A stretch of DNA of 64,000 nt from a virus. Lineage: Duplodnaviria > Heunggongvirae > Uroviricota > Caudoviricetes. The position numbers were made by a program, and so were the translations under genes. The notes beneath the pieces were generated by a model that did not search any database, was not told where the DNA came from, and was given only the letters and a program-made list of their open reading frames with translations. Shown here one piece after another: positions 1 through 64,000 of this stretch. Position 1 is the stretch's first letter. Each line of letters starts with the position of its first letter. Location of the stretch: the IMG/VR virus record IMGVR_UViG_3300046542_000361. One strand, 5' to 3'.

Positions 1-428
1 ATCGACTTGGCGATCGCGACATTGTGGGCGTTGGCAAGCTTTGCCTGTCCACCGAGCGCCCGGACGAAGTCGACGACCTTGTCGATGGCGTAGATGTTGA
101 AACGGTCGCTGTCGGCCTCCTTGCCCTGGCGATAGTTGATGAACGCCGGCGTGGTCTTCAGCACCATCAGCACACGCGCCATCGAGGGCAGTGCCAGCTT
201 CGAGCGATAGCTGTTCAGCTTCTTCACCTTGGGCATGTCGGCCGAGCCGTTCGCCTTGCGGCTGATCTCGAACTGGACACGCTCGTCGAAGGCGGCTGCA
301 ACCGTCAGCGCGAACGCCTTGGCGTCATCTTCGTTCACTGCCTTCACCGCGTCCTCGAATATGAAGGCCTGCGGTTCGTTGGACTGCTGGCCGGCCGGTG
401 CCTGGACGGACTTGATTTTCTTGGTCAT
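1..428 (-). CDS. hypothetical protein, partial (start codon at 428, 3' end lies beyond the window start)
   Basis: Minus-strand open frame from ATG at 428 (MTKKIKSVQAPAGQQSNEPQAFIFEDAV...) runs to position 1 without a stop. RBS GGAGAC upstream. Not in the ORF track because it has no stop. The track ORF 24..566(+) is its antisense. Confidence 0.55.
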   Translation of the reverse strand, partial: MTKKIKSVQAPAGQQSNEPQAFIFEDAVKAVNEDDAKAFALTVAAAFDERVQFEISRKANGSADMPKVKKLNSYRSKLALPSMARVLMVLKTTPAFINYRQGKEADSDRFNIYAIDKVVDFVRALGGQAKLANAHNVAIAKS

Positions 429-602
429 TGCGATTGTCTCCGTGTTGTTGACGACTTCGAAAGATTGTTCGCTCTTTCGATGAAAACAACATACGACGTT
501 CAAACGCGGCGTAGTATCTGGCGTGGGTTGGCGCAGCACGGCACGAAGCTTCACTCCGGAGTGTAATCCTTGGACACAATCCTGTCACAAGATTCGCCGT
601 CT

Positions 603-657
603 CCCTTCAATATATTAAATAACTAATAGGTATTAATTACTATGAAGGGAGACGGAC
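603..657. promoter_or_regulatory. perfect 13-bp inverted repeat (CCGTCTCCCTTCA ... TGAAGGGAGACGG) enclosing a ~30 nt AT-rich loop
   Basis: Read directly. An isolated AT-rich island in GC-rich DNA, upstream of the 428 gene start. Confidence 0.5.
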
Positions 658-1439
658 CGGATTGCTGACGCGCCGGAATGAAGGATTGCTCCTTTCTAGC
701 CGGGAGCCGCCCGCCATGGACGTTCCGCGGTGATCCGTGGCGTGCCGAGGCAATCCATGGTCAGCCGGTGGGTCAGCCATGGTCCGGTGTTGAGCGGGTC
801 GACGGTGAGTTTCGGTAGCCCATGGCTCCGGCGCTCGTGGTTCCTGGAAATTCCGAAAAGCCAAAAAGAGAGGCAGGTCCGAAAACCCGCCTCGAGGAAG
901 GCCGCTGTCCGTGATGCGACCACGCTGCATGTAATCAACAGCCAGCTGGACAACTGTCTGCTACGCAATTCATTTGCGCGCTTGTGAAGATAGACGCACG
1001 CGATCGGGATGCAAACGGCGCATCGCGGCTACGGGTGGTCTGGTCAAGCGGTTGATGGAGAGGGGTGAGGCGCGGCGCCGGCCAACCATCCTGTCGCTTA
1101 GAATTCCCTATACGCACATCTATCTCCACACACGCATGCGCTTGCTCTCACCTACACCTATAGAAGCTCAGTGGCTCTCTTACGGTGTGATGCGCACCAT
1201 GGTCGTTCTATAGGTCTGTAGTGGGTGATGCTGCTCTCTAGGCCGGTGGTGTGTTCAGTGGTGCGATCGTCTTTTAAGCGTTGCGTTGCCTGCGTTCTGC
1301 TCTGCTGCGCTGGTGTGTGCTCTGTTGTTGACGACGTTTCGCTGTGATGCGTTTCCAGTGTTTGTCTGCTGTCTCGCTGCTCAGAGATTGATGGTTCGAT
1401 TCTGTGCGCTTCTACGAGCTTTTGCAGATGAGTGGTTAT

Positions 1440-1665
1440 CTGCGTGGGTATGTTGACAGTTTGGGAAAAACGCTGAAATCGGGGTTGGCTGTCAACGTAG
1501 CGTTAACTTACGTCAACATCAAAGCCTTGTGAGGATGGTCATTAGACAAAATGGGGTTAAATCCTGTCAACATAGGCAGGGTTGAAACTAGGTGTTTTGG
1601 GGTAGCCGTGTTGACAGAGAGGCTAGCCTGTCAACATCAGGACCATGGCTGTCAATGTCTGCTGT
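1440..1665. repeat. cluster of about 7 TGTCAAC / GTTGACA half-sites in both orientations (iteron- or operator-like)
   Basis: Copies near 1452, 1488, 1513, 1563, 1609, 1629 and 1647. One pair forms the dyad TGTTGACAG-N11-CTGTCAACA. A GT-rich, A-poor stretch at 1200-1440 lies next to it. Confidence 0.55.
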
Positions 1666-1882
1666 GGCTCAGCTGGTCTATGGTGAGCGTGACCAGGCGG
1701 TTCTCTTCCTCCTGGGCCAGCCGGTTGAAGGCGAGCTCCTGGAGTGCCTGGGCTGTCTCAGTGCGGCTCCAGCCGTATTGCTCAGCGAGGAGCAGCACCT
1801 GGTCGAAGGTGGTCTCGAGGGCGGCCTGGCAGTCGAGGTCGCGATCGGCGTAGGGTGCGAGCTGTCTGGGTGCGGTGATCAT
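1652..1882 (-). CDS. hypothetical small protein (76 aa)
   Basis: ATG with strong RBS GGAAGAGGAA. ORF track. Confidence 0.6.
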   Translation of the reverse strand: MITAPRQLAPYADRDLDCQAALETTFDQVLLLAEQYGWSRTETAQALQELAFNRLAQEEENRLVTLTIDQLSHSRH

Positions 1883-1954
1883 GGCCTGTTCCTCTTCCGT
1901 TCATGAGGACATTAGACCTACCGCATAGGTGGAATCTTGTCGAGGTGGTTGTGT

Positions 1955-2311
1955 TCAGTCCTCGATCAGAGCCTTGAGCCACTCCGGATTGAAGCTCAGC
2001 GTCATAGGCTGGCCGTAGAGCGCGCGTGCGGTCTTGCGGCGTAGTTTCTTCCAGAGCCGCTTGGAACGGTGTCTGCTGGGCTTAGGCTGGTCGAAGATGG
2101 TGCCTATGAGCGGCAAGGCGTTGACGTTGGCGCGGCGTTTGACCTGGGTGCAGGTGAGCACCGGTGCCTGGTGCTCTCTAGCCAGGCTGTGCGCGAGCTC
2201 GGCGCGATCGACCCAGTGAATGAAGCTGTCGCGCCTGGCCGGTAGGAAGCGGATCTCGCCGTATTGCTGCGACAGTTCGCGCAGCTCCTTGTGGACGGTC
2301 TCGAGGGTCAT
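1955..2311 (-). CDS. hypothetical protein (118 aa)
   Basis: ATG with RBS AGGAG. ORF track. Confidence 0.6.
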   Translation of the reverse strand: MTLETVHKELRELSQQYGEIRFLPARRDSFIHWVDRAELAHSLAREHQAPVLTCTQVKRRANVNALPLIGTIFDQPKPSRHRSKRLWKKLRRKTARALYGQPMTLSFNPEWLKALIED

Positions 2312-2320
2312 TGCCAGCTC

Positions 2321-2557
2321 CTAGTGCTTGGGCTCGATGAATGAGGGAATGGCGAGGATTGGCCTGGGCGGGTGCTTGCGCATCAGCTCCACCAGGAAGG
2401 TGCCTAGCTCCGGCGAGGCGTCGACGATCAGCGTGCCGCTGTTGTCGGCGATCTTGTGCTGCACGTAGGCCGTGGTTGCATCCTGCACCTCGGCGATCGG
2501 GCCGTAGAAGGTCATGCCGTTGTCGAACTTGACGAAGGCGTAGGTGAGCTTGGGCAT
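2321..2557 (-). CDS. hypothetical protein (about 78 aa; the track ORF is extended to a GTG at 2566)
   Basis: ATG at 2557 overlaps the stop of the upstream small gene (TGATG). Confidence 0.55.
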   Translation of the reverse strand: MPKLTYAFVKFDNGMTFYGPIAEVQDATTAYVQHKIADNSGTLIVDASPELGTFLVELMRKHPPRPILAIPSFIEPKH

Positions 2558-2691
2558 CAGTTCCACTCCCTCTTAGGGTCGTAGCCTCGCTTCTGCTCCT
2601 TCCGCACCTGGTAGCGCTCGTAGTGAACGCCGGTGATGAAGCAGACCGTGCCGACGGCGAGGAAGGCGTAGAGTTCCAGGGAGCCGATCAT
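2557..2691 (-). CDS. small membrane protein, 44 aa (MIGSLELYAFLAVGTVCFITGVHYERYQ...), one TM helix
   Basis: Not in the ORF track (<60 aa). ATG overlaps the stop of the 2688 gene (ATGA); RBS GAGGA; its own stop overlaps the next gene's ATG. Confidence 0.55.
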   Translation of the reverse strand: MIGSLELYAFLAVGTVCFITGVHYERYQVRKEQKRGYDPKREWN

Positions 2692-2948
2692 GACTGGAAG
2701 TCCTCGCTGATCTGCAGAACCATGCCGCCCCAGCCTCTTTGAAGGTCGTAGCGACCAGGCTTGCCGTTCACGAGCGCCTTGGTAAGCGCGGCTTTCGTTT
2801 CTGGATAACCGTCGCCGGTCTTTTTCAGATACGCCAGATCCGGATGCTCCAGAACCTTGTCGAACATCAAGTCGAGGTTAAACGCCTGGGTGGTCGCCAA
2901 GAGGTTCTCAGCGCCGTTCTCGCCGTAGTGGTAGAGGATATAGATCAT
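2688..2948 (-). CDS. hypothetical protein (about 86 aa from MIYILYHYGENG...)
   Basis: Internal ATG at 2948 with RBS GAGGATA is a better start than the track start at 2981. Confidence 0.5.
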   Translation of the reverse strand: MIYILYHYGENGAENLLATTQAFNLDLMFDKVLEHPDLAYLKKTGDGYPETKAALTKALVNGKPGRYDLQRGWGGMVLQISEDFQS

Positions 2949-3010
2949 GCCGCGCTCTCGCTGTTGTCGATGTTCTGTCATAGCAGCGCGAGCTTAGGAT
3001 GAGAATCTGG

Positions 3011-3298
3011 CTATTGCAGGTCGATGAGAGGCAGGGCACCGGTGACAACGCCATCCGTCGCCATGTCGGCTGGCACGCAGAGGATAGCCTTGGCCTGGGC
3101 TTTGAAGTCCTCGGCATTCTCCTCGAGGGCCTGCTTGCATTCAGCCATGGTGTAGACCTTCGACGTGATGAACACCTCGTTCGCCTTGGTGATGGAGACG
3201 GCTCGGGCCGGCGTGTCGTCTGTGACCTTGATATCCGTGGCCTGTGCGCTCGACGCCGCTGCGAGGATAAGGAGAGTGGCTGCGATGATGTGCTTCAT
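3011..3298 (-). CDS. small secreted protein with N-terminal signal peptide (MKHIIAATLLILAAASSAQA)
   Basis: Signal peptide read in the translation. RBS AGAGG. Confidence 0.6.
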   Translation of the reverse strand: MKHIIAATLLILAAASSAQATDIKVTDDTPARAVSITKANEVFITSKVYTMAECKQALEENAEDFKAQAKAILCVPADMATDGVVTGALPLIDLQ

Positions 3299-3362
3299 GA
3301 TGACCTCTGATTGATTCCGAGATCAAATAGAGCCCGAGCCATGGGCGTGCAAGAAAAAGAAA

Positions 3363-3385
3363 TGGCGCCCGAAGGCGCCACTGTT
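3363..3385 (-). terminator. rho-independent terminator (TGGCGCC cgaa GGCGCCA followed by TTTCTTTTTCTT on the minus strand)
   Basis: Stem-loop plus U-tract immediately after the tail fiber gene stop. Confidence 0.7.
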
Positions 3386-3388
3386 TGA

Positions 3389-6300
3389 TTAGGCGGTGAC
3401 CGTCACCGTCATCACGGTGTCGACGATATCGAAGCCTCGTTTCTGGCGCACCTTGATGCTGAAGGTCTGGTTGACGGTGAGCACACCTGCTCCGCGGATC
3501 AGATCGCCGTTGCTGTTCATCGCCACGCTCGTGCCGGTGTAGGGATCGTAAGCGCGGGAGGTGTTCAGCAGCGACCTGGTCTCGCCAGTGATCTGATCCG
3601 GGAAGTTGACGACGACGCCGGTCTCGGCGACGGCCAGCGACAGGTTCACCGCGGTCGGCAGGGCCGGCAGGGGCGTTGCAAGCGCACCCGTCCGCAGCAC
3701 CTCGCTCGAGGTGGCATAGCTTGCATCGTAAGCCAGCGCCGTCACCGTCTTCGTAACGCCTGCCTCGGTGAAGGTCAGGTGGATACGATCGACACGGCTG
3801 ACCAGGCAGCCCTGATCGGCGTCAGTGATCGTGTAGCTCGACGCGGTCGCACCATCGATCCATTCACAGAGCCAGCCAAGATGCACACCCGTCCAGTTAG
3901 CCCACTGGACCGCAGGCTTGTGCCGGCGCCACTGGTAGGAGCGGGTGATGACCGCGGTCGGGAAGGCCGTAAGCACAGCCGCAGCGTCGAAGCCGCTGTC
4001 GGGGCCGGACAGAACCGCGCCAGACACACGGCTGCCGGTGATCTGCGCGCGTGCAACGACCTTGGGCGGCTCAGCGATGCTGCCGTTATAGGTGAAGTGG
4101 CTGTCCCAGATGAACGCCTGGATCTCACCACCGGCCGGCAGCGTCGTCAGCGTCCGGTCGAGCGGCTTGGTGACGTTGTGGAAGACGAAGCCACGGAAGC
4201 GGCCGGACGTCGGCCGGTCGACACGCACGCCGTTGGCGCACTTGATGACCGTCTCGTCATGCGCCACGATATCGACGCGGCCGGACTTGGTGCCGGTGTA
4301 GCCCGTCACCGAGATACCGGTGAACGACAGCGCCCGGTTCATGTCATACCAGGAATTGTCGTAGAGCTGATGGTTGTGCGATCCCGGCTGGTTGTCGTAG
4401 CCACCGATGCCGTAGCCGAACGAATAGCTGTTCTTGCGCGAGTAGCGGCTGACGTTACGGCAGAAGACCTGGTTGTCACCCTCGTCGGTGCCATGGACGA
4501 AGTTATTCCCATCCAGGATGTTATCGTGGATCAGGATGTAATCGTGCATGTTGGTGACGAGGCAGCCCTTGCCGGACGAGGTCTTGATCGAGTGCATGTC
4601 CAGGAAGGTGCCTCGCATGAGGTAGCCCTTCTGGTGCGGCCCAGGCGAGCCGTCACTGGCATTGCGGTCGGCACGGGTCTGGATCGTGTCGCCTTCAGCC
4701 GTCATAACCGGACGGAAAAGGCAGTCCTCGATCGTGATCTTATCATTGGTGTCGGAATAGAGCCCGTCGGACATGACCTGGAGCAGCGACACGCGCCGCA
4801 GCGTGATGCCGTTGTTCCTGTAGAAATAGATGCCGGACGCGTTTTCCGACGACCCGACGGGATTGAAGCCCGCCTGGTCGATCACAACGTCCTCAATGAC
4901 CCAGTTGGCGCCTTGACGAGCCATGATGGCGCGGTCACCCGAGGTGATGCGCATCTTGGAGATCTTGACGTTGCTGCGGCCGAGCGAGCCATCGTCGGTG
5001 TAATGGTCGATGGCGTAGCTGACGCTGGTCGAACCAATCGCGGTCAGGTCAGCGCCGAGGCCCTCGTAGTTGCGGTTGCTGCCGACCTTCAGCCGGGTGC
5101 CGAACACGCCGCTCAGAACCGCCGTGGCGCCCGACGGAATGGTGTCGGTGCCGACCAGTGTCTGCTTGGCGAACTCAGCGGTCAGGCCGTCATTGCCGTC
5201 GTTGCCGGTGGCGGGGTTCCAGAAGGCTGCCGCAGGCAGCACGACCTTGCCGGCCGTCGTGATCGAGGTCGAGTTGATGGCGTTGGTCGCGGTGACGCGG
5301 CAGGCGATCGTATGGCCTTCCTGAGCCGAGGTCGGCTTGTAGCTCATCAGCGTGGCGCCGGCGATGTCCACGCCGTTGTCGGTCCACTGAACCGTGTAGC
5401 CGGTCGGCTGGTTGGCCCAGGCGCCGAGATCGATCTGCCAGGTGGTGTTGGAGCGATCGGAAGACGCGACGATGGTCGGCGCCGTGGTATTGGCCGGTGT
5501 GACCGACTGGACAGCTGCTGCCGCAAGCGTGATCTCGTTCGAATAGGCGACGACGTCGTTGTTGCGGTTGGAGAAGGTGCGGGCGAGCCGAACCTTCTTC
5601 GTCGCCATGTCGGCGCGGGTCGTGAACACCGACAGCGTCTTCTGGAGATCCTGCACGTTGCCAATCGGCAGGGTGGCATAGGAGAGACCACCGCGAGCAT
5701 CCCACTGGTAGCTGTTTGCACCAGCGGCCGAGATATTGCGTGCCTGCTGCCGGAAGACCAGCCAGTCGCCATCGAGCCACTCGCCGAAGTCATGCGTGAG
5801 CGTCCAGTGCGAGGTGGCGTTGGTCGTAACGCCGAGCTCGCCGAGCTCGGTGCCGGCCGTCACGCCGACCTTCGGCATCTGCACTTCCTCAATCAGAACA
5901 CCACCACGGTATTTGGCCGCATACATCCTGATGCGGATCGAGGAGTTGGTGTTGAGGTGGCGCATGAACAGGTCGTAGACCTGCGCGCCCTCGTTCCCAC
6001 CGGCCGCGCCGATCTGGGTGGCGATATAGTCGTTCTCAGTAGCGCTCGCGGCGACGGAGAAGCTATAGGTGTTGGTGCCACCGTATGCGGCCGTCGAAAG
6101 CCCGACGCCGTGATGATTGTTGCCATCAGGATAGCCCGTCGGCGCAGCGACGGCGGTAGCGGCTGCCAGATAGCGTGTGAGCGGAGCCTTCAGCGCCGGG
6201 ATTTTCGCCTGGTCGATCTGCCACTCGTCGGACTTGATGATGGCATTTTCGCTTGCAGCGCCCGACGAGGTCACGGTCATGCGGCTACCAGGCTCGGTGC

Positions 6301-7006
6301 TGCCGGCAATCACAGGGCTGGAGAGCAGCACGGACGTCTTGTTGGAGACCGGGCCGATGCCGTTAGCGCTATACCACGGGCCGTCGCCGCCTGCGTTGGT
6401 TGGCTGGACCTGAGCCGTGATCACGTCGCCGTCATCGTCGGGCTGCAGCGTGTAGGAGAGCCCCTCGGCGCCGGGAATGACATAGGCCGTGCCGCGCAGA
6501 TAGCGGTAGCGGTAGCCAGTCGGGCTGCCGTCGAAGTTCGGTGGGGTAAGAGTGATGGTGTCGCCGACCTTGGCCGTCGAGGTAGCCGTGACAGCGTCGA
6601 TCGGCACCGACAGGGCGCTGATCGTCTTCTGCATTGTCGCGGTCAGATAGACCGCGATGCGAACCTCGACCGTATAGGTCTGGCCGCGCGCCAGGATACC
6701 GGTAAAATCATACTCGCCGTTGCCAAGCGCATCGGTCGTCGTTGACCTGCTCACGACGGTTCCATTGGCTGCCGTCACCGTCAGCGTCGCCGGAACGCTC
6801 TCAACAGTGCGGCCGGGGCTGATCAGGCGGAAGCGGACGAACGGCGTGCGGTCGTCCTCTTCGAGGAAGAACACATGCACACCGCCGAGGGCGGAGATCG
6901 AGGCTCGATACTCCACGCCGTTCGGGTCCGCGATGATCATGCTACCGATAGCGATTGCCTCGCCAGGTGCGTCAGGAAGTTGGTCGATGGTCAGGCGATC
7001 AGCCAT
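3389..7006 (-). CDS. tail fiber / tailspike protein with pectin-lyase-like right-handed beta-helix region and Ig-like repeats (about 1206 aa; likely start MADRLTIDQL at 7006)
   Basis: Beta-helix-type repeats (…ITSGDRAIMARQGANWVIEDVVIDQAGFN… NGITLRRVSLLQ…ITIEDCLF…). Thr/Ser/Gly-rich low-complexity stretches. ATG at 7006 sits 2 nt after the stop of the upstream gene. The N-terminal 88 aa of the track ORF is Arg/Ser-rich and unlikely to be coding. Confidence 0.65.
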   Translation of the reverse strand: MADRLTIDQLPDAPGEAIAIGSMIIADPNGVEYRASISALGGVHVFFLEEDDRTPFVRFRLISPGRTVESVPATLTVTAANGTVVSRSTTTDALGNGEYDFTGILARGQTYTVEVRIAVYLTATMQKTISALSVPIDAVTATSTAKVGDTITLTPPNFDGSPTGYRYRYLRGTAYVIPGAEGLSYTLQPDDDGDVITAQVQPTNAGGDGPWYSANGIGPVSNKTSVLLSSPVIAGSTEPGSRMTVTSSGAASENAIIKSDEWQIDQAKIPALKAPLTRYLAAATAVAAPTGYPDGNNHHGVGLSTAAYGGTNTYSFSVAASATENDYIATQIGAAGGNEGAQVYDLFMRHLNTNSSIRIRMYAAKYRGGVLIEEVQMPKVGVTAGTELGELGVTTNATSHWTLTHDFGEWLDGDWLVFRQQARNISAAGANSYQWDARGGLSYATLPIGNVQDLQKTLSVFTTRADMATKKVRLARTFSNRNNDVVAYSNEITLAAAAVQSVTPANTTAPTIVASSDRSNTTWQIDLGAWANQPTGYTVQWTDNGVDIAGATLMSYKPTSAQEGHTIACRVTATNAINSTSITTAGKVVLPAAAFWNPATGNDGNDGLTAEFAKQTLVGTDTIPSGATAVLSGVFGTRLKVGSNRNYEGLGADLTAIGSTSVSYAIDHYTDDGSLGRSNVKISKMRITSGDRAIMARQGANWVIEDVVIDQAGFNPVGSSENASGIYFYRNNGITLRRVSLLQVMSDGLYSDTNDKITIEDCLFRPVMTAEGDTIQTRADRNASDGSPGPHQKGYLMRGTFLDMHSIKTSSGKGCLVTNMHDYILIHDNILDGNNFVHGTDEGDNQVFCRNVSRYSRKNSYSFGYGIGGYDNQPGSHNHQLYDNSWYDMNRALSFTGISVTGYTGTKSGRVDIVAHDETVIKCANGVRVDRPTSGRFRGFVFHNVTKPLDRTLTTLPAGGEIQAFIWDSHFTYNGSIAEPPKVVARAQITGSRVSGAVLSGPDSGFDAAAVLTAFPTAVITRSYQWRRHKPAVQWANWTGVHLGWLCEWIDGATASSYTITDADQGCLVSRVDRIHLTFTEAGVTKTVTALAYDASYATSSEVLRTGALATPLPALPTAVNLSLAVAETGVVVNFPDQITGETRSLLNTSRAYDPYTGTSVAMNSNGDLIRGAGVLTVNQTFSIKVRQKRGFDIVDTVMTVTVTA

Positions 7007-7007
7007 T

Positions 7008-7337
7008 TTACGTCTCCAAAATGTTGATGAGGTCGCCCAGGGAGATCTTGCGAGCGCCGGCGCTCGTTCGAACGAGGAGCAGGTCGTCGCTCCTTGCTTC
7101 AGTGCGGAGGGGAAGGTTGCCGAGCGTCTGATCGCTGGCGTAGTGGATACCGAGATCCTTACCGGCCGTGTCGCCGGTAAGTGCGTAGATCGAACCGTTG
7201 CCAAGGCGCAGAACAGCGGCAGGGCCGGTCTCAGGGTCAGGCTCGACGACAAGAATTGGAGGCGCAGACGCACGCAGGCGATTGCTCAGCCGCGGGCGCT
7301 CACGCAGAGGCAGATTGAGGGGAAGGGCGAGCCTCAT
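7008..7337 (-). CDS. hypothetical protein (tail-associated by position)
   Basis: ORF track. ATGA coupling with 7334..7603. Confidence 0.5.
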   Translation of the reverse strand: MRLALPLNLPLRERPRLSNRLRASAPPILVVEPDPETGPAAVLRLGNGSIYALTGDTAGKDLGIHYASDQTLGNLPLRTEARSDDLLLVRTSAGARKISLGDLINILET

Positions 7338-7603
7338 TGGTCGTCACTGACGACAATGGTCTTCCCCTCCGTGTTGCGAAGGGAGACGGCCTGCAGGTAG
7401 GGAAATTTCGGCAGGCGCACGAAGTTTTCGCGGTTGTTGACCAGCAGACCAACCCGGTGCCAAGCCGTGGTGTTACTGACGCGCGCAAGTATTTCAACCT
7501 GGGCGTTAGAATCCGCGGCGTCGAGCTGTAGAATAGATTCGCCGGTTGGCGACCAAACAGCGCTTGCGCCTTGAGCAGCCGTAGAAGTGAAACGTTGAGC
7601 CAT
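7334..7603 (-). CDS. hypothetical protein, first gene of the tail fiber operon
   Basis: ORF track. The conserved motif lies upstream at 7654-7679. Confidence 0.5.
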   Translation of the reverse strand: MAQRFTSTAAQGASAVWSPTGESILQLDAADSNAQVEILARVSNTTAWHRVGLLVNNRENFVRLPKFPYLQAVSLRNTEGKTIVVSDDQ

Positions 7604-7732
7604 AATACCGATCCCCCAATGAATTAAGGCACCAGTATAAGTCCTGCCGTGAGGTAAGTAAATATTGATTTACCGACGGCTTACCATGGGATCGGCCGGC
7701 CAGAAAGGCGCTGTTACACGCCTATCTTGTGT

Positions 7733-7942
7733 TTATACCGCGATACGTTCGAACTCAGCGTAGACGCCGGTGCCACCGAGCATCGTCGCTTTGCCGTGCT
7801 CCTCGAGGTCGGTGATGAATTGGCCGAGCTCCAAGGGATCGGCGCCGTCCAGGTTGTTGATGAGGACGTCCTTGAGCTCGAAATCACCTTCGAGCTCGCG
7901 CTCGTCGGAGTCGGTGCTGCACCAGAACATTCTGACTATCAT
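7733..7942 (-). CDS. hypothetical small acidic protein
   Basis: ORF track. Confidence 0.45.
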   Translation of the reverse strand: MIVRMFWCSTDSDERELEGDFELKDVLINNLDGADPLELGQFITDLEEHGKATMLGGTGVYAEFERIAV

Positions 7943-7952
7943 GGCGACCTCC

Positions 7953-8378
7953 TTAGTGCTTCGACGCAGCCATCAGCTTGCGAATGACGAATGCCGGCTC
8001 GATCCAGAAATTCTCCGGCAGCTTATCGGTCATCGCCTCTTCGTAGCTCCATGTGTCGAGCTGATCGTCGCCTTCAGCCAGCTTTTCGCAGCTCATCGAG
8101 AAGAGAAACGAGCCGTCGTCCTGCCGCTCAACGTGCAAGCCGACGCCATCGATGCCGAAGTCGCCGATCGCCAGACCGTCTTCGTCCGCATCAAAGCCCC
8201 AGCAGTCGCACATCATGCCTTCGATCATCGTCGCGTGATAGTCGTTGCGCTCGATCTCAACCGCCGCTACGCCGAGCAGAGCGCCAATCTCGCCTGGAAC
8301 AACCAGCTCGATACGAAAACGAGCGCTGCCGCCAAATTCGCAGTTCTTGAAGATTTTGATTTCGTTTGCCGTTATCAT
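7953..8378 (-). CDS. hypothetical protein (about 141 aa from MITANEIKIFKN)
   Basis: Internal ATG at 8378. The track N-terminal extension is Arg/Leu-rich and unlikely to be coding. Confidence 0.5.
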   Translation of the reverse strand: MITANEIKIFKNCEFGGSARFRIELVVPGEIGALLGVAAVEIERNDYHATMIEGMMCDCWGFDADEDGLAIGDFGIDGVGLHVERQDDGSFLFSMSCEKLAEGDDQLDTWSYEEAMTDKLPENFWIEPAFVIRKLMAASKH

Positions 8379-8734
8379 CGCGCTATCTCTTGTTCGTTGC
8401 TGACAAAGAGACAGTAGCAAGCGCGATCGCGGATTACGGCAGGCAGCGAGAGGCACTTGAAGCCCATGGCTGGCCGGGCTATATTGCAGGAGTGTTGGCA
8501 GGAAGCGCGAACCTCCTGCCAACTCTTTACGCTACGCTAGGAATTGCACCCGCACGCTTGCTTGCCAGCTCGTGCGGGTTTTCCTTATCGTGAACGTGAC
8601 GCTAAATGGTATCCACCACATAGCAATCCTCCGTTTCGAGAGCGAGGCACTCGCCAATGCCGATGTAGCCCATCTTCATCAGCGCGCCGGGCTGGCTCCG
8701 GCACTTACTGCTTCCACTCCCGAATCTCTCGATC

Positions 8735-8953
8735 CTATGCCATGCGGATCTTGGTGAACAGGTCGTAGATGCTGTTCCAGATCTCGGTCTGCTCCTCGGA
8801 GCCATCGGCGACCGGCTCAACATCGTGGTTGAGCTCCTGGGCGCGCTGGCCTGCGGCGACAGGATCATTGCCCATCTGCAGAGCGTCGAATATGGCAACG
8901 AGAACGCGCTGCTCGCCCGGCGTGATTGTGATCGTCTTGGTCTTTACGGGCAT
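8735..8953 (-). CDS. hypothetical small protein
   Basis: ORF track. Confidence 0.5.
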   Translation of the reverse strand: MPVKTKTITITPGEQRVLVAIFDALQMGNDPVAAGQRAQELNHDVEPVADGSEEQTEIWNSIYDLFTKIRMA

Positions 8954-9420
8954 GTGGTGATCTCCGATTGTTCATTGATCTCTCTCCGCACCGTCATCAC
9001 AGCGCTCGTGGCTGCGGGATACGGGTCTAGGAGAGGATCGTGAGCAATCAAGCGATGGCTCTCTGTGACAATGCGCGCGCCGGGGCCGTTGGTTTGCGCA
9101 AGGCATACAGATGGATTGGTTTCACCCCGGATCTCTCAACGAGTGGGCGACTATCGGGATACCGGCTCTTATGTCGGCCGGGCTTTCCGTATATGTTGCC
9201 TGCTGCGCTCGAAGTGTCAGTGCATCGAGGCTCGCACCGTTCACAGGCACGGTGAGCTATTTGCGGTCGAGGTAGCTACCCTCATCGTTCACATGGCGAT
9301 CTCACGTTGTCTGCTCTTTCTGCTTTCTCTCTGTCGATGATCTGTTATCGCACGTCAGCGCTTGGGTTGCGGTAGGCAGTGCTCGGCACTGTGTTAACAA
9401 CCTCTTGAAATTTAGGCTTA

Positions 9421-9461
9421 ATGAAACGTTAACGGAAGCGGCTGGAGTCGTCGCTTCCGTT
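9421..9461 (-). terminator. 10-bp perfect hairpin AACGGAAGCG-N11-CGCTTCCGTT downstream of the 9522 gene
   Basis: Read directly. Confidence 0.5.
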
Positions 9462-9521
9462 AGCCATGGGATCCGCGGGCGGCGCGTCTAACCAACGATA
9501 ACTATAGATTATCGATGGTTA

Positions 9522-9785
9522 TCAATCACCGGCCAGCACGGCTTTAACGAGCGCGTTCAGACGCTTGTCCTCGAGTGGGTAGCCCTGCTCGGCCGCCCAG
9601 ACCATAATTGCCGATCGGAGCAGGCGGACGCCTTGCCCATCCTCCTCCTGCTGCTGGTCGAGGATCCACAACAGCGCCGTGCGCCTGGTGCCCTCGAGCC
9701 CGAGCTCCTTGTCCTTGATCATCGCCCAACCCTCTTCAGAATCAAGCCAGTCGGCATAGTCTCGCAGTTCGCTAGCGACGGTCAT
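9522..9785 (-). CDS. hypothetical protein
   Basis: ATG with strong RBS AAGGAG. ATGA coupling. Confidence 0.6.
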   Translation of the reverse strand: MTVASELRDYADWLDSEEGWAMIKDKELGLEGTRRTALLWILDQQQEEDGQGVRLLRSAIMVWAAEQGYPLEDKRLNALVKAVLAGD

Positions 9786-9991
9786 GCCGGCTCCTTATTG
9801 ATCTTGCCGCAGGCCGGGCAGGGAGCTTCGTAATAGCTGTAGTGGCTGTTTTCCACATAATGCTCGTCGCAGTTAACGACCCACTTGTGACCGCAGCCCG
9901 AGCCCGCAGGCACTTTGCAATCCTCGCAGGTCATTCTGACCGTGGCCTCACGGTCGACCTCAAAGCGGCCCATGTTCGTATAGGTGGTCAC
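9782..9991 (-). CDS. small zinc-ribbon protein (CEDC…CGHK…CDEH…CPAC)
   Basis: Cys4/His pattern. GTG start with RBS AAGGGAGAG. Confidence 0.55.
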   Translation of the reverse strand: MTTYTNMGRFEVDREATVRMTCEDCKVPAGSGCGHKWVVNCDEHYVENSHYSYYEAPCPACGKINKEPA

Positions 9992-10217
9992 TGTCGCTCT
10001 CCCTTAGTCTGTGTTTGCGCTTGCCGGCAACGCGCTTCTCGCGGCGCCTGGTGTTCGGGTGCCGGCCGTCCCGGTTAGCGCCGTCGAAGCCGTGGGCGCT
10101 CTCACGCCGCGGCATTTCGCAGAAATATGGCTCGAGATCACCGAGGCCGCGCCAGGTGCGCTCCATCGGCTGCGGACCTCGGGCGTGCCAATCGACCGTG
10201 CGGCGGGTGCGGCTCAC
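9960..10217 (-). CDS. Arg-rich small protein (GTG start, coupled to the upstream stop)
   Basis: GTGA overlap with the 10214 gene. The composition is unusual for this genome. Confidence 0.3.
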   Translation of the reverse strand: MSRTRRTVDWHARGPQPMERTWRGLGDLEPYFCEMPRRESAHGFDGANRDGRHPNTRRREKRVAGKRKHRLRESDSDHLYEHGPL

Positions 10218-10456
10218 GGTCGTTTCGCCTTCCTGAGCGGCTGGGCGATCAACCTGGTCAATTTGATCAGCGTGGCGACCTGGTGCTCGACCTTCTGCAG
10301 ACGCTCATGCATTTCGAGGAAGAAACGCCGGCGCTCTTCCTCGTCAACCGGAACCTCGGCGTCACAGACGGCGCAGCGCTGGAAGCCCTGAATGTGTTCC
10401 TCGGCGTCCGGAAAGGCCGTGCCCTGACCGCAATTGCAATATCGCCAGACACCCAT
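10214..10456 (-). CDS. small zinc-binding protein (CNCG…CAVC)
   Basis: RBS GAGGAGAAGGG. Confidence 0.55.
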   Translation of the reverse strand: MGVWRYCNCGQGTAFPDAEEHIQGFQRCAVCDAEVPVDEEERRRFFLEMHERLQKVEHQVATLIKLTRLIAQPLRKAKRP

Positions 10457-10689
10457 CAGCCCTTCTCCTCTGCCAGGTGGCCCTTCCAGGAGACGCGGTA
10501 TTCGTCGAAGTCAGCCTTGGTGGCCGGCCGGAGCGTGTCGCTCGGCGAGATCGGCACTGGCCCACTCAGACGATCGTAGGTGCTGCCCTTGAGGATACTG
10601 GCGTGAAGAATGCCAAACCAGCCAGGCGTCTCCTCGATCGTGTAGCCGAGCGTGTGCTCGTTGAGGACGAAATATTTCGGATTGGTCAT
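10456..10689 (-). CDS. hypothetical protein
   Basis: ORF track. RBS GAGGAGA. Confidence 0.55.
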   Translation of the reverse strand: MTNPKYFVLNEHTLGYTIEETPGWFGILHASILKGSTYDRLSGPVPISPSDTLRPATKADFDEYRVSWKGHLAEEKG

Positions 10690-11069
10690 GCCTCTGCGAT
10701 CTCCTCGGGTGTGGCCGCCCGGACTGCCTCGTGGCTGAAGCGCATATCATCGTCAGTGTGCCAGCCGTCGCCGCGCGTGTAAGTGCCAGTCACGCCGACA
10801 ACCACGAACCAGCCTTCGCCAGGCGGGTCGATGAGACCTTGGATCGTGTAGTCGAGAAACCCATAGCTGCGCTCGTATTCAGCAGCACCTGTGACATCGT
10901 CCTTGCCGTTGATAACGGTCGTGGATTCGATGCTGAAGTTCTCCCAGTCGGTCTTGGAGCCGGCCAGATCGTGCATGATCACCTCGATCAGGACGTCCTC
11001 GGGCGAGGAGAGGTCGATCGGACAATCTTCGGCGTCATCAGACTCCACAGGCGTAGGGGTGAGCTGCAT
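10686..11069 (-). CDS. hypothetical acidic protein (start at MQLTPTPV, ATGA-coupled)
   Basis: The ATG at 11069 overlaps the stop of the 11069..11506 gene. Confidence 0.55.
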   Translation of the reverse strand: MQLTPTPVESDDAEDCPIDLSSPEDVLIEVIMHDLAGSKTDWENFSIESTTVINGKDDVTGAAEYERSYGFLDYTIQGLIDPPGEGWFVVVGVTGTYTRGDGWHTDDDMRFSHEAVRAATPEEIAEA

Positions 11070-11506
11070 CAGTCCACACTCCATTCTTCGACCAGCTCCT
11101 CGAGCGTGGCGTAAACCTTCAATGTCTTGCCTGCCGGCTTATCCATCACGATGAGCCGGTTCGCCTCGTTGATGTAGCCGAACTTCATGATGTGGTTGTT
11201 CGCCTCAGTGACCCAAGGCTGCGACTTCAGCGGCAGGATCGGGTAGGACGGCCAGTGCGACGAATCCTTAATCCGACGCGCATCCTCGGCCATGCGCTGC
11301 GTCTTGAACGCCTGTTTGATATCCCGGCGATGGCGACCGCGCTTGTGCAGCTCTTCAGTGAGCCAGCCGGCAGGATCTTCAGCGCATTCGGCGAGTTCGG
11401 CCAGGTGGGTGAGATCCCGCGCTGAGAGCACAATAAAAGGCACCAGGTCAGGATCGAGCTTGAGCTGGCTCCAGATGGATTTCGGATCACTCGTCATCGG
11501 CGTCAT
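11069..11506 (-). CDS. hypothetical protein
   Basis: ORF track. Confidence 0.55.
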   Translation of the reverse strand: MTPMTSDPKSIWSQLKLDPDLVPFIVLSARDLTHLAELAECAEDPAGWLTEELHKRGRHRRDIKQAFKTQRMAEDARRIKDSSHWPSYPILPLKSQPWVTEANNHIMKFGYINEANRLIVMDKPAGKTLKVYATLEELVEEWSVD

Positions 11507-11963
11507 CCTCGATTGGTGTGAGCTGGTTAAACACCCATCGCTGGCCGCTCTCGCACAGATAAATGGTCATGCCATTGATGCTCTGCGTCACCTGGTCGTC
11601 CCAGTAGAGATCGGTGCCCTGGCCGTCGTAGTTCGGCGTGCCGTCTGGGTTTATACCGTTGATGCGGTTACAGGCGGGCACGATCTCGGCGGTGCCGATA
11701 ATCAGCTCGCCATGAGGCGTCTTGTAGCGCTGCGGCTTAACCTCGAGCTCGGCGCGGTAGTTATTGAGCGCATCCTCGACCTCGGTCTTGGTGATCAGCT
11801 CCATCGCCTTGACGGCAGCGGCCCAGGCTTTCTCCGATCGAGGATCGGTCGCCTCCCAGAACTTGTGCCCTTCCGGCGCCTCGTAGCCCGTGCCGATAAT
11901 ATCGGCGAGCAGCAGACGCGCCAGCTCGTTTGTTTCCATGACGATCTGCTCGTCGGTTCTCAT
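11487..11963 (-). CDS. hypothetical protein
   Basis: RBS GAGGAT. ATGA coupling. Confidence 0.55.
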   Translation of the reverse strand: MRTDEQIVMETNELARLLLADIIGTGYEAPEGHKFWEATDPRSEKAWAAAVKAMELITKTEVEDALNNYRAELEVKPQRYKTPHGELIIGTAEIVPACNRINGINPDGTPNYDGQGTDLYWDDQVTQSINGMTIYLCESGQRWVFNQLTPIEDDADDE

Positions 11964-12190
11964 TGAATATCCTCGTCCAGTTTGAGCTCAACACGAATTG
12001 CCTGAATTTCCGTCTCACCCAGATCGCGGTGCGTGCACTGATCGACCTCGGTGAAACCCCACCAGTTGCCGTCTTCTCCGCGACAAATACGAATGTTGTC
12101 TTCCTGCCATTCGGCACCCGACCAGCACTGGGCGGGCAAGTCCCAGCGGTAATATCCGCTCCCGTCGGTGGATGGATGCCACTCGCTCAC
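11960..12190 (-). CDS. hypothetical small protein (Trp/Cys-rich)
   Basis: GTG start. GTGA overlap with the 12187 gene. Confidence 0.5.
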   Translation of the reverse strand: MSEWHPSTDGSGYYRWDLPAQCWSGAEWQEDNIRICRGEDGNWWGFTEVDQCTHRDLGETEIQAIRVELKLDEDIQ

Positions 12191-12480
12191 GCGTCTTCCC
12201 CTTCCTTCATCCAGGCGTCGAGCCTGTCGTTGGTGGAGTGGTCGGCGATCTGCTCTTCCGGATCCTGGTCAACTTCATTGACGATGAAGGCGTAACCCCA
12301 GCGCTTGCCGTCGGCGTCGAGTATGATGAGGCGCATTTCGTCACACGCCCCGAGCGCTTCCTTGGCGCTGCGCTGACCGGTGCCTTTGTAGTCCGGCTCG
12401 CTCGGGTCGTCGTAGTAGCAGACCATCGTCAAGCCGTTGTTGGCGCAGTGCTTGAGAAGCTGGTTGAGCGTTTTCATCAT
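12187..12480 (-). CDS. hypothetical protein, first gene of an operon
   Basis: RBS GAGGAAAC. The conserved motif (CTATGATCAATCATAG palindrome) lies immediately upstream at 12490-12515. Confidence 0.6.
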   Translation of the reverse strand: MMKTLNQLLKHCANNGLTMVCYYDDPSEPDYKGTGQRSAKEALGACDEMRLIILDADGKRWGYAFIVNEVDQDPEEQIADHSTNDRLDAWMKEGEDA

Positions 12481-12489
12481 GTTTCCTCG

Positions 12490-12515
12490 CGTTGACTATG
12501 ATCAATCATAGAACG
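12490..12515 (-). promoter_or_regulatory. motif copy with perfect palindrome CTATGATCAATCATAG, right upstream of the RBS of the 12480 gene
   Basis: Read directly. Confidence 0.5.
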
Positions 12516-12573
12516 ACAAATCTCGGCATAGTATCTGGCAGTAAGCGGTTGATTTCACTGCCCGAATAGATAG

Positions 12574-13140
12574 TCAGAACCGCCCGAAATTGGGGTTGCC
12601 GGCGTAGGTTCGCGTTGCCTCGGCCTCTCTGCCGTCGGCGCAGACGCTACAAGTGCAGCGGTGCTGCGGCGGCCCGCCGACATGCGTCCATTCGATAGGC
12701 TCCGCACCGACCGTTGCTTTGAAGCCCGTCATCGTATGGTGAACCGTTGAATACTCGCCTTGATCGAGAACCTCCCAGCGGAAGCTATGCTGGGTAACTC
12801 GCATGCAGACTCCGAGCGGCCTTTTGGGGTTAGGCCCGCCTTTCCAGAGATAGTAGTCGAAGCCATCGAGAAAGAGCGCGCTCGTCTGGGCCCATTCGCC
12901 AATCGGATAGGCTGCGTCAAATGAGTCGCGGCCGAGACCTTGCGGAAAGGTCTTGCCGGTGACGCGCATGAACTTCCTGCGCATCGCCTCGAGCGTGCCG
13001 GTATCGTTGTTCTCCCAGTCGCCATCGACGCAGCGGATGACACAGGCCTGGCCGGCGTCCTTGTTCATGGTCAGGAGCGCGTAGTCGCCGGTGTAGGAAT
13101 CCAGCGTCCAGATGCTCTTGTTGTAATTAACCTCGATCAA
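12574..13140 (-). CDS. hypothetical Cys-rich protein ending in the …TYAGNPNFGRF tail (start uncertain; the track's 354-aa Arg-rich N-terminus is spurious)
   Basis: The C-terminal half is protein-like. It shares the C-terminal NPxFGRF motif with three other genes. Confidence 0.5.
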   Translation of the reverse strand: MIEVNYNKSIWTLDSYTGDYALLTMNKDAGQACVIRCVDGDWENNDTGTLEAMRRKFMRVTGKTFPQGLGRDSFDAAYPIGEWAQTSALFLDGFDYYLWKGGPNPKRPLGVCMRVTQHSFRWEVLDQGEYSTVHHTMTGFKATVGAEPIEWTHVGGPPQHRCTCSVCADGREAEATRTYAGNPNFGRF

Positions 13141-13526
13141 AGCTTCATCTCCAGTTGACCGGTCACACGACGCCAGCAGTCGATCACCATGCCGAAGTCC
13201 GATTTGTAGGCGAGCTCGCGCCCGAGGTGGCCGGCGAGCCGGTAGTTCACCTGCTCGAGGTAGATCCAATCGATGCGCCGGCCGCCGAGTTCCGGGCGCT
13301 CGTCCAGGTGCCGCAGCAGCTCGGTGAAATAGCCTCGGCCGCGGTGCTTCGCAGCCAAGGTGATGTTGTGGATCGAGAAGACGTTGTCGCGCGCCTTGTC
13401 CTCGATGCGCCTGACGCCGAAGCGCCAGGTGACGGTCCATATGTCGTTGCGAACGTCGCCACGGGATTCGCCGAGCCCGACATCGCTGTGCAGGTGGTTG
13501 AGCATGTCGGCGACGATCTTGGTCAT
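13137..13526 (-). CDS. GNAT-like acetyltransferase (putative)
   Basis: Motif …LAAKHRGRGYFTELLRHL… resembles the GNAT acetyl-CoA-binding motif A. Assignment from short motifs only. Confidence 0.4.
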   Translation of the reverse strand: MTKIVADMLNHLHSDVGLGESRGDVRNDIWTVTWRFGVRRIEDKARDNVFSIHNITLAAKHRGRGYFTELLRHLDERPELGGRRIDWIYLEQVNYRLAGHLGRELAYKSDFGMVIDCWRRVTGQLEMKL

Positions 13527-13924
13527 TTGCGTTTCCCCGGAAAGCGATTGATGCAGCGCTGCGGCCGGCTCTTGCCGGCGAACTTGCTGGTGCCGTTCTT
13601 GTTGCGGATGAAGGTGCCTTCCCAGCGCCAGATGCCACCGTAATGATTGCAGCCGCGGTTGACCTCGCTACCCAGGTGATCGAAAAGATCGGTCGCGAAC
13701 CAGGGTGAGCCTGGCAGCTCGTCGCCGGCAGCGGTCTTGAAACCCCAGTCGATCGGCATAACGTCGCTGTAAATGGTGAACGTCCAAAGGATGAAGCCGG
13801 TGTAGGTCTCCTTCACCTTTGGCGCGAGGTGACCCCAGGTATTTTGATAGACCGCCTCGACCTGGCCGACGAGCGGTGTGCCGAGCTCTGCTGCGCGTAG
13901 GGCCGCTGCCTTCGAGACGTTCAT
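13523..13924 (-). CDS. hypothetical protein (about 133 aa from MNVSKAAALRA)
   Basis: ATG at 13924 overlaps the stop of the upstream gene (ATGA). Confidence 0.5.
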   Translation of the reverse strand: MNVSKAAALRAAELGTPLVGQVEAVYQNTWGHLAPKVKETYTGFILWTFTIYSDVMPIDWGFKTAAGDELPGSPWFATDLFDHLGSEVNRGCNHYGGIWRWEGTFIRNKNGTSKFAGKSRPQRCINRFPGKRK

Positions 13925-14181
13925 GCCGCCTCCTTGCGAGCGTCCATCATCTCCCGCGTCTCGAACATGGGGTGCTTGAGCCGAGGCTGATAGTTCCGCT
14001 GCCAGTCGCGCAGGTTGATGCTGTCGAACTCGATCTGGTTGCGGCAGCTGTCGCAATACCAGGAGTAGGAGCCGTGGTTATACCAGCGTGCCGGGGCGGC
14101 CTGGCAGCGGGTGCGGTTGCAGGAGCCGTTCTCATGGCCCTTGTCGGGCTTATTGGGGCCGTTGTAATCGCCATAGGCCAT
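13921..14181 (-). CDS. Cys-rich small protein (CNRTRC…CDSC)
   Basis: ORF track. Confidence 0.5.
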   Translation of the reverse strand: MAYGDYNGPNKPDKGHENGSCNRTRCQAAPARWYNHGSYSWYCDSCRNQIEFDSINLRDWQRNYQPRLKHPMFETREMMDARKEAA

Positions 14182-14405
14182 CAGAAGCTCTCCGGCGTCG
14201 TGTTCATCGTGGTCAGATCAGCCTTCCACCAGGCCTTGAGCCACTCGAAAGCTTCGGGGTGGCTGGACTCGCAGGCAATTTCCATCGCCTGGTAGAGGGT
14301 GTAGCCGGCGTAGGTCGTCTCACCCTTCTCGTTGGTGCCGTTCAGGTCTATGACGACCGGCTCGAACTTCTTTGCTGCGTTCCTGGACATGTGACTGCTC
14401 CTCAA
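14181..14405 (-). CDS. hypothetical small protein
   Basis: The conserved motif lies upstream at 14403-14428. Confidence 0.5.
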   Translation of the reverse strand: MRSSHMSRNAAKKFEPVVIDLNGTNEKGETTYAGYTLYQAMEIACESSHPEAFEWLKAWWKADLTTMNTTPESF

Positions 14406-14457
14406 TCAATGTTGACTTATCAAATGTCGCACATCGCGACAAGGATTCCGGTAGGTT

Positions 14458-14712
14458 TTATGTGGCTGACGTCAGGGATCGACGCGAGCTGGCTTCGCCT
14501 CGAGCGGCCCGTCGGATCTGCGATACGACATTGAGCTCGGCCCGGTGATCGTTGCCCTGGCCGTCGCCGCGCTGCTTCTTCGGGCAGCAGGCTGCCAGCG
14601 TGTCGTTGACGAATATCCGAATGTGTTTCTTCCCCTCCTCGAGACGCCAGTCGGCGCCGATCTCCTTGAGGGCGGCCTGTGTCTTCTTCGAAAGGCAATT
14701 GAAAAGCTTCAT
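14458..14712 (-). CDS. hypothetical small protein (Cys pair CCPKK)
   Basis: ORF track. Confidence 0.5.
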   Translation of the reverse strand: MKLFNCLSKKTQAALKEIGADWRLEEGKKHIRIFVNDTLAACCPKKQRGDGQGNDHRAELNVVSQIRRAARGEASSRRSLTSAT

Positions 14713-14786
14713 GTGTCCTCTAAGCTGTTGTTTACTCTCTGTTATCGCATGAGAGCGTCAGGGCTGCACTCGGGAGCGTTCGGTAG

Positions 14787-15125
14787 CTAGAACCGCCCGT
14801 AATTGGGATGGCTAGCATATGGGTCGACCGGAATGATCGGGACTTCCGGCACCGGTGGCCGGTAGGGGCTGTTTTCGAACCGCAGCCAGGTCTCATGGAA
14901 ATACTGGGTGATCTGCGCCTCGGTCCCGCCGCTCGGAATCGGACCTTCCGTGGTCGCGCCGGTCAGGCGATCAACGATGCGCCATTTGAAGGCGTGGTGA
15001 ACCTTGACCTCTTCCTCAATCAATTCATCGTTAAGGTCGCCGATTCCTAGCCACTCTTCCTCCTCGATGAGGAGGCCGATGTAGCGATCGCCTTCTCGTA
15101 TCTCGACAACCGTCTCCAGGAGCAT
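14787..15125 (-). CDS. hypothetical acidic protein (about 112 aa from MLLETVV) ending in …DPYASHPNYGRF
   Basis: Its start overlaps the stop of the 15125 gene. Carries the C-terminal GRF-tail motif. Confidence 0.55.
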   Translation of the reverse strand: MLLETVVEIREGDRYIGLLIEEEEWLGIGDLNDELIEEEVKVHHAFKWRIVDRLTGATTEGPIPSGGTEAQITQYFHETWLRFENSPYRPPVPEVPIIPVDPYASHPNYGRF

Positions 15126-15577
15126 CAATAATCCTCGGCGTAGAAGATGGTGAGCACGCGATGCGTCACCTTGGGATCGGCCGGATTCTCCGACAGGTTC
15201 TCCATCGCGAGGTCGTAATAGTCGATCTTCCACATGTAGCTCTGCCCATCGATCTCGAAAGAGCCGAAGTCGTGCTCGCCGTATGGATCGTCCTTCGCAT
15301 CGAACGCGGCGTAGTTCTTTACCTGCTCGACAGCCTTGACGATCTCGTCAGCTTCTGCGTTCGCCAGACCGCCTGCGATAAAGATCTCGCCGCTGGCCTC
15401 AAGCCGGCGCAACTTGTCGTTCAGAGCGCGGACGTCCGACGTCCATTCGTCGAGCTGGGCGACGACCCAGTCGTTGTAGGAGAGATAGCTCGGAAGCAGC
15501 AGCCCGTCGGTCTTGACGAGGGCGCGCCATTTCTCATAGGTGAAGCGGTCGTGCTGGTTAGATGCGGTCCAGGTCAT
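15125..15577 (-). CDS. hypothetical protein
   Basis: RBS GAGGGA. Confidence 0.55.
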   Translation of the reverse strand: MTWTASNQHDRFTYEKWRALVKTDGLLLPSYLSYNDWVVAQLDEWTSDVRALNDKLRRLEASGEIFIAGGLANAEADEIVKAVEQVKNYAAFDAKDDPYGEHDFGSFEIDGQSYMWKIDYYDLAMENLSENPADPKVTHRVLTIFYAEDY

Positions 15578-15578
15578 T

Positions 15579-15875
15579 TCATCCCTCGTCGGTTAGGCAG
15601 CCCTGCTGCCGGCTGTATTCCATGAACTTCTTGACCTTCTCGCGCTTGCGGATGACCATACTGACGTCGCGGTAAAGCTCGATCTCGGCCTCCTCTGCCA
15701 GCAACTCCTGGGTCGCCTGAAGGTCGTTCCATTCGTGGTTCAGCCGTTCGGTGTTGTTGAAGGTCTGACCCGGCTGCACCTCATCGGCGCCGAACGTCAA
15801 AATCTTGGTGGCGCGCTGAGCGACCTCGAGGCATTCCTCGATGAACTTGGTGAGCAGGTATTCGCGTTTGTTCAT
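15579..15875 (-). CDS. hypothetical protein (from MNKREYLL)
   Basis: ATGA overlap at 15872-15875. Confidence 0.5.
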   Translation of the reverse strand: MNKREYLLTKFIEECLEVAQRATKILTFGADEVQPGQTFNNTERLNHEWNDLQATQELLAEEAEIELYRDVSMVIRKREKVKKFMEYSRQQGCLTDEG

Positions 15876-16243
15876 CGGACTTTCCCCTCCTTGACTAGAC
15901 GGATGGCGATCGCCTGCGTGGCGCGCTGGAGCCACTCCTCGCGCTCGTCAGGACTGAAGCAGCCGTCGCCCTCCGGATAACCCTCGAAAATCGTGTCGCC
16001 ACCGCAGTCCGGATAATCGACGCGGAAGAAGCCATGTCGCAGGCGCAGATAGCCAACCGGCTCCTCGCCGAGGAAGGCGTCATACTGCTCGGGGCAGGCG
16101 CCACAGGTCTGCTCAAGGCGGATCTCGACCTCTTTGATCTCGACGCCGGTCGGCATGCCAGCGTCCGTGTGCGTCTCGCAGGCGTGAAACTCACGGCCGG
16201 CGAAGAAGCAGCCGCAGGCGACGCTGATGACCGAGACGCTCAT
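15872..16243 (-). CDS. Cys-rich protein (multiple CxxC-like pairs)
   Basis: RBS TAGGAGCG. Confidence 0.55.
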   Translation of the reverse strand: MSVSVISVACGCFFAGREFHACETHTDAGMPTGVEIKEVEIRLEQTCGACPEQYDAFLGEEPVGYLRLRHGFFRVDYPDCGGDTIFEGYPEGDGCFSPDEREEWLQRATQAIAIRLVKEGKVR

Positions 16244-16455
16244 GCTGCGCTCCTACCTTCGACATGCTGACGCGCCAGCGCGTCGAGACCTTCGCCTTCG
16301 GAGATCGAAACGACGCCGTAATCCTCGCAGCCGCAGGTCAGGCGCCGGTTCGGCTTCACGATGGAGAACGGCACGGTGTTAACCACGGTGACGTGGTTGC
16401 AGCCGGTGCATTTCAGGTAGCTGCGAAAGGTCGGTGCTTCACGCTTCTTGGACAT
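16240..16455 (-). CDS. zinc-ribbon small protein (CTGC…CGCEDYG)
   Basis: RBS AGGAGAT. Confidence 0.55.
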   Translation of the reverse strand: MSKKREAPTFRSYLKCTGCNHVTVVNTVPFSIVKPNRRLTCGCEDYGVVSISEGEGLDALARQHVEGRSAA

Positions 16456-16999
16456 TGGCGATCTCCTGCTTCTGTTGTTCGATCTGATCCATCGTCAGCG
16501 ACCAGAGCACCTTGTCGCCGCCGCGCAGCACGGCCATCGCGTCTTCCTTTTCCTTCAGGAAAAGCGGGGCGAAGCTCGGCGCCAGCACCGCGACGTTCTT
16601 GGTGTTGTCCTTGATATCGGCGATCTTGACCGTCTGAACGGCCCACGGGGCGAGCGCCAGGCGCTCAACGTTGATCTGGTGCCGGTGCTTACGATTGCCG
16701 GCCGCCTGGCCGATGTTGGTAAGGTAGTAGAGCCCCTCGGCGATATCTTCGTCGAACTGAGCACGGATCACCTCAAGCGTGACGCCGGTGTCTTCGACCG
16801 TGTCGTGCAGCCAGGCCATGCAGACCTGCTGCCAGCTGTGATCGGGCAAAGCCTGAACAATCTCAGCAACGGCACGCGGATGAACGATGTAGGGCTCGTT
16901 GGTGAACTTGCGACGCTGGTCTATGGCGTAATGCGCCGCAGTCGCGAAAGCCTCGGCGCGCGCTATCATTTGCTCGCCGTATGCAGAGTAGTAAGCCAT
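16439..16999 (-). CDS. HD-domain hydrolase of the RelA/SpoT hydrolase type (small alarmone hydrolase-like; start MAYYSAYGEQ at 16999)
   Basis: HPRAVAEIV…WLHDTVEDTGVTLEVIRAQF matches the SpoT / Mesh1 (p)ppGpp hydrolase HD signature (HPL.VA…LLHD.VEDT). RBS AGGAG. The motif lies upstream at 17013-17037. Confidence 0.65.
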   Translation of the reverse strand: MAYYSAYGEQMIARAEAFATAAHYAIDQRRKFTNEPYIVHPRAVAEIVQALPDHSWQQVCMAWLHDTVEDTGVTLEVIRAQFDEDIAEGLYYLTNIGQAAGNRKHRHQINVERLALAPWAVQTVKIADIKDNTKNVAVLAPSFAPLFLKEKEDAMAVLRGGDKVLWSLTMDQIEQQKQEIANVQEA

Positions 17000-17072
17000 G
17001 CTGATCTCCTGATAATCAATCAATGTTTATTTATCGCACAGCGCGAGCAGGATTGCGGTAGGATCGCTGCGG

Positions 17073-17321
17073 CTAGAAGCGGCCGAACAGCGGATGCGTC
17101 TCGTATTCGTTGATGGAGATCAACGTCAGCTCGTCCATGATGATTATCTTCGGATTGGTGCCGGCGAGGGTGTCCGCTACCATCTTTGCAGCCTGGGACT
17201 TGCCCCACCGCCTGGCCGACGAAACGATCATCGCGCCACGGCGATTGCCATACCGATCAATCATAGGCTCGATCTCGGCAAGCATCCGCTTTTGGTAGTC
17301 CTTGAGCTCGGGCTGGGCCAT
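17073..17321 (-). CDS. small P-loop-like protein (…SSARRWGKSQ…IIIMDE…) ending in …NEYETHPLFGRF
   Basis: Start at MAQPELKDY with RBS GGAGA. Carries the C-terminal GRF tail. The motif lies upstream at 17368-17394. Confidence 0.5.
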   Translation of the reverse strand: MAQPELKDYQKRMLAEIEPMIDRYGNRRGAMIVSSARRWGKSQAAKMVADTLAGTNPKIIIMDELTLISINEYETHPLFGRF

Positions 17322-17401
17322 GTGAATCTCCGTCGTTGATCTGCTGATAGCGCCTCGAGCGGTGACGGTCAATCAGTTTTTACTGACCGTCACCGCGAAA
17401 T

Positions 17402-17650
17402 CTATGCAGCCTTGGCAGCCTGTTGTTGGTCCATCCAGGCGAGAAAGGCTGCATCGCTTTTGGTATCGGTGCTCTTCAGCGCCTCGCCGACGGCGCGCAT
17501 CAGTGCACTGCGTTGATCCTCGGGATAATCGGTCAGCGGCTTCACCGGACACTCAGAGGCGTCAGGATTGAGCGCGAAGAACTGCCGCGTCATCGCGGTG
17601 AGGAATGCATTGCAGGCGAACTCGAGGCGCTTACGATTGATCTTTTGCAC
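17402..17650 (-). CDS. hypothetical protein (GTG start, no obvious SD)
   Basis: ORF track. The sequence is protein-like. Confidence 0.4.
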   Translation of the reverse strand: MQKINRKRLEFACNAFLTAMTRQFFALNPDASECPVKPLTDYPEDQRSALMRAVGEALKSTDTKSDAAFLAWMDQQQAAKAA

Positions 17651-18044
17651 GAAGGTTGGCTTTCGTCATGATGAAGTTGATCGTCGCCCGGCTCCATTTG
17701 ACCGACCGGACAGGCGTGATGTCACTATTGTCCAGCACCTTCTTGATATCCGCAAGCGAGGCGCCCGGATCATCCTTCAGGATCTCCTCGATGATCGGCA
17801 CGACCAGAGCGTAGCGCTTGCTGGCCTCGAGCTTGGATGCAACCGCGGCTGCCTTTGCGGCGACCTTGGTGCGCTCGGCCGGCGTCATGCGGACACGCAC
17901 CAGCCGTTTACCCGGCAGAATCTCCTCGATCAGGTCCGGAAACTTGGTGAGACAGTTCCGGATAGCGGCGATGATCGTCTCGCCTGTGCGCTGCTCAAGC
18001 GGTATCGTATCGAGGTGATCGCGCAATCTCTTCCTATGCGGCAT
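17631..18044 (-). CDS. hypothetical protein (from MPHRKRLRD)
   Basis: Internal ATG. The track N-terminus is Arg/Pro-rich. Confidence 0.45.
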   Translation of the reverse strand: MPHRKRLRDHLDTIPLEQRTGETIIAAIRNCLTKFPDLIEEILPGKRLVRVRMTPAERTKVAAKAAAVASKLEASKRYALVVPIIEEILKDDPGASLADIKKVLDNSDITPVRSVKWSRATINFIMTKANLRAKDQS

Positions 18045-18360
18045 TGGCGTTCGCGGCAGGGATATCGGCCGCCCCCTGGTTGATGGCAACGGCGAGAATC
18101 GAACTTTGCAATTCCGGCGTCGCGGCGACAATGCTAAGCACCATCAGCGTTTGTCCATTGAGCAAAGCCTGTTTGTCTTCTGTCGTCATCGAGGCATGCA
18201 TTTTCTGCACACCAGCTATGCAAATACCTTGCTGGAACAATTCGGTCTTCCCGTCCTTACGAATGACCAACCCACAGTCGCCGTCATTGAGGTGAAATGC
18301 CCGTGTAGCGGGCTCCTGCCCGATTGCGGCCGTAATGTTCTCAAGGGCGTTCGTGATCAT
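18034..18360 (-). CDS. hypothetical protein, first gene of a minus-strand operon
   Basis: ATG with RBS AAAGGAATA. Divergent from the plus-strand gene at 18626. Confidence 0.55.
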   Translation of the reverse strand: MITNALENITAAIGQEPATRAFHLNDGDCGLVIRKDGKTELFQQGICIAGVQKMHASMTTEDKQALLNGQTLMVLSIVAATPELQSSILAVAINQGAADIPAANANAA

Positions 18361-18380
18361 TTTATTCCTTTCATACTCAT

Positions 18381-18410
18381 AACTTTTAGGGATGCTGTTA
18401 CCTAAAAGTT
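18381..18410. promoter_or_regulatory. perfect 10-bp palindrome AACTTTTAGG-N10-CCTAAAAGTT (operator-like) in a divergent promoter region
   Basis: Read directly. Further partial dyads (TAGTGACTAA…TAGTCAGTTAGAC) follow at 18410-18450. Confidence 0.5.
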
Positions 18411-18625
18411 GTTTAGTGACTAAGTTAAAATAGTCAGTTAGACATCGGGATGCATGACTATTTTAGCGGTTTCTCTTGTGCGCCGATTCGCCGTGGGTTA
18501 TCTGACGGTTGCACAAAGTTCGTGCCTCTCTCCACACAAGAGAAAATGATGGGTTGCGTGATCACCCCACGGTAGCTTAGGAATGAAGTCCTAAGAGCAT
18601 AACATGTTGAAAAGGAAATACCTGA

Positions 18626-18856
18626 ATGCCCCGGCGAGCCTTTGATGTAATCGCGCATGAACTGAAAGCCTCCCTCCTCGAGCACACGGCTCATTTCCTC
18701 AAGGAGCGCGGCCTGCAATTTGATTCACCCGGCTACCATGCCCAAGCGTCCTTCGGTCTCGAGGATGCAGCGCGAGAGCTCATCATCTTCGGCGCAAACC
18801 TCTCCCCCGACTATCAGCAATTGACCCCTGCCCACAACATCACAGTCGCGGCCTAA
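18626..18856 (+). CDS. hypothetical protein (76 aa), a rare plus-strand gene
   Basis: ATG with RBS AAGGAAA. Followed by a hairpin terminator. Confidence 0.55.
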   Translation: MPRRAFDVIAHELKASLLEHTAHFLKERGLQFDSPGYHAQASFGLEDAARELIIFGANLSPDYQQLTPAHNITVAA

Positions 18857-18868
18857 GTCCCTAAATGT

Positions 18869-19162
18869 CTAGGGGCGCGCATCGGCGCCCCTTCCTTTCC
18901 AGTCACGGTTGATTTTCTCCATACCTGCGCGCGCTAGCTCACCTATGAAGTTAGGATGTTTTTCCCAGAACTTCAGCTTGCGCTCACATATCACCAATTC
19001 CTTCTCGGCCTGCCAGCGCTCGATCGGCGATCCGCGCTCAGCAAAGAAGGTCAGCGCCCGCTTATTTCCGTAATGGCGCAGATACGCTTTGGTGCCGTCC
19101 ATCTTGTCGACGGAAATATTGCTGGCGCCGCTGCCGACGCTTTCATCGTATATTAATGCCAT
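18869..19162 (-). CDS. hypothetical protein
   Basis: RBS GGAGAG. Confidence 0.55.
   Translation of the reverse strand: MALIYDESVGSGASNISVDKMDGTKAYLRHYGNKRALTFFAERGSPIERWQAEKELVICERKLKFWEKHPNFIGELARAGMEKINRDWKGRGADARP
18871..18892. terminator. hairpin AGGGGCGC-gcatcg-GCGCCCCT between convergent genes (bidirectional)
   Basis: 8-bp perfect stem. Overlaps the 3' end of the 18869 gene. Confidence 0.5.
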
Positions 19163-19278
19163 GCTCTAGCTCTCCGTTGTATAACAGAAGAACTATCGCG
19201 CATTTATATTAGGCGATCTATTGGCGCTTGTCGGCAGATGATCCGCCATATTCCCTGAATATTATCTGAACACGAAAT

Positions 19279-19304
19279 AAGCGGCGCATGGGATGCGCCG
19301 CCTT
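19279..19304 (-). terminator. hairpin GCGGCGCAT-ggg-ATGCGCCGC after the rtcB operon
   Basis: Read directly. U-rich tail on the minus strand. Confidence 0.5.
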
Positions 19305-19333
19305 GGTCTGTTGCTTAAACGTTATATCTCGCC

Positions 19334-20791
19334 TTACGAGGCAATCGCCTCCGGCTTCTTTTTCTTCGCGCGCTGCCACTTCATTTCGCCGGCCATGATC
19401 GAGCCTCTGGGCTGGATGCGATCGACAACGTCGGCCAGGCCGTGCTTTGTGATCTGCGCCTGCACCTGGTCGGCGCTCTTGTAGGCCGAGGGAAACTCCG
19501 ACGGGTCGGCAAAGCCGGTGTAGAAGCGAACGTCGAGCCCGGCCGTCTCCTTGATCATCTGGGTCGACACGTCGCGCGGGCTCAAGCCGCGGTCGTCTGA
19601 GCCGTATTCAGCGGCCAGGCGCTTCATATGTGCCGTGCGTGACAGATTGCGGCCGGCGCCGTGCGGTGCAAAGCCGAGTGCGTCCTCGTTGTTGGCGTGC
19701 TTGGTGACGAGGATCGGCTGGGCCATGTTGAGCGGGATCAGCGTCAGGCCGCGGTCGTCAGCTGCGAAGCCGTCATAGGACGGTGTTGCGCCCTTGCCGT
19801 GGTAGTAGAGCCCGTCCGCGCGCCGGAAGACGAAGTTATGCTCGTTCCAGACCTGGTCGATGATCGCATTGCCGAGGTAGTGCGCGATCAGCTGGTGAAT
19901 GCCGAAGTGATTGTATTTCGTCCACAGCCGGACGATCTGCATGGCATCCCAGTAAGCCTTGCCGTCTTCGCTGTTAGCGTCGATCCAGGCATTGTGCAGC
20001 GGGATTCGCGGCGCGACGATGCGCGTGTGCTTCTCTGCAACACGCTTGCCGCGCTTGTAGAGCTGCGCGCCGAGGCCGCGCGAGCCGTGATGCGTGACGA
20101 TCGCCATCTGCTTCGTGCTCTCGAGCTCGCCAACGAAGAGGAAGTGATTGCCGTCGCCCTGGGTCATGAAGTGCTCGACGGCGATATCCTCGAGGCCGCG
20201 CAGGAACGGATTGCTGTCGAACTTGGCGACGATCTGACCGAGGATCGGCGTGAACGCCGACGGAATATCCTTGTCGTTCGTCCGAGCGCCTGGTCCGAAG
20301 TGCGTTGCCTTCATCGCGGCCGTCATCACCTTGCCGACGTCATCGTCGCGCTTGAAGACGCTCATGGCGACGGAGCAGCAGATATCGGCCGAGTGGAAGC
20401 CCGGATGGATCGCGTCTTTGGTCGCCACGACGCCACCGACAGGGATGGTGCCCATCTGGCTGCCGGAAGGGCAGGCGTCAGGCATAACCGCGCCCTTGAC
20501 GATCGTCGGCGTGCGCAGCAGCGCATCCATGTGCGCAATAACCGACGCAGTGTTGAGGATCTCGTCCTCGGTCTCCGGCTCGATGAAGCGGGCGAACGGA
20601 ATGGAGTTCGTGCGCAGCGGCACGCCCTCGGTCACGGCCGGCATGACGCGCAGCGTGAAGAGGTGGTCGATGATCTGCCGATCGCTTTTACCTTCGGCGC
20701 GCATCGCGTTGGCGATGGGCAGAGCCTCTTGAAACCAGGCGCCGGGCTCGAGGCCCCACGAAACGAGGGTCTTTCCAGAAATATTGCTCAC
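19334..20791 (-). CDS. rtcB: RtcB-family RNA 3'-phosphate / 5'-OH ligase
   Basis: GDGNHF, HHGSRGLG and C-terminal HGAGR motifs are diagnostic of RtcB. 485 aa. GTG start with RBS AAAGGAAAG. Confidence 0.85.
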   Translation of the reverse strand: MSNISGKTLVSWGLEPGAWFQEALPIANAMRAEGKSDRQIIDHLFTLRVMPAVTEGVPLRTNSIPFARFIEPETEDEILNTASVIAHMDALLRTPTIVKGAVMPDACPSGSQMGTIPVGGVVATKDAIHPGFHSADICCSVAMSVFKRDDDVGKVMTAAMKATHFGPGARTNDKDIPSAFTPILGQIVAKFDSNPFLRGLEDIAVEHFMTQGDGNHFLFVGELESTKQMAIVTHHGSRGLGAQLYKRGKRVAEKHTRIVAPRIPLHNAWIDANSEDGKAYWDAMQIVRLWTKYNHFGIHQLIAHYLGNAIIDQVWNEHNFVFRRADGLYYHGKGATPSYDGFAADDRGLTLIPLNMAQPILVTKHANNEDALGFAPHGAGRNLSRTAHMKRLAAEYGSDDRGLSPRDVSTQMIKETAGLDVRFYTGFADPSEFPSAYKSADQVQAQITKHGLADVVDRIQPRGSIMAGEMKWQRAKKKKPEAIAS

Positions 20792-21082
20792 TTATGCTTT
20801 CCTTTGCTGTCTGCGCCGAGCGGCACTCGTCAATTGGATAAAGTGACGAAATGCACGCCAGGCCTCTTTGGTGTATGGCCCTTGTTCGGGCCGGTATTGG
20901 TTGCCGTCCTCACCGAGGAACACGTCAAACTCGCCGTCATAGGTCGCGATGACGAAGGTCATGCCGAAGCCACCCTGGTTCATCCATGAGATCAACTGGG
21001 TGGCGTCCGCCTTTGTGCGCTCTTGAAGACCGAGGACGATCGAGTGGCCGTCGCCGAGGGCCAAGACGAATTTGTCGGCCAT
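20792..21082 (-). CDS. hypothetical protein immediately upstream of rtcB
   Basis: ORF track. Coupled to rtcB. Confidence 0.5.
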   Translation of the reverse strand: MADKFVLALGDGHSIVLGLQERTKADATQLISWMNQGGFGMTFVIATYDGEFDVFLGEDGNQYRPEQGPYTKEAWRAFRHFIQLTSAARRRQQRKA

Positions 21083-21249
21083 CAGTCGAACAGCCGAAGA
21101 ATGGCGAATGCAGCCTGTTTCTCGCGGTCGCTCAGCTTATCATTGTGCTCAAGCAACCACTCGTCGAGGCTCATCGGCTCGAGGTCGGGCCGGCTGTTCA
21201 TCATCGCGTTGGCGATTTTGTCGAGGGCTGCGAATTGCTCGTTAGTCAT
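21082..21249 (-). CDS. hypothetical small protein (55 aa, MTNEQFAALDK…)
   Basis: Internal ATG. The track's 172-aa frame is Arg/Ser/Thr-rich and overlaps the 21242 gene. Confidence 0.45.
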   Translation of the reverse strand: MTNEQFAALDKIANAMMNSRPDLEPMSLDEWLLEHNDKLSDREKQAAFAILRLFD

Positions 21250-21715
21250 CGGAACGCCCTTCCGCCTCGGCTTTGTCGGCGCAGTCCGGGCAGCGGCCGT
21301 TGTAGCCATCGCCACCGTCCGCATATTCCTCGCCGCAGTCGCGGCAGGTGTTCTCGTCGTCTTCCGTAACGCCGGCCTCGTCATTGCGAACCCAGATCCA
21401 AGCCTGAACAAAGGCCCCAGGATCATCGCCAGGCGAAACGAAGGCGTCATCGTCGACCTCCATTTCATCGTCAGCCTGGGTCTGCAGATAGGCGCGGTAG
21501 GGATCGGCCGGATCGAAGTCAGCGCGGACCTTGCCGAAGCGATCGAGGATCGCCTGCAGCTCGTCCTTGGCCGCGGTGACGGTCTGAATTGAGCTGGCAT
21601 TCAGCGCCTGATTGCCACTCATCAGCGTGTCGAGCGCCTCGCGGTAGCGGCTGATGCTCGAAGCGAGGGCTGCCTCCACACCGGTCATCTGTTTGTCGTC
21701 GAGGTTAATCCACAT
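21242..21715 (-). CDS. acidic protein with C-terminal zinc ribbon (CRDC…CPDC)
   Basis: Strong RBS GAGGAGAAA. Confidence 0.6.
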   Translation of the reverse strand: MWINLDDKQMTGVEAALASSISRYREALDTLMSGNQALNASSIQTVTAAKDELQAILDRFGKVRADFDPADPYRAYLQTQADDEMEVDDDAFVSPGDDPGAFVQAWIWVRNDEAGVTEDDENTCRDCGEEYADGGDGYNGRCPDCADKAEAEGRSDD

Positions 21716-21726
21716 TCGCTTTCTCC

Positions 21727-22011
21727 TCAGATCGGGTTGACGTGAGCGACACAGTTGACGCCATCGGGCACATGCCAGTTGAGGGCACCGGCGACATTCG
21801 CATCGGGCACGAGGAAGAAGCGGAGATCTTCCGGACCAGCCTCATCAGCCGTTTCCGATGACAGAACGCCTTCAAAGACGGCAGACCATCCGATCGTGAT
21901 GTCAGAGGCCTTCCAGATGTCGAACGCCTCCTGTGGCGTGCCGGCGCGCACAAAGAGGTCCATGCTGTCGCCATTGTTGTCGCTGCCGTTGATGAAATAG
22001 AGGTTGGTCAT
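21727..22011 (-). CDS. hypothetical protein (from MTNLYFINGSD)
   Basis: Internal ATG at 22011. Confidence 0.5.
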   Translation of the reverse strand: MTNLYFINGSDNNGDSMDLFVRAGTPQEAFDIWKASDITIGWSAVFEGVLSSETADEAGPEDLRFFLVPDANVAGALNWHVPDGVNCVAHVNPI

Positions 22012-22018
22012 TGGCGTC

Positions 22019-22300
22019 TCACATACCGCCGAGGCCGAAGCCGCCCGGCGTGCCAGCCTGGACGCCGATCGACGGGTCGCTGAAATTGCGGAAGCCAACG
22101 ACGGGAATGTCGCAGCGCCGGTCAAACTTGCCGACTGGTGCGGTGCGCTCGCAGTCGTTGGCCGACTTATAGGGATGGCCGGCGATCCGGTATTCGTTGC
22201 GCTTCAGCGTCGTGTATGCCGACGATGTGGCGTGCTCCGAAACGCTCGAGCAGGATACGGCGAGCAAAGCCATGCCCGTCACGATGACGAGGTTCTTCAT
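22019..22300 (-). CDS. small lipoprotein (signal peptide plus lipobox LLAVSC)
   Basis: MKNLVIVTGMALLAVSCSS. RBS AAGGAAA. The motif lies upstream at 22355-22379. Confidence 0.6.
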   Translation of the reverse strand: MKNLVIVTGMALLAVSCSSVSEHATSSAYTTLKRNEYRIAGHPYKSANDCERTAPVGKFDRRCDIPVVGFRNFSDPSIGVQAGTPGGFGLGGM

Positions 22301-22370
22301 GATGGATTTCCTTCTGCTGAAACTTCGAAGCGCCTTATGGGATGCGCCGCGGAGTAAGTCAATAATGATT

Positions 22371-22401
22371 GACCGACGGAGACACGATATCCCCGTCGGT
22401 C
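22371..22401 (-). terminator. hairpin GACCGACGG-N13-CCGTCGGTC downstream of the 22409 gene
   Basis: Read directly. Confidence 0.45.
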
Positions 22402-22408
22402 ACGCGGC

Positions 22409-23203
22409 TCACGCGCCGGCCGCAGGTGCCGGCTGGGCGAAGATTTCGCGCAGGCGCTTGGCGACGGTCGAGTTCTCGTTGAACACCAGGGTGTTCTTCT
22501 GGCGCGTGGCGATCTTCGTCGCTTCGAAGAGCGTCATCACCTGGCCCGACTGCGATTGCGCCGTGCCCTGCTTGTAGCTCGCCTTGAACATCGTCGTGAT
22601 GTCCGTGCCGGTGATCGTCTTCTTGTCGTCCAGCAGCTTGAAGGCTGCCTTGACGTAGACCGACGGCTGCTTGCCGGCGTGCAGAGCGGCGAAGAGATTT
22701 TCGAACTTCTCGGCGATCTTCTTCTGGCTCGGCAGGGCAGCCATCACAGCCGTCTTGTTCGCGGCGAGGGCGTCATCGTCCATCGTCGACGCATCGCCTT
22801 CGAGCACGAAGACCTTCGCATCGAGCGAGGCCATGTCGCGCGGCGTGCGCGGGGTGGAAGCTGCACGCGGCGCGCGGGGCGTTGCGGCCGACTGACTGCG
22901 GGCGGCAGCAGCTGCTTCGGAAGGCTTTTCGGCGACGTCCGTTTCGCTCGTCTGTTCGGCATAGCCGTCTTCACGGTCGAGGGACATTTCGAGGTCGTCG
23001 ACGTTGACGTTTTCGAGATCCTCTTCCGTCACGGTCGAGCCGTTGTCGTCGGCTGCCGAGGTTTCGACGATCTCTTCGATTTCATCGGAGATCTCATCGC
23101 CGGCAAGGCCGTCGAGCTCCAGATCGTCGAGCAGGTCGTCAAGAGCGGCTGCAGTCGAGCCGGCGAGGGTTACGTTAGAGGTCGATGCGAGCAACTTTGC
23201 CAT
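22409..23203 (-). CDS. hypothetical protein with a highly acidic N-terminal half (about 264 aa from MAKLLASTS)
   Basis: ATG at 23203 with strong RBS AAAGGAGACA. Long D/E-rich segment (…DDLLDDLELDGLAGDEISDEIEEIVETSAADD…). Confidence 0.55.
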   Translation of the reverse strand: MAKLLASTSNVTLAGSTAAALDDLLDDLELDGLAGDEISDEIEEIVETSAADDNGSTVTEEDLENVNVDDLEMSLDREDGYAEQTSETDVAEKPSEAAAAARSQSAATPRAPRAASTPRTPRDMASLDAKVFVLEGDASTMDDDALAANKTAVMAALPSQKKIAEKFENLFAALHAGKQPSVYVKAAFKLLDDKKTITGTDITTMFKASYKQGTAQSQSGQVMTLFEATKIATRQKNTLVFNENSTVAKRLREIFAQPAPAAGA

Positions 23204-23292
23204 TTCTGTCTCCTTTTCGAGTTCGTTCAAGTCGTTGTTTTCGCTTGCATTGTCTTTATAGCGCGTCATTGATTGGAACTCGGTAGGATAAT

Positions 23293-23850
23293 TCAGGCAG
23301 CCGCTGGGATTTGGCTGGCGATTTGCGGCCGCTCGACAAAGCCGAACCGACGCGCGTTGAAGAGGCTCTGCATCATGCAGTTGACGTCGTAGTCCGCGGC
23401 GTGTGCGAGGGCCGGATCGTAGTCGACGTCACAGGCAAGGCAGAGCTCGCGCAGGTTCGGCTTCTTACCGTCCGGCGTCGCCCAGCTGTATTGCATGGTG
23501 TCGATGATCTCGCGCTTCGGCATGACCAGACCCACGCGCTTGAACTCGTAGGTGACGAAGTCAATATCGAACGCGGCGTTGTGCGCGACGATGATATCCG
23601 CCTTGGACAGATACGCGTGGAGCTTGGGCGCGACCAACTCCCAGGTCGGCATGCCAACCAGGTCTGCGGACGAGATATTGTGGACGGCCTGCGCCTCCTT
23701 GGCGATCGAGCGCTGCGGGTCGATCCGCTGGTTGAAGTCGCGCAAGAGGGACTCGCCGCGATACAGGCCGACATAGACTTCGACGAAGCGGTGATCGCCA
23801 AAGTCGAGGCCGGTGGTTTCAGTATCGAAGCCTGCTTCAATCGGATCCAT
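23293..23850 (-). CDS. DEDDh 3'-5' exonuclease (DnaQ / epsilon-like)
   Basis: Exo I FDTETTGL, Exo II HNAAFD, Exo III HAADYD. RBS AAAGGAATGG. Confidence 0.8.
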   Translation of the reverse strand: MDPIEAGFDTETTGLDFGDHRFVEVYVGLYRGESLLRDFNQRIDPQRSIAKEAQAVHNISSADLVGMPTWELVAPKLHAYLSKADIIVAHNAAFDIDFVTYEFKRVGLVMPKREIIDTMQYSWATPDGKKPNLRELCLACDVDYDPALAHAADYDVNCMMQSLFNARRFGFVERPQIASQIPAAA

Positions 23851-24160
23851 TTATCCATTCCTTTATTCGTTGCAGATCGGCAGGGCTGATGCCCTTGTGT
23901 GCAACAATGATATCGAAGATCGACCAGGCGTTCGGGTGGCGACGCTTGGTGCGATCGTAGTCGTTCCAGTGGTCATTCATCGCGTGGGCGCATTGCTCGG
24001 CCATAGCGCGCCCAGGGAAGCGAATCTCGGCCTCGGGTGATAGCTGACGCGTCAAATGGGTGATCGTGCGCCCACGCCGCTCACAGAGTCGCCAGGAACC
24101 ATCTTCCTCTTGGCGCGCTCCCCAGGCCATTAGCCGAGGCTCCGGCAATACTCCACGCAA
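23837..24160 (-). CDS. hypothetical protein (start uncertain)
   Basis: ORF track. Confidence 0.35.
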   Translation of the reverse strand: MRGVLPEPRLMAWGARQEEDGSWRLCERRGRTITHLTRQLSPEAEIRFPGRAMAEQCAHAMNDHWNDYDRTKRRHPNAWSIFDIIVAHKGISPADLQRIKEWINGSD

Positions 24161-24357
24161 GCCTTCCGGGCTTCGGCGAGGGTAGAATAGAGTCCGCTGA
24201 AAACGTAGCGGTCGCGCTGCATGACGCCAGCAAGATACGGGTCAATCGTCCGGTCGACGTGATCGACGCTCATGATGGCGACGCCGTTGTTCAGGGTCAT
24301 GCCTTGGCCCTTCTTGAGGGTAGGCGACTTCCAGTCGACCATTTCAATGACTGTCAT
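24130..24357 (-). CDS. hypothetical small protein (from MTVIEMVDWK)
   Basis: Internal ATG. The N-terminal extension is Arg-rich. Confidence 0.4.
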   Translation of the reverse strand: MTVIEMVDWKSPTLKKGQGMTLNNGVAIMSVDHVDRTIDPYLAGVMQRDRYVFSGLYSTLAEARKACVEYCRSLG

Positions 24358-24463
24358 GGCGCCACCTGCGACAAAACGAGCATGATGACCGAGTAGACGG
24401 TAAAGGCTGCGATGATTGAGCCCCACAGGATCAGCCGGCACTCTTTCGTGTGCCGCGGCGTTC

Positions 24464-25039
24464 TCAGACGTGAATCCATGTCTTTTCCTCCAAGATATTA
24501 ACGATGGTGGATCGCGCAACGCCGTGCTTCTTCGCCAGCACCGACGGGCTATCTTTCGAGGCGCGGATCTCAATGATCTCCGGCACTGTCAGTTTGGCGT
24601 TCGAATTCTGCGAGCCGCGGCCGGTCTTCAGGCCGTTGGCGTGGGCGTGCTTTTCGTTGTCACGGCCGGTCGACCATTCCAGCTGATATTCGCCCCACTT
24701 CTCGATCAGCTCCTGTGTCGGCTGCTTGAGATAATTGTGGCTCTTGTCGCCGTCGATATGGTTGACCTGCGGCAGGTTGAGCGGGTTCGGCAGGAACGCC
24801 AGCGCGATGACGCGATTGACGAGGACCGACTTCGTGACGCCCTTGAAGGTCAGGTTGAAATAGACTCGGCCGGTCGCCTTGTGCGTCCGGAACTTGACCG
24901 AGTGAACCTCGGCGCTCATGCGCTTGTAGTCAGCAGACGCATACTTGCGACGCCAGATGGTGCCGTCTTCGCGAGCAATGATGTAGCGGCAGGCGATCGC
25001 CTCGAGGATCCACGCGTCTTTTGGGAACTTGTCGGTCAC
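24464..25039 (-). CDS. HNH homing endonuclease (free-standing)
   Basis: VNHIDGDKSHNY HNH motif. GTG start overlaps the upstream stop (GTGA); RBS GAAGGGG. Confidence 0.7.
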   Translation of the reverse strand: MTDKFPKDAWILEAIACRYIIAREDGTIWRRKYASADYKRMSAEVHSVKFRTHKATGRVYFNLTFKGVTKSVLVNRVIALAFLPNPLNLPQVNHIDGDKSHNYLKQPTQELIEKWGEYQLEWSTGRDNEKHAHANGLKTGRGSQNSNAKLTVPEIIEIRASKDSPSVLAKKHGVARSTIVNILEEKTWIHV

Positions 25040-25293
25040 TTTTTCTGCCCCTTCAGCGTGGCGCGCAGTGCGCTGTGCAGGGTCTCGAGCACGCGGCTGT
25101 CGCTTTCGAAGACGAGGCCGGCCGTGATATCCCACATGAGGCTGATGAGGAGGTAGAGCTCCTTGTCGCTGATGACGCCTCGGGTGTGGGCGTCGACGCG
25201 GCGCTTGAGCTCGTGATTGAGCTTGCGGCTCAGCTCCTCGACGTGCGTCGGCCATTCAGCGGCGTCTGGATTGATCGTCGAGGAGACTGTCAT
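25036..25293 (-). CDS. hypothetical protein (from MTVSSTINPD)
   Basis: ATG with RBS GAAAGG. The motif lies upstream at 25306-25337. Confidence 0.5.
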   Translation of the reverse strand: MTVSSTINPDAAEWPTHVEELSRKLNHELKRRVDAHTRGVISDKELYLLISLMWDITAGLVFESDSRVLETLHSALRATLKGQKK

Positions 25294-25330
25294 TTTAGGC
25301 CTTTCATCAATCAATGTTGACTGACTATAA

Positions 25331-25981
25331 TCAAGCTGCGGTTGGAAGTGAAGCGTATTTCACGCGGCGCCGGATGGCATCTTCGTAGGCCTGCAGGAAG
25401 AATTCCTTGGCCTGGAATGCGCCCATCATTTCGATCTCGTAGGGAGCCACCGCGGAATCGTCATGCATCTTGCCGGACTGCCATTCCTCGTTCGGGTCTT
25501 TCGGCACGATCTGCTGGCTCTCGGCCGCGCAGACGGCTTCATCGGCCATCTTCACTTCCCTGGGCAGCGGGAAGGCGAGATTGAAGCGCTTGGCGAAGGT
25601 CTGCTCCCAGCTGAGCTCGATCGGCGCGTAAACGCGATGGACGGTCGGCTCGTGCTTCAACGGGCGGATCATGTCGCCGGTGACGTATTCCGGGCCATCG
25701 TGCAGGAGCGCCTCGAGCTCGTATTCCGGCTTGTGGAGCACGTCGCGCACATAGCGGGCGCAATAGACCGAATGCTCGGCGACCGAGAAGGAGATACGGC
25801 TGCGGAACAGCTTGTGCTGCGTTGCGCCGTTCCAGCGATTGTTGGTCGCCAGGTGATGCGCCACGACCTCGATGTCGATTTCTTCAGGCCGCGGATCGAA
25901 GAGATAGATCTTCTTACCGCTTGCGGAGTGCATGTATTGGCCGCGATTGGCTCGCTGGCCTTGGGCGTTAATCTCGATCAT
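25331..25981 (-). CDS. HD-domain phosphohydrolase (possible nucleotidase)
   Basis: H…HD…D signature: VVAHHLATNNRW … LLHDGPEYVTGD. RBS TAGGAGTG. Confidence 0.6.
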   Translation of the reverse strand: MIEINAQGQRANRGQYMHSASGKKIYLFDPRPEEIDIEVVAHHLATNNRWNGATQHKLFRSRISFSVAEHSVYCARYVRDVLHKPEYELEALLHDGPEYVTGDMIRPLKHEPTVHRVYAPIELSWEQTFAKRFNLAFPLPREVKMADEAVCAAESQQIVPKDPNEEWQSGKMHDDSAVAPYEIEMMGAFQAKEFFLQAYEDAIRRRVKYASLPTAA

Positions 25982-25990
25982 TCGACACTC

Positions 25991-26098
25991 CTAAAGTGCG
26001 TGTTGGAGCAGCAGCAGCGTTGCAGCTGCGGCCAGGAAAAGAATACCAACGGTCGTCGAGCGACGGCGACGGCTGGCGAGGCGATAAAGATTGGTCAT
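25991..26098 (-). CDS. small hydrophobic peptide, 35 aa (MTNLYRLASRRRRSTTVGILFLAAAATLLLLQHAL)
   Basis: Not in the ORF track. Strong RBS AGAGGAAAG. One TM helix. Confidence 0.45.
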   Translation of the reverse strand: MTNLYRLASRRRRSTTVGILFLAAAATLLLLQHAL

Positions 26099-26153
26099 GC
26101 TTTCCTCTTGGTTTGAGGACCGGCCCAATTGCCGATCCTCGTGATGCCTGGGA

Positions 26154-27716
26154 TCAGCCGTTGGGCTTCAGGCCATGCTTGTCGAAGAGCTTCTTCAGGG
26201 TCTTGCGGCAGATATGCAGCTCAGCCTCGATCGCGCGGTTCGACTTGCCTTCGCCGTGCAGCTTGAGTGCGAGCGCCTTCTTGTCAGGCTTGTGACCGGT
26301 TGCCTGGTTGAGCATGTCTTCGCCGGCCTTCATGACATCAGCCATCTTCGGCGCAGGCTTCTTAACCTCGGCTCTCTTCGCGGGAACCGCCGAGGCAGCG
26401 TTGATCGCAGCGCTCATGTCGCCGCTCATCGCAGCCTCATTGACGTCGACCTTCTTGCCGTCGACGTGCAGATCGCCAGCAATCATCTGGACGTGGCTCT
26501 TGGTGATCTCGCCTTCGGGCGCAGGTGCATCCGGGGCGGCCGCCTTGACGGCAACGCGCAGCTCTTGGATCGTCACGACCGGCTTCTTCTCCCCGTGATC
26601 GAGTGCCCTGGCCTCGCCGGACGTGCCAGCGACGATATCCGGTGCCTGCTCGATCAACTGCGTGATCGTCACGTCACCGCCCTTTGCAGCGCCGATGCGA
26701 ACCTCTTCGAGCACCGGAACGTGATTGCCGGTGATCGCGTCAGCGAGCAGCTTGGACGCAGCGTTGTCCTTCGTCATCGGCAGGTTCGAACGCAGCATGT
26801 CGTGGACGTTCTTCGGCACTTCGCCGACAATGTGGTAGGTCGCGACACGCATCTTGTCTGGCTCGCCCATTGGCACAGCGATGACGTCCTCGGGTGCGAT
26901 CTTCACCAGCATGATCGTATCGCCGCTAAAGTCCTTGAGGTAGCCGCGGCGCGCGATGTGCAGGCCGGAGGAGCATTGCGTGCGCCGGCTCGGATCGACC
27001 AGTTTCGGATCCATGCAGACGCGCGAGCCGACGCGCTGGACGACTTTTCCCGAGTGCTTGTCGACGACCACCTTCTTGCCGTCGACAATTTTGGTTGTCA
27101 GCACCTTATAGGCAATGATCGAGCCGTCCTTTGCGATCGGCAGGTCGCCTTTGCGCATGAAGTTGAGCAGCTCCTGAACCGAGTGCCCCTTCTTATCGAT
27201 GACAGACGCGCAGCGCCGCATGAAGTTTTCGACGCCTTCGGTATCGCCGGCCTCGAGCGCGTGCTCCATGTGCGTGCTGAGAGCTTCGACGCCGGGCACC
27301 TTCTTATCGCCGATAATCGCGACAACGACTTCCTCCTCGGGACCAGCCGTCGGCACCCCGTATGTGTGGTTGCCGTAGCTGCCGTCATTGACGGTCGCGG
27401 TCTGGGTGAAGGCCTCGACATTCTTGGAAGCTTCGTCTTCGGCAGCCGGCTTGAACCAGCTCCGGACAGAGGCGACTTTCTCACGCACAAAGCGGATCAG
27501 GCCGCCCGAGCGCTCTTCGATATGGGCGTGAACGTCAAAGGTGTCGAGGTCGATCTCAACCTTCTGGCGCTTTGCGATGAACGGCGTCACCTTGTCCATG
27601 ATCGCCTTCGTCTTCCAGCCCTCGAGCGCCAGGTTCGTTTCCTTACCGTCTGCGTGATAGAGGGTGATGCCTTTGGCGCCTGCGATAGCGCCGACGATGA
27701 TTACAGTCCTGCTCAT
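26154..27716 (-). CDS. rIIB-like protein (putative); 520 aa with C-terminal HTH (…GKSNRAIEAELHICRKTLKKLF…)
   Basis: Translationally coupled (ATGA) to the upstream GHKL ATPase, as in rIIA-rIIB pairs. No catalytic motifs recognised. Confidence 0.35.
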   Translation of the reverse strand: MSRTVIIVGAIAGAKGITLYHADGKETNLALEGWKTKAIMDKVTPFIAKRQKVEIDLDTFDVHAHIEERSGGLIRFVREKVASVRSWFKPAAEDEASKNVEAFTQTATVNDGSYGNHTYGVPTAGPEEEVVVAIIGDKKVPGVEALSTHMEHALEAGDTEGVENFMRRCASVIDKKGHSVQELLNFMRKGDLPIAKDGSIIAYKVLTTKIVDGKKVVVDKHSGKVVQRVGSRVCMDPKLVDPSRRTQCSSGLHIARRGYLKDFSGDTIMLVKIAPEDVIAVPMGEPDKMRVATYHIVGEVPKNVHDMLRSNLPMTKDNAASKLLADAITGNHVPVLEEVRIGAAKGGDVTITQLIEQAPDIVAGTSGEARALDHGEKKPVVTIQELRVAVKAAAPDAPAPEGEITKSHVQMIAGDLHVDGKKVDVNEAAMSGDMSAAINAASAVPAKRAEVKKPAPKMADVMKAGEDMLNQATGHKPDKKALALKLHGEGKSNRAIEAELHICRKTLKKLFDKHGLKPNG

Positions 27717-30091
27717 GCTGCCTCCTTGATGGTGTTGGCTGCGTTGTCGTTGCGAGAAGTCAATTTTGATTTACTACCGGAGCGTTGCAAAAAGCGGATG
27801 AATGCCAGCAACTGCTCCTTCTTCGGTTCGGGGAGAGATTTGCCCTCTTCGATCCATGCGGAGTCGACCAAGACGCCAAGATAGCCGAGCCTCTTGGCGC
27901 AATCCTTTTGGCTGACGAGCAGGTGCTTGAACGTTTCGAGCGCGTTCCGACCAATGAGAGAAATCAGACCGACAGGATGCTCGACACCTTGCCATTCAAG
28001 ACCCTGGCTTCCAGTCGGGAATGTTTCGATGATCTTGATCAGCCGCTTGGCGAGCTTCCAGTTTTCGCCGACCTTGACGCGATCAGGGAAGATGGCCTTG
28101 GCCACATCGATGTGCATTTTCGCCAGATCGACCGCAGTTGCGCCGACAGGCTGGTCAAATCTATCCCTTCGTTCGACGAAGAGCTTGCGGTCGACCATGT
28201 AGCCATATTGGACCTCGCGGCTCTTCACCATCTTCGCAAGGCGTGCGCTCAGCTCCTCGATGATGTTGACGGCGCCGGCTTTGCGCAGCTTCTCTTCCTG
28301 GGCCTTTGTCGTAACGATCGCCACGCCCGGATAGAGATCCTTCAGCGTATAGCGGGCGCTGTAATCGTCGATGCCGACGAGCATCTTGTTGTCGTGCGTT
28401 CTGGCGCGCATGAAGAACTTCGGATTTTGGAGCTCTGGCGCCAGAACGTTTCGATCTTCCATGTAGTTGTCGAGATTGTGGTATTTCTCGTCGTCCGTGT
28501 TCTTGACACGCACGACCTTGGGCTTCTCCCATTCGAAGTCGTAGCTCTCGACCTCGAACTTGAAGGTCTCAGCCATCTTCTCGATGCGCTGGAGCAGATC
28601 CCTTGACGGCTTGGCGCCGACGACAAGGCCGACGAAGAATGACTCGTCGCGATCGGTCGGATCATCCTTCATGCCGACGATCATCGAGGTCAACTCGCGC
28701 CGGTTGGGCGCAACGAAGAGGATTGGCTCGACACTGCCGCTGTTGTTCAAGCCCTCGCGAATGGACGTCATACGCTTGGCACCGCCGAACTCCTCGTTGT
28801 TATCGTAGATCATGGCGCCGTCGAGCAGCTTGAGCTTGGCTGCAAGCTTCACGAAACGCCGGAAGTCGTAGCGCTGCTGCGCGAGGTCGAATGTCAGGCC
28901 CTCCCGGAAGGCTCTTCGGAGCGGCGCGCGCATATCAAAGTGCTTCTTGCGCAGACCGGCAAACAGGTATTTTCGGCGCAGGTTAAGCGGCAGGCGATCA
29001 GGCTTGCACTTGACCGCGTAGGCGGCAATCTCTTGCGGATCAATGACGATCAAGCCTTCGAGCCGCGGCGGATAGACGGAAAGAATGTTTTTCTCGTTCG
29101 GACTGGTTAGGTCATGCTTTTCGGCAAGGAGCGTGACGAACTTTTTGCCGGCGCCCGGAATTGCGGCCTCGATAACGTTGGTCGCGCGTTTCAGCAGCTT
29201 GAGAACCGTCGCCATCGTTAACTCGGTGTAGTTGAGGGATTCACGGCTCGGCGTGACGCCGATGCTGTTTGGAGGAGCGATGAGCACCAGCTTGTAGCCT
29301 TCGCCGATCAGGCTTGCTGCCTTCTTTGCGGCCTCATAGACATGCGTGTCGGTCGTCGTCACCGGATAGAGCACTGTGCCATAGAGCAGATAGACGGCTG
29401 ACTCGTGCATTCCCGAGTGAGCAATTGTGCAGAAACCCTGCTTGCGCGCCGGCGTGTAATCGACGCGCCGCAATTCTTCGCCGTTCAGCTTGACGAGCAT
29501 ACCGCCCTGATAGGCGACGCTGCGAATGATCTGGGACAGCTCATATCGATCGCTCTTGTCGCGCAGCGGGATCGTGACGGTGACGCCGGTCTCGTCGGTC
29601 GGAAGATTTTCGACCATCGGTCGGATCTCGGGGCGACCTTCAGTCGACGCGCCGCCTTTGCTGAGTGCATAGACGTTGCGCAGGCCGGCGTTTCGGCTAT
29701 CGACCGTGAAGTGGTCTGTGTAGGCGAAGGGCGACTTGGAACCGAGGCCAAAACCACCTGTCTGATTTGCGTCCTTGACCTTCGTCGATGCGCCATAGAC
29801 GCAGTAGATGTGGTCGATCAAGCGGTCGGGAATACCAGGGCCGAAATCCTTGAAGATGATCTCGTCGTCCGTCAGGCTGATTTCAACGTGCTTATCGGTG
29901 CAGCCGCCCATGATATGCGCGTCCCAGCCGTTGCAGATGACTTCGCGGATCATGGCGCGCTTGCCGTCGCGATAGATCGCCGAGGACAGCATTCCATAGA
30001 ACTCAACCGAATCCGCTATGCCGAACGATCGAGCCACACCACCGCCAATAACGGCGTGCGTGTCGACCTCTTTAACGTGCGATACCTGCAT
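27713..30091 (-). CDS. GHKL / Hsp90-like ATPase, rIIA-like (putative)
   Basis: Bergerat-fold motifs: N-box REVICNGWDAH, G1 KDFGPGIP, G2 TGGFGLGSKSPFAYTDHFTVDS. 792 aa. RBS AAAGGAAG. Confidence 0.55.
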   Translation of the reverse strand: MQVSHVKEVDTHAVIGGGVARSFGIADSVEFYGMLSSAIYRDGKRAMIREVICNGWDAHIMGGCTDKHVEISLTDDEIIFKDFGPGIPDRLIDHIYCVYGASTKVKDANQTGGFGLGSKSPFAYTDHFTVDSRNAGLRNVYALSKGGASTEGRPEIRPMVENLPTDETGVTVTIPLRDKSDRYELSQIIRSVAYQGGMLVKLNGEELRRVDYTPARKQGFCTIAHSGMHESAVYLLYGTVLYPVTTTDTHVYEAAKKAASLIGEGYKLVLIAPPNSIGVTPSRESLNYTELTMATVLKLLKRATNVIEAAIPGAGKKFVTLLAEKHDLTSPNEKNILSVYPPRLEGLIVIDPQEIAAYAVKCKPDRLPLNLRRKYLFAGLRKKHFDMRAPLRRAFREGLTFDLAQQRYDFRRFVKLAAKLKLLDGAMIYDNNEEFGGAKRMTSIREGLNNSGSVEPILFVAPNRRELTSMIVGMKDDPTDRDESFFVGLVVGAKPSRDLLQRIEKMAETFKFEVESYDFEWEKPKVVRVKNTDDEKYHNLDNYMEDRNVLAPELQNPKFFMRARTHDNKMLVGIDDYSARYTLKDLYPGVAIVTTKAQEEKLRKAGAVNIIEELSARLAKMVKSREVQYGYMVDRKLFVERRDRFDQPVGATAVDLAKMHIDVAKAIFPDRVKVGENWKLAKRLIKIIETFPTGSQGLEWQGVEHPVGLISLIGRNALETFKHLLVSQKDCAKRLGYLGVLVDSAWIEEGKSLPEPKKEQLLAFIRFLQRSGSKSKLTSRNDNAANTIKEAA

Positions 30092-30124
30092 TTCTGTCTT
30101 CCTTTCGTGTCGACCGTTGTTCGA

Positions 30125-30146
30125 TCAATCAATATTTACTGAATAG
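30125..30146 (-). promoter_or_regulatory. conserved operon-upstream motif copy (CAATCAATATTTACTGAATAGC) about 35 nt upstream of the rIIA-like gene start
   Basis: One of about 20 related copies; see findings. Confidence 0.5.
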
Positions 30147-30185
30147 CACGCGCGCAGACGGGATGCGCGCGGCTTTATCAGGCAG

Positions 30186-30806
30186 TCAGTGCATGCCGAC
30201 GCTCTGTTTCAGATCGTCAATGTCGTCCATCCGCTCAACGATTTGCTGGGCGATGAAGTCGACCCGCTGCTGCAACGGCATGACCGGCACCAGTGCGTAG
30301 TTGAGCTCCTGATGGATCTGCGACACGGCGCCATGAATAAGGGCGTGAATGTGCAGCTGGAAGGCGGGATTGGCCGTCGGCGTCGCCTTGGTCGTGTCGA
30401 CTTCATAGACCTTGAGCGGATCCATGACGAAAACCATGTCGTAGTAGGTCTTCGTGACGTCGAGGCACTTCTCAGCGAACGCATGGGCGGCGAGCAGCGT
30501 TGTGTCGCTCGTATCCTTATGCGAGGTCATGCCGAACTGCGCCAGCGTGTAGGCGAAGTAGTCGAGCGGTGTGCGGTCGGTAATGAGCGGCCGCGGAGCT
30601 GCGTTCAGCTTCTCGACGTGATCCTCGAGAACGAGGATCTGCATCGCCAGCCGGTCGGTGAGGCTCATTTCACCAACGGGATTGAAGCCGAACTTCTTGG
30701 CGACGTCGAACGAGGAGTCGAGAAACTCGATGCCGAGCTGTTCAGCAAGGAGTTTCGCGGCCGTCGTCTTGCCGGAGCGGTGAGTGCCACAAACGCCATA
30801 CAGCAT
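30186..30806 (-). CDS. P-loop nucleotide kinase (possible dNMP kinase)
   Basis: Walker A GTHRSGKTT near the N-terminus. 206 aa. Confidence 0.5.
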   Translation of the reverse strand: MLYGVCGTHRSGKTTAAKLLAEQLGIEFLDSSFDVAKKFGFNPVGEMSLTDRLAMQILVLEDHVEKLNAAPRPLITDRTPLDYFAYTLAQFGMTSHKDTSDTTLLAAHAFAEKCLDVTKTYYDMVFVMDPLKVYEVDTTKATPTANPAFQLHIHALIHGAVSQIHQELNYALVPVMPLQQRVDFIAQQIVERMDDIDDLKQSVGMH

Positions 30807-31270
30807 CAGGCGGCCATTCCGGTCGAGCCGAAACCCTTCTCGCCGCGGCCTGTATTGCTCAGCTCCTTCTTCTCGATGAAATTCACCGGAATGTAGGTCG
30901 CGAAGATGAGCTGAGCGATGCGCTCGCCGTGCTTGACGACAAACGGCTTGTCCGACGTGTTGTGCAGGATCACGCCGACGTCACCGCGATAGTCGCTGTC
31001 GATTACACCGCCGAGGATAGCGATGCCGTTCTTATAGGCGAGCCCGGAGCGGCCGCGGACCTCTGCCCACATGCCGGTGATCATTTCGACGGCAATGCCG
31101 GTCTTGAACAGCTTGCTCTCGCCGGGATCGAGCACATACTCGACGTGCTCGATGTGGCTTTCGCCGAAGGTCGCCTTGAGGTTTGCGACGAGGTCGGCGC
31201 CGGCTGCGTGGGGCGTGCCGTAGGTCGGCACAACGGCGTCGGGGTGGAGTTTCTTGAAGTTGATTCTCAT
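30806..31270 (-). CDS. dut: dUTP diphosphatase
   Basis: dUTPase motifs AGADL, GRSGLA, GVIDSDYRG and RGEKGFGSTG. Confidence 0.9.
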   Translation of the reverse strand: MRINFKKLHPDAVVPTYGTPHAAGADLVANLKATFGESHIEHVEYVLDPGESKLFKTGIAVEMITGMWAEVRGRSGLAYKNGIAILGGVIDSDYRGDVGVILHNTSDKPFVVKHGERIAQLIFATYIPVNFIEKKELSNTGRGEKGFGSTGMAA

Positions 31271-31479
31271 GCTTGTTCTCCAAAGAGGGCGTGGATTGCA
31301 GCCTCGGCAACGGACTGCGTGATCACCTCGATCGCTGCTTCCTTCGCCGCGTCAGGCGTTTCGAAGGGGCCGTAGAGCGCGCTCGACGGCTGGATGGCGT
31401 AATAGTAGCCAACGCCTGCTTCCTGCGCGACGTAGTGATCGATGTGGATCTTGAGTATGGGGTTCTCGATGCTGTCCAT
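31267..31479 (-). CDS. hypothetical small protein
   Basis: RBS AAGGAG. ATGA coupling to dut. Confidence 0.55.
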   Translation of the reverse strand: MDSIENPILKIHIDHYVAQEAGVGYYYAIQPSSALYGPFETPDAAKEAAIEVITQSVAEAAIHALFGEQA

Positions 31480-31500
31480 GACAGGCTCCTTAAACGAAAA

Positions 31501-31530
31501 AGACTAGTCAATCAATGTTTATTGACTAGT
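31501..31530 (-). promoter_or_regulatory. motif copy with perfect 10-bp dyad GACTAGTCAA-tcaatgttta-TTGACTAGTC
   Basis: Between the SPFH gene end and the start of the 31479 gene. Confidence 0.5.
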
Positions 31531-31561
31531 CTTAGAGCAAAAATATGTGGGTTGCTAGCGC

Positions 31562-32416
31562 TTATTTGATGTTGAGAAAGGGAGTAGCGCTGCCCGGAAT
31601 GAAGCTCGTCGGCAACTTGCCATCCCAGCGTTCAGCCTTCGTCAGTTCGACCAGGTTCGGCGACTGTGCCAGGGCGTCAGATTTCGCCTTGATCGCAGAT
31701 GCTTCGGCGTCGCCTTGAAGTCTCACGGCCTCGGCATTGGCCTTCGCTGTGGCAAGCTGACTGTCAGCTGCAGCCTGGGCCTGGGTGACGGCGACCTGGG
31801 CAAGCACCTTCTCGCGTTCCAGCTTCTGCTTTTCCGTCTGGACCAGCATTTCAGCCTGGGCACGTTGTTCGGCCGCAGCCTCGACGGCGTCGGAGAAGTT
31901 GATGTTCTCGATGTTGACGCCTTCGATCTTGACCAGGCCGACGCCGAGATCAGCGATCGCCTTTGCCACTTCCGTGTTCAAGCGCCCACGCTCCCGGATC
32001 GCCGTGTCAGCGGTGAATGTGCCGAAGACGTTCTTGATCTGCTCGCGGATCTGTCGCTTGAGCGCTCGGGTCTCGATGCCTTCGAGCGTCTGGAAGTCGC
32101 GATAGAGCGCCTCGATTTCCTTGTCAGCCGGCACGGCCGCGTAGTTGACGGAGAAGGTCACATTGGCAGTCTGCCGATCGGCCGTGTAGACGGGCTCTTC
32201 GGGAAACTCGAGCGCCTGGGTGCGGACGCTGATGATGTGCGCGTCATCGAGGAACGGCTTTTTCCAGTGGAAGCCCGGCCCGGCGACGCTGCCAATCTTG
32301 CCTTGGCTGACGATGACGGCGCGCTCGCCTTCGTCGACAGTGTAGAACGAGCCGCCCAACACGAACAGCACGAGAACGGCGATAAACCCGCCGACGATAA
32401 GACCAACCTTACCCAT
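31562..32416 (-). CDS. SPFH / band-7 (prohibitin / HflC-like) membrane protein
   Basis: N-terminal TM helix, SPFH core (…YTVDEGERAVIV…), long C-terminal Ala/Gln-rich coiled coil. Confidence 0.75.
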   Translation of the reverse strand: MGKVGLIVGGFIAVLVLFVLGGSFYTVDEGERAVIVSQGKIGSVAGPGFHWKKPFLDDAHIISVRTQALEFPEEPVYTADRQTANVTFSVNYAAVPADKEIEALYRDFQTLEGIETRALKRQIREQIKNVFGTFTADTAIRERGRLNTEVAKAIADLGVGLVKIEGVNIENINFSDAVEAAAEQRAQAEMLVQTEKQKLEREKVLAQVAVTQAQAAADSQLATAKANAEAVRLQGDAEASAIKAKSDALAQSPNLVELTKAERWDGKLPTSFIPGSATPFLNIK

Positions 32417-32535
32417 TAGTTCTTTTCTCCTTTTGAGTTATCCATACGATTACGGATGAGATCGAGCGCCTTGATGACGCCCAGTGAAACGATGACGGCG
32501 ACGACGAGGGCGCCGAGAGTGGTCAGCAACAACAT
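32416..32535 (-). CDS. small membrane peptide, 39 aa (MLLLTTLGALVVAVIVSLGVIKALD…)
   Basis: Not in the ORF track. RBS GGAGG. Stop overlaps the SPFH ATG (TAATG). Confidence 0.5.
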   Translation of the reverse strand: MLLLTTLGALVVAVIVSLGVIKALDLIRNRMDNSKGEKN

Positions 32536-32546
32536 CAGTGCCTCCT

Positions 32547-32813
32547 TCAGTAGAGGCGAACGGTGTAGGCTTTCAGGAAGCCACCGCAGATAACGCCCTC
32601 GACGCGCCGGCCGCTTGCGGCAGTGGCGACGAACTCGGTGTTATAGGTGTCGCCCTTCGAGCAGCCGAACCACGAGCCGCCCTTGAGCTGGATATCCTTC
32701 ATGCCGTTGTCTGCGAGGATGCGATATGCATCCTGCGGATCGACAGCGCACGAGGACGCAAGAGCGACGGCAGCGATTGCGGCGCCGGCGAGAATGGTCT
32801 TTCTGAGAAACAC
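32547..32813 (-). CDS. small lipoprotein / secreted protein (signal peptide, …ALASSC)
   Basis: GTG start with RBS CAGGAGCA. Signal peptide read in the translation. Confidence 0.5.
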   Translation of the reverse strand: MFLRKTILAGAAIAAVALASSCAVDPQDAYRILADNGMKDIQLKGGSWFGCSKGDTYNTEFVATAASGRRVEGVICGGFLKAYTVRLY

Positions 32814-32911
32814 GGAATGCTCCTGATTGTTAGAGGAAGAGGCAGATCACGCCGGCAATCGCCAGCGTGTATCCGAGAAGCTCGAGGCGGCGATGCAGCC
32901 TCAGATCACGT

Positions 32912-33901
32912 TCACGCTGCGTCACGGACGTATTCACCCGGCAGCGTCTTGCGATATTGGATCCAGCCAGGGCCGAGATTGCCGGCCAGGTGCGGGTTAT
33001 TCCACTGGTAGAACGACCGTCGCTGTGACGGGCCGCGACTTGCGTCCACACAGATCGCACCGGTGTCTGGCGTTGCCTGGTGCTCGGCCGGCGATGCGTG
33101 CAGCGGCGAGGAGCCTACGAGAAGCTCGTAGCGCTCCAGCTCTTTTTCGATCGAGGCATCGCCGTCGAAGGGCTTGTAGGAGATACGGGCACAGCGAGCG
33201 ACGGAGAGCTTCTTGAGGTAGTCAATCGTCGGGTGCGTCGTTTCCGGATAGGGCTCGAGATAATCCTCGACCATCGCGATATCATCCTGCGTGACATAAG
33301 GCAGGTGCCATTCACCGGGCCGCAGGCCGCGGATCGGCGTGTGCTCGATCGCCTCGCGGATCAGCTTGGCGAGATCCTGGAAGTGCGGCTCGGCAGCCTG
33401 GTGATCACGCAGATGCATGAAGTTTGCCCAGTCGGTCGAGGTGATCAGCGTGTCGATCCAGGAGAACGGCTCGATCAGACGATTGGCGATCTGCTTGTGA
33501 TAGCCGGCGTTGGAGAACGCTTCAGCGGCTTCAACCGCATGATCACGCTGGTCGAGCCATGCGCCTTCGCGCGAAAAGGTGAGGTCGGAATTGGGGCAAT
33601 CCTCATCCCCGCGAATAATCACCGGCTCGTCGCATTCCGCGCCGGCCTGCATGCCCTTCTGATTTGCACCCCAATGCCAGGGAACGAAGGGCGTCTCGCG
33701 GATTTCCTTCAGCATCGTCGCAACCGGCACGGCGCGCGAGGAGCGAGCATTCCGGCTGAAGACGCGATGCGTCATGATCTCGGCGTGGATGATGCGCGGG
33801 TAGCGCGCATGAATGGTGAAGATCGGCGGCACGTTATCGCCGGGACCAGGCATCGGCGCGGACGCTGCGATGACCTTCACGAACATTTGGTCTTTCGACA
33901 T
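32912..33901 (-). CDS. thyX: flavin-dependent thymidylate synthase
   Basis: ThyX signature RHR…S.R (IMTHRVFSRNARSSRA). 329 aa. RBS AAGGAAT. Confidence 0.85.
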   Translation of the reverse strand: MSKDQMFVKVIAASAPMPGPGDNVPPIFTIHARYPRIIHAEIMTHRVFSRNARSSRAVPVATMLKEIRETPFVPWHWGANQKGMQAGAECDEPVIIRGDEDCPNSDLTFSREGAWLDQRDHAVEAAEAFSNAGYHKQIANRLIEPFSWIDTLITSTDWANFMHLRDHQAAEPHFQDLAKLIREAIEHTPIRGLRPGEWHLPYVTQDDIAMVEDYLEPYPETTHPTIDYLKKLSVARCARISYKPFDGDASIEKELERYELLVGSSPLHASPAEHQATPDTGAICVDASRGPSQRRSFYQWNNPHLAGNLGPGWIQYRKTLPGEYVRDAA

Positions 33902-33909
33902 GGGATTCC

Positions 33910-34110
33910 TTACTGGCTGAGAAGGCGACGGGAGATTTCGAGAAGCTCATCCTCGGTGCCGCCGCGCTCGATATCGAAGACCTGATGGCACTGGTCTGCC
34001 AGGTTGCGCATTTCGGCGTAGGTGAGCTTCTGGATGAGGCCGGCGATATGCTTCAGCCGGTCGCCGGGGCGGTCGTCCTCAGTCTTCGGCGTTATTCTGC
34101 GTTCGTTCAC
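33910..34110 (-). CDS. hypothetical small protein (GTG start)
   Basis: The track ORF is trimmed to a GTG with RBS GGAG to limit overlap with the 34079 gene. Confidence 0.4.
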   Translation of the reverse strand: MNERRITPKTEDDRPGDRLKHIAGLIQKLTYAEMRNLADQCHQVFDIERGGTEDELLEISRRLLSQ

Positions 34111-34273
34111 GGATGCTCCTTTCAAGTTCGCCCGCGAGCGCGTGCCGATAGCTCGAGCCGCGGACATTACCGTTGATGAATTGTCTGGTTGCGTCCTCGC
34201 GCAGCCAGGTGATCGTTTCCTTCAAGTCGACCGGGAGGAGGGGCCTTAGATTAGGAACGATCACCTGGCTCAT
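34079..34273 (-). CDS. hypothetical small protein
   Basis: ATGA coupling with the 34270 gene. Confidence 0.45.
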   Translation of the reverse strand: MSQVIVPNLRPLLPVDLKETITWLREDATRQFINGNVRGSSYRHALAGELERSIRERTQNNAED

Positions 34274-34548
34274 GCGACCCTCGGGCCAGGGGCGTCGGAG
34301 AGCTCGAGGGAAACGCGGACGTTGTATTCGACGCCGTTGTGCTTGAACGTCGCCTGGATCATCTTCTCGGTGGCGAGAAAGCCACGAATAAGCTTCTGAT
34401 CGGTGTTCACCACGTCGAGGACGCGATCGACGATAGCCTTGGTGCTATCGAGCAGACGACACTCGGCCTCGGTGATGTCGATCTTGGTCGGTGTCGGCGC
34501 CAGTGCGGCCTTGCGGCGCTCCGGGAACTGAAGAATTGCGGCTGACAT
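34270..34548 (-). CDS. hypothetical protein
   Basis: RBS GAGGAGA. The motif overlaps the RBS at 34558-34586. Confidence 0.55.
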   Translation of the reverse strand: MSAAILQFPERRKAALAPTPTKIDITEAECRLLDSTKAIVDRVLDVVNTDQKLIRGFLATEKMIQATFKHNGVEYNVRVSLELSDAPGPRVA

Positions 34549-34641
34549 GCTGTCTCCTCAATCAATGTTGACTTATGGTTGAAAAGGGATGATCGGTGTG
34601 AGCCGACTTTCAGCAGCGATTACGCTCTAACTGTCATCCAT

Positions 34642-34742
34642 CCCTTATGTGAAGCGTCCGATCCAATGAGCTATTGGCTCACCCATCTTCGCCGTCGCCA
34701 ACTACAACCGACCTCTCGGCCGTCAGACGCTTCACATAAGGG
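34642..34742 (-). ncRNA. candidate structured small RNA: 17-bp perfect inverted repeat (CCCTTATGTGAAGCGTC … GACGCTTCACATAAGGG) around a ~66 nt loop
   Basis: Lies in a 370-nt ORF-free gap. A conserved motif copy sits on each side (34858-34897 and 34558-34586); the former is placed to read into the hairpin on the minus strand. Confidence 0.4.
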
Positions 34743-34924
34743 CCGGGCTTATTTTCTGACGATCCCGGCTCGTCTTGGTTAATCAATTTGGACTGTTTCC
34801 GACGATCACTTAGATGAGCTTCATTGGCACCTCGTCGTTCGTTTTGCTGCGCTTGCGTTCAATCAACATTTACTTACTAGCAAGCGCAGCGATGGGACTC
34901 AAGTGAGAAAATAGAGAATCTGCA

Positions 34925-35146
34925 TTACGCCAGATATTTTCTCAGCGCGTCGAAACCACCGACATGCGTGTCGCCATCCCAAACCTGCGGGAAGGTGTCG
35001 GCGCCGGTGCGGTCTTTGAAGGCGAGCTGCTCCTCACGGGTGGCAAGGTGCTCTTCTTCGAACTCGACGCCACGGACGGCCAGGTGCGCTTTCGCACGCC
35101 TGCACCACTTGCAATCGGGGCGGCTGACGATTTTCCAGCCCATCAT
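34925..35146 (-). CDS. nrdH: glutaredoxin-like NrdH
   Basis: CKWC redox motif. 73 aa. ATGA-coupled to nrdJ. Confidence 0.8.
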   Translation of the reverse strand: MMGWKIVSRPDCKWCRRAKAHLAVRGVEFEEEHLATREEQLAFKDRTGADTFPQVWDGDTHVGGFDALRKYLA

Positions 35147-37563
35147 GCCGCCTCCTTCTCGTCTTCGGCGAAGTCGATCGGGCAGGCGCCGGCGCCGCAG
35201 TCCACATGCTCGAAGCCGATGTCTTCCTTGACGCTGTCGTTCTCGATCGCCGAGGCAATCATTTCGAATTGCGCCTTCGTCACCGGCTGCTCCGGCTGAT
35301 ACTCATAGGCCGACGTGTCGGTCTGCGGCATCACAGAGCAGCAGCGGATCGAAAACTGGCCGTCGATCAGCGTATGCAGGAAGTGTTCGAAATCGACCAC
35401 CTTCGGATCATACTTGAGGGTGTAGCTGACCTGGTTGCCGGTTTCATTGAGGAGGGACTGACCGGCCTCGTCGACGCCGTGGATCCAATACTTCTCCAGC
35501 AGGCGCAGGAATTCGTATTGATCTTCAGGCGTGGCTTCAGCAGCCGTGACCACCCAGGCGCCACCGTCCAGCTCGCAGATCCGCGGCTTGGTCGGGAAAC
35601 CAACGACGGTCGTGCCTTCGTAGGTCTTCAGCCGCTTCACCGGATAGCCCATTTCCTCATACTGCGCGACCAGCGGGTCGTCGTTGCGGAACTGCACCCA
35701 ACGGATGAACTCGCGCATCGAGGGCAGGTGAGCGCCTTCGGTGAGGCCGAACAGCTTCGAGGTCGTCCCGGCCGGCTTGAACGTCGTGTTGGTGTGCGGC
35801 ACGTTCACGCCGAGGATCGCAGCGAACTCGATCGCCTCCTCGTCGATGGCACGCTTGAAGCGCGACAGCGTCATCCACATCGCCTTCGACTTTTCCTCGT
35901 TGACGATATCGTGCCAGGTGAAGCCGAAGCGGGCATAGGCCCATTCATGGAAGCCGGTGATGCCGACGCCGATGCGGTTGGTGCGGTTGACCTCGCGCCG
36001 ATAAAGGCAGTCCATCGTGTTGACGCGCATCAGCGCACGCACAGCGGCACGGAAGGCGCTTTCAGCGTCGTCGTCGTTCTGGGCATGGAACGGCACCACG
36101 TCAGCGATGACGCAGTAAGCGCCAAGCATCAGCAGCGTGATCTCGCCGCAAGGGTTTGTGATCATGGTGTATTTGACACCCATAACCACGCGAGCGAGGG
36201 CTGCCATCAGCGGCACGGTTTCGGCGTCGACCTGGAAGCGCGAGGAGCCGGCATAGAGCCCGTCGACATAATCCTCGATGCCGTCGTTGTTCTGCGTCAG
36301 CTTGTCCTGATTAATGATGCCGGGCTCGCCGGTGCCATCGAAGTAGGAAGCCTTGGCGAGCTCGATCAGCACCTTCCAGGCGTGCGCCTCGATCTCGGTG
36401 ATGGCGTTGATGGCACGCAGGAACACCAGGCGCTGCACGGAGTTCGTCAGATCGCCGTCGCCGAGCTGGTTGCGAACCTTCTTACAGGCGGCGCGGAACT
36501 CGTCATCGATGGTGACGGAGTTGTTCGAAGACCAGAGGAAGCCACCGCGCTTCAGCTGGATGAAGCCGAAGATCGTCTTGTCCTTCCAGTGCTTCGTCGC
36601 CATACGGGCAGCGCGGCGCGCACCGCCGACGAGAACGCACTCGGCCGCGTAGTGGTCGGCATACATTGCGGCACGCCACGGCTCCATGCCGGCATCGCGC
36701 AGCAGTGCGATATTGGCGATCGCCGACATCAGCGGGCCGGGGCCAGACGCCGGGCGGTTCTGCATGCCCTTGATCGGAGAACCGTTCTCGCGCACGCCGG
36801 TAAAGTCGAGGATCAACACCTCGTCGCGGCGACCTTCGAAGGCCATGCGCTCGATGATTTCGACGGCTTTCGCCCAGCCCTCGCGGCTGTCGGGCACTTC
36901 GAAGATGGTGGTCTTGCGGCCGGCATAGAGGTGCTCGGCGTCGCGGCGCGTCTTGTAGCCCGAGATCAGTCCGCGCTGCACGTCCTTGTGCGACCAGTCG
37001 ATGACAGGCACGACGATCGGCATTTCGTTGTAGTCGGCGCGGATCATCAAGTCGTCATATGCGCGACCGACGCCGGAGCCGTTGAGCAGCAGATAGAAGA
37101 GCAGGAAGGTGGCAGCTGCCGTCGAGCAGTTGGTGAAGACTTCCTGGTTGCGTTCCGGCTGCGTCTCGTCGCCGTGCTGCAGGTGCCGGCCGGACATCAG
37201 GAGCGAGGCCTGGCGCAGATGGTGATTGAGCGTCGAATATTCGAACTGCTGGGCGTTTGCGCCACGCGGATCGAGCAGCGAGTTACCAAGGGCGACACGA
37301 TGGGCAACGTCGGACCAGGTCTCAACGCGCGTTGGCGGCTTTGCCCAGTGAGTGAAGCTGTTGGCATGATCGATGCCGATCGCGATACCCTGCGCGGCGG
37401 CAGCTCCGACGTAGAACTCGCGGTTCGGGTCGTTCTCGCTGATGACCGGAAACGACGGGAATTGCACTGCGGAATAGTCGGGGATCTTACGGTTGATGGT
37501 GCGGTCAGCGACAGCCTGACCCATGCCAGGGAAGTAATCCCTGGCGGGCGTGAACATATTCAT
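35143..37563 (-). CDS. nrdJ: class II (adenosylcobalamin-dependent) ribonucleotide reductase
   Basis: 806 aa. Active-site MITNPCGEITL. RBS CAGGAGTAA. Confidence 0.8.
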   Translation of the reverse strand: MNMFTPARDYFPGMGQAVADRTINRKIPDYSAVQFPSFPVISENDPNREFYVGAAAAQGIAIGIDHANSFTHWAKPPTRVETWSDVAHRVALGNSLLDPRGANAQQFEYSTLNHHLRQASLLMSGRHLQHGDETQPERNQEVFTNCSTAAATFLLFYLLLNGSGVGRAYDDLMIRADYNEMPIVVPVIDWSHKDVQRGLISGYKTRRDAEHLYAGRKTTIFEVPDSREGWAKAVEIIERMAFEGRRDEVLILDFTGVRENGSPIKGMQNRPASGPGPLMSAIANIALLRDAGMEPWRAAMYADHYAAECVLVGGARRAARMATKHWKDKTIFGFIQLKRGGFLWSSNNSVTIDDEFRAACKKVRNQLGDGDLTNSVQRLVFLRAINAITEIEAHAWKVLIELAKASYFDGTGEPGIINQDKLTQNNDGIEDYVDGLYAGSSRFQVDAETVPLMAALARVVMGVKYTMITNPCGEITLLMLGAYCVIADVVPFHAQNDDDAESAFRAAVRALMRVNTMDCLYRREVNRTNRIGVGITGFHEWAYARFGFTWHDIVNEEKSKAMWMTLSRFKRAIDEEAIEFAAILGVNVPHTNTTFKPAGTTSKLFGLTEGAHLPSMREFIRWVQFRNDDPLVAQYEEMGYPVKRLKTYEGTTVVGFPTKPRICELDGGAWVVTAAEATPEDQYEFLRLLEKYWIHGVDEAGQSLLNETGNQVSYTLKYDPKVVDFEHFLHTLIDGQFSIRCCSVMPQTDTSAYEYQPEQPVTKAQFEMIASAIENDSVKEDIGFEHVDCGAGACPIDFAEDEKEAA

Positions 37564-37597
37564 AATTTACTCCTGATTTTCGAAAGGCACCTATGCT

Positions 37598-37623
37598 AAA
37601 TCAATATTGATTGACTGCATAGG
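37598..37623 (-). promoter_or_regulatory. conserved motif copy (AAATCAATATTGATTGACTGCATAGG) upstream of nrdJ
   Basis: Dyad ATCAAT-ATTG-ATTGA. Confidence 0.5.
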
Positions 37624-37640
37624 CTTGTATTTTACGCAGT

Positions 37641-38213
37641 TTATGCAGCTGCCTTTTGGCTCGCGGCGAGGATCTGCACAGCCTGCCGGAAGCTCGGCAG
37701 CTTGATACCGGCATGCACGACACCCACGCCGTCGGCCAGGTGTTCGTTCTTCTGGGTTGGCACCATGACGCCACCGCGCTTTGTCGTCAGCCACGGTGCA
37801 TCAGGGTAGAGGTTGAATGCCCAGTGGATCATTTCCTCTTTCGACGCGGTGCGGGTGCCGACCGCGGCAATCTTCGTCTGCGCCGGCGCCACTTCTTCCG
37901 GCACGACGTCGAGGCCAGCATAGAGGCCGATCACGATCCCGAAGCCGAGCACAGCGTCGTAGCTCTTTCCGCCAAACGGGACTTCAGCGAAGGTGATGAT
38001 GCAATCCTTGGTGAACTCATTGGCCTCGGCCGCAAGCTTCTTGGCGCGCTCGAAGGTGTCAGAAGATGCACGCATCTTCTTGGTCTGCTCCTTCTCCGTC
38101 TCGATCAGCTTCAGATCGAGAACCGACAGCGCGCCGCTGCCGATATCATATTCCATTTTCGCAATACCGAAATTGCGCAGCGAGCCGTCGAGGCCGGCGA
38201 TCTTGATCTTCAT
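37641..38213 (-). CDS. RuvC-like Holliday junction resolvase (putative)
   Basis: N-terminal MKIKIAGLDGS (compare RuvC GIDPGS) and EHLADGVGVVHAG (compare RuvC DAADALAIA). 190 aa. Confidence 0.55.
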   Translation of the reverse strand: MKIKIAGLDGSLRNFGIAKMEYDIGSGALSVLDLKLIETEKEQTKKMRASSDTFERAKKLAAEANEFTKDCIITFAEVPFGGKSYDAVLGFGIVIGLYAGLDVVPEEVAPAQTKIAAVGTRTASKEEMIHWAFNLYPDAPWLTTKRGGVMVPTQKNEHLADGVGVVHAGIKLPSFRQAVQILAASQKAAA

Positions 38214-38216
38214 GTG

Positions 38217-38720
38217 TCAGAACCTTCCGAAGTTGGGATTAGTCTCATAGGCTTTCGAAGCCTCCTTCTTTTCCGCGAGCGCGAGCAGGGCCACCTCGGC
38301 GTCTTCGTTGATCAGATTGATCTTCACGTTTGCGACGATCTCGCGGAAATCCTCGCATTCGGTGATATCGAGCGCCTCTGCCAGGGATGAGCCGACCAGG
38401 GGAAAGACGGCGTCCATCGAGGCTTCGTCGACGTCAGCCCAGTCGTATTCCTTGGTCTCGACCGGCACTGCCTTGAAGATCAGCTGACCCTTGGCGCCGA
38501 GGTAGAAATCGTTCAGAAAGTGCTCCGATGCCGGGAGCAGGGGCCTTTGACGATAGCCAGGGCGCGGGTCGCTCTGCTTCATCACCGGGCGTGTGTGCAT
38601 GCCTTCAACGGCGAAAGGCTCATCGATCGACTTCAGAACTTCCAGCAAACGCTTGCCGGCGCGCTCGGTCAGAGCCTTTTCCTCTTCGCCGATCGGCGTC
38701 TTGGTTGATTTGGGTGGCAT
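38217..38720 (-). CDS. hypothetical protein ending in …KAYETNPNFGRF
   Basis: RBS GAGGAA. The motif lies immediately upstream at 38733-38774. Carries the C-terminal GRF tail. Confidence 0.55.
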   Translation of the reverse strand: MPPKSTKTPIGEEEKALTERAGKRLLEVLKSIDEPFAVEGMHTRPVMKQSDPRPGYRQRPLLPASEHFLNDFYLGAKGQLIFKAVPVETKEYDWADVDEASMDAVFPLVGSSLAEALDITECEDFREIVANVKINLINEDAEVALLALAEKKEASKAYETNPNFGRF

Positions 38721-38732
38721 TCATTCCTCGTG

Positions 38733-38774
38733 AGTCAATTTTTACTGACTGCTGAATAGTCAGTTTGGCCTTGG
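38733..38774 (-). promoter_or_regulatory. conserved motif copy (AGTCAATTTTTACTGACTGCTGAATAGTCAGTTTGG), about 12 nt from the RBS of the 38217 gene
   Basis: Both modules present (TTTACTGAC core and GAATAGTCAGTTT). Confidence 0.5.
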
Positions 38775-38787
38775 TGTTTCGAAAATT

Positions 38788-38955
38788 TTAGTTGGCGATC
38801 GGTTCGCTCGGCTTTTGATGGCCGAGGCCGCGGATCAGGTGGTAGCCGCTGTCCTGCAGTTTGATCACCCGACCAAAGGTGTCGAACGGGCCGGCGATGA
38901 CCATAACCTGTCCTGGGACAGCGGACGTTTGGAGCTGATAGAGATTGCCGCTCAT
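38788..38955 (-). CDS. hypothetical small protein (55 aa, from MSGNLYQLQ)
   Basis: ATGA coupling with the 38952 gene. Confidence 0.45.
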   Translation of the reverse strand: MSGNLYQLQTSAVPGQVMVIAGPFDTFGRVIKLQDSGYHLIRGLGHQKPSEPIAN

Positions 38956-39356
38956 GCCGCTTTCTCCTTCTTCACTGCGAGCTCCTGCGCTCGCTTTCTC
39001 CAAAATCGCCAGAGGACATTGCCTTCGACGGCAGCCTCGACGCGCTGAAACGTGCTGCGCGGGATCGGCACGAATTCCTTCCAGCGCAGCCGCTCCTCGG
39101 TGTTCATGTCGAGCGGGTGCTTACCCATGCCGGCCGCGAAGGCGAACTTGAGCAGGTCCGTCAGGTCGACGGCATCAGCCGTTGCACAGTCGCTGTCGAA
39201 CTCAACCAGCTTGCGGATCTCACAAGCGAAGAACCAGGCGCGCATGCCGCCCTTGTAGCCCTCGGGCATCTTCGGCGCGGTCTTCTCCCATTCGTCGATA
39301 TACCTGGGATGCACCGACCAGAAGAGATAGGCGAGATCATCGATCTTATCGCTCAT
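38952..39356 (-). CDS. hypothetical protein
   Basis: ORF track. ATGA coupling. Confidence 0.55.
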   Translation of the reverse strand: MSDKIDDLAYLFWSVHPRYIDEWEKTAPKMPEGYKGGMRAWFFACEIRKLVEFDSDCATADAVDLTDLLKFAFAAGMGKHPLDMNTEERLRWKEFVPIPRSTFQRVEAAVEGNVLWRFWRKRAQELAVKKEKAA

Positions 39357-39706
39357 GCTTTCACCAGTGCCGCTTCGAGAACGATCCGGGCCTCATGCAG
39401 GCACTTCTCTTTCTCGGTGCCCTTAAACCAGCCCCAGACGTGGATCTGCTTGAAGAACCGGCTGTCCCTGTTCCACCAGGTCTCGAAATCCTCGTCAGAC
39501 CACCCGTAGGTGTCCTGCTTGATGCGCTTTTCGAGCGCCTTTGCCGCGCGATCGACCATTTCGTCGGTAACGAACACCTTCTCCAGCGCGCAGATCGCCG
39601 GGGCGATCAAGCCATCAGCGAACTCCGCTTGCTCAACAACCTCGCCGGCCTTGAGCTTTGCATAGGCGTGCCGAAGCTGCGCCAAATGGTAGACAATGTT
39701 CGTCAT
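39353..39706 (-). CDS. hypothetical protein (from MTNIVYHLAQL)
   Basis: The ATG at 39706 overlaps the sbcC stop. Confidence 0.5.
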   Translation of the reverse strand: MTNIVYHLAQLRHAYAKLKAGEVVEQAEFADGLIAPAICALEKVFVTDEMVDRAAKALEKRIKQDTYGWSDEDFETWWNRDSRFFKQIHVWGWFKGTEKEKCLHEARIVLEAALVKA

Positions 39707-41649
39707 GCCGCTACCTCTCTGACCGTCGTCTCGCCGGCCTTCTTCTCGATTTCGATGACCTGCGGGATCCAATCACGCAACGAATTGTGGCTGATCACGA
39801 AGACCGAGCCGCGCTCCTTGGCCTTCTCCTCGAGCACCTGCATCAGTCGCTCGAGCCCAGCCTCATCGAGCGCATCGTCAATCTCGTCGCCGAGGAAGAG
39901 CTCGATCGGCTTCGTCGCGCGGGTCGCGACCAGATCCTGCAGCGCCAGCGCACATGCAATCCGGACCTTGCGCTTCTCGCCGCCCGACTGCAGGCCGAAC
40001 CGCTTGCCGCCCATCGTGTTCTCAACCTCGATCGAGAACTTCTCCTTCAGCTCGCCTTTGGCGTTCGGCACAAGCGTCGTCCAGGTCGCGGTGATGTTGC
40101 CATCCGACAGCGTGCCGAGATAATGCGCCGTGCGCTGATTGAGGAACGGCGTCACATCGTCCATGATGTGGGCGCGGACCCCTGCCGGCGAGAAGACCTT
40201 CACCACCGCGTCGGCGTGTGCAACGTCGGTATCGGCCTTCACCTTCTCGTCGGCGAGCTCCACGAGTTGCTGACCTTGCTCTTCGATCTGCGCCTTGAAG
40301 CGCTCGATGGTGCGATCGTGCGGGTTTTTCTCGACCTTGATGGCTTTCGCGCGTTCGGCGTGCTGCCGCGCTCGGACCACCAGGCTTTCCTTCTCGCGGA
40401 GCAGACTTTCCACTCCGTTCAATTTCTCTTGCAGATCGCGTCTGAGCGTCGTGGCTTCACTGAGATCAGTCATTGACGCTTTGAACGCGTCCCGCTCTTC
40501 AGTGAGCTTCTGTGCGTTGTTCTGAGCATCTGCCAGCGCAAGCTTAGCTGCTTTGTGCTCGTCAGCGACTGCGTTGGCAGCTTTGACCGCTGCAATGCGG
40601 GCCGTAGCCACTTCGGCCTGGGTGATCTCGCGACCGCAGCCGTCGCACGGGCAGCCGACCTTGTGATCGATATTGGTGAGATCGGCGCGCATTTGCTGAT
40701 GCTTGCCGGCGAGGCGCTGCATTTCGCGCTGAAAGCCGAGCGTATAAGCATTGGCCGTCGCCAGAGCCTTTTCATGATCGGCGAGCTCCTGCTGCTCATG
40801 TCCGACGGCCGCGATCTTATCGTCGAGATCCTTGATCCGGGTCTCGAGCTCGGTCTTCACCGGCTCTGCTTGGATCAGCGCCTCGGCATCGCGGACCTTC
40901 TGCACGAAGTCGCGTGCAAAGCCGGTCTCCTGCGCAACACGCGCAAGGCGCTCCGTCTCCCAGGTCTCATGTTGAGCCTCGGCGTTCTTCAGATTGTCCT
41001 CGTCGCGATCGCGGGCTAGGATGATATTGTCGAACTTGGTGACGACGCCGGCAGCCGCAGTCTTTGCATCACCGGCGCGCTGTCGGGCGACGGAATAGGC
41101 TTCTTCCAGCACAGTCACGCCGGACGCCTCTTCGATCAGGATCTTGAGCTGCTTGTCGGTCATGCCGGGCAGATCAGGCATGCGCTCCTGGCCTGCATAG
41201 ATCGAACCGACGAACACGTCGAGCGAGCAGCCGAGGATCTTGTCGACCACTTCCTGCGTCAGCTTGTCGGTGCCCTTGGTGAGGTCACCCCAGGCGGCGC
41301 CGAGCGTCGGGGCCAGGTGGCTGACGATCAAGGCGTTCTTGTGCGTCTTGTGCTTGCGATGGCGCGCGATCACGTAGATATGACCGTTGTCGTTGACCTC
41401 GACGACGACACGCGTGCCCTTGCCGGCCTTGTCGTTGATGATGGCGTCGCCGGACTCGTCGCGAGCGGTTACGCCGTAGAGCGCCCAGCAGAGCGCGTCG
41501 AAGATCGAGGACTTGCCGGCGCCGTTCGACATCGCCGAGGTGTCGTCGAGATTGGCACCCTGGATCAGCACCAGGCCGCGGTCGTTCAGAACGAACTCGG
41601 CGCTGGTGATCGCCATGAAGTTCTCGATGGTGAGTTTGGTGAATTTCAA
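39703..41649 (-). CDS. sbcC: SbcC / Rad50-like ATPase (gp46-like)
   Basis: Walker A GANGAGKSS, central zinc hook CPCDGCG, C-terminal Walker B / D-loop LFLGDEIDDALD. TTG start coupled to the upstream stop. Confidence 0.85.
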   Translation of the reverse strand: MKFTKLTIENFMAITSAEFVLNDRGLVLIQGANLDDTSAMSNGAGKSSIFDALCWALYGVTARDESGDAIINDKAGKGTRVVVEVNDNGHIYVIARHRKHKTHKNALIVSHLAPTLGAAWGDLTKGTDKLTQEVVDKILGCSLDVFVGSIYAGQERMPDLPGMTDKQLKILIEEASGVTVLEEAYSVARQRAGDAKTAAAGVVTKFDNIILARDRDEDNLKNAEAQHETWETERLARVAQETGFARDFVQKVRDAEALIQAEPVKTELETRIKDLDDKIAAVGHEQQELADHEKALATANAYTLGFQREMQRLAGKHQQMRADLTNIDHKVGCPCDGCGREITQAEVATARIAAVKAANAVADEHKAAKLALADAQNNAQKLTEERDAFKASMTDLSEATTLRRDLQEKLNGVESLLREKESLVVRARQHAERAKAIKVEKNPHDRTIERFKAQIEEQGQQLVELADEKVKADTDVAHADAVVKVFSPAGVRAHIMDDVTPFLNQRTAHYLGTLSDGNITATWTTLVPNAKGELKEKFSIEVENTMGGKRFGLQSGGEKRKVRIACALALQDLVATRATKPIELFLGDEIDDALDEAGLERLMQVLEEKAKERGSVFVISHNSLRDWIPQVIEIEKKAGETTVREVAA

Positions 41650-41864
41650 GCGCGTGGCTCCCGATAGTTGCGAAAGATGATCGCCGCCGAACTCATGAGC
41701 TGGCGCGTCTCGGCCTCACTCTCCGGCTCGAGGACCAACCATCCGTCTTCAGTTTTGAGGGCGAAGTTCTGACTGCCGTGTTGACCGCAAAAGTTCGGTG
41801 CGATCTCGACGGTTTGGATTTTGGATCGGCGCGGCGATCCCGTTTTGCGGGTCCACATCTTCAT
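41646..41864 (-). CDS. hypothetical small protein (from MKMWTRK)
   Basis: ATGA coupling. Confidence 0.45.
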   Translation of the reverse strand: MKMWTRKTGSPRRSKIQTVEIAPNFCGQHGSQNFALKTEDGWLVLEPESEAETRQLMSSAAIIFRNYREPRA

Positions 41865-42070
41865 CAGCTCCAATCCTCCAAAGCCATGTGAAATTCGTCC
41901 CGAAGCTCTTCGTCGCCGGCGAGTTGAGCCAGCACAGCGAAGAGAAGTTCGGTGATGCCGCTTCCATCAGACGTCCACTGATTGATTGCGGCAGCGACAA
42001 TCTCTGGAATGTCGCCTTTAGGCGCCAACAGAACATTGGCGAGAATCTGATGCTTGCTCATCGACATCAT
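41864..42070 (-). CDS. hypothetical small acidic protein
   Basis: ATGA coupling. Confidence 0.5.
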   Translation of the reverse strand: MMSMSKHQILANVLLAPKGDIPEIVAAAINQWTSDGSGITELLFAVLAQLAGDEELRDEFHMALEDWS

Positions 42071-42609
42071 TTCGCTCCGAAGGTTTCGGCGATCGTCTTG
42101 GCAACGTCTTCGCGGATCGCCTTCAACGCCTCGACCTTCCAGTCGTGCTCAAGCGTGCCGCCCATTCGAGGAATGCGCTCTTCAAGCCGCTTGGCGAGAA
42201 TATCTGTCGCGTCCTTCACGCGGCGCTCGACCGTTCCGACCTGCTCAGTGACCGCGGCGTCGACTTTCTCATTCACCGCCCTAGAAAGAAGCTGCCGGAA
42301 CTCGTCGGGCAGTTTCTTCTGCGCAACGGAGCCCCAGCCACCGGCACGGACGGACTCAACGAGGCTTGAGAGCTTCTTGTCGAGCTCGGCGCGCAGGGCT
42401 ATATCGTTTCTGACCGCCTCGACCAAGTCGTTTTTGTGCTCCTTGAAGCACTCCTCGATCAGCTTCCGGACGTCGGTCGAAACGTCGTTCTGATAGAGGT
42501 TGCGCGTAACCTCGACAATCACGGCGCGCTGCAATTCCAGCTTGAAGTCCGGATCCATTTCGACGAGCTTGGCGAGAGCCGAGCCATCGAGGCGAATAAC
42601 TGTGGTCAT
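42067..42609 (-). CDS. hypothetical protein (180 aa)
   Basis: RBS AGGGGTAAG. Confidence 0.55.
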   Translation of the reverse strand: MTTVIRLDGSALAKLVEMDPDFKLELQRAVIVEVTRNLYQNDVSTDVRKLIEECFKEHKNDLVEAVRNDIALRAELDKKLSSLVESVRAGGWGSVAQKKLPDEFRQLLSRAVNEKVDAAVTEQVGTVERRVKDATDILAKRLEERIPRMGGTLEHDWKVEALKAIREDVAKTIAETFGAK

Positions 42610-42959
42610 CACTTACCCCTGTTGTTGATCGCAGCCGTGAGGTCGCCGGTCGCGGCAGCCTGGTTGATCTGCTGTTGTTTCGAAGGCTGGGCGGGACGAG
42701 CCGCTGCACTCGGCGTCGGCGCGCTGTAATCGCGGCGCTCGCGCTTGTGACTGCGCGGCTGCTCACTCGAGACTGCCGTCTGCGCGGTCATGACGAAATT
42801 CAGACCGGTCATCTTGCCGCGATACATCTGCGCCGTCTGAAGCGGCAGATCGTGCATCGAGACACGAACGCGCTCCTCGCGGTCGCCGGTCTTGTTGCCT
42901 TTGGCGTCGAAGGTTGAGATCCGTGTGACCTGATCATAGGTGATGCTGTAAAGCTGCAT
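42609..42959 (-). CDS. hypothetical protein; paralog of the partial gene at 63906..64000
   Basis: C-terminus …AARPAQPSKQQQINQAAATGDLTAAINNRGK versus …AARPAKPAQDNTINHAAMTGDMTAAINAAA at the window end, with about 70% DNA identity over the 3' ends. Confidence 0.55.
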   Translation of the reverse strand: MQLYSITYDQVTRISTFDAKGNKTGDREERVRVSMHDLPLQTAQMYRGKMTGLNFVMTAQTAVSSEQPRSHKRERRDYSAPTPSAAARPAQPSKQQQINQAAATGDLTAAINNRGK

Positions 42960-43024
42960 GATGTTCTTTCCTGCGTGATTTCAATGACTTGATAGACGAT
43001 AGCGCGTCAAAACATGGGTTGCTA

Positions 43025-44116
43025 TCAGGCGTCTTCAGTCACCGCTCTGGCAGCATCGAGCACTTCGGCGCATTCGCGCTTCAGCCGCTCGCGATCGACC
43101 AGCGCCGAGATATCCTTCGCGTCATCGATGAAGTGGGCGACGGACTCGTCGACAGTGACGGTGCCGGCCTTCGGCGTGCCGGTGCGCGCTGTTGCCGCGA
43201 TCTTCTTCGGCGCCATGATGACGACGCCCATTGCGCCGGAGTCCTCGAGGAACTTGCGCAGCTCGGCGATCTCGGCCGAGGTCATTTCCGGGCCGGAGAA
43301 GCGGACATAGTTGCCGTCGGCTGCAAGCGCCATGTCGGTTTCGTCGAGTCCGCTGACATCGACGAAGCGCGGCGCATGGGTCGCATGGAACTCGATCTTG
43401 CCGTCGTCCTGGACGACCATGAAGCCAGCCTTGGTGCCGACGTCGTTCCAGCGCTGATGTGTGGTCGCGCCGATCGACCAGACACCAGGCACAACCTGCT
43501 TGTGATTGTGATAGTCGCCGGCAAAGACGTTGCGGAAGCCGAAGTCTGCCAACATTTCGCCGGTGAGACCGTGTGGCGGGGTGCCGATCAGGACGCCATC
43601 GATACCTGCATGAATGAAGACGTCGATACGCTCAAAAGCGGCGTGCCCTGTCAGCTTCTCGAGATCAGCCATCAGAAGCTCGGTCGTCATGCGATAGGGC
43701 ACAAAGCCGAGCAGGTGGTTGCCGCGGTAGACATGCCGCGCTTCGTTGATGACGTGGAAAGTGCCGTGATCGCTCTTGGTCTGGCTGAGCGTCTCGATGG
43801 CATTACCAAGCTGCGTCGTATCCTTACCGGCCAGGTCGTGATTACCTGGGATCGCGTAGATATCGAGCCCGCTGTCGAGGATCTCTTTGATGACGGCCTG
43901 CAGCGGGTTGAGCACTTCGGGATCAATCGAGCCGCGAACGTGCAGAATGTCGCCGGCGCAGACGATGAATTCAGCGCCAATGCTCTTGGCGTGACGAGCC
44001 GCGCGCAGCAGCTCGTCGAGGGTGATCCGCAGGCGGCCGTTGACGCCATCGACCGTGAACGTCGAGAACGTCGACCATTTATGGCAGTGAAGGTCTGAAA
44101 TGATGACGTAGCTCAT
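43025..44116 (-). CDS. sbcD: SbcD / Mre11-like nuclease (gp47-like)
   Basis: Calcineurin-like phosphoesterase motifs DLH, GDILH, GNHD. 363 aa from MSYVIISDLH. Confidence 0.85.
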   Translation of the reverse strand: MSYVIISDLHCHKWSTFSTFTVDGVNGRLRITLDELLRAARHAKSIGAEFIVCAGDILHVRGSIDPEVLNPLQAVIKEILDSGLDIYAIPGNHDLAGKDTTQLGNAIETLSQTKSDHGTFHVINEARHVYRGNHLLGFVPYRMTTELLMADLEKLTGHAAFERIDVFIHAGIDGVLIGTPPHGLTGEMLADFGFRNVFAGDYHNHKQVVPGVWSIGATTHQRWNDVGTKAGFMVVQDDGKIEFHATHAPRFVDVSGLDETDMALAADGNYVRFSGPEMTSAEIAELRKFLEDSGAMGVVIMAPKKIAATARTGTPKAGTVTVDESVAHFIDDAKDISALVDRERLKRECAEVLDAARAVTEDA

Positions 44117-44289
44117 GCGCTCTTTTCCCCCGTGATTGCTTCGACTACCCAACGCAGGACGGTGAGGCTTGCGGCAAAGATGACCACGCCGGCATCCCCT
44201 CGGTTTGCGGCCCAGGCGACAGGCGCCACATTTACGATCGCACTGGCGACACCGAGCGCGCCGGCCGCTGAAATAATGCGGTTAAACAT
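44113..44289 (-). CDS. small two-TM membrane protein, 58 aa
   Basis: Not in the ORF track. RBS AGGAGAA. Stop overlaps the sbcD ATG (ATGA). Two motif copies lie upstream at 44304-44379. Confidence 0.5.
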   Translation of the reverse strand: MFNRIISAAGALGVASAIVNVAPVAWAANRGDAGVVIFAASLTVLRWVVEAITGEKSA

Positions 44290-44303
44290 AAAGTTCTCCT
44301 GTA

Positions 44304-44379
44304 AGTCATTATTGACTGACTAGCGTTTGAATAGCGCGTCGCACAACGGGAAGCAATCAATATTTACTGACTATTTGAC
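44304..44379 (-). promoter_or_regulatory. two tandem motif copies upstream of the small membrane gene / sbcD operon
   Basis: AGTCATTATTGACTGACTAGCGTTTGAATAGC and CAATCAATATTTACTGACTATTTGAC. Confidence 0.5.
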
Positions 44380-44414
44380 GGAAAGATGAAGCCGCCCGAA
44401 GGCGGCTCACAGTC

Positions 44415-44825
44415 TCAGAAAACTTCGTGCAGGGCGTCGATGATAACCCACGGCGACAATGCCTCATGCATGTCGTCCAGGCGAATCCAGCGAATTTTGT
44501 TATTCTCGCTAGCGTAGATGTAGCCGGTTAGTTCCTCGTCTCCTGCAACGAAGACAGCGCCCTCGATAACAATGCTGCCGGACACATTCTGTGCGCGTTT
44601 GAGAGTGTCGACCAAATCCTTCCCGTTATCACCGTCCTGTTTTGGCTCGAAATCGCTGATAGCGTGCTTGCCGATATGCGTGGCGTAGCAGGCCTGCGCG
44701 AGTGTCACCGCGGTCTTCCAATCTTCAGCCACGATATGCAAATCTTGATCGTGACCGGTCTTTTCCTGTGCAAACGGATCTCGCACCGGGGTGCCAGCGG
44801 GAATGCTAATTGTGAATGCCTTCAA
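44415..44825 (-). CDS. hypothetical protein (TTG start)
   Basis: RBS GAAGGAAGAAAG in front of the TTG. Confidence 0.5.
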   Translation of the reverse strand: MKAFTISIPAGTPVRDPFAQEKTGHDQDLHIVAEDWKTAVTLAQACYATHIGKHAISDFEPKQDGDNGKDLVDTLKRAQNVSGSIVIEGAVFVAGDEELTGYIYASENNKIRWIRLDDMHEALSPWVIIDALHEVF

Positions 44826-44860
44826 AGCTTTCTTCCTTCTGAAATAGCGATTTCTACCTA

Positions 44861-45258
44861 TTAGCGAATTTTCGTGGCGCCGGGAATGTGGGTAAAATAT
44901 TTAATCGGCAGATAGCGCTGCGCGGCGCCGCCTCGGCGCTCAAAATTCAGGAACTTGGTCTTCTTGCTGTCAAAGAAGTTTTCGAGGCGGGTGATGTAGA
45001 TGTCGTTGTTCTGCTTTACGCGAACGCCGACCCAGACGATTTTCATCAGCCGCAGCTCGGTGATGGTTTCCTCGTCCAGCGCCCAGGATGCGAGATCCTT
45101 GCGCAGTGCATCCGAATTGCACTTCTCGCCGAACCGGAAGATCTGATCGAGCTTCCGGGCGGCGAGGTAAACGTTCCTATTCGCAAAGTGATAGATGTGG
45201 CCGTAGATCCGACGCCCTCTGCGGACGACCGTTGTTGGCACCTTGGGCTTGCGCGCCA
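44861..45258 (-). CDS. hypothetical basic protein
   Basis: ATG with RBS GGAAAGG. Overlaps the 3' end of the ASCH gene in another frame. Confidence 0.4.
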
Positions 45259-45689
45259 TTTTCAAAGCCTTTCCATTCGTAAAGACCTTGAGCGCCTTTG
45301 ATCGGGATCGGGTGCTCGAGGAGCTGCGGCTCTTTCAGGCGCCAGGCGAAGCCGTCGGGCTTATACCAGCCGTAAGCTTTTTCCTCACGCGTGATATCAT
45401 CGAGGAACTCCTCGTTGATCTGCTCGTAGCTGTCGAGAATCACCGTGCCGAGCAGGTAGCCCTTCTTCAGCTCATCGAACGTCCAGCCCTCGTCGAGCAT
45501 GTTCCAGAAGAACTGAAATTCCTCTTCGTTGAAGGCTGCGAGCTGCTTGGGCAGAACGCTCTTCGTCGCGGCAATGCCGATGCGCTGACCGATCACTGAT
45601 TTGGGCGGCGCCCAGGTTCTTGTCTCAAACCTTTTGTGGCCGTGGACGATCAGTGTCGCCCACGGCTGCCAAATCGAAATCACTTTCAT
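45177..45689 (-). CDS. ASCH-domain (PUA-like) protein
   Basis: MKVISIWQPWATLIVHGHKRFETR and PIPIKGAQGLYEW are ASCH hallmarks. RBS GGAGAG. Confidence 0.65.
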   Translation of the reverse strand: MKVISIWQPWATLIVHGHKRFETRTWAPPKSVIGQRIGIAATKSVLPKQLAAFNEEEFQFFWNMLDEGWTFDELKKGYLLGTVILDSYEQINEEFLDDITREEKAYGWYKPDGFAWRLKEPQLLEHPIPIKGAQGLYEWKGFENGAQAQGANNGRPQRASDLRPHLSLCE

Positions 45690-45777
45690 CAATTCTCTCC
45701 GATGATCACAAATCAGTAATAGACTGCATATCACTGGAGCTTCATTGAGCGGAGTGATTTTTCGCTAAATAGCGAAA

Positions 45778-46881
45778 TTATGCCGCGATAGGATCAGCGT
45801 CTTCGTCGAAGTCGGCGTCGATCTCAGCAACGACAGGCGGCTCGAAGTTCGCCGGCAGCAGCGCCATCAGCTTCTTGAAGCCAGCCTCACCTTCGCCTTC
45901 GATCTGGCGAGCGAGCGTTTCCTTCGCGATCGTCTTGCCATCGAACGTCACGAAGCCAGGCTTGGCCTTCGGCAGGAAGCCATTGGTCTCGAGGAACTCC
46001 ACCAGCGAGCGCTGCCGGTCGAACTTGCCAGTTCCGTCTTCCTGGAACATGAAGCGCCAGGCGGCCGTCTGGAAGGGGCGGGCGATCTTGTTCTTCTTGT
46101 AGGAGCCGGTCACTTCCATACCGATGATCTCCGTGCCCTTCTTGATCTGGGCGGCCGACAGCCACAGGCGCTGCGAGAAGTAAAATGCCGGAGCATTGCC
46201 GCCCGTCGTCTTGCGCGGATCGCCGAATTTGACGCCGATATCGGTGCGCAGCTGATTGAGGAAGATGGCGCAGATGCCGAGCTCCTCGACGAACTGCGAG
46301 AACGCCGGGAACGCATTCGACGTTGCACGGGCGAGCGCCGTGTTGTCGTTCATGTTGCGATCTTCCAGCGACTTCACGCCGACGGCCTTGCCGTTCTTCA
46401 TTTCGTAATAGGCCGACTGCGGCACCATTGCTGCAAGACTGTCGAAAACCCAGCAGATCGGCGCGTCCTTCTTGATCAGCTTGTTCTTGCGCACATGCGT
46501 GGCAGCGACAACGCAAATCTGCAGGCTTTCCTCGAAGGTCTTTGGCGTCTTGAAGACGAAGCGGCCAGGCGTGGTATCGAGCCCGAGCTTCGGCGCCAGC
46601 TTGACGGAGAACGAGCGTTCGTGATCCATGAAGCCTGCGATCCCGCCCATTGCCTGGGCGCCGGCCATTCCTGCCGTTGCGAGCGCGGTCTTGCCGGAGG
46701 AGGGCGGGCCGGCGATCTCGATCATGCGGCCGACGGGAAAAGCGCCCTGATCCCAGCTCGAATTGGATGCATGGTCGAGCGGCGGGAAGCCGGACGGCAG
46801 GAACTGAGAAACAGTCACCTCCTCGTCGTTGGCGCCGATCGCTGCGGCCAGGCTGTTTGCGATATCTGCTGCTGATGCCAT
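45778..46881 (-). CDS. RecA / UvsX-family recombinase
   Basis: Walker A GPPSSGKT in a RecA-like core. 367 aa. Strong RBS AGGAGAAAA. Confidence 0.8.
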   Translation of the reverse strand: MASAADIANSLAAAIGANDEEVTVSQFLPSGFPPLDHASNSSWDQGAFPVGRMIEIAGPPSSGKTALATAGMAGAQAMGGIAGFMDHERSFSVKLAPKLGLDTTPGRFVFKTPKTFEESLQICVVAATHVRKNKLIKKDAPICWVFDSLAAMVPQSAYYEMKNGKAVGVKSLEDRNMNDNTALARATSNAFPAFSQFVEELGICAIFLNQLRTDIGVKFGDPRKTTGGNAPAFYFSQRLWLSAAQIKKGTEIIGMEVTGSYKKNKIARPFQTAAWRFMFQEDGTGKFDRQRSLVEFLETNGFLPKAKPGFVTFDGKTIAKETLARQIEGEGEAGFKKLMALLPANFEPPVVAEIDADFDEDADPIAA

Positions 46882-46890
46882 CGTTTTCTC

Positions 46891-47436
46891 CTATTCGTCG
46901 ATGAAGTCTGCACCGTCATCCTCAGATGACGTATCTGTCGGGCCAAGGTCGTCGTCTAAGTCATTATTGACTGACTGCGTCGGACGCGGAATCGCGGCCT
47001 TGGCCTGCTTGGTAAGGCGCCCGCCAATGGCTTGCGCCAGGGATCGGCCGTCCATATTCGAGGCGTCGATCGGCCCGGCCGGAACGACGGGCGCGGACAG
47101 CGGCTGCGGGATCAAACCCTTCGGAACGAGGTATTCATTAACACCACCTCCGACGTAGACCTTGAGAAGCTCCGTAGCCGGCAGCTCGACGCTGTCGAGC
47201 GAGAACTCGCCGTTCGTCGCCCTGGCAACGTCACGCACCACGTCGATCTTCTCCCAGATCTTGCCGATCGTGCTGTCGAGGAAGAACCGCGCCCGGTGGT
47301 AGTCTTCCTTGCTGATCTCGTGGCCGTGCTTTTCAGCCACGCGCAGCAGATCGCCGTAAGCTTTGCCGATCTTGCCGATCGCCTGCTCGAGCGCCCGCTT
47401 CGGTTCGCTCTTGGCGGGGTTTGCTTCAGTTTGCAT
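46891..47436 (-). CDS. hypothetical protein with an acidic C-terminal tail (…DDDLGPTDTSSEDDGADFIDE); possible recombination mediator or SSB partner
   Basis: Position between the FEN/SSB genes and recA. The acidic tail resembles SSB-type interaction tails. A motif copy is embedded in its 3' coding end at 46958-46979. Confidence 0.5.
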   Translation of the reverse strand: MQTEANPAKSEPKRALEQAIGKIGKAYGDLLRVAEKHGHEISKEDYHRARFFLDSTIGKIWEKIDVVRDVARATNGEFSLDSVELPATELLKVYVGGGVNEYLVPKGLIPQPLSAPVVPAGPIDASNMDGRSLAQAIGGRLTKQAKAAIPRPTQSVNNDLDDDLGPTDTSSEDDGADFIDE

Positions 47437-47629
47437 GCCGGCGATCCTTGAGCATGTCGATCGTTGCGGCGATCAGAATGTAGAGCCAGGTCAGCGGCCA
47501 GAACAGGGAGGCAAGTGCCAGGCGCCAGCGGTAGAGGTGCTTGATGCCGGAAGCGATGAACAAGGTAACGGCCATGCCGACGAGATAGAGCCAGGCGAAA
47601 AGGAAGTAGATGAGAAAGGCTGGAATCAT
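47426..47629 (-). CDS. small two-TM membrane protein
   Basis: Hydrophobic (IPAFLIYFLFAWLYLVGMAVTLFIA…). ATGA-coupled to the FEN gene. Confidence 0.5.
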   Translation of the reverse strand: MIPAFLIYFLFAWLYLVGMAVTLFIASGIKHLYRWRLALASLFWPLTWLYILIAATIDMLKDRRHAN

Positions 47630-48582
47630 GCTGCGAGCTCCTCTTGCAGGTGGTGAAAGGCGGGAAAGACCGAGAGCCACGACTTCAGATCGCTGGCGAT
47701 CGAGCGGAACATCAGTCGATTGCAGAAGGTCCGGAAGCGCTCGAGGTCGGGCTCACCGGCGTCGACGCGCAGATTGATCGGCTCGGGGCGAAGCGGGGTG
47801 CGCAGATCCATCAGCTTGCGATTGCGCTGGAAGATCATCTGCTTTTCTTCGCTCTCGGCGAAGTCGCGGAACTTCTTCAAGACCTTCTTCGGATCGAGCG
47901 TCTTGTCGATCAGCATGTTGGAGAAGTTCGAGGTCGAGCCGTAGAGGTTGAGAAACTGGATCGCACCTTTCTCGCCGATACCACCTACGCCAGGCACGCT
48001 GTCACCGTCGTCGCCGGCCAGGCACTTCATTTCGACAAACTGCTCGAAGCTGTCGAGCTTGACGTCGATTGCCGTTTCCATGTCGGCCGGCTTCATGATC
48101 TTGCGATCACGGATCGGATCGAGCCAGAGAATGCGGTCGTTGACGAGCTGCACCCAGTCCTTGTCACCGGAGACGAGCACGACGCGATCGCCCTTGGCCG
48201 CGTAGCGATCGCCCATGATTGCTGCGAGGTCGTCAGCTTCCATGTTCGACGCGCGCACCTGGGGCATGCCGATCAGCTGCATCGCCTTCTTGATCGCCGG
48301 GATCTGGCTTTCAGCGACCTTCTTCATTTCGGCCGCCTTGATTGCGGTCGCGGTATCTTCTTTCTTGCGGGCGGACTTGTATTCCGGGAAATCCATGTAA
48401 CGCCAGCTGGCGCCATCCCAGAGCACCGCGGGCTTCGCGGTCGGGTAGGCTGCAACGAGCTTGCGGACGATCTTGACGAAGTGAAAGATGGCTTGGACCT
48501 GCGTATCGCCCACCTTCAGCGGTTTGGCGTTGTTGGCCGCATGAGCAATATTCATGCCGTCGATCAGCAAATAGCGGGACAT
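47626..48582 (-). CDS. 5'-3' exonuclease / flap endonuclease (T4 RNase H / Pol I 5'-exo family)
   Basis: LVSGDKDWVQLV and LAGDDGDSVPGV motifs. 318 aa from MSRYLLIDGMN. Confidence 0.8.
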   Translation of the reverse strand: MSRYLLIDGMNIAHAANNAKPLKVGDTQVQAIFHFVKIVRKLVAAYPTAKPAVLWDGASWRYMDFPEYKSARKKEDTATAIKAAEMKKVAESQIPAIKKAMQLIGMPQVRASNMEADDLAAIMGDRYAAKGDRVVLVSGDKDWVQLVNDRILWLDPIRDRKIMKPADMETAIDVKLDSFEQFVEMKCLAGDDGDSVPGVGGIGEKGAIQFLNLYGSTSNFSNMLIDKTLDPKKVLKKFRDFAESEEKQMIFQRNRKLMDLRTPLRPEPINLRVDAGEPDLERFRTFCNRLMFRSIASDLKSWLSVFPAFHHLQEELAA

Positions 48583-48611
48583 TTCTAAGCCTTTATTTTG
48601 GGGAAGGGGCG

Positions 48612-48725
48612 TCAGGAGGTTGCGAGCGAACAACGGGAGACAGGGGTGCAACCTCCTGACGAACAGGCCCGGCAGCGCGACGTGCCGGGCCAGAGATCAC
48701 TGCGCTCAAACGCGCGGCGCAGTGA
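48612..48725 (-). terminator. three consecutive hairpins downstream of the SSB gene (13-bp GTCAGGAGGTTGC-N24-GCAACCTCCTGAC; 8-bp GCCCGGCA…TGCCGGGC; 6-bp CTGCGC…GCGCAG)
   Basis: Read directly. Confidence 0.45.
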
Positions 48726-48729
48726 CGAC

Positions 48730-49671
48730 TTAGATGGTGTCCAGGTCAGCGAGGACGTCGTCGATGTCGTTGTCGTCGAGAACGACGGCATCTTCTTCAA
48801 CAACAGCCGGCTTGGACGGAGCGGTGCGGACAGCGGCCTTCGTGACCGGTGCCGTTTCTTCAACTTCGAAAGGCACGTCATCGTCGAGGTCGGAAGCGTC
48901 AGCCAGTGCGTCGGCGTCGACGTCCGGATCGACCTGGGCGGCCTTCGAGGTCAGTGCTGCGGTCGGCGTCTTGTTGCCGAGGCGCGGGAGGTTGACCTGG
49001 GCGACCTGGGCGATGAAGTTCAGCGCCTTCTGTTCATCACCGCGGAAGAACTCCTTGTTGATGTGGTCGGTCAGGTTGTGGCAGTCCTTGAGGTGAGCCT
49101 TCGTGACCGGCTGGGACTTGCCGGGCGCGACATTGACCGTGTATTCGGTCTGCAGGCCCTTGCCGGTGCGGCTGATCGAGATATCCATGCCGACGTTACC
49201 GTCGAGAATATCTTCGCCTTCTTCGGCATACTGCTGGACGATGTTCAAGATGGCGCCGAAGGTGCCGGTCGTGATCTCGAGGATCTGAACCTTGTCGGGA
49301 TCGGTCGAGCCCTTCGAACGGTCGAGAACGTTGAGCAGGACGGTCTTGCGAGCGCGCCAGCTTTCGTAGAGCTTCTTGGAGTCTTCATCGATCGCGCCGG
49401 ACAGAGCGGCGTTGATCGCGGTGTCGATCTCGCAGGGCTGGCCGAAGCAGACGTCGGAGCAACCAACGACGGCGATGGGCTTACCCTTGCCTTCAACTTC
49501 AGGCTTGATCCAGTGAACACCGAGGTCGGCCCAGAACTGTGCGTTCACGTCGGGCAGGAGGATGCGGTAGCGGTTGATACCTTCCTTCGGCTTGATGCGT
49601 TCGCCAGTGGAACGCTGATACTTGTTGGCGCCATTGGCGACGAGCTTCTGCAGTGCGGGGGAGAGAGCCAT
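48730..49671 (-). CDS. gp32-like single-stranded DNA-binding protein
   Basis: N-terminal …NGANKYQRSTGERIKPKEGINRYRILLP… resembles the gp32 LAST motif region. H/C zinc ligand cluster (HW…CSDVCFGQPC). Acidic C-terminal tail. RBS AAAGGAAAAA. Confidence 0.65.
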   Translation of the reverse strand: MALSPALQKLVANGANKYQRSTGERIKPKEGINRYRILLPDVNAQFWADLGVHWIKPEVEGKGKPIAVVGCSDVCFGQPCEIDTAINAALSGAIDEDSKKLYESWRARKTVLLNVLDRSKGSTDPDKVQILEITTGTFGAILNIVQQYAEEGEDILDGNVGMDISISRTGKGLQTEYTVNVAPGKSQPVTKAHLKDCHNLTDHINKEFFRGDEQKALNFIAQVAQVNLPRLGNKTPTAALTSKAAQVDPDVDADALADASDLDDDVPFEVEETAPVTKAAVRTAPSKPAVVEEDAVVLDDNDIDDVLADLDTI

Positions 49672-49804
49672 TTCGAGTTTTTCCTTTTCGAGGCTGTGAG
49701 CTTGGTGCTTTGTCGGTTCGTGCTTGCTATTAGCTAAATCGCTAAATCGCTAAGTAAGAATAGACAGTTTGCGGTCGGGTTGCGTGAGAAAAATCGAGGA
49801 TTTT

Positions 49805-50056
49805 TCAGGCGAAAGTGTCGAGCATCTTGGCGCGTTGCGCAGCGGCGCGAGCTGCGGCGTCAGCAGCGACGCGAGCCTTGGCTTCGGCGCGCTTTGCAGC
49901 TTCAGCACGGCGCTCTGATGCGCTGGTCTGCTTGCGCTCATGCCGCTCGAGCTTGGTTGCGATCTTGGTGATCGGCTTCATGATCGTATCGACGGACTCT
50001 TCCTTACCGAAGAGCTTGCGGAGAGCGGCGATCAGATCATCGAGGGTGTATTTCAT
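49805..50056 (-). CDS. hypothetical small protein (Ala/Arg-rich coiled coil)
   Basis: The motif lies upstream at 50076-50110. Confidence 0.5.
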   Translation of the reverse strand: MKYTLDDLIAALRKLFGKEESVDTIMKPITKIATKLERHERKQTSASERRAEAAKRAEAKARVAADAAARAAAQRAKMLDTFA

Positions 50057-50075
50057 CTTGTGGGCTCCGTGGGTT

Positions 50076-50110
50076 TGAGTCAGTCAATTTTGACTGACTG
50101 TTGAATAGAC
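50076..50110 (-). promoter_or_regulatory. conserved motif copy: perfect dyad GTCAGTCAA-TT-TTGACTGAC plus TGAATAG module
   Basis: Upstream of the 49805 gene. Confidence 0.5.
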
Positions 50111-50135
50111 GAAAAATCGTCGGTTGACAGAAAAT

Positions 50136-50678
50136 TTAAGCGGCGTTCTGGGAGACGCGTTTCAGATAGCCTTCCTTGAGATTGGACAGGTCTTCCTCGC
50201 GGCCGGAGCGCAGCTTGGTGACGAGCTCACCCTTCATTTCTTCGCGCTCGGTGGCGCCGTGCTGAACGAGCATGTCCTTGCGGTGCCGGAAGGCTTCGAC
50301 CGCAGTCTTGGCGATCGCCTCGATCTGCTTGGCCTCGTTCAGCGCCTTCTTGACGGTCGTCACGCGCTCATGGCGCGTCACCAGCTTGTCGAGCAGGGCT
50401 TCCGTGACCTTCTCACCGGACGCAACCATCTTGTCGCGCAGGACGCGGTAGACGGCCGCCTCGGTGTTCTCAAGCAGCAGCTTGATATTGTCCACCTGGC
50501 GCGCGGCTTTGGCTGCCTGGACGCCGTAATGGGCAAACAGCTGCGCCTGCTCGGCCTGGGCGCCGGAGAGGTCGACCAGCGAGTAGCCGAGATCCTCCTT
50601 CAGCTTGACGGTTTCGACGTAGTTGCGCACGGTGATCTTGTTGTGCGCCTTCTTCTCGGCTTCAGCTTCATCGCTCAT
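50136..50678 (-). CDS. hypothetical protein upstream of dnaE
   Basis: RBS AAAGGAAAC. Confidence 0.55.
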   Translation of the reverse strand: MSDEAEAEKKAHNKITVRNYVETVKLKEDLGYSLVDLSGAQAEQAQLFAHYGVQAAKAARQVDNIKLLLENTEAAVYRVLRDKMVASGEKVTEALLDKLVTRHERVTTVKKALNEAKQIEAIAKTAVEAFRHRKDMLVQHGATEREEMKGELVTKLRSGREEDLSNLKEGYLKRVSQNAA

Positions 50679-50737
50679 GATCGTTTCCTTTGATCTGCTG
50701 CGTTAGAATAGCGCTTGTGAGCGCGGTTTGCGGGTGG

Positions 50738-53700
50738 TCAGTCGAGGAGATCGATGACTGACGCAAAGACGTCCTCCATCAGTTCCTGCTTCTCGGGCGA
50801 GTAGTAGATTTCGCCAGGGTTGAAGCCGATCACCAGGTTAGCATCGAGCTCCTTGTGATAGACGATCTTGCCGGCCGCCTCAGAGGTCTTGCCCTTAAAG
50901 TCAGGCAGGAAGTGCCGGACGACGGTCGTGCCGAGCAGCACGATGATGGGCGGCCGCAGGACATCGATTTCGCGCTCGAGGTAGGGCAGATACAGCCGGA
51001 CCTCGTCCGACGAAATCTGCTTGCCCGCCTTCGGCCGTTTGAGCAGCGCCGTCCAATAGAAGGACTTGCGGTCGAGTTGATGGTTCATCAGCGCATCGAT
51101 GACCGGCGCCGAGGCTTTGCCGATCGACATCATGCCTTCCTGCTCTTCCGGATTGTTGGGCGCGTCCGTGATGATCATGAACTGCGCCTGTTTGCCGAAA
51201 TGCGGCTGCACCATGATGCCATCTTCCGACAGGTCCGCCTTGTAGTCGTCGATCACCTCGGCGATCGCTTCCTTGGTCGCCTTGTCGTTCTCCATCGATC
51301 GAGGCACCGGCACGGTTGCCGTCACCAGGCCGGGCAGGAGCTCGAGCTGATCCTTGATACGGCTCGGGTCGTTCGGGCCGACCTGTCCAGGTTCGATGCG
51401 TGAGAACGCGCCGACGAGATCGAGGTTTTCCTGATGCCGCTTGTTGCACCTGGTCTTGTTGACGCGCGCTAGGAAGTCGGCCTTGTTCTGGAAGGGACCG
51501 ACCGGCTTGCCTGTCTTCTCGTCGACCGCGGTGCGGGCGGCAAGGATCGCGCTCGTCGTCGTGCCCGAGATCCCCTTGATGCGCTGGAACGGCATGACCA
51601 TTCGGACATCGGTGACGATCTCGAAACGCTCGGTCGAAATGTTGATATCGGGCATGTTCACGTCGATGCCGAAGCGACCTGCATCGCGCAGCAGCGCCGG
51701 CAGCTTGTCCTCGTCCATCTGCGTTAGCGCGGCTGCGAAGAACTCGACCGGATAGTGCGTCTTCAGCCACATCGACTGCCAGGAGATCAGCGAATATTCG
51801 ACCGAGTGGCTCTTGTTGAAGCCGTAGCCGGCGAAGCCTTCGATCTTGTCGAAAAGCGTGCCTGCCCATTCCTCGGTGCAGCCGATCGTCTTGACCGCAC
51901 CGTCGCAGAACTTGCCGCGCTCCTTTTTCATTTCCTCGGGCAATTTCTTACCCATGATCTTACGCAGCTTGTCAGCGTCGGCGCCGGAATATCCGCAGAT
52001 CACCTGCGAGATCTTCATAACCTGCTCCTGGTAGACGATGACGCCGTATGTATCGCGCAGCACGTCTTCCATCAGCGGGTGGTCGTAATCGACGCTCTCG
52101 TTACCCTGCTTGCGTCGATAGTAGCTATCCATCATGCCTGATTCCATCGGGCCTGGTCGGTAGAGCGCGGTCGCCGCGGTGATATCGTCGAAGGTGATGG
52201 TGCCGTCGGCGCCGAGCTCGCGCAGCAGCTTGCGCATGCCAGCGCTTTCGAACTGGAAGACGCCTGTGGTCAAACCTGCGGCGAAGTTCTTCAGCACCGC
52301 CTGGTCGTCGAGCGGCACCTTCATCAGATTGATCTTCTTGGCGTGGCGCTCGAAGATATAGCGCAGCACAAGCGCGATCAGGTCGAGCGTGGACAGGCCG
52401 AGGATATCGAGCTTGACCAGGCCTTGATCCTCGACGATGCGCTTGTCCCAGCAGACGACGGCGCTGTCGCCTTTACGGCGCTCGATGACGGCGCGCTCCT
52501 CGAGATCGACACCGCCGACGACGATGCCGGACGCGTGCTGGCTCATATTGCGGATCGTGCCTTCGATGCGCTCCATGATATCCCAGTGGCCGGGATACTT
52601 GCCGGCGAACTCATCGATCTCGCCGACTTCCTCGCGGCACACCGGCAGTTTCACGTTGGCGCCGTGTTTCTTCGGCACCAGTTTGGAGATCGAATATTCC
52701 TTCTCCGGGATATCGAAGGCGCGGCCGACATCGCGGATCGAGGACGCAGCAGCAAGCGTGCCGAAGTTCGACACACCGGCGACGCGCTTCTCGCCGAATT
52801 TCTGGATGAGATAATCGACGACCTCGTGCCGGCGCGTCGACATGAAGTCAAGGTCGGCGTCGGGAAGGTCAAGACGCTCTGGATTGATGAAGCGCTCAAA
52901 GAGCAGGCCGAAGCGGATCGGGTCGCAGTCTGTGATGCCCATCAGATAAGCGACAAGCGAGCCACCAACCGAACCTCGACCAGGGCCGACGAGAATGCCG
53001 TTTGACTTGGCGAAGCGGACGACGTCCTGGGCCAGCAGGAAGTAACCCGCGAAGGACAGCTTCTTCAGCACCTCGAGCTCGTAGACCAGGCGCGGCTTAT
53101 AGAGGTCGACCAAGTCTTGCGGCTCCGGCTTGTGCCCGAAGCTCTCCTGGCTGAAACGGTTCTTCCAGCCGAGCTTGCATTCCTCGACCAGCTTGGCAAA
53201 CTCGTCCGGCGCCATCACCGGCAGCGAGACGGGTGCTTTCGACCAGGTGTATTCGACCGCATCGACCAGCCAGTCGGTGTTTGCCAGACCTTGCTTAAAG
53301 TGAGCGCCGGCGCCAGTGACACCGCGCAGCGCGACGTGCTTTGCAGCCTTGACCACTTCGGCGCCAAGGTCGCTCGCCTTCAGGACATGGAAGTCTCTGT
53401 TCCAGTTCGACTTGTGCCAGCCCTCGGAGATCTTGTTGCCGTTGGCGATCGCCGACATGATCTCGTGGGCGTCAGCCTGGTCGGCCTCGTAATAGGCGGG
53501 GCGCACGACCAGCGGGCGAGCCTTGAAGCGCGCGATCAGATCCAGCGAGCGCTTGTTGAGCGCGCCGAAATACGGCGTATCGACTGGGATCAGCGGTGCG
53601 AACACGTAGTCAGGATGCAGGTAGTCGACGAGCTTGGCGCAGATCGCTTCTGCGTCGGCGCGCATGATGACGCCGTGCGTGTCGCCGAGGTGAACAGCCA

Positions 53701-54151
53701 GGTGACCGGCGCCGAGCTTTTCGAACTCTTCCCAGAGATCGTCATAGCCGAGCTTGGCCGTGTAGTAGAAGCGGCCAGGCACCTTGTTGCCAGATGCGTC
53801 TTCGGTGTCGCCGGCATTGGCCTTGCTCAGCAACCGGTAGACCGTCTTCAGACCGGTCTCCGTCAGCACGTAAGCGGTGAGGAAGTGCTCGGGCGGCATG
53901 TGCTTCTTCTTCTGGCCCTTCGCCGGGCGCCAGGTCGGATCTTCCGACAGACGCAGGCGCACGCCGACGATCGGCTTGACGTCAGCCTTCTTGGCGCGAT
54001 TGGAGAAGTCGATCATGCCGGTGATGCTCATGGTGTCGGTGATCGCGACGGCCTTGGCACCCTGTTCCTTCGCGATATCGACCAGCTTCTCGGCGTTGAG
54101 AATGCTTTCGCCGAGGGAGAAGTCAGTTCGGGCTGCGAGAATGGCGTGCAT
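50738..54151 (-). CDS. dnaE: DnaE-type DNA polymerase III alpha subunit (PHP domain plus Pol III alpha core)
   Basis: 1137 aa. N-terminal PHP domain (MHAILAARTDFSLGESIL…). Pol III alpha is the usual replicase with this domain layout. Confidence 0.85.
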   Translation of the reverse strand: MHAILAARTDFSLGESILNAEKLVDIAKEQGAKAVAITDTMSITGMIDFSNRAKKADVKPIVGVRLRLSEDPTWRPAKGQKKKHMPPEHFLTAYVLTETGLKTVYRLLSKANAGDTEDASGNKVPGRFYYTAKLGYDDLWEEFEKLGAGHLAVHLGDTHGVIMRADAEAICAKLVDYLHPDYVFAPLIPVDTPYFGALNKRSLDLIARFKARPLVVRPAYYEADQADAHEIMSAIANGNKISEGWHKSNWNRDFHVLKASDLGAEVVKAAKHVALRGVTGAGAHFKQGLANTDWLVDAVEYTWSKAPVSLPVMAPDEFAKLVEECKLGWKNRFSQESFGHKPEPQDLVDLYKPRLVYELEVLKKLSFAGYFLLAQDVVRFAKSNGILVGPGRGSVGGSLVAYLMGITDCDPIRFGLLFERFINPERLDLPDADLDFMSTRRHEVVDYLIQKFGEKRVAGVSNFGTLAAASSIRDVGRAFDIPEKEYSISKLVPKKHGANVKLPVCREEVGEIDEFAGKYPGHWDIMERIEGTIRNMSQHASGIVVGGVDLEERAVIERRKGDSAVVCWDKRIVEDQGLVKLDILGLSTLDLIALVLRYIFERHAKKINLMKVPLDDQAVLKNFAAGLTTGVFQFESAGMRKLLRELGADGTITFDDITAATALYRPGPMESGMMDSYYRRKQGNESVDYDHPLMEDVLRDTYGVIVYQEQVMKISQVICGYSGADADKLRKIMGKKLPEEMKKERGKFCDGAVKTIGCTEEWAGTLFDKIEGFAGYGFNKSHSVEYSLISWQSMWLKTHYPVEFFAAALTQMDEDKLPALLRDAGRFGIDVNMPDINISTERFEIVTDVRMVMPFQRIKGISGTTTSAILAARTAVDEKTGKPVGPFQNKADFLARVNKTRCNKRHQENLDLVGAFSRIEPGQVGPNDPSRIKDQLELLPGLVTATVPVPRSMENDKATKEAIAEVIDDYKADLSEDGIMVQPHFGKQAQFMIITDAPNNPEEQEGMMSIGKASAPVIDALMNHQLDRKSFYWTALLKRPKAGKQISSDEVRLYLPYLEREIDVLRPPIIVLLGTTVVRHFLPDFKGKTSEAAGKIVYHKELDANLVIGFNPGEIYYSPEKQELMEDVFASVIDLLD

Positions 54152-54389
54152 TAAGGGGCAACTCCTGGGTATGGGTCAGATAGATGTCGTTACGGGTGAT
54201 CTCGGGCAGCATGTGCCAGCGGTGGAGCAGCACCTGTCGGCCGAAGAGGGTTTCGATGCTCTCCTCGAGGTATTTGAGCAGCTCGACCGGTGGTGGATGA
54301 TCGTGCTGCACGACCATGTCGAGCCTTCCGGCTGCGATGGCGTTCTGATCGAGGAAGTCGCAGGTGAAAAGCACGCGAATGCCGGGCAT
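54123..54389 (-). CDS. hypothetical small protein
   Basis: ATG at 54389 is coupled (ATGA) to the 54389..54919 stop. Confidence 0.4.
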   Translation of the reverse strand: MPGIRVLFTCDFLDQNAIAAGRLDMVVQHDHPPPVELLKYLEESIETLFGRQVLLHRWHMLPEITRNDIYLTHTQELPLNARHSRSPN

Positions 54390-54919
54390 CAACCTCTCCT
54401 CAGTGTGACCAGGCCGTCGATATTGTCGACAGCGCCAATGTGTGTGAGCGCCTGGATCGTCATGCGCGCGTGACTGTCTGCCGTGCCTTCGGTCCAGCCG
54501 AGCTTCGTCGTGAAAGCATAGGCGAGCGTGTGCCGATCGAGCGGCTGGCGCATCTTGAGCAGCAGGTGCCCGGCGATCTTCAGGAAGCTCGACGAACCGG
54601 CGAACGGGTTGACGCCTTTGGCGAAGTTTTCGGTGACGCGCAGATTGGAGCTGTCGAGCTTCTCGACCAGCGCCATGACCTTCTTCGGCACCGTCAGTTC
54701 GGCGGGATGCGCCGCTGGCTTTTCAGCGAGCGGGTTCTTGGCTTTCTTCGAGCCCTTGCCTGTCACGCCGACGCGCTCTCGAAGGATCTCGAGATTGGCG
54801 AAATGCAGCGGCCGGCAGGTCTCGGCGAACTTGCAGACCGCGCACACCGGCGCCGTCTCTTCAAATGCAAGTGCAGAGCCAAAGCAGCCAGGCGCAAATG
54901 ACGGGATAATGACGTTCAT
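54389..54919 (-). CDS. hypothetical protein with Cys-rich N-terminus
   Basis: RBS AAAGGA. ATGA-coupled to the sigma factor gene. Confidence 0.5.
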   Translation of the reverse strand: MNVIIPSFAPGCFGSALAFEETAPVCAVCKFAETCRPLHFANLEILRERVGVTGKGSKKAKNPLAEKPAAHPAELTVPKKVMALVEKLDSSNLRVTENFAKGVNPFAGSSSFLKIAGHLLLKMRQPLDRHTLAYAFTTKLGWTEGTADSHARMTIQALTHIGAVDNIDGLVTLRRG

Positions 54920-55548
54920 GCGGCAGTCCTTTGAACCTTCTCGGAGAGCGTGCGCAGCTCGGCGAGGATCTTCGTGCGTTCCGGGCGGTCGGCGTCCATC
55001 AGGCGAAACACGAAGGACGTCGTTATGTGGCTGATCAGAATGTTCTGCGCGCCGATCGACTTGGCGTATTCGGCGCGCGCCTTCAGCAAGCGCATCTGCT
55101 CCAAGAGTTCGGGCGGCTGCTCATAGAGGAGCTTCAAAAACAGCGCGCTGCGTTCGCTCAGCCGCCGCAGCGCCCATGCGATGTGTGTCGCTTCATCCAC
55201 CTGCGCATCCGGCGAGGGCTCGCTCGAAGGCATCAGGTCGACCAGCTTGTCGTTTTCGTCGCTATTGCCGACGGGCGCGTCGAGCCGCTGGGCGCGCTCC
55301 TCGCCGATCCGCTTGAACATCTTGCGATTGATCTCGAGCTTGGAGCGGCGAATACCCTCGATCAGATACGCGTTGAAGGGCACGCCGAGCATCGGATCGA
55401 ACGTGTCGCGTGCGCGGCACCAGACGAGCCAAAGCTCTTGCTCGACGTCATCATGGCTAAGCGATGTTGCGCCGTTGCCATGAAGCTTCCTTGCGATCGA
55501 CCAGGACAGACGCCGGATCAGCTCGACGCTCTCCTTATGGTCAATCAT
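54916..55548 (-). CDS. sigma-70 family (ECF-like) RNA polymerase sigma factor
   Basis: Region-2-like DVEQELWLVWCRARDTFDP…FNAYLIEGIRRS and a C-terminal region-4-like helix. 210 aa. Confidence 0.6.
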   Translation of the reverse strand: MIDHKESVELIRRLSWSIARKLHGNGATSLSHDDVEQELWLVWCRARDTFDPMLGVPFNAYLIEGIRRSKLEINRKMFKRIGEERAQRLDAPVGNSDENDKLVDLMPSSEPSPDAQVDEATHIAWALRRLSERSALFLKLLYEQPPELLEQMRLLKARAEYAKSIGAQNILISHITTSFVFRLMDADRPERTKILAELRTLSEKVQRTAA

Positions 55549-56807
55549 GCGAAATACCTTTGCAGAACCTGCTCGACAGTCACCTGGTCGACGCGGGAGC
55601 AGCGGTTGGCGAATGCGAGCTTGAAGCCGAGGATGGGGTTGTTACCGAAGACGATCGTCAGCGAGGACGCGGTGATCAGCTCACGCGGCGAGATCGTCAT
55701 CGACATTTCGCCCTTGGTGAAGCTTTCGCGGATCGAGTTCGCGACCTTGACGAACTTGTCGGCGTCAGGCTTGCCGAGACCGGCCTTCGAGCGCAGCACC
55801 AGGCTTTCCTGCTTGGCGTCCATGTATTTCACCTCTTCGGTGATATGGAAGCGCGAGTAGGACGCTGCGTTCTGGATCATCGTGCCTTGGTAGAGGCCTG
55901 TCTCATCGCCGACGCCGTTGGTGTTGCCGGTCGCAACGAAGCGGAAATCGGGATGCGGATGAATGACGCGCTGGTCGATCGGCGCATCCTTGATGACGAG
56001 CGGCTTGCCCTCGAGCACCGGCTGATAGAGCGCGATCACCGACGGCATGGCGAAGTCGTATTCGTCAGCGCAGTAGACCATGCCGTATTTCATCGCCATT
56101 GCCAGCGGGCCATACTGAAACTCGGTGATGGTCTGCGGCTTCTTGACGACGTGGATCTTGCCGTCGGGGCCGAGCTCCTGGGCGTCGACGAGCACGGTCT
56201 TGACGACATACTGGCCGAGGATATGCGCCTCTTCGGTGTTGCCGGTGTGCTGGACGCGCAAGAAAGGCCGCCCGGTGCGTGCGGCACACTGCTCGAGCAC
56301 CGTCGTCTTGCCGGTGCCGTGCATGCCCCAGAGGTAGACGTTCATGGCAAGTTCGAAGCCGAGGCAGACTTTCTTGACCAGGTCGATGTTGAAGACATAG
56401 TCGCCGTCGATCGACTGCACATAGGCGTCAGCCTCGGGATGATGCTCGGTCAGGCAGCGCAGCATGATCGGATTGTTGGTCGACGACAGCGCCGTCGAGG
56501 CATCGAGCCCGAAGATGTCGGAGAGCGAGCGCTCGGCGAAAGCGAACGCCTGGCCCGGCTGAAACGACGCAGCGGCAGCCTTGCGGTCGGCAGCCTCCTT
56601 GGCCTTCATCGCCGCGCGCCGGCCTCGGTCGGACATCAGCGGGTGGCCCGGATACTCTTCCTTGTAGCGCTCGATCGTCCAGTCCGGATAGTTCTGCTTC
56701 AGGTAGACGCGAATGGAGTCGCAAAGCCCGCCGTCGATCGCGCAAACGATCTTGGCGTTCGCGTCGTCAGGTGCGGGCGCAAGGGTGGTAGCAGCTGCTG
56801 CGGTCAT
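55545..56807 (-). CDS. MoxR / CobS-like AAA+ ATPase
   Basis: Walker A GMHGTGKTT, Walker B YCADEYD, AAA_5-type layout. Start MTAAAATT with RBS GGAGA. Two motif copies lie upstream at 56846-56914. Confidence 0.75.
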   Translation of the reverse strand: MTAAAATTLAPAPDDANAKIVCAIDGGLCDSIRVYLKQNYPDWTIERYKEEYPGHPLMSDRGRRAAMKAKEAADRKAAAASFQPGQAFAFAERSLSDIFGLDASTALSSTNNPIMLRCLTEHHPEADAYVQSIDGDYVFNIDLVKKVCLGFELAMNVYLWGMHGTGKTTVLEQCAARTGRPFLRVQHTGNTEEAHILGQYVVKTVLVDAQELGPDGKIHVVKKPQTITEFQYGPLAMAMKYGMVYCADEYDFAMPSVIALYQPVLEGKPLVIKDAPIDQRVIHPHPDFRFVATGNTNGVGDETGLYQGTMIQNAASYSRFHITEEVKYMDAKQESLVLRSKAGLGKPDADKFVKVANSIRESFTKGEMSMTISPRELITASSLTIVFGNNPILGFKLAFANRCSRVDQVTVEQVLQRYFA

Positions 56808-56845
56808 TAAAATCTCCGTTCGATGTTGCGATCTGTCGTCGCGTT

Positions 56846-56914
56846 CAATCAATATTTACTTACTAACAAGCGTAGCGATGGGATGCAATCAGTTTTTACT
56901 GACCGACTGCATTA
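56846..56914 (-). promoter_or_regulatory. two tandem motif copies upstream of the CobS-like gene; the first is a ~40-nt element near-identical to 34858-34897
   Basis: CAATCAATATTTACTTACTAACAAGCGTAGCGATGGGA then CAATCAGTTTTTACTGACCGACTGCATTA. Confidence 0.5.
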
Positions 56915-56919
56915 CCCGA

Positions 56920-59442
56920 TCATTTCATGAGGATCTTCTTCAGTTCGCCCATCACGGCGCGCGGCAGGTCGTCGACCGACTGCAGGACAATGTGGTTGTC
57001 GTAGAAGCGCGCGACGGCGTCGGACTCGATGCCGATACCGACGAGATCGTAGCCCATGTTGGTCAGACGCTCGACCATGTGCTTCAGGTGCGCGTCGTCA
57101 TTTCTGGCGCCGGCAGGAAAGCCGTCGGACAGGACGATGATGACCTTGCGCTTCTCCTTGCGCCGCGCCAGGCGCATTGCTGCGTATTCGAGGGACTCGC
57201 CGTCGATATTGCCGCCCATATAAGGCTGATGCTTGCGCTGGTAAGCGAAGCGCTTCTTGACGTCGGCGTTAAGCCGCTCGTTGAAATCTTTGAAGATCGG
57301 CATGTAGATCGGCACGACGCGCGAGAAGGCAACGTTGGATTTGTTCGTCTCGGTCTGAAGGTCGTTGTTGAACTGCCTGATCCTATCTTCCGTCATGACG
57401 CTGCCTTGGCCCCACATCTGCGCGGTCGTAAAGCCCATGCATTCGGAGGGGATATTGCAGCGCTCGAGCACCGAGGCGAGCGCGTAAGAGGCCGACAGCG
57501 CCGTTGCCATTGGTCGCCCCTGCATCGAGCCGGAGCAGTCCGACAGCAGCGACACAGCCGTGTCTTTCGCGCGGATCTCTTCACGGCGCGAGAACACGCG
57601 CGAATCGCCGGCCGTCAGCCGATGCAGACCGGCGCTGTTCAAGCGGCCAGAGCGTTGACCGGCGACATTGAAGACGCGCGCCTGGGCGGCCATCATGCGC
57701 TCGATATCCTTCTGCATCACGCCAGTCAGCGCGCGGGTCTGCTCCTCGAGCTCGACGATATAGCGGCTTTTGAAATCTTCCGGCACCTCGAGCGGCTTGA
57801 TCACGTCGTATTCACGGGTGAAGATCGAATAATCCGAGGCCCTGCAGGCCGAGATCGCTTCCTTGACGATGATCTTGACCAGCGCCGACGAGATATCCTT
57901 TTCGTCGAGCGCGTCATCATCCATTGCGGCAAAGGGGTTCTGGTTCGGATCGTAGCCGATGGAAGCGACGTCGATCGCCGGCTCCTCATCTTCACTGGCC
58001 GAGCCGTCGTTTGCGTCTTCATCGTCGCCGGCGTCCTCGACAGCGACATTGCTCAGAGGCTCGCCAGACTCCTCATCGCCGTCTTCACCTTCTTCGGATT
58101 CACCATCGGGATCAGAGCCTCCAGCGTCGCTTTCGCTCTCGTCACCCTCAGCGTCCACATCTTCGTCGGCATCGTCAGCGGGCTCCCCGGAGCTGTTCTG
58201 CTCGGCGTCCTTGCCTTCATCAACCTCAGAAGCATCCGATGCTTCGTCGCCGTCAGCAGCAGAGCCGTCACCCCCTTCCTCGCTTCCGCCATCAGCATCA
58301 TCGGGCGCGCTGCCGGAACCATCTTGATCATCGGCATCGTCAGCGTCGTCCTCTTCGGCCGAGCCGGCGCCTTTGCTTTCCTCGGGCTCATTGCCAGCGT
58401 CGGCATCGTCCTTGTCGCCGGAACCGTCACCTGCGTCTTCGTCGGCCGTTTGATCACCATCCTGATCGTCGTCGCCGTCGTCTGCGCTTCCAGCGCCAGG
58501 TTCCTTGTCGCTTTCCTCATCGTCGGCTTTTTCTTCGCCTTCGCCGGAACCTTCGTTCTCACCGTCGCCGGCATCGTCTTCCTTCTCCTCTTCGTCGCTT
58601 TCGCCTTCGCCGCCCGACGCTTTGTCGTTGTCTTCGGTGTGCTCGCGCTCACCGTCGCCTTCACCGTCGCCGGTCTGCTGTTCGTCGGAATGATCCTTGT
58701 CGTCTTCGCCTTCGGACGGCTCCTGGTCGTCGGAGCCTTCGCCCTGGTCCTGATCGTCTTGCTCTTCAGGCTCGGGCGGCTGCGGCGGGGCGGGCGGCGG
58801 TGGCGGGTAGAGAATGGCTTCGACCTCGACCGCAATGTCGTAGGTCTGCTCGGTCGTCTGGAGCAACGGCATCTTGTCTTGCGACGCCTTTGAGAAGCGC
58901 TGCATGAATGGCTTGACCAGCTCGTGCTCCCAGTAATTGTTGTCGTCCATGAATTCCTGGAATTCGACGTGGCCGGCAAGCGCGCGCATCATGACGACGA
59001 TCAGATAGCCGAACTCTTCTTCCTTCGAGTGCGCCTTTGCGATCGCGGCCGCGGTGACGTTGCGCAGGAAGTATTCACGCAGCTTGGAAATGTTGCGCTT
59101 CGAGCCGGGGAACTCATTGCTCATCAGCCGCTCGATCATCGTATCTTCGATGATATTGTGCAGATTGTGCAGGCGCTTCGACTTGTCGCGCGCCTTGAAC
59201 AGGAAGTCGGTGAAGAGGACATGCGCGACTTCATGGTCGATGAAGCCCTGGATCGCGAAGACAAACTCCGGCTCGGCATTGTCGGGCAGGAGAGGAATGT
59301 TGACGCGCCAGGGCAGACCGGTGACGGGGTGCGGTTGAACATAGGCTTGCGTGCCCATTTGCGTCACGGTCAGGCCTTTGCCAGCAAGCATCGGCACGAT
59401 CTTCTTGATCGCTTCGCGCAGGATCACGATGTCTTTGTTCAT
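56920..59442 (-). CDS. CobT-like vWA-domain protein with a ~250-aa poly-acidic low-complexity linker and an N-terminal HExxH (HEVAH) motif
   Basis: C-terminal vWA MIDAS LLSDCSGSMQG. Extreme D/E/G/S-rich repeat region. 840 aa. Confidence 0.7.
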   Translation of the reverse strand: MNKDIVILREAIKKIVPMLAGKGLTVTQMGTQAYVQPHPVTGLPWRVNIPLLPDNAEPEFVFAIQGFIDHEVAHVLFTDFLFKARDKSKRLHNLHNIIEDTMIERLMSNEFPGSKRNISKLREYFLRNVTAAAIAKAHSKEEEFGYLIVVMMRALAGHVEFQEFMDDNNYWEHELVKPFMQRFSKASQDKMPLLQTTEQTYDIAVEVEAILYPPPPPAPPQPPEPEEQDDQDQGEGSDDQEPSEGEDDKDHSDEQQTGDGEGDGEREHTEDNDKASGGEGESDEEEKEDDAGDGENEGSGEGEEKADDEESDKEPGAGSADDGDDDQDGDQTADEDAGDGSGDKDDADAGNEPEESKGAGSAEEDDADDADDQDGSGSAPDDADGGSEEGGDGSAADGDEASDASEVDEGKDAEQNSSGEPADDADEDVDAEGDESESDAGGSDPDGESEEGEDGDEESGEPLSNVAVEDAGDDEDANDGSASEDEEPAIDVASIGYDPNQNPFAAMDDDALDEKDISSALVKIIVKEAISACRASDYSIFTREYDVIKPLEVPEDFKSRYIVELEEQTRALTGVMQKDIERMMAAQARVFNVAGQRSGRLNSAGLHRLTAGDSRVFSRREEIRAKDTAVSLLSDCSGSMQGRPMATALSASYALASVLERCNIPSECMGFTTAQMWGQGSVMTEDRIRQFNNDLQTETNKSNVAFSRVVPIYMPIFKDFNERLNADVKKRFAYQRKHQPYMGGNIDGESLEYAAMRLARRKEKRKVIIVLSDGFPAGARNDDAHLKHMVERLTNMGYDLVGIGIESDAVARFYDNHIVLQSVDDLPRAVMGELKKILMK

Positions 59443-59484
59443 TTCGCACTCCGTTAAATCAATTTTGATTGATTATTTATCGCA

Positions 59485-59715
59485 TCAAAAATCTTGGATC
59501 ACAAACGGGAAGAGCAGGAGCCCTTGTCCGACTGCAGGGATGATGATGTGGATATTGCCGTGTTCGGGGTGCGTGCCGGTGAAGACGGTCACGCCCTCCT
59601 TGTCCGTTCGCACGCAATTCACCAATGACGCGCCCTCTGCCCAGGCAAGGTCGAAAGGAATCTCCTTGACGGCGCCGAGGTGGGTCTTGGTGGTTGCCTG
59701 CTGTTGCTTCTGCAT
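59485..59715 (-). CDS. hypothetical small protein
   Basis: Motif copies lie at 59455-59483 and 59745-59764. Confidence 0.45.
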   Translation of the reverse strand: MQKQQQATTKTHLGAVKEIPFDLAWAEGASLVNCVRTDKEGVTVFTGTHPEHGNIHIIIPAVGQGLLLFPFVIQDF

Positions 59716-59781
59716 GATGCGTCCTTTGTCATGTCAACACCGATCAGTCAATATTTACTGATGGAGCTAGAGAAAGAAAAA

Positions 59782-59807
59782 GCGATCCGGGGCCTATTCC
59801 GGATCGC
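59782..59807 (-). terminator. rho-independent terminator GCGATCCGG-N8-CCGGATCGC followed by TTTTTCTTTCT on the minus strand
   Basis: Immediately after the regulator gene stop. Confidence 0.65.
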
Positions 59808-59833
59808 GGTGGCTATAAGCCGGGTCGCCCCGG

Positions 59834-60238
59834 TTATTTCGCGAAGGCCTCGGTGACGGCAGCGCGCTGCCGGTCGTTGATCTTCGGATCGCTGTTGCCG
59901 GAAGCCTCGCGGACAATACCGAGGATTTCGACTTCGTTTTCAGTGCAGATGAATTCCAGCATCCTCGCGGTTGTCTCGTCCTCGGGCATGAACTGCTCGA
60001 GCGCCATCCGGAAGAGGAACATCGGATCCACGCCGATCGCACGGGCGAGCGGAACGACGCGGTCAAGCGGCAGCTTGGCGTCGCCCTTCTTGATCATCGT
60101 AACCATGTTCGACTGGGTCCAGCCGGCCGCCTGGGCGATTTCGCGGTGGGATCGGTTGACCACTTGGTCGATATGCTTGTCGAGAAAACGCGCAACCTTC
60201 GTGTTAGCGTAGGGGCGAACGTAAGTTGTAGTGGACAT
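59834..60238 (-). CDS. XRE-family helix-turn-helix transcriptional regulator (repressor-like)
   Basis: HTH …SHREIAQAAGWTQSNMVTMIKKG… Strong RBS AAGGAAGAAGGG. Upstream of it is the AT-rich region. Confidence 0.65.
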   Translation of the reverse strand: MSTTTYVRPYANTKVARFLDKHIDQVVNRSHREIAQAAGWTQSNMVTMIKKGDAKLPLDRVVPLARAIGVDPMFLFRMALEQFMPEDETTARMLEFICTENEVEILGIVREASGNSDPKINDRQRAAVTEAFAK

Positions 60239-60239
60239 T

Positions 60240-60600
60240 TAATAATAACCCTTCTTCCTTGACCTTTGTTTTACTTGTCACTAACAGCGTTTTCTTGTTT
60301 TCTGCTTTAGTGAATAGCGCATCGGTCTTGGGGTGCAACGATTTCTTTTGGCAAAATTTAGGGCAGTAAGTCAATACCGATTTACCCACAAAATGCAGTC
60401 AATTCCATTTTGCCGCACCGAAACGCAAGGAATCGCGGGGGAAACGGTGCGAAAAGAAATTTTTCAAGTGGTGATTTTTAGGGAGTTGACGCGAGTTCCA
60501 TAAGGTCTGTTATGCGACTTTTACGGGCTTGGCTGAAAACTGTAACCAAGGATAGATTTTTCTTGGGGTTTTATCCCACTACCGAATCGTGGCATCGCTG
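60240..60600. promoter_or_regulatory. AT-rich origin-like region with inverted repeats (GGCAAAAT…ATTTTGCC; CGCACCG…CGGTGCG) and a DnaA-box-like TTTACCCACA
   Basis: The lowest-GC stretch of the window, between the divergent regulator gene and the RHH / Rep genes. Confidence 0.45.
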
Positions 60601-60605
60601 GTAAT

Positions 60606-60842
60606 ATGACGCTGGTTCGAAGTGAGTCTCTAGCCATGAACGTTGAAACAAATGCTAACGCGCGTGCCGCAACCAAGTATCGGGAGAAGCGAGAGGCGGC
60701 CGGCGAGCGCCAGGTCACCGTTTGGCTTGCTCCCTGTGCGCAGTTGAAGGTCGACGAAATGATGTCAGCCGGTGGGTTTAAGAACCGGTCGGATTTGATC
60801 GCCCGCGCGATCCAGGAATTTGAATTGAACAAAGGAAACTAA
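60606..60842 (+). CDS. ribbon-helix-helix (CopG-like) DNA-binding protein
   Basis: …KYREKREAAGERQVTVWL… is typical of RHH plasmid/phage regulators. ATG at 60606 or 60636. Confidence 0.5.
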   Translation: MTLVRSESLAMNVETNANARAATKYREKREAAGERQVTVWLAPCAQLKVDEMMSAGGFKNRSDLIARAIQEFELNKGN

Positions 60843-61011
60843 ACTCGGCAAAGCAAAAGGCCCCAGGACGCCAATCCCAGAGCCTTTTTATTCTAAGCGA
60901 CTACGGATCGCCTCGTTTTGACACCTTGGTTATCCCGAATCATCGCTCGATTGTCAACATTTCTTTCGGGAGTGTTCGGCGAAGCTTTGCCCTTGGATAC
61001 AAGGGAAACCA

Positions 61012-62118
61012 ATGGGAGCGCAGTCATCCGGCTGGCGTGGATTAAGTCCGACACTTTCGGTCGGCCAAGATCTCGACAGCGCCGAAAAGCAAGACCTCTT
61101 CGACACGGCCAGAATGGCAGCTCGAGTCCTTGGGTTGCCGCCGACGGCGCGGTTCGTCCTCGACCAGCTCTGCGGCGTTTATAACGGCGAACCGATCGAA
61201 GGTCGAATCCTTGTCTGGCCGTCAAACGAGTTCATCGGCGAGCGCACTGGCATTCCGGAGCGGTCCATCAGGTTCGCGCTCGCCCGTCTGATCGAGGAGG
61301 GCGTGATCATCTCCAAGGATTCGCCGAACGGCAAGCGGTTTGCGCAGCGCTCGCCATCCGGCCAGATCATCCGTGCCTTCGGTTTCGACCTCTCCCCTCT
61401 CCTTGCGCGCCGGCCGGAGTTTGTCGCCAGGCTCGCGGCGCTCAAGGAATTGGAGCGTGAGCGGAGCGTTGCCTTCGACGAGCTGGTCATTCACCGGCGT
61501 TCGGCCCAGGAAGCTCTCAGGACGCTTGCAGAGGTTTACCCGAGCGTCGACATAGCTGATCTGACGGCGCGCGCCCTGGAGCTCATGCGCGTCACACCGC
61601 GCAGGTCCGGTGCGGGATCAGCCGACCCTTTCCGCGGGCAGTGGCAAGCACTCAGAGAAGAGGCAGAATCCAGATATTATACCGCCTCTGCCGGCAATAA
61701 CTGCCGTCACAAAGACAGCAACAAATATGCCCCTGACCAGTCTTGTGACAACGGCTCTGAAGATGTGCAGGAGGCGCCGGCGCAGCGGACGGATCTGCGC
61801 GACCTGAAGATGGCTTGCCTTGATGCGATGGAATTCATGGGTGAGATCCGGCACGACCTCGAGCTTGTCGCGGCTGCCGGGCGAATGCGGGGCTCGTTCG
61901 GCGTGTCAGTGTCGGCCTGGGAGGAGGCCAGGCGCGAAATCGGCCCGGTGCCGGCTGCCGCGACCCTGGTGTGGGTCATCCAGATGCAGGCGCGGCCAGC
62001 TGCCGGCGCCGAGCAGATCAAGAATTTCGGTGGTTACTTCCGGGCGATGTGCCGGTTGGTCCGCGACGGCCGCGTCAACCTCGATGAAGAGATCCAAAAG
62101 CTCAGGCGACGACAATAA
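61012..62118 (+). CDS. replication initiator-like protein with winged HTH (RepC / RP-C-like, putative)
   Basis: wHTH SNEFIGERTGIPERSIRFALARLIEEGVI. 368 aa. RBS AAGGGAAA. One of only three plus-strand genes. Confidence 0.45.
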   Translation: MGAQSSGWRGLSPTLSVGQDLDSAEKQDLFDTARMAARVLGLPPTARFVLDQLCGVYNGEPIEGRILVWPSNEFIGERTGIPERSIRFALARLIEEGVIISKDSPNGKRFAQRSPSGQIIRAFGFDLSPLLARRPEFVARLAALKELERERSVAFDELVIHRRSAQEALRTLAEVYPSVDIADLTARALELMRVTPRRSGAGSADPFRGQWQALREEAESRYYTASAGNNCRHKDSNKYAPDQSCDNGSEDVQEAPAQRTDLRDLKMACLDAMEFMGEIRHDLELVAAAGRMRGSFGVSVSAWEEARREIGPVPAAATLVWVIQMQARPAAGAEQIKNFGGYFRAMCRLVRDGRVNLDEEIQKLRRRQ

Positions 62119-62146
62119 AAAAAAGGGCAGCCCGCGAGAGCTGCCC
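62117..62146 (-). terminator. rho-independent terminator (GGGCAGC tctcgcg GCTGCCC followed by TTTTTTTT on the minus strand)
   Basis: Stops the minus-strand ligase operon before it collides with the plus-strand rep gene. Confidence 0.7.
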
Positions 62147-62213
62147 AGTTGGAAAGGAGACACACAATGACGGAACGGATGGAACGTCGCTGTGATTATA
62201 GAATAGTCAGTTT

Positions 62214-62369
62214 TTACTCGGCTTTTCGAAAAATCTCGAAGTTTTTCGAGACGGGAATTGGTCGAGCCACGCAATACCAGTTCATGTCGTAGCCAAATTT
62301 CTTGGCCGCGTCATAAAGGCTTCTGGAAAGGATGACGCGATCGGTGCCGTCTGGCGCCTTTGTCGTCAT
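62214..62369 (-). CDS. hypothetical small protein, 51 aa
   Basis: Not in the ORF track. ATG overlaps the ligase stop (ATGA). Confidence 0.4.
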   Translation of the reverse strand: MTTKAPDGTDRVILSRSLYDAAKKFGYDMNWYCVARPIPVSKNFEIFRKAE

Positions 62370-63895
62370 GCGGCCTCTCTAAGTGCCTCGCCGGCCTTGT
62401 CGTCACGGAAGCGCACAGCGCGCGGGTGACGCAGCGAGCCGTCGGGCGTCACTTCGTTGAACTCGATCTCGAGCATTCGGCCGAGGAACTTGAAGCCGCG
62501 ATCGTGAACCGTTGCGATGCTGATGAAATAGCCCGGCTTGAAGCCGACCTTCGGATCGATACCGAGAATGGCCGCATCATGCTGCCAGTCCTCCCACAGC
62601 TGATCGCGGTCGTCACTCGACCATCCACCACCGACGCGCACGTTGACGCCTTTATGCCAGACGATCGCCCCGCCCATGCGGTTCTCGTTCTCGGCATTCT
62701 CCTCGCCGTTGAAGAAGCCGTTGATGAAGAGATCGATGGTCTCCTCGGGCTTGATCTTCTGCCAGAGGTGCGACTTCTTCTTTTCATAGGCGCCGTCGTA
62801 GGTCTTGACCATCGCACCTTCGAGGCCCTTCGGCTTGCCGGTCTGCTTATCGACCAGCACCTTGAGGAGTTCGGCTTCGACTTCGGCATCGCCACGGGCG
62901 ATATAGTTGGCGATCGTCTGATTGATCAGGCGCTCGTAGATCTCGGCGATTTCCTCGTGACTGTTTGCCTCGTAGATCGGCGTCATGAAGACCGGCGCCT
63001 GAGTGATCGATCGGACCTCGCTGACAAAGGTCGACAGCAGCTCGCGCCGCTTTTCATAAGGCACCTTGTAGGGTGTGTTGCCGAGGAAGCCGGAGAGCGG
63101 CAACAGGTCGAAGGATTCGAGCTGAGCGTCGTAAGCCTTCTCGCTCTTGCGCCGCATCGCGCCGGACGTCTCGAAGAGACCGTTAATCGCCTCGGTGTCG
63201 AGAACGAAGGTCGGGTGCTCGTTGGCACCATCGAAAAGAATTGTCACGACGTCACGGTAATGATCATCAAAATGATCACTACCCGCCATCTGGCTCATCG
63301 CAATGGCAGCATTGAGCAGCGGTGCGGCGAGATCCTGCAGTGCAGGAATAGCCTTGCCCGACCTGGTGAAGAAAGCTCCCTTCCCTTCTTTCGCGATAAA
63401 GGTCACGCGCATGCCATCGAGCTTCGGCTCGACCGCGACCGGGAATTGCGTCACGCGCTTTTCCTCGTAGGGATGAGCGCGCATCACGCCGAACGACGGC
63501 AGGAAGCCCGGCAGCACGGATTCGATCGTCGTGTTGGAGATCCCAGCCTTCAGATCCTTGTTGAGGATCAGGAAGAGGATCTCGCGGCCGGCGTCTTCGA
63601 GTTCCTCAAACAGGATTTCGATCGCGTCCTTGGCCGCCCTGCCCGAGAGTGTGCGCGTCGAGAGATCAATCAGCACATTCTCCACCATCGCGTCGGTAAA
63701 GAGGATGCGCGCTTCCTGCAGCTCCGGCACCTTCTTGACGGTAACGCCGTAAGTGATGAACGGGTCGTAGGTCCATTTCAGGATGAACTTGCCGAGATCA
63801 TCGGCAAGCAGCTTCTCGAGGCCGGCCTGTTTGTCCAGGCGGCCCGGCGAGTTAGCGATTTCGCGAATAAGCGAAAGGGCTTCGGTTGCGTTCAA
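62366..63895 (-). CDS. ATP-dependent DNA ligase
   Basis: Motif I KLDGMR (adenylylation lysine), motif IV EGAMVK, motif VI RHPRAVRFRDDK. RBS AAGGAGAAG. Confidence 0.85.
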   Translation of the reverse strand: MNATEALSLIREIANSPGRLDKQAGLEKLLADDLGKFILKWTYDPFITYGVTVKKVPELQEARILFTDAMVENVLIDLSTRTLSGRAAKDAIEILFEELEDAGREILFLILNKDLKAGISNTTIESVLPGFLPSFGVMRAHPYEEKRVTQFPVAVEPKLDGMRVTFIAKEGKGAFFTRSGKAIPALQDLAAPLLNAAIAMSQMAGSDHFDDHYRDVVTILFDGANEHPTFVLDTEAINGLFETSGAMRRKSEKAYDAQLESFDLLPLSGFLGNTPYKVPYEKRRELLSTFVSEVRSITQAPVFMTPIYEANSHEEIAEIYERLINQTIANYIARGDAEVEAELLKVLVDKQTGKPKGLEGAMVKTYDGAYEKKKSHLWQKIKPEETIDLFINGFFNGEENAENENRMGGAIVWHKGVNVRVGGGWSSDDRDQLWEDWQHDAAILGIDPKVGFKPGYFISIATVHDRGFKFLGRMLEIEFNEVTPDGSLRHPRAVRFRDDKAGEALREAA

Positions 63896-63905
63896 GGTCT
63901 TCTCC

Positions 63906-64000
63906 TTATGCTGCTGCGTTGATGGCCGCGGTCATGTCGCCGGTCATCGCTGCATGGTTGATGGTATTGTCTTGGGCAGGCTTAGCGGGACGAGCCGCAC
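63906..64000 (-). CDS. hypothetical protein, partial (3' end only); paralog of the 42609..42959 gene
   Basis: C-terminus …AARPAKPAQDNTINHAAMTGDMTAAINAAA* runs off the window end. Confidence 0.5.
   Translation of the reverse strand, partial: AARPAKPAQDNTINHAAMTGDMTAAINAAA

Follow-up and report, generated by a model that had tools for sequence, protein, structure and literature searches.

A conserved non-coding locus linked to a winged-helix gene in Rhizobium phage-plasmids combines a structured, terminated RNA with two phased repeat arrays

Introduction

What does a phage-plasmid maintain in about 1.2 kb of DNA that contains no gene? The question is raised by one end of a 64,000-nt stretch of viral DNA (Caudoviricetes; IMG/VR record IMGVR_UViG_3300046542_000361), the whole of which is referred to here as the window. 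At this end lies the 5' part of a gene, designated gene X, followed by a region in which a sequence-only reading had seen a hairpin, an A-poor tract and a cluster of TGTCAAC half-sites, and which it had proposed to be a replication origin or iteron array, a pac site for the small terminase subunit, or an operator array for a repressor. Phage-plasmids of the RHEph10-like and pLM21S1-like types are widespread in rhizobia and methylobacteria, and to our knowledge nothing is known of how they are regulated. No other conserved non-coding element in their genomes is as large as the locus described here. RHEph10 and pLM21S1, a plasmid of Sinorhizobium, have been described as related prophages that resemble plasmids, replicating by a RepC-type system and partitioning with ParA (PMC4447125, PMC7969092).

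Results

A gene-free stretch inherited with gene X

The first 4 kb of the window share 76-82% DNA identity with Rhizobium phages RHEph10 (115 kb), RHph_Y2_11 (Y2_11 below), N1_15 and N1_10, and by this similarity the window is part of a Rhizobium phage-plasmid of the RHEph10 type. In the map of Y2_11 nearly all genes point one way, the equivalent direction in the window being the minus strand, here called the gene strand. The relatives that were examined include six phages, Pararhizobium plasmid p5, contigs of 115-117 kb (from Rhizobium, Ensifer and one more bacterial assembly), read-assembly and metagenome contigs, the B1VFA/pLM21S1 clade, Methylobacterium pAMS5a and the 371-kb plasmids of Agrobacterium vitis. 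All of them have 1.2-1.5 kb of gene-free DNA immediately ahead of gene X, which is the only gene always linked to this DNA. On its other side, the conjugative A. vitis plasmids have a gene unrelated to the 76-residue gene found in the window, while the stretch and a truncated gene X are still joined, and hence the inherited unit is the non-coding stretch plus gene X. When metagenomes were scanned with an invariant 21-mer, only chance matches in unrelated GC-rich coding DNA were obtained, and no tRNA genes were found in the window.

That no convincing open reading frame lies between 428 and 1652, as had been stated from the window itself, is confirmed by comparison. The region of ~1.2 kb aligns end to end with 15 relatives, an alignment that the sequence-only reading had recommended, and no conserved coding gene was recovered from these homologs, the reading frame being broken. 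In pairwise comparisons with five relatives, 53 of the 67 indel runs have a length that three does not divide, mismatches are without three-base periodicity, and all six reading frames appear equally 'conserved', results by which coding potential in the stretch is ruled out. The ORFs annotated in RHEph10 (gp141) and Y2_11 (EVC19_009) are interrupted in the window, and N1_15 has no such annotation. Because the stretch is non-coding, these two and some of the automatic calls in contigs from bacterial genome and read assemblies are spurious, and the analysis of the locus thus corrects gene calls in deposited genomes. The features that occupy the stretch instead are listed in Table 1.

Table 1. 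Positions of the features in and beside the gene-free stretch, in window coordinates; an arrow indicates that the feature is read on the minus strand.
Feature	Position	Strand	Description
Gene X, 5' part	1..428 (428->1)	minus	232 aa when complete
Conserved 5' leader of gene X	429..596	minus	structured; conserved across relatives
Shine-Dalgarno GGAG	441->438	minus	in gene X leader
GUCAACA	452->446	minus	in gene X leader
Hairpin TCGAAAG/CTTTCGA	480->457	minus	just before gene X ribosome-binding site
Invariant GTGACAGGATTGTGTCC	588->572	minus	in gene X leader
Perfect 13-bp inverted repeat	597-609 / 643-655		AT-rich core of 33 nt at 610-642, ~85% A+T
-10-like TATATT	614->609	minus	abuts gene-side arm of inverted repeat
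CCNNGG palindromic hexamer array	714..825		starts 714, 725, 735, 745, 755; in-phase copies 777, 820
27-mer CAGGAACCACGAGCGCCGGAGCCATGG	820..846	minus	directly after terminator T-run
Intrinsic terminator	855..893	minus	10-bp stem 893->870, loop UUCG, then UCUUUUUGGCUUUUC
Three covarying RNA helices	979->963, 962->937, 921->900	minus	
Conserved unpaired stretch UGUUGAUUACAUGCAGCGU	about 940->922	minus	between helices 2 and 3
Candidate small-RNA promoter	988..1015	minus	TTTGCA (1015->1010), 16-nt spacer, CTATCT (993->988); predicted
Conserved blocks GGCGCCGCGCC and GCGTGTGTGGAGATAGA	1069..1135 (1079->1069 and 1135->1119)	minus	
U-poor tract	1200..1440	minus	conserved islands; gene-strand U ~8-10% in nearly all relatives
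GTTGAC-type repeat array	1450..1658	both orientations	seven sites
Conserved block TTTTGTCTAATGACCATC	1551->1534	minus	inside GTTGAC array
76-aa gene	1652-1882		flanks gene-free stretch on the side opposite gene X

A structured RNA that ends in an intrinsic terminator

The middle of the stretch specifies a gene-strand RNA of four helices (about 993->837), the last of which is the intrinsic terminator. Support for the structure comes from thirteen sequences, with 500 shuffles as control: 90% of the cells in the helices pair, compared with 36-52% when the partners are slid, compensatory changes on both sides are seen in 15 of the 29 pairs, and none of the 500 shuffles reached the observed values. 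The strand is likewise indicated, with 90% of cells paired on the gene strand versus 75% on the opposite one, and 67 G-U versus 13 A-C cells. In the terminator stem (helix 4), 88.5% of cells are paired, four pairs are changed on both sides, and the G-U changes are compatible with the gene strand only. Stringent terminators on the gene strand number just five in the 64 kb, including this one, and the nearest other is at 3361, after a gene resembling those of tail fibres. The 19-nt stretch UGUUGAUYRCAURCAGCGU between helices 2 and 3 is conserved and is unpaired except for its first four bases, which are shared with helix 2 on its 3' side.

A TTG-type -35 element, a spacer of 16 nt and CTATCT lie 8-9 nt before helix 1 and are positionally conserved in most of 15 sequences. 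The -10 consensus of the Rhizobiales is CTATAT, to which CTATCT is close. A discrete RNA of about 125 nt is suggested by these elements; the structured RNA could instead be the 3' end of the upstream operon. A search of Rfam 15, c4 antisense RNA included, against positions 1-4000 gave nothing at E<=1 except one chance match at 3326. With a covariance model built from the RNA itself, one copy per genome was found, in this clade only, and the RNA was not detected in a search of distant clades. No conserved target complementary to the RNA loop was found in the phage. Pairing of the loop with GUCAACA in the gene X leader was considered and rejected, as it extends over only 7-8 bp and is without co-variation.

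The 27-mer CAGGAACCACGAGCGCCGGAGCCATGG, which follows the terminator, is unique in the genome and does not vary among the six close relatives or in the copies from A. vitis and R. lentis, while it has diverged in distant members of the clade. A related sequence, CGGAATTT..AGGAAC, persists after the terminator even in B1VFA and Methylobacterium. The possibility that GGAAC is here the -35 box of an ECF promoter was ruled out, there being no conserved -10 box and the motif being unique in the genome.

Two arrays of helically phased sites

Between the terminator and the inverted repeat, units of CCNNGG are spaced by 11, 10, 10 and 10 bp, and with 7 units in 200 nt, where the mean is 1.07, this is the densest region for the hexamer in the 64 kb. 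The spacing of 10, 10, 10 and 11 recurs in 14 of 15 relatives, in which the central bases vary freely. As the units within one genome are not complementary to each other and their centres are free, they are sites in double-stranded DNA and not RNA helices. A plus-strand RNA for 660-860, with G-U pairs in CCRTGG hairpins, was set aside because a 10-bp array of non-complementary units gives the better explanation.

The second array, at the far end of the stretch from gene X, contains the TGTCAAC half-sites, at least seven of which had been reported. Their clustering is real, with five of the eight exact TGTCAAC copies of the window falling within 1452-1635. Seven sites at 1450-1658 match the 10-mer ATGTTGACAG with two mismatches or fewer, and all three of its exact copies in the 64 kb are among them, within 1450-1637; the spacer of the reported dyad is, however, 10 nt (1618-1627) and not 11. 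Half-site frequency here exceeds that of the rest of the window, which has no other cluster of GTTGAC sites. The core of the array is formed by direct hexamers, GTTGAC-N4-GTTAAC-N5-GTTGAC (1519->1489), with a spacing of 10-11 bp and inverted copies on the flanks. The order of site 4, TTTTGTCTAATGACCATC, the three direct hexamers and an inverted copy ~40 bp further on is conserved in 15 sequences, and site 7 overlaps the stop codon of the 76-aa gene. No tandem repeats were found in the region with TRF. At the equivalent positions in the B1VFA/pLM21S1 clade, CCTTTACA / TGTAAAG replaces the GTTGAC motif, while Methylobacterium has about ten copies of the ATGTCCCATGG type. All copies in an array thus change together by lineage, which points to a lineage-specific factor acting in trans, most simply a DNA-binding protein. 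That site 4 is the -35 box of a promoter with the -10 box TCTAAT was ruled out, as the spacing is not conserved.

The tract between the GTTGAC array and the RNA had been described as A-poor and G+T-rich on the plus strand at 1200-1440, and its composition bears this out (A 10%, T 38%, G 32%, C 20%; window mean for A, 18.2 +/- 3.0%). Just downstream of it on the gene strand are dispersed TAGAG/TATAG motifs. A role as a Rho-loading site was ruled out because the excess of C over G is lost in Methylobacterium. Elsewhere in the window, at about 58.5 kb, there is an A-poor tract that is more extreme.

An inverted repeat around an AT-rich core, and the gene X protein

The hairpin of the sequence-only reading is indeed a perfect 13-bp repeat with an AT-rich core, although it occupies 597-655 and not 603-657. 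Its fold z-score is -5 to -6, and a -10-like hexamer (TATATT, TATAAT, TACATA or TATATA) abuts the gene-side arm in the sequence of every relative. The arms stay paired through 1, 3 and 4 double changes in three lineages, and those of Methylobacterium, 23 bp in length, are unrelated in sequence. In Y2_11 the element is present in three copies, each at a boundary between gene modules: at this locus, immediately ahead of the late (terminase) operon (22.9 kb) and where the A1 gene begins (52.0 kb). Its strand asymmetry is weak (141 versus 136 paired cells), so a role at the DNA level is equally possible, and rather than framing a promoter the element could serve in RNA processing or in DNA unwinding. 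The gene-side arm was also considered as the start of a leaderless micro-ORF, which was ruled out because the start codon is not conserved.

In the gene X protein the N-terminal domain is helical and the C-terminal domain is a winged helix of the ArsR-like type. Its sequence has no match in Pfam, PHROG, NCBIfam or the PDB, and its fold matches generic winged helices only, with TubR among the structural matches; a fold search of BFVD yielded only uncharacterised proteins. The A. vitis version is truncated to 143 aa (70% identical) and is without the winged-helix domain, and both arrays are kept there.

Discussion

The stretch is, with high confidence, a non-coding regulatory and RNA locus tied to gene X. 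It is best read as a composite transcription-control locus for the gene X operon, and for the specific wiring that follows, which is built on sequence comparison, we would claim about an even chance of being right. Along the gene strand a GTTGAC array is succeeded by a U-poor spacer or leader, an RNA of four helices (~125-155 nt), five to seven CCNNGG palindromes one helical turn apart, an AT-rich core that is a predicted promoter, and a structured leader. The terminator would stop transcription arriving from the upstream operon of small genes and, by halting it, would insulate gene X. A second source of the terminated RNA is probably its own promoter, TTTGCA-N16-CTATCT, the product being released as a small RNA. 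Gene X itself would be transcribed from the AT-rich core that the 13-bp inverted repeat brackets, and lineage-specific proteins, binding cooperatively to both arrays and to the inverted repeat, would set access to this promoter and would also gate whatever starts in the GTTGAC array. Recognition by protein is indicated because the repeat motifs and the arms of the inverted repeat change together between lineages, and the most likely binder of the arrays would be the product of gene X, which would then be autoregulated. We infer both promoters, the pairing of protein with arrays and the regulatory logic from the sequences. Counted against a control locus are the weak consensus matches of both candidate promoters and the distance of ~1 kb that separates the GTTGAC array from the predicted gene X promoter. 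Further points against it are the retention of both arrays in A. vitis beside a gene X that lacks its winged-helix domain, the lack of a conserved phage target for the RNA loop, the failure of the covariance model to detect the RNA in distant clades, and the other functions that the inverted repeat could have.

Among the three functions that had been proposed from the window itself, the operator array is the best fit, given the helical phasing of the repeats, their co-change by lineage and the linkage to a winged-helix gene. The RNA with its terminator, the CCNNGG array (714-760), the occurrence of the hairpin in several copies and its locus's constant association with gene X are additions to what that reading contained.

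A lytic or secondary replication origin is an unlikely explanation, in which the phased repeats would be iterons, gene X the initiator and the AT-rich core between its GC-rich arms the unwinding element, with transcription or the terminated RNA activating or priming replication. A lytic origin is needed somewhere, since helicase, primase and Pol III alpha are encoded by the phage itself, and this locus offers helically phased arrays beside an AT-rich core of 33-45 bp in a genome of 60% GC, an adjacent DNA-binding gene, a GTTGAC array that is among the lower-GC windows of Y2_11, and an architecture that is conserved while its motifs co-vary with lineage; priming or activation by transcription would also parallel lambda ori and T4 oriF/oriG. 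The series of arrays, AT-rich core and palindrome fits an origin. Iteron-length repeats, a Rep initiator and a DnaA box are absent: the repeats are of 6-10 bp in mixed orientation and not iterons of 17-22 bp, gene X has no match to the Rep, lambda O or RepE families or folds, and 400-1700 contains no DnaA box with one mismatch or fewer. GC skew is uninformative, and the three copies of the AT-core element, at module boundaries, also speak against an origin. In addition, RepC is encoded elsewhere (window 61012-62118), and its locus (59.5-62.1 kb), where Y2_11 has its DNA of lowest GC and DnaA-like boxes also occur, is the obvious origin for the plasmid. An origin alone also leaves the intrinsic terminator and the covariation of the RNA unexplained.

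Somewhat less probable again is an RNA-based immunity or incompatibility cassette, in which the terminated small RNA would act in trans or on its own leader, in the manner of P1 c4, P4 CI and N15 CA, and would control the gene X operon or an incoming relative, with the copy on the A. vitis plasmids serving as a decoy. These elements are phage-plasmids (PMC4447125, PMC7969092), the RNA is built like a small RNA, with 5' helices, a conserved unpaired stretch of 19 nt and a terminator with a U-tail, and the locus is kept in the 371-kb A. vitis plasmids where gene X is truncated. Such a cassette is opposed by the lack of any Rfam match, that to c4 included, and of a conserved complementary target in the phage, and by a loop that does not co-vary with the gene X leader.

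The A. vitis copy suggests that the module can move and function outside a phage. A bolder and still more doubtful proposal is that the stretch and gene X make up a self-contained portable module of a new kind, which would be either an RNA-dependent lytic origin with a new winged-helix initiator, or an RNA-plus-decoy cassette for immunity or incompatibility with which large Agrobacterium plasmids, having captured it, would keep out incoming phage-plasmids.

A partition centromere, bound by an adaptor like TubR, ParR or ParG, is very improbable. Tandem phased arrays upstream of a small winged-helix gene, and the appearance of TubR among its structural matches, would suit such a function, but no motor gene lies next to gene X, and ParA with a ParG-like RHH protein is encoded at 14.4-15.3 kb in Y2_11, ~6.5 kb from the locus, where the pair has its own TTAGCG repeats. 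The remaining proposal, a pac site for the small terminase subunit, is barely credible although the hexamers form two groups, as in P1 pac, because ~16 kb separate the locus from the terminase gene in Y2_11 (6.9-8.1 kb and 23.7 kb, respectively), and also given that the locus is kept in A. vitis plasmids that are not phages and that no end of a record or contig coincides with it. A type III toxin-antitoxin system (ToxIN-like) was ruled out by the absence of tandem repeats and by gene X being a winged-helix protein.

As a composite control locus, the stretch provides several handles on the regulation of these phage-plasmids, namely a new RNA supported by covariation and ended by a terminator, two phased arrays whose motifs switch between lineages, an element that is a promoter or a hairpin and occurs in multiple copies, and a new winged-helix protein. 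Its parts are of known kinds, although none belongs to a described family, and in the literature searched no report was found of the fixed combination of a terminator-ended RNA, phased arrays and a framed promoter in a phage-plasmid family.

Comparison with known systems

Several well-known systems share parts of this design. Like the immI c4 RNA of P1, CI of P4 and CA of N15, the structured and terminated non-coding RNA is found in a phage-plasmid, upstream of genes that it may control. It has no sequence or Rfam similarity to these RNAs, however, neither processing sites nor complementary targets were identified here, and the locus is far longer and also contains two DNA repeat arrays. The RNA equally resembles trans-acting small RNAs of the Hfq type, with its length of about 125 nt, 5' stem-loops, conserved single-stranded stretch and GC hairpin with a U-tail, but its promoter is a prediction, and the 3' end of the upstream operon is an equally good reading of it.

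The arrays recall those of TubR-tubC, ParR-parC, the omega heptads and the metboxes of MetJ, being short repeats at helical-turn spacing that precede the operon of a small winged-helix protein and have a motif dependent on the lineage. In contrast to these, the locus has no partner motor gene, its unit is a 6-bp CCNNGG with a free centre, and a second and unrelated array (GTTGAC) is located 700 bp away. Repeats beside an AT-rich stretch and a palindrome, together with an adjacent gene for a DNA-binding protein, are features also of lambda ori, iteron plasmids and the ori/crr of P4, whereas here the units are short and in mixed orientation, are without a Rep-family initiator or DnaA box, and, unlike in iteron origins, are separated by a terminator and RNA structure. 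Finally, the long imperfect hairpins that are RNase III sites between the cistrons of T7-type phages likewise lie at module boundaries in a genome transcribed in one direction, while the element described here has at its centre an AT-rich core of 33-45 nt with -10-like boxes.

Boundaries of the locus and its occurrence in relatives

The small genes upstream of the locus, the non-coding stretch preceding the winged-helix gene X, are a separate unit (window 3298-1652) reading into it, since they are preceded by a strong intrinsic terminator (table). In a Rhizobium azibense assembly relative (L012, a 116.6-kb contig that is also an IMG/VR entry), the 76-aa gene is separated from the GTTGAC array by an additional ORF of ~390 nt (L012 4210-4620), and this intervening ORF shows that the conserved block begins at the array. 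The entire non-coding locus is also present, together with a truncated gene X, in the 371-kb conjugative plasmids of A. vitis (L022/L023, 2264-4066), where gene X is reduced to its N-terminal 143 aa, a protein on record from 25 contigs. A Doc toxin gene and IS30 adjoin the locus and truncated gene in these plasmids. A distant relative (L033) carries a Peptidase_S24 (LexA/CI-type) gene at 1-212, on the opposite strand and ~2.3 kb upstream of gene X.

Comparative analysis gives no support to the deposited or automatic gene calls placed inside the non-coding stretch of four relatives. An exact 21-mer from the 27-mer block that follows the terminator at window 820-846 was found in unrelated GC-rich metagenome contigs (L016-L018), these being chance matches within coding DNA. 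The window also holds, at ~58470-58810, a 240-nt stretch with only 5% A on the plus strand, which is even poorer in A than the tract of the locus (1200-1440) and probably lies within a coding region.

Candidate origin and repeat elements elsewhere

The lowest-GC DNA adjoins the RepC gene, and this region (window 59500-62120), which has three intrinsic terminators in addition to the features tabulated, is likely the plasmid origin region.

Features of the window and its relatives
Feature	Position	Strand	Remarks
Gene call in non-coding stretch	L001 3570-4133		RHEph10 gp141
Gene call in non-coding stretch	L002 4342-4860		Y2_11 EVC19_009
Gene call in non-coding stretch	L029 1792-2298
Gene call in non-coding stretch	L031 1790-2308
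Intrinsic terminator, strong	window 3340-3389	minus	T-run at 3361; directly 3' of 1294-aa pectin-lyase-fold gene
DnaA-like boxes (two)	window 59547, 60382		RepC region
Promoter-like site	window 60958	minus	TTGACA-N17-GATAAC, conserved
RepC gene	window 61012-62118	plus	PF03428 + PF11800
TTAGCG/CGCTAA repeats	Y2_11 (L006) ~10040-10070		between EVC19_012 and EVC19_013
TTAGCG/CGCTAA repeats	Y2_11 (L006) 15300-15360		upstream of parA-parG-like operon
AT-rich core between inverted arms	Y2_11 (L006) 22867-22960		immediately upstream of late (terminase) operon
AT-rich core between inverted arms	Y2_11 52007-52081 (L007 7007-7081)

Extra copies of the AT-core inverted-repeat element occur in the related Rhizobium phage RHph_Y2_11 (Y2_11), and the right arm of the second overlaps the annotated A1 start codon. 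The TTAGCG/CGCTAA repeats of the same phage, found in two places, are probably partition or regulatory sites and resemble the KorB operator.

Follow-up and report, generated by a model that had tools for sequence, protein, structure and literature searches.

The window, the whole 64,000-nucleotide stretch of viral DNA analysed here, carries 22 copies of a 19-bp dyad-symmetric motif, spaced at approximately one per 3 kb just upstream of genes. We confirm that this motif is real, and consider that its copies are probably the dispersed operators of a lysogeny repressor, the candidate for which is the XRE-family protein encoded at 59834..60238 on the minus strand. The comparative evidence for this assignment comes from related phage-plasmids, in which the motif occurs in several versions.

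A dyad-symmetric motif upstream of minus-strand genes

A position weight matrix for the consensus G-TMARTMAA-NN-TTGAYTKA scores the 22 window copies at 22.8 bits or above, values that are circular for these members since the matrix was derived from the copies themselves. The best unrelated position in the window scores below 12 bits and the interval from 12 to 22.8 bits is empty, while chance expectation is close to zero (second-order Markov shuffles gave 0.03 matches at ≥15 bits). A matrix-free skeleton, T.A.T.A-N4-T.A.T.A with at most one mismatch, found 30 matches in the window against 4.6 expected. Each site has a pair of half-sites of 8 bp, TMARTMAA and its complement, on either side of a 2-bp spacer, placing the half-sites 10 bp apart from centre to centre, or one helical turn.

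The original prediction listed 23 positions, 20 of which are true copies. The other three lack the core: at 12490 there is another palindrome (CTATGATTGATCATAG at 12496-12511), at 49753 a CTATTC box with a lone half-site, and at 62199 a degenerate three-quarter site. Of the 22 copies, 21 can be assigned to a gene, and each of these precedes a minus-strand ATG by 9–128 nt (median approximately 31) rather than by the 12–35 nt first given; no copy overlaps a Shine-Dalgarno sequence, although occasional overlap had been claimed. The description of several copies as perfect palindromes was overstated, as the 8+8 arms are perfect in one copy and have a single mismatch in five.

All of the copies are on the minus strand. 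The one nearest to any start codon is 34558..34576, 9 nt from the ATG at 34548, and that at 14402..14420 (ATAAGTCAACATTGATTGA; ATG at 14390, 11 nt away) adjoins a GGAG Shine-Dalgarno sequence. Similar positions are taken by the copies at 17016..17034 (ATG at 16999, 16 nt away), 22355..22373 (ATG at 22300, 54 nt), 25307..25325 (ATG at 25293, 13 nt) and 37597..37615, 33 nt from the ATG at 37563 of a class II ribonucleotide reductase gene. The copy at 59455..59473 occupies most of a 42-nt intergenic gap, 12 nt from the CobT-like ATG at 59442. A tandem pair precedes the CobS-like gene, its downstream member (56845..56863) 37 nt from the ATG at 56807 and separated by 21 nt from its upstream member (56885..56903). 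The motif was first described as marking minus-strand operon starts; it does precede minus-strand ATGs, but some copies lie within an apparent operon or in the 3′ coding end of a gene. Thus 27756..27774, which had been overlooked, lies within the 3′ end of a gene for a 792-aa protein (ATG at 27716, 39 nt away), and 46957..46975 lies in the 3′ coding end of the gene at 46891..47436, 75 nt from the recA-like ATG at 46881.

The window is related to Rhizobium phage RHEph10, a phage-plasmid of roughly 115 kb, and belongs to an element of this type of roughly 115–118 kb. Intergenic enrichment was checked in this annotated relative, where intergenic DNA makes up 8.2% of the genome but contains 34 of the 39 sites (binomial P = 4e-32), with sites in all gene modules. 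In RHEph10, sites are also found ahead of portal, tape-measure, tail and lysis genes, as well as ahead of parB and the parA operon; the latter placement counts against a repressor, as these genes are expected to be on in a plasmid prophage. The motif is therefore genome-wide, extending to structural genes outside the window, and is not a mark of early operons.

Symmetry, flanking boxes and terminators

The arms of the motif vary independently. The bases are complementary at pair 3/18 in 47% of unique sites and at pair 7/14 in 51% (Fisher P = 0.54 and 1.0, respectively), and only 6 of 43 unique sites have fully pairable arms, which indicates that a protein dimer, not a hairpin, accounts for the symmetry. 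It is highly unlikely that the motif acts instead as an RNA or single-stranded DNA hairpin, serving as a terminator, an RNase target or a control on translation. The palindromic sites are indeed located in 5′ leaders, and GC-rich flanking stems extend about 13% of copies, with flank pairing slightly above that of mismatched controls (Mann-Whitney P = 0.01). In the window, the copy at 17369..17387 (ATG at 17321, 47 nt away) is enclosed by a 9-bp GC-rich stem, and that at 34859..34877 lies inside an 11-bp stem and is followed by approximately 280 nt without a called gene. The copy at 31508..31526 (ATG at 31479, 28 nt away) makes up the apex of an intrinsic terminator (hairpin at 31497-31533, then TTTTT), and its RHEph10 counterpart at 63890 is likewise an intrinsic terminator, with stems that differ between the two phages. 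However, most copies have no flanking stem and a T-tract lies 3′ of only one or two. The stems are rich in A and T and have a centre of 2 nt, most RHEph10-type copies have 1–4 mismatches per 8 pairs, and Rfam gave no family match anywhere in the window.

The 'second module' TGAATAG of the original prediction reads CTATTCA in the coding direction. The window has 17 sense and 3 antisense copies of CTATTC, and four of the sense copies lie 3–14 nt upstream of motif starts (P = 6e-6). Boxes at 38754-38759 and 50103-50108 each end 4 nt upstream of a motif copy, at 38731..38749 (ATG at 38720, 10 nt away) and 50080..50098 (GTCAGTCAAAATTGACTGA; ATG at 50056, 23 nt away), the latter being the sole copy with perfect arms. 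The box at 30141-30146 overlaps the left end of the copy at 30125..30143 (ATG at 30091, 33 nt away). In a second tandem pair, a box at 44329-44334 lies between the downstream member (44302..44320; ATG at 44289, 12 nt away) and the upstream member (44353..44371), the TTGATTGC half of which is at the expected -35 position for this box.

These boxes bear on the alternative raised in the original prediction, that the motif is itself a phage-specific promoter or promoter core, used by host polymerase together with the phage sigma factor encoded at 54916..55548, or with MotA-like help; transcripts would then start a few nt downstream. Several features would suit such a role: copies keep at least 9 nt from start codons and clear of the Shine-Dalgarno sequence, terminators adjoin or enclose some of them and leave no room for another promoter, and E. 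coli-type sigma-70 promoters were not enriched in the 20 kb scanned (25001-45000; 3 against 5.1 expected). In addition, the half nearer the gene is almost always TTGA in the RHEph10 group, TTTA being accepted in the far half (10:1 in the window); 7655..7673 (GTAAATCAATATTTACTTA; ATG at 7603, 51 nt away) is the only window copy with its TTGA half gene-distal. We nevertheless regard a promoter as improbable. At 19 bp the motif is too short for a -35 and a -10 element with normal spacing, and no -10-like hexamer was seen 17 nt past TTGAYT in the copies inspected by eye; the -10-like CTATTC box upstream of four copies is a separate element. Copies of the type seen in the relative B1VFA show full symmetry between their 8-bp arms around a 2-bp centre that varies, which makes them directionless, and the central bases are conserved as AT in one lineage but are variable and GC in others. 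Finally, the enterobacterial relatives SSU5 and Cyrano have the motif without a detectable sigma homologue, none being found at the syntenic CobS-DnaE position either. The 10:1 orientation bias of the RHEph10 group is, for its part, not explained by a plain symmetric operator.

The XRE protein and the motif in related phage-plasmids

The gene at 59834..60238 encodes a 134-aa XRE/Cro-type helix-turn-helix protein, put forward in the original prediction as the dimeric regulator; fold, synteny and the co-variation described below favour it as the predicted binder. Its B1VFA orthologue passes the Pfam HTH_3 cut-off (30.1 bits against 23), whereas the window's own protein scores 14.8 bits, under the threshold. 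The AlphaFold model matches C.BclI, C.AhdI, HigA, ClgR and 434 Cro, each of which acts as a dimer on inverted repeats. Its nearest structural matches are C.BclI, C.AhdI, C.Esp1396I and 434 Cro, with weak Foldseek support (E-values 0.01–0.1, sequence identity 12–25%).

Sites flank the XRE gene in every lineage examined. Downstream of it, an intrinsic terminator at 59771..59807 (minus strand; GCGATCCGG...CCGGATCGC, then TTTTTCTTTCT) closes a monocistronic XRE unit, and the motif copy at 59744..59762 (ATG at 59715, 28 nt away) begins 18–20 nt past it. This order of XRE gene, terminator, 18–20 nt, site and next gene is kept in seven alpha-proteobacterial lineages, the intergenic DNA of which is otherwise unalignable. 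Upstream, the XRE ATG is 128 nt from the weakest copy (60367..60385; 22.8 bits, centre CGGT), the second to have been overlooked, the right half of which is GTTGACTTA in all alpha-proteobacterial lineages examined. Between them, a CTATTC box at 60312..60317 (minus strand), kept as GCTAT(A/T) in all of these lineages, is probably the -10 element of the XRE promoter. The XRE gene is co-directional with the early operon in the alpha-proteobacterial lineages, whereas classical immunity regions are divergent, a difference that counts against the repressor reading; in gamma-proteobacterial relatives the sites are in a divergent XRE/early-operon region.

Seven other lineages have their own versions of the motif, and these track the initial residues of the recognition helix of XRE, a pattern read post hoc over about six independent lineages. 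The motif is TAAGTAAG-NN-CTTACTTA in B1VFA, V1VFA-S, pLM21S1 and Shinella, TCAGTCAG-NN-CTGACTGA in Methylobacterium pAMS5a, TAAGTCAG-NN-CTGACTTA in an M. oryzae plasmid, WARTAAG-NN-CTTAYTW in Acinetobacter ZW85p2 and TARGTAAG-NN-CTTACYTA in Cyrano and SSU5. Asparagine as the third helix residue accompanies TAAG as the inner unit of the half-site (B1VFA, LM21, Shinella and Cyrano), arginine or lysine accompanies TCAG, with its G on the opposite strand (pAMS5a and M. oryzae), and glutamine accompanies A or C in the RHEph10 group and A in Acinetobacter. Related forms of the motif are seen in SSU5-like phage-plasmids of Acinetobacter, E. coli and Salmonella.

Two relatives serve as natural controls. 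The syntenic lytic phage nickie has neither the XRE gene nor the motif (9 skeleton matches in 100 kb against 10.65 expected); its lack of the motif is not specific to XRE, because the sigma factor, RepC, the RHH protein and the small gp042-like protein are missing too. In SSU5 the XRE gene is absent and the sites are retained, so that the correlation between the two is imperfect. Relative to a plasmid carrying int, XRE and a small gene, SSU5 has a deletion of approximately 6.7 kb, and the adjoining 1.3 kb is 99.2% identical to that plasmid. The deletion is therefore recent, which could explain the sites left without XRE. That SSU5 lacks XRE also makes the protein dispensable for lytic growth, as fits a repressor and not an activator.

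The persistence of the SSU5 sites could alternatively mean that they are operators of another protein of the element, one that is unrecognised or encoded outside the window, such as the ParB-like protein, the TerS-like helix-turn-helix protein or the small gp042-like protein, and that XRE controls its own neighbourhood only. ParB-like and TerS-like proteins are conserved across the SSU5-like group, KorB, the ParB homologue of IncP plasmids, has dispersed palindromic operators, and our screen for DNA-binding domains covered part of the proteins of the ~115-kb genome. We consider this unlikely, given that nickie keeps ParB-like and TerS-like proteins yet has no motif, and that the recent SSU5 deletion offers its own account of those sites. 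Between RHEph10 and Pararhizobium p5, which have a common motif, XRE is 77% identical while the neighbouring RHH protein falls to 21%, and the gp042-like protein is modelled as one helix and four strands, with no DNA-binding structural match. The XRE helix residues, moreover, change with the half-site bases in a manner that makes chemical sense.

A predicted lysogeny repressor and its closest known counterparts

Close relatives of the window are resident circular plasmids (PMC12509600; PMC4447125), and by its relationship to them the element is taken to live as a plasmid prophage. In the lysogen of Cyrano, expression of the XRE homologue, CYRAN_45, exceeds the local background 10-fold, and the protein is listed as a putative master repressor (PMC9928086). 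On the repressor model that we favour, XRE would be produced in the plasmid-prophage state from its own monocistronic unit, with a CTATTC -10 promoter and its own terminator, and would occupy about 40 operators across the whole genome, nearly all in short gaps before start codons, silencing the lytic and replication genes one operon at a time. Where the operator lies a few nt past a CTATTC -10 or 18–20 nt past a terminator, XRE may cover the transcription start; at other sites it may act as a roadblock against read-through within operons. If this is true, XRE is the regulator that keeps the virus silent during its life as a plasmid.

Parallels exist among other phages. The start-associated sequences of Cluster K mycobacteriophages are short and conserved just upstream of many start codons (cited in PMC4351075); as described there they are tightly tied to the initiation codon, unlike our symmetric motif at 9–128 nt. 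Cluster O mycobacteriophages have more than 30 genome-wide copies of a 17-bp dyad repeat, TGTTCGG-N3-CCGAACA, many of them intergenic or near 5′ gene ends, with no clear orientation and no assigned function (PMC4351075). In contrast to the motif, one third of these repeats are intragenic, their arms are invariant, and both sequence and host phylum are different; Cluster O phages are also not evidently temperate and no binder has been proposed, whereas our motif has a candidate binder that co-varies with it. The restriction-modification controller (C) proteins C.BclI, C.AhdI and C.Esp1396I and the 434 Cro/cI-type XRE dimers resemble the predicted system as small helix-turn-helix dimers that bind inverted repeats whose half-sites are spaced by about one helical turn, but these proteins use one or a few operators beside their own genes, where about 40 per genome are implied here.

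The C1 immunity repressor of phage P1 is closer in lifestyle, since P1 is a phage-plasmid with many scattered operators instead of one immunity region. The P1 operators are asymmetric 17-bp sites overlapping promoters, and C1 has no known sequence relationship to XRE proteins. The late structural operons of P1 are not known to be under direct C1 control, whereas our motif also precedes portal, tape-measure, tail and lysis genes.

The stoperators of Cluster A mycobacteriophages, bound by L5 gp71, are alike in numbering tens of repressor sites genome-wide, mostly in short intergenic gaps within or between operons, structural genes included. In the TipsytheTRex structural study, stoperators are described as asymmetric 13-bp sites, strictly oriented with transcription and bound by a monomeric two-domain repressor (PMC9283540). 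The sites described here are instead dyad-symmetric, a small protein of the XRE type is the candidate to bind them, and orientation bias is confined to one lineage. The likeness extends to lytic isolates, as D29 is to L5 what SSU5 is to its plasmid relatives: in each the repressor gene, predicted in the case of SSU5, has been deleted and the sites have been kept.

Number, placement and lineage variants of the motif

Aligned on the coding (minus) strand, which carries nearly all of the window's genes, the copies of the motif read G-T-M-A-R-T-M-A-A-N-A-T-T-G-A-Y-T-K-A. A weight matrix scores 22 window sites at 22.8–34 bits, compared with at most 12 bits at all unrelated positions and almost no hits in Markov shuffles, and a matrix-free skeleton pattern gives 30 window matches against 4.6 expected. 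Twenty of the 23 coordinates in the original prediction are true copies, whereas those at 12490, 49753 and 62199 do not correspond to the core motif, and copies at 27756 and 60367 had been overlooked. The proposed position ahead of minus-strand genes is borne out for 21 copies, which lie 9–128 nt 5' of a minus-strand ATG; no gene is assigned to the copy at 34859. Two finer details did not hold, as no copy overlaps a Shine-Dalgarno sequence and perfect 8+8 arms are found in one copy rather than several. With the motif masked, nothing comparable was left among the other over-represented words of the window.

The expected intergenic enrichment was confirmed in the annotated genome of RHEph10, a 115 kb Rhizobium phage that is ~90% identical to the window over a 10.5-kb test stretch. 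Here 34 of 39 copies fall within the 8.2% intergenic fraction (P = 4e-32), 36 of the 39 are located 9–129 nt upstream of the next start codon, and sites occupy 30 of 72 gaps of at least 31 nt and none of the 98 shorter ones. No module lacks copies, from packaging, head, tail and lysis to replication, nucleotide metabolism and partition, so the element extends over the whole genome and does not mark just the early region. Sites stand ahead of parB and the parA operon as well. In the window the half nearer the gene bears TTGA by 10:1, and in the RHEph10 group it almost always does; TTTA is tolerated in the distal half. In RHEph10 the orientation preferred by the matrix agrees with that of the gene that follows for 28 of the 39 sites, and B1VFA-type sites have no usable asymmetry. 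Selection against an antisense -35-like TTGAC could underlie the TTGA/TTTA bias.

Two further regions are recorded here. The sequence at 12496–12511, where a copy had been placed at 12490, is a different, 7-2-7 palindrome, CTATGATTGATCATAG, that precedes the ATG at 12480 by 15 nt and scores below 8 bits; the RHEph10 gap that apparently corresponds to it (84088–84183) contains no motif site. The ~280 nt between two motif copies at 34577–34858 have no called gene and returned nothing from ARAGORN or Rfam, and no tRNA or Rfam RNA was found in the window as a whole. The RHEph10 counterpart of this stretch has an annotated tRNA-Cys, the 3' end of which overlaps a motif copy.

Pfam assignments in the window include a DnaE-type polymerase, CobT- and CobS-like proteins, an SbcC-like ATPase and a class II ribonucleotide reductase. 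This last is a single-chain (B12-dependent-type) enzyme (35143–37563), in contrast to the class Ia alpha and beta subunits of RHEph10 (7454–10113 of the compared locus), a case of module exchange between phages with ~90% identity elsewhere. More distant relatives of the window are the phages B1VFA, V1VFA-S and RHph_X66. RHEph10-type phages encode repC, parA and parB, B1VFA is 93–94.5% identical to a resident Rhizobium plasmid (PMC12509600), and the RHEph10-related pLM21S1 of Sinorhizobium is a plasmid-like prophage (PMC4447125). The window's own XRE protein, a 134-aa XRE/Cro-type helix-turn-helix protein (59834..60238, minus strand), was found on a 117.5-kb contig, and near-identical proteins are encoded by 116–119-kb replicons of Rhizobium, Ensifer and Pararhizobium isolates. 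The repC/parA/parB genes, the plasmid relatives and the 116–119-kb replicons therefore identify the window element as a phage-plasmid. Searching with XRE by tblastn matched 945 plasmid records, mostly non-mobilizable, and the Acinetobacter plasmids among the matches listed are 80–118 kb in size.

The motif skeleton recurs, similarly placed, in every related phage-plasmid examined, with bases that are specific to the lineage. B1VFA, V1VFA-S and pLM21S1 have TAAGTAAG-NN-CTTACTTA, a form shared by a Shinella plasmid with a looser right half, and the motif of Pararhizobium plasmid p5 is that of RHEph10. Methylobacterium pAMS5a carries TCAGTCAG-NN-CTGACTGA and a plasmid of M. oryzae TAAGTCAG-NN-CTGACTTA. 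The corresponding sequences are WARTAAG-NN-CTTAYTW in Acinetobacter ZW85p2 (8 exact copies against 0.03 expected), TARGTAR-N4-YTACYTA in the E. coli phage-plasmid Cyrano, and TARGTAAG-NN-CTTACYTA in Salmonella phage SSU5 (11 copies at gene junctions against 0.03 expected).

Protein site, hairpin or promoter

The two arms of the motif vary independently. Among 43 unique sites the mirror positions 3/18 and 7/14 are complementary in 47% and 51%, respectively (Fisher P = 0.54 and 1.0), and six sites are fully pairable; the 8-2-8 architecture is found in all lineages examined. A larger hairpin is not a general property of the sites, since pairing of the flanks barely exceeds that of mismatched controls (P = 0.01) and concerns ~13% of them. 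Real terminators do occur around the motif, at window position 31508 and at its RHEph10 counterpart, with stems that differ between the two phages, but the motif itself was rejected as an intrinsic terminator or structured RNA because it has no compensatory stem, is followed by a T-tract at the 31508 copy only and has no Rfam match. The 8-bp half-sites are separated by 2 bp and are thus 10 bp apart centre to centre, which is the classical geometry for helix-turn-helix dimers, as in the 434, lambda and C-protein operators. Two-fold half-sites at a fixed spacing, kept as sequence and not as base pairs, are the hallmark of an operator for such a dimer, and this is the form found here.

The original prediction had offered as an alternative a promoter class read by the phage sigma factor, and Pfam does assign a short sigma factor at 54916..55548. 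However, SSU5 and Cyrano carry the motif without a detectable sigma: the rhizobial and Acinetobacter factors used as tblastn queries gave no match in enterobacterial phage records, and the CobS–DnaE interval of SSU5 and Cyrano contains no sigma gene, so that in these enterobacterial SSU5-like phages the motif is uncoupled from sigma. The 19-bp element is moreover symmetric, without a directional -35/-10 arrangement; its central 2 bp and flanks are not conserved between lineages, and B1VFA-type sites are symmetric, which argues against a directional promoter. The TTGAYT half might be taken for a -35 hexamer, but no -10 is located 17 nt downstream in the copies inspected by eye, and copies close to a gene would place the transcript start inside it. 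A search for E. coli-type sigma-70 promoters in window 25001–45000 found 3 against 5.1 expected. Recognition by a host factor is unlikely because the lineage-specific variants cross host classes, and the sites of CtrA (TTAA-N7-TTAA), IHF (WATCAA-N4-TTR) and alpha-proteobacterial LexA (a direct repeat) do not fit the motif consensus.

A second module, TGAATAG, had been described as often accompanying the motif. It is recurrent and strongly strand-biased, and on the coding strand reads as a -10-like CTATTC box with 17 sense and 3 antisense copies. Four sense copies lie 3–14 nt upstream of a motif start (P = 6e-6). Eight sense copies are in non-coding DNA upstream of genes, as judged from contexts read by eye. 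With CTATTC 3–14 nt upstream of the motif, the operator falls on the predicted transcription start. Of the two copies in each tandem pair (44353/44302 and 56885/56845), the one further upstream occupies the would-be -35 position.

Other repeated sequences were noted near these boxes. The word TTTTCGAAA or GATTTTTCG occurs close to several CTATTC boxes and motif copies (~37575, 38790, 49790, 50115 and 62225, minus strand), in two cases 18 nt upstream of CTATTC; it could serve as a -35 or UP-like element or be bound by another regulator. Upstream of an SSB-like gene are three direct repeats, GCTAAATC, GCTAAATC and GCTAAGT (49733–49763 in plus-strand coordinates), that look like iterons and adjoin a CTATTC box and an isolated CTTACTTA-like half-site.

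The XRE protein, its locus and natural controls

SSU5 aside, homologues of XRE are present in all motif-bearing elements compared. The window protein scores 14.8 bits against Pfam HTH_3 (cut-off 23 bits), while 30.1 bits (E = 4.8e-7) are reached by its B1VFA orthologue, with which it shares 40% identity, and the window protein also matches PHROG transcriptional-regulator families (E = 6.5e-5). Its AlphaFold model has a pLDDT of ~90 over residues 11–80, the N-terminal domain, and the best PDB matches are C.BclI, C.AhdI, HigA, ClgR and 434 Cro (TM-score on target 0.6–0.77, probability ~1.0); the domain is accordingly modelled with the five-helix Cro/C1-type fold.

The start of the recognition helix changes along with the motif variant in ~6 lineages, a small sample that was read post hoc. 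Trp-Thr-Gln-Ser in the RHEph10 group accompanies the inner unit T-A/C-A-A. TAAG is found with Tyr-Ser-Asn-Pro (B1VFA), Phe-Lys-Asn-Gln (LM21) and Phe-Asn-Asn-Ala (Shinella), TARG, mostly TAAG, with Tyr-Lys-Asn-Ala (Cyrano), and TCAG with Tyr-Glu-Arg-Pro (pAMS5a) and Tyr-Asp-Lys-Pro (M. oryzae). Asn and Gln usually prefer A, and Arg and Lys prefer G, which here is on the opposite strand. This co-variation between helix residues and half-sites suggests that XRE binds the motif specifically.

The ribbon-helix-helix (RHH) protein encoded upstream of repC was rejected as the binder: RHEph10 and Pararhizobium p5 have a common motif, yet their RHH proteins share 21% identity, against 77% for the adjacent XRE proteins. 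The gp042-like small protein, encoded 3' of XRE, was also rejected, as its model lacks a DNA-binding fold and matched nothing in the PDB. P0017, with a Trp-Ser-Asn helix, was unsuitable as a blind case for the helix code because an insertion sequence has truncated this orphan remnant, leaving its own upstream site alone. A metagenomic contig (L037) has an orphan homologue, 60% identical, with its upstream operator, CTATCT box and terminator intact; its downstream operator is halved beside a transposase gene (9855–9872, 10440–10480), indicating a phage-plasmid remnant. A Cereibacter plasmid with a homologue is not a phage-plasmid, and a search with a four-sequence XRE alignment returned mainly chromosomal Rhodobacterales genes outside phage-plasmids, which were left out of the motif analysis.

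The XRE gene of seven alpha-proteobacterial lineages forms a monocistronic unit. A weak motif copy ~120–130 nt upstream is followed by a conserved GCTAT(A/T) box and then by XRE, and the right half of this copy is GTTGACTTA in all seven, TAAG lineages included. The box resembles CTATAT, the rhizobial -10 consensus known from Sinorhizobium and Rhizobium promoters. On the 3' side are an intrinsic terminator, 18–20 nt, a motif copy and the next gene. The early operon runs from the gp042-like gene through CobT, CobS, sigma and DnaE to the genes beyond. With a terminator in front of it, its transcription must re-initiate at this point, and the operator consequently overlaps the predicted promoter. 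XRE and the early operon diverge in Acinetobacter, Cyrano and an Enterobacter plasmid, with sites between the two.

Two further features of this locus were observed. Between the RHH-repC operon and XRE lies a near-invariant intergenic element, GCATAAG-N5-(C/A)TTATGGAAC (60495–60515, minus strand), a palindrome (CATAAG/CTTATG) with GGAAC at its end. It is kept in all alpha-proteobacterial lineages (also in loci L001, L005, L010, L012, L014 and L016), whatever their motif variant, and could be an RHH operator, a replication element or a phage-sigma promoter. The gp042-like protein, of 76 aa (59485–59715), follows XRE in the alpha-proteobacterial lineages, sitting where a Cro or antirepressor would, with a possible gamma-proteobacterial counterpart (13–20% identity). 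It has an invariant G-x-H-P-E-H-G-N-I-H...I-P, is modelled as one helix and four strands, and has no Pfam, PHROG or PDB match.

Pseudomonas phage nickie is syntenic with RHEph10 (helicase, ParB-like, methyltransferase, TerS-like, TerL ... ligase, CobT, CobS, DnaE) and lacks XRE, RHH, RepC, the gp042-like gene and sigma. In 100 kb it has 9 skeleton matches against 10.65 expected and no recurrent palindrome. Since nickie has a ParB-like protein (~40% identity) and a TerS-like protein but no motif, both are excluded as binders, and a ParB/KorB-type centromere or global operator was rejected on the same ground. The phage has over-represented words of its own, among them GCAATCGCCC (5 against 0.08 expected) and TGTGGGACG (5 against 0.13 expected), and may use a different repeated regulatory element.

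SSU5 has sites and, by tblastn with four queries, no XRE. Its tRNA-CobT junction (42600–42760 of the compared locus) matches Enterobacter pMB2617_2 on one side only, at 99.2% identity. There pMB2617_2 has ~6.7 kb extra (1400–8160 of its locus), with phoH, glutaredoxin, YafO toxin, integrase, XRE (66% identical to that of Cyrano) and a small downstream gene. From this flank and the ~6.7-kb absence, SSU5 looks like a recent repressor-deletion derivative, as D29 is of an L5-like phage (PMC5712189). As SSU5 lacks XRE, the protein is dispensable for lytic growth and is not an essential activator. In a Cyrano lysogen the XRE homologue is expressed 10-fold above local background and is listed as a putative master repressor (PMC9928086).

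Proposed regulation and known systems

The analysis establishes that the sites are real, how they are placed, that they are symmetric and conserved, and that their variants change together with XRE. From this we infer XRE binding, a negative sign of regulation and a link to lysogeny, and consider it fairly likely that the sites are operators for an XRE-type repressor of the plasmid prophage. XRE would block initiation where operators overlap promoters, and would probably block read-through at intra-operon sites. A more far-reaching model is put forward tentatively: one XRE-type dimer would silence the ~115-kb phage-plasmid through ~40 symmetric operators ahead of about a quarter of its genes, some being promoter operators and many intra-operon roadblocks. 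Such a system would be the proteobacterial, symmetric equivalent of the actinophage stoperators, with a readable amino-acid/base code conserved from rhizobial elements to SSU5-like elements of Acinetobacter, Klebsiella, E. coli, Salmonella and Yersinia, and it would account for the origin of lytic isolates such as SSU5 through loss of the repressor gene.

We found no description of the motif or of the regulator's targets in RHEph10-like genome papers (PMC12509600, PMC4447125), a phage-plasmid survey or a 2024 review, although one may exist. Literature searches with the motif strings returned primers and unrelated matches only, those combining SSU5 with operator, intergenic repeat or lysogeny returned nothing relevant, and a lysis-lysogeny regulator of the SSU5/AB group is likewise missing from the 2024 review, which deals with phage-plasmid regulation. 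Phage-plasmids of the SSU5 and Acinetobacter (AB) groups are frequent in rhizobia as well as in clinical Enterobacteriaceae and Acinetobacter. If the proposal is correct, SSU5/AB-group elements would have a master regulator with a full target list for each genome and a simple recognition code, and temperate elements could be told from repressor-deleted lytic derivatives by sequence alone. The sites also help annotation by marking transcription-unit boundaries in genomes whose host-type promoters are difficult to recognize. The proposal draws its interest mainly from covering a large phage-plasmid group of clinical and agricultural relevance, and from being directly testable.

Genome-wide operator networks, best known from P1 and Cluster A mycobacteriophages, would then also exist in a symmetric, XRE-based form in Proteobacteria. 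In our analysis the sites were likened to P1 C1 operators and L5 stoperators, but those are asymmetric whereas the motif is symmetric. Cluster A stoperators are similar in being many genome-wide sites in short intergenic regions; they are asymmetric and bound by a monomeric repressor (PMC9283540), in contrast to the dyad-symmetric motif here. Closest in form are the 17-bp dyad repeats of Cluster O mycobacteriophages, themselves unexplained. The start-associated sequences of Cluster K differ in their fixed, very short distance to the start codon, which for the motif ranges over 9–128 nt in the window.

What the first reader, a model, noticed from the sequence alone, without database searches (positions are those of the whole stretch)
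12574..38255. Four unrelated small proteins share a C-terminal Y-x-x-[NH]-P-x-[FY]-G-R-F-COOH tail, three of them with near-identical 3' DNA
The genes ending at 12574, 14787, 17073 and 38217 terminate in …TYAGNPNFGRF, …DPYASHPNYGRF, …NEYETHPLFGRF and …KAYETNPNFGRF. The rest of each protein is unrelated: Cys-rich, acidic, P-loop-like and a 167-aa hypothetical respectively.

Three of the four also share about 25 nt at the DNA level across the stop codon (plus strand AGAACCGCCCGAAATTGGG at 12577, AGAACCGCCCGTAATTGGG at 14789, AGAACCTTCCGAAGTTGGG at 38219). The fourth keeps the peptide with divergent DNA, which argues for selection at the protein level.

Each of these genes is the last gene of its block, immediately before a motif-bearing intergenic region. 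I recognise no known family. Candidate roles are a C-terminal targeting or packaging peptide, a degron or protease / AAA+ recognition tag, a shared partner-binding peptide, or a modular cassette spread by recombination at the conserved 3' sequence.
Basis: seen in the sequence. Interest (0 to 1): 0.8.

Follow-up and report, generated by a model that had tools for sequence, protein, structure and literature searches.

The report
Shared C-terminal docking tail on phage proteins
Four unrelated proteins of this Rhizobium phage end in the same ten-residue peptide, which recurs on other DNA-handling proteins across a large group of related phages and most likely tethers them all to one still-unidentified partner protein.

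Summary
The window is a relative of Rhizobium phage RHEph10, in the supergroup of the Salmonella phage-plasmid SSU5. Four minus-strand genes end in Y-x-x-[NH]-P-x-[FY]-G-R-F; about 0.04 are expected by chance.

- **Selection is on the peptide.** Orthologues differ only synonymously in the tail codons. The shared 3' DNA is just those codons.
- **The tail is strictly C-terminal.** It follows a helix or linker and is modelled as low-confidence coil.
- **It is widespread.** It sits on WGR-domain proteins, on the DNA ligase in one lineage, on 61 of 120 retrieved Rhizobiales serine recombinases, and on 111 of 115 representatives of the family of the 38217 gene.
- **General form:** aromatic-G-x-aromatic at the C-terminus.
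- **Its flavour is uniform within a genome but drifts between lineages** (FGRF, YGAF, WGSW; WATW in SSU5).

Best reading: a short linear docking motif for one shared receptor. The receptor is unknown. It is probably not the canonical beta-clamp cleft. My candidates are the SbcCD (Mre11/Rad50-like) nuclease, the CobS/CobT pair, or RecA/SSB. A protease degron is the main rival. Gene swaps and a deletion have breakpoints in the tail codons, which I read as a side effect. No description was found in the searched literature or in Pfam, PHROGs or NCBIfam.

The parts
12574..13140 (-). Tail-bearing gene A. About 188 aa, Cys-rich near the C-terminus, orthologue of RHEph10 gp127. Ends ...TRTYAGNPNFGRF.
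   Evidence: The start is set by homology to gp127. No family hit.
12574..12606 (-). Tail codons plus stop of gene A. Also the junction of the gp126 deletion relative to RHEph10.
   Evidence: The upstream 90 nt match gp127 (87%). The downstream 60 nt match the region after gp126 (83%). The 33-nt tail matches both (94% and 85%).
14787..15125 (-). Tail-bearing gene B. About 112 aa, acidic, with a Pro-rich linker before the tail. Orthologue of RHEph10 gp134. Ends ...VDPYASHPNYGRF.
   Evidence: 5 synonymous and 0 non-synonymous changes in the tail against gp134.
14787..14819 (-). Tail codons plus stop of gene B.
17073..17321 (-). Tail-bearing gene C. 82 aa, with Walker-A-like RRWGKS and Walker-B-like IIIMDE. 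It replaces the body of RHEph10 gp140 and keeps the tail. Ends ...INEYETHPLFGRF.
   Evidence: The body is unrelated to gp140 (32% identity). The last 18 nt are identical and both flanks are conserved.
17073..17105 (-). Tail codons plus stop of gene C.
38217..38720 (-). Tail-bearing gene D. 167 aa, orthologue of RHEph10 gp068. It belongs to a widespread phage family that almost always ends in aromatic-G-x-aromatic. Ends ...SKAYETNPNFGRF.
   Evidence: AF2 model: alpha/beta domain 12-120, helix 125-159, coil tail 160-167 at pLDDT about 52; 111 of 115 representatives carry the tail.
38217..38249 (-). Tail codons plus stop of gene D.
   Evidence: 4 synonymous and 0 non-synonymous changes against gp068.
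39703..41649 (-). SbcC/Rad50-like exonuclease gene, orthologue of RHEph10 gp063. Candidate receptor (inferred only). The D-family gene lies just downstream of this gene in every context examined.
   Evidence: Synteny. SSU5_076 overlaps the end of SSU5_075.
43025..44152 (-). SbcD/Mre11-like metallophosphoesterase gene, orthologue of RHEph10 gp059. Candidate receptor (inferred only).
55545..59442 (-). CobS-like AAA+ gene (55545-56852) and CobT-like vWA gene (56920-59442). An alternative candidate receptor (inferred only), conserved in every lineage that has tails.
51335..51349 (-). Canonical internal beta-clamp-binding motif QLELL in the phage DnaE, at residue 935 of the gene 50738-54151. Used here as a negative control for the clamp hypothesis.

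Best explanation
**What it is.** The tail is a short linear docking motif. Its general form is aromatic-x-x-[N/H/D]-P-x-[F/Y/W]-G-x-[F/W]-COOH. Here it is Y-x-x-[NH]-P-x-[FY]-G-R-F. It sits exposed at the extreme C-terminus behind a helix or flexible linker. It tethers a set of otherwise unrelated early, replication and recombination proteins to one common receptor.

**How I think it works.** The aromatic residues at -4 and -1 (and -10), with the Gly and Pro turn-formers, insert into a pocket on the receptor. Positions -2 and -5 point away and are free to vary.

**Clients.** They include a WGR-domain protein encoded next to primase and ligase, the ATP-dependent ligase itself in one lineage, the D family encoded next to SbcCD, several small proteins, and a subfamily of island-borne serine recombinases in Rhizobiales.

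**Which receptor.**
- My most likely single candidate is the Mre11/Rad50-type SbcCD nuclease. That means the phage copy, and the host copy for the chromosomal recombinases. The tail would then be a functional analogue of the Nbs1 NFKxFxK peptide. I give this about 0.2.
- The CobS/CobT AAA+ and vWA pair gets about 0.15.
- RecA, SSB, DnaB or a host hub share the rest.

**Shown and inferred.**
- Shown: peptide-level selection, strict C-terminal position, occurrence on unrelated proteins, deep conservation, and lineage-wise co-variation.
- Inferred: that a receptor exists, and which one it is.
For: 1. The motif is non-random and only C-terminal.
2. Only synonymous changes occur in the tail codons between orthologues. 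Downstream DNA is not shared.
3. In the D family the tail (A157, Y158, P162, G165, R166, F167 invariant) is more conserved than the preceding helix. It persists in 111 of 115 representatives down to E about 1e-3.
4. The AF2 model puts the tail as low-confidence coil after a long helix, as expected for an exposed linear motif.
5. The same tail is found on:
   - WGR proteins;
   - the ATP-dependent ligase in L083-L085;
   - a 42% G+C distant relative;
   - 61 of 120 retrieved serine recombinases of Rhizobiales, whose tail-less relatives stop right after the HTH.
6. The flavour is uniform within a genome and differs between lineages, as expected when several ligands track one receptor:
   - FGRF in RHEph10-like phages;
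   - YGAF and YGIF elsewhere;
   - WGGWA, WGEWS and FGEWA in L083-L085;
   - YSDNP.WGSW on two adjacent genes in L092;
   - WATW twice in SSU5.
7. Position -2 is free (R, M, A, S, L, K, Q, I, V, T, D) whereas G(-3) and the aromatics are fixed.
8. For SbcCD specifically:
   - The D-family gene lies 0.05-1.5 kb downstream of the SbcC-like gene in every context seen.
   - In SSU5 the W-tailed SSU5_076 overlaps the end of the SbcC-like gene.
   - Nbs1 docks on the Mre11 dimer through an NFKxFxK peptide (PMC7260605).
Against: - No binding was or could be tested here, so the receptor is unidentified.
- The D/SbcCD adjacency is seen only within one syntenic supergroup. It may be inherited gene order rather than a functional link.
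- The resemblance to NFKxFxK reduces to two aromatics two residues apart. The Asn at -5 is not conserved and the lysines are absent.
- Chromosomal recombinases carry the tail with no conserved neighbour. A purely phage-encoded receptor therefore needs either a host homologue or a helper-phage dependency.
- A degron would also be C-terminal, disordered and shared.
Confidence: 0.55

Rival explanations
1. The tail is a C-terminal degron or protease-tethering tag. A host AAA+ protease recognises it and keeps these proteins short-lived. [quoted passage not shown] Another unfoldase or adaptor is also possible. Short lifetimes would suit early proteins, a resident phage-plasmid, and recombinases that must act transiently.
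For: - The tail is strictly C-terminal, ends in an aromatic residue and is disordered.
- From my own knowledge, recombinases and phage early regulators are classic protease substrates.
- A second C-terminal class, -Ala-Ala, is hugely over-represented in the same genomes. It resembles the ClpX ssrA/CtrA-type signal, which hints that C-terminal tags matter in this phage.
- RHEph10-like elements sit as 115-119 kb contigs in isolate assemblies.
Against: - A ten-residue motif with fixed Y(-10), [NHD]P(-7/-6), aromatic(-4) and G(-3) is much more than Lon's terminal-residue rule needs.
- Some tails carry one extra residue after the aromatic (FGRFS, YGRFG, WGGWA), so the carboxylate is not held in register.
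- The flavour shifts F to W between lineages, although the paper reports the Lon pocket as conserved between alpha- and gamma-proteobacteria.
- Near-universal retention in a core family and on a ligase suggests a positive function rather than mere turnover.
Confidence: 0.2
2. The tail is a non-canonical sliding-clamp-binding motif. It would recruit nick and break enzymes (WGR sensor, ligase), recombinases and regulators to the host beta clamp. The analogy is with the C-terminal tails of T4 proteins binding gp45, or PIP boxes binding PCNA.
For: - Ligases, nick-handling proteins and mobile-element recombinases are typical clamp clients (my own knowledge).
- The layout hydrophobic(-4), small(-3), x(-2), Phe(-1) resembles C-terminal QLGLF-type motifs (my own knowledge).
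- The phage DnaE carries a canonical internal clamp motif, so the phage replisome probably uses the host clamp.
Against: - There is no Gln.
- Position -2, a key hydrophobic anchor in QL[SD]LF, is free here and is usually Arg.
- The DnaE clamp motif stays canonical across lineages (QLELL, QIELL, QAELM) while the tail drifts from FGRF to WATW. The two motifs therefore do not track the same pocket.
- No phage-encoded clamp was detected among ten hypothetical proteins.
Confidence: 0.07
3. The conserved 3' sequence is primarily a DNA-level recombination cassette boundary. It would shuffle gene bodies, with the peptide as a by-product.
For: The gp126 deletion junction and the gene C/gp140 body swap both break inside the tail codons.
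Against: - Synonymous sites in the tail drift freely while the amino acids stay fixed.
- The same peptide is encoded at 42% G+C with different codons.
- The peptide is conserved over 100+ divergent clusters.
- The similarity stops at the stop codon.
Confidence: 0.03
4. The tail acts as a nascent peptide inside the ribosome. It would slow termination or arrest translation, and so control expression of the gene itself or of the next gene.
For: The pattern resembles arrest peptides (my own knowledge). It has fixed residues next to the stop codon plus an aromatic about 10 residues upstream, and it is always immediately before a stop.
Against: - All three stop codons are used.
- Tails with one extra residue exist.
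- Downstream contexts vary from an overlapping start to a 94-nt spacer.
- The tail occurs on 80- to 465-aa enzymes rather than on leader peptides.
Confidence: 0.05

Closest known systems
Clamp-binding 'tool-belt' motifs: bacterial beta-clamp QL[SD]LF, eukaryotic and archaeal PIP box, and the C-terminal gp45-binding tails of T4 gp43, gp33 and gp55
   Same: A short, often C-terminal, aromatic or hydrophobic peptide is shared by unrelated DNA-transaction proteins (polymerase, ligase, regulators). It docks them on one hub. The tail sits behind a flexible linker.
   Different: The sequence is different: no Gln, a fixed Gly at -3 and a free -2. The phage's own DnaE has a canonical clamp motif that does not co-vary with the tail. 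No phage clamp was found.
Nbs1/Xrs2 NFKxFxK Mre11-interaction motif
   Same: It is an aromatic peptide near the C-terminus of an accessory factor, with two Phe two residues apart. It docks on the Mre11 nuclease dimer (PMC7260605). Here the most conserved client family is always encoded just downstream of the SbcD/SbcC (Mre11/Rad50-like) genes.
   Different: The lysines are absent and Gly replaces Lys. The motif here is at the very end of the protein and is shared by many unrelated proteins. No bacterial or phage Nbs1 analogue is known to me. Binding is untested.
SSB C-terminal tail (DDDIPF) and the T7 gp2.5/gp4 acidic tails
   Same: A terminal Phe at a free C-terminus serves as a protein-protein docking element in replication and repair.
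   Different: The polarity is reversed. There, one hub protein carries the tail and many partners carry the pocket. Those tails are acidic. The phage SSB here has its own conserved acidic tail, DD(V/L)LA(D/E)LD.
C-terminal degrons: ssrA/CtrA-type xAA for ClpX, and C-terminal aromatic or hydrophobic degrons bound by the Lon N-domain
   Same: They are terminal, disordered and transferable tags on unrelated proteins. A terminal aromatic fits the Lon N-domain pocket (PMC11882793).
   Different: The motif here is much longer and more structured. It tolerates one extra terminal residue. It co-varies by phage lineage.
Ku-binding motifs of XLF, PAXX and APLF
   Same: Short, often extreme C-terminal peptides with a key aromatic or Leu-Phe recruit several break-repair factors to one hub. 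The docking site is a vWA domain (my own knowledge).
   Different: This is a eukaryotic system. Bacterial Ku lacks the vWA domain. The only vWA protein here is CobT. The comparison is purely an analogy.

Membership tests
Beta-clamp-binding motif (QL[SD]LF / QLxLxL) | Conserved Gln at position 1 | tested here: not met
   Position -5 is N, L, M, D, E, T, I, K or P.
Beta-clamp-binding motif (QL[SD]LF / QLxLxL) | Hydrophobic Leu or Met at position 4 (-2), anchoring in subsite I | tested here: not met
   Position -2 is mostly Arg and otherwise free: A, S, K, Q, D, T, M, L, I, V.
Beta-clamp-binding motif (QL[SD]LF / QLxLxL) | Motif stays near consensus across hosts because the clamp cleft is conserved | tested here: not met
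   The DnaE internal motif stays QLELL, QIELL or QAELM. The tail drifts from FGRF to WGSW to WATW.
Beta-clamp-binding motif (QL[SD]LF / QLxLxL) | Physical binding to DnaN | not testable with these tools
   No complex prediction or assay was available.
T4-type phage clamp system (gp45-binding tails) | Phage-encoded sliding clamp and clamp loader | tested here: inconclusive
   Ten hypothetical RHEph10 proteins gave no clamp domain in Pfam. gp031 and gp049 look helical by eye. Structure-level searches were not done for all proteins.
SSB-Ct-like acidic tail | Run of acidic residues followed by (I/L)PF-COOH | tested here: not met
   The tails are neutral or basic. The phage SSB carries a separate acidic tail.
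ClpX C-motif-1 degron (ssrA-like xAA-COOH) | Terminal Ala-Ala with a free carboxylate | tested here: not met
   The tail ends in an aromatic residue. A different set of proteins in the window ends in -AA.
Lon C-terminal degron | Terminal aromatic or hydrophobic residue with a free carboxylate | tested here: met
   All four tails end in Phe. Several homologues have one extra residue.
Lon C-terminal degron | Lon-dependent degradation | not testable with these tools
   This needs stability assays.
Nbs1-type Mre11-interaction motif (NFKxFxK) | N-F-K-x-F-x-K sequence | tested here: not met
   Only the F-x-x-F spacing is shared. The lysines are absent and Asn(-5) is not conserved.
Nbs1-type Mre11-interaction motif (NFKxFxK) | Client associated with an Mre11/Rad50 complex | tested here: inconclusive
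   The D family is always encoded just downstream of the SbcD- and SbcC-like genes. All these contexts belong to one syntenic supergroup.
PDZ-recognised OMP-type C-terminus (Y-x-F-COOH) | Aromatic at -3 and Phe at -1 on exported proteins | tested here: not met
   Position -3 is an invariant Gly. The carriers are a ligase, recombinases and WGR proteins, which are cytoplasmic DNA enzymes.
WGR-domain proteins (one client class) | Pfam WGR domain PF05406 | tested here: met
   RHEph10 gp034 scores E = 9e-16. It lies just outside the window. None of the four window proteins has this domain.

The most novel reading that the evidence does not exclude
The tail is the address label of an unrecognised hub system in the SSU5/RHEph10 phage-plasmid supergroup. 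DNA-break-handling proteins would be docked by one co-evolving C-terminal peptide onto a single machine. Those proteins are a WGR break sensor, an ATP-dependent ligase, the D family, small regulators and even island-borne serine recombinases of the host.

The machine would be one of two things:
- **The Mre11/Rad50-type SbcCD nuclease.** That would give bacteria and phages an Nbs1-like adaptor logic.
- **The phage CobS/CobT AAA+ and vWA pair.** That would give the first function for these widespread phage 'cobalt chelatase' genes.

In either case the chromosomal recombinases could be wired to sense or exploit the same hub.
Probability: 0.25. Interest if true: 0.85.

Novelty: new variant of a known kind. 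Interest (0 to 1): 0.72.

Why it matters
- **Access to unknown proteins.** Shared C-terminal docking peptides define interaction hubs such as clamps and SSB. They are among the most useful handles for dissecting replication and repair machines. Here an undescribed motif marks at least eight protein families, most of them hypothetical proteins. They belong to a large, clinically and agriculturally relevant group of phage-plasmids (SSU5-like in Enterobacteria, RHEph10-like in rhizobia). The motif also marks a family of island recombinases. A single peptide pull-down could assign a partner to all of them at once.
- **Possible new biology.** Finding the receptor might reveal an Nbs1-like layer on bacterial SbcCD or a function for phage CobS/CobT.
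- **Genome evolution.** The tail codons act as micro-homology for gene swapping, which helps explain mosaicism in this accessory region.
- **Practical use.** The motif is a simple, sensitive sequence tag for finding further clients.

Tried and rejected
- **Tail-only profile against the 5.8-billion protein set.** The word index returned 9 candidates, so the search was useless.
- **Tail profile against PDB sequences.** No hits.
- **Literature searches.** Searches for FGRF, NFGRF, LFGRF and similar strings and for SSU5 with CobS turned up no description of the motif.
- **Tail-only HMM built from the four window tails.** It scores non-homologous tails at only 10-25 bits, too weak for a 1.8-billion search. 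I spent that job on the D family instead.
- **Pfam, PHROG and NCBIfam on the four window proteins.** No significant family.
- **Pfam on the longer D-family proteins that carry an N-terminal extension.** No informative extra domain.
- **Receptor candidates rejected on phyletic grounds.**
  - The sigma factor, gp046, gp036 and RepC are absent from the W-type and SSU5 lineages, which still have tails.
  - No HslV-like peptidase is annotated in SSU5.
- **The intergenic palindrome.** It is not specific to tail genes.
- **A phage-encoded clamp.** None was found.
- **Chance hits in the DNA pattern scans.** Short ORFs in Bacteroidota and other genomes were discarded by ORF length.

Full report
**1. 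The observation**

The four minus-strand ORFs with stops at 12574, 14787, 17073 and 38217 end in TYAGNPNFGRF, PYASHPNYGRF, EYETHPLFGRF and AYETNPNFGRF.

- Among all 3323 stop-to-stop segments of the window, only these four end in GRF, and all four carry the extended motif.
- The core pattern P.[FY]G.F occurs nowhere internally in any six-frame ORF of at least 60 aa. It is at the extreme C-terminus in 4 of 4 cases here and 6 of 6 in the related phage RHEph10.
- Composition predicts about 0.04 aromatic-G-x-aromatic ends per window.
- No Pfam, PHROG or NCBIfam family joins the four proteins. I did not compare their bodies pairwise.

**2. What the window is**

The window is about 84% identical to Rhizobium phage RHEph10 (115 kb). 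It runs antiparallel to RHEph10 coordinates from about 96.7 kb to 31.4 kb.

RHEph10 has seven tail-bearing genes (domain):
- gp034, a WGR-domain protein next to the primase, ending ...NPRFGMF;
- gp035, ending ...ENFGRF;
- gp068, gp126, gp127, gp134 and gp140.

Through its CobS gene the group is related to the phage-plasmid SSU5 of Salmonella. It is also related to Klebsiella and E. coli phage-plasmids and to Pseudomonas and Stenotrophomonas phages. Close homologues of gene D lie on 115-119 kb contigs in Rhizobium, Ensifer and Pararhizobium isolate assemblies. This points to resident phage-plasmids.

**3. Peptide, not DNA**

- The '25 nt of shared DNA' is only the codons. Sequences after the stop differ between paralogous tails.
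- Orthologue pairs show 4 and 5 synonymous changes and no non-synonymous change within the ten tail codons.
- The same peptide is written in different codons in a 42% G+C relative.
- The claim that each gene closes a block before a motif-bearing spacer does not hold. The gene after 38217 starts 3 nt later. Three RHEph10 tail genes overlap the next start. The palindromic spacer motif (TCAAT..ATTGA) is found in many intergenic regions.

**4. Recombination at the tail codons**

- Relative to RHEph10 the window lacks gp126. The sequence upstream of the junction matches gp127 (87%). The sequence downstream matches the spacer after gp126 (83%). The 33-nt tail matches both.
- Gene C (17073-17321) replaces the body of gp140, with both flanks and the last 18 nt of the tail conserved.
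- The tail codons therefore serve as micro-homology for deletion and cassette exchange. Given the free synonymous drift, I regard this as a consequence and not the selected function.

**5. Distribution**

DNA pattern scans and protein searches found the tail in these places:
- on RHEph10-like contigs;
- on three tandem paralogues in a 42% G+C distant relative that shares DnaE, CobS, CobT, sigma and RepC;
- on WGR proteins in nearly every lineage;
- on the ATP-dependent DNA ligase in one lineage (L083 ...VGEWG, L084 ...TGEWG, L085 ...GFGEWA);
- on a subfamily of small serine recombinases (Resolvase plus HTH) in chromosomes of Sinorhizobium, Rhizobium, Mesorhizobium and Cereibacter.

For the recombinases, 61 of the 120 best homologues carry the tail. 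More distant relatives of about 223 aa stop right after the HTH. These recombinases sit at the edges of defence islands (BREX, type I R-M, IS66) with no conserved neighbour.

An exhaustive profile search with the gene D family returned 117 representative clusters. Of the 115 beyond the first two rows, 111 end in aromatic-G-x-aromatic, with at most one extra residue. The consensus is Y-x-x-[N/D/H]-P-x-[F/W/Y]-G-x-[F/W]. Position -2 is free.

**6. Anatomy**

- In the D-family alignment the tail residues are invariant while the preceding helix is highly variable.
- AlphaFold2 models gene D as an alpha/beta domain (12-120), a long helix (125-159) and a coil tail (160-167) with pLDDT about 52.
- No solved structure resembles the body convincingly.
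- Other clients place the tail after Pro-rich or charged linkers.

**7. Co-variation**

Within a genome all tails share one flavour. Between lineages the flavour changes:
- FGRF in RHEph10-like phages;
- FGAF, YGAF, FGIF and YGIF in others;
- WGGWA, WGEWS and FGEWA in L083-L085;
- FGSW and WGSW in L087;
- YSDNP.WGSW on two adjacent genes in L092;
- GWATW, TWATW and AWDW in SSU5.

This is what several ligands tracking one receptor should look like.

**8. Which receptor?**

*Beta clamp.* The phage DnaE carries a canonical internal clamp-binding motif (QLELL at residue 935). It stays canonical across lineages (QIELL in L004, QAELM in SSU5) while the tail drifts. The tail also lacks Gln and has a free -2. 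The canonical beta-clamp cleft is therefore unlikely.

*Excluded by absence.* The sigma factor, gp046, gp036 and RepC are absent from the W-type and SSU5 lineages. No HslV-like peptidase is annotated in SSU5.

*Still possible.* The core proteins present everywhere are DnaB, primase, ligase, DnaE, gp049, SSB, the 5'-3' exonuclease, RecA, SbcCD and CobS/CobT.

*Leads.*
- The D family is always encoded 0.05-1.5 kb downstream of the SbcC-like gene, after the SbcD-like gene.
- In SSU5 the W-tailed SSU5_076 overlaps the end of the SbcC-like gene.
- The other clients are break or nick proteins: the WGR protein, the ligase and the recombinases.
- In eukaryotes Nbs1 docks on the Mre11 dimer through an NFKxFxK peptide.

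On this basis I rank SbcCD first among specific receptors, at about 0.2. CobS/CobT comes next, at about 0.15. It is a conserved AAA+ and vWA pair with no known phage substrate. From general knowledge, vWA MIDAS sites bind carboxylates. All of this is inference. No binding could be computed.

**9. Rivals**

- **Degron.** This is the main alternative. [quoted passage not shown] The same genomes show a second, very strong C-terminal bias, -Ala-Ala. It marks 17 of 96 gene calls in the window against 1.1 expected, and 22 of 155 in RHEph10 against 1.7. It is conserved on ligase, exonuclease and RecA orthologues across lineages. That bias resembles ClpX signals. Against a degron for the aromatic tail: the length and structure of the motif, the tolerated extra residue, and the lineage drift.
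- **Others.** A clamp motif, a DNA-level cassette signal and a nascent-chain effect are less likely. The reasons are given under each rival.

**10. Verdict**

The tail is a conserved, exposed C-terminal linear motif shared by unrelated phage and island proteins. It most likely docks them on one receptor. It works like clamp-binding or Nbs1-type peptides, but it fails the sequence tests for both families. I found no prior description in the searched literature or in the family databases used. I rate it a new variant of a known kind, with a real chance of uncovering a new hub.

Noticed in passing
Window, minus-strand stops at 16240, 17402, 23293, 25331, 27713, 30806, 32912, 35143, 37641, 38952, 39703, 45778, 47626, 50136, 54916 and 62366: A second C-terminal class. 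17 of 96 crude gene calls end in -Ala-Ala against 1.1 expected, and 22 of 155 in RHEph10 against 1.7. They include NrdA, NrdB, RecA, ligase, the 5'-3' exonuclease, dUTPase, sigma and the RIIA-like protein. About half are GCN-GCA-TGA with the next ATG overlapping. Seven are followed by intergenic DNA. The -AA end is kept on ligase, exonuclease and RecA orthologues in divergent lineages. It may be a ClpX-type signal or a translational-coupling constraint.
   Followed up: partly
Window intergenic regions, for example 25256-25330, 30092-30185, 31480-31561, 34549-34924 (more than one copy), 37564-37640, 50079-50135, 56853-56919, 59443-59484 and 59716-59833: A recurrent palindromic motif of the form (A/C)AGTCAAT-N3-5-ATTGA(T/C)T, for example AGTCAATCAATATTGATTTA. 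It lies upstream of many minus-strand genes and is probably an operator or promoter element. It is not specific to the tail genes.
   Followed up: partly
Window 51335-51349 (minus strand), within DnaE 50738-54151: The phage Pol III alpha homologue keeps a canonical internal beta-clamp-binding motif (SRIKDQLELLPGLV). It is conserved as QIELL in a 42% G+C relative and as QAELM in SSU5. The phage replisome therefore probably uses the host clamp.
   Followed up: yes
Window 17073-17321 (minus strand): Gene C is an 82-aa protein with Walker-A-like (ARRWGKS) and Walker-B-like (IIIMDE) elements followed directly by the tail. It looks like a minimal or truncated P-loop module. It occupies the slot where RHEph10 has the unrelated 183-aa gp140.
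   Followed up: partly
Window 48730-49671 (minus strand), and orthologues in L068-L089 and SSU5: The large phage SSB (313 aa) has its own conserved acidic amphipathic C-terminus, DD(V/L)LA(D/E)LD(S/T/A)(I/L). It stays constant across lineages, unlike the aromatic tail.
   Followed up: partly
L018, L022, L028, L029 and L065-L067 (bacterial chromosomes): Tail-bearing small serine recombinases sit at the borders of variable defence cargo (BREX, type I R-M, a RecQ-like helicase, IS66). In L029 two such recombinases lie 3 kb apart, one ending NPNFGRF and the other NDPLYGAF.
   Followed up: partly
P0123, P0125, P0130 and P0132: RHEph10-like genomes appear as 115-119 kb contigs in assemblies of Rhizobium bangladeshense, R. 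azibense, Pararhizobium qamdonense and Ensifer isolates. With RepC and ParA/ParB genes and the CobS link to SSU5, this suggests a phage-plasmid lifestyle.
   Followed up: partly
L034 6172-6642 (metagenome contig Ga0209172_10012411): Four overlapping short ORFs each end in RYLT[NS]PKFGRF or ...IRTNPKFGRF. This looks like a tandem DNA repeat that happens to encode the motif. Its origin is unexplained.
   Followed up: no
Window 59485-59715 (minus strand): A 76-aa protein (orthologue of RHEph10 gp042) ends in a very hydrophobic, aromatic C-terminus, ...GLLLFPFVIQDF. It does not match the tail motif.
   Followed up: no
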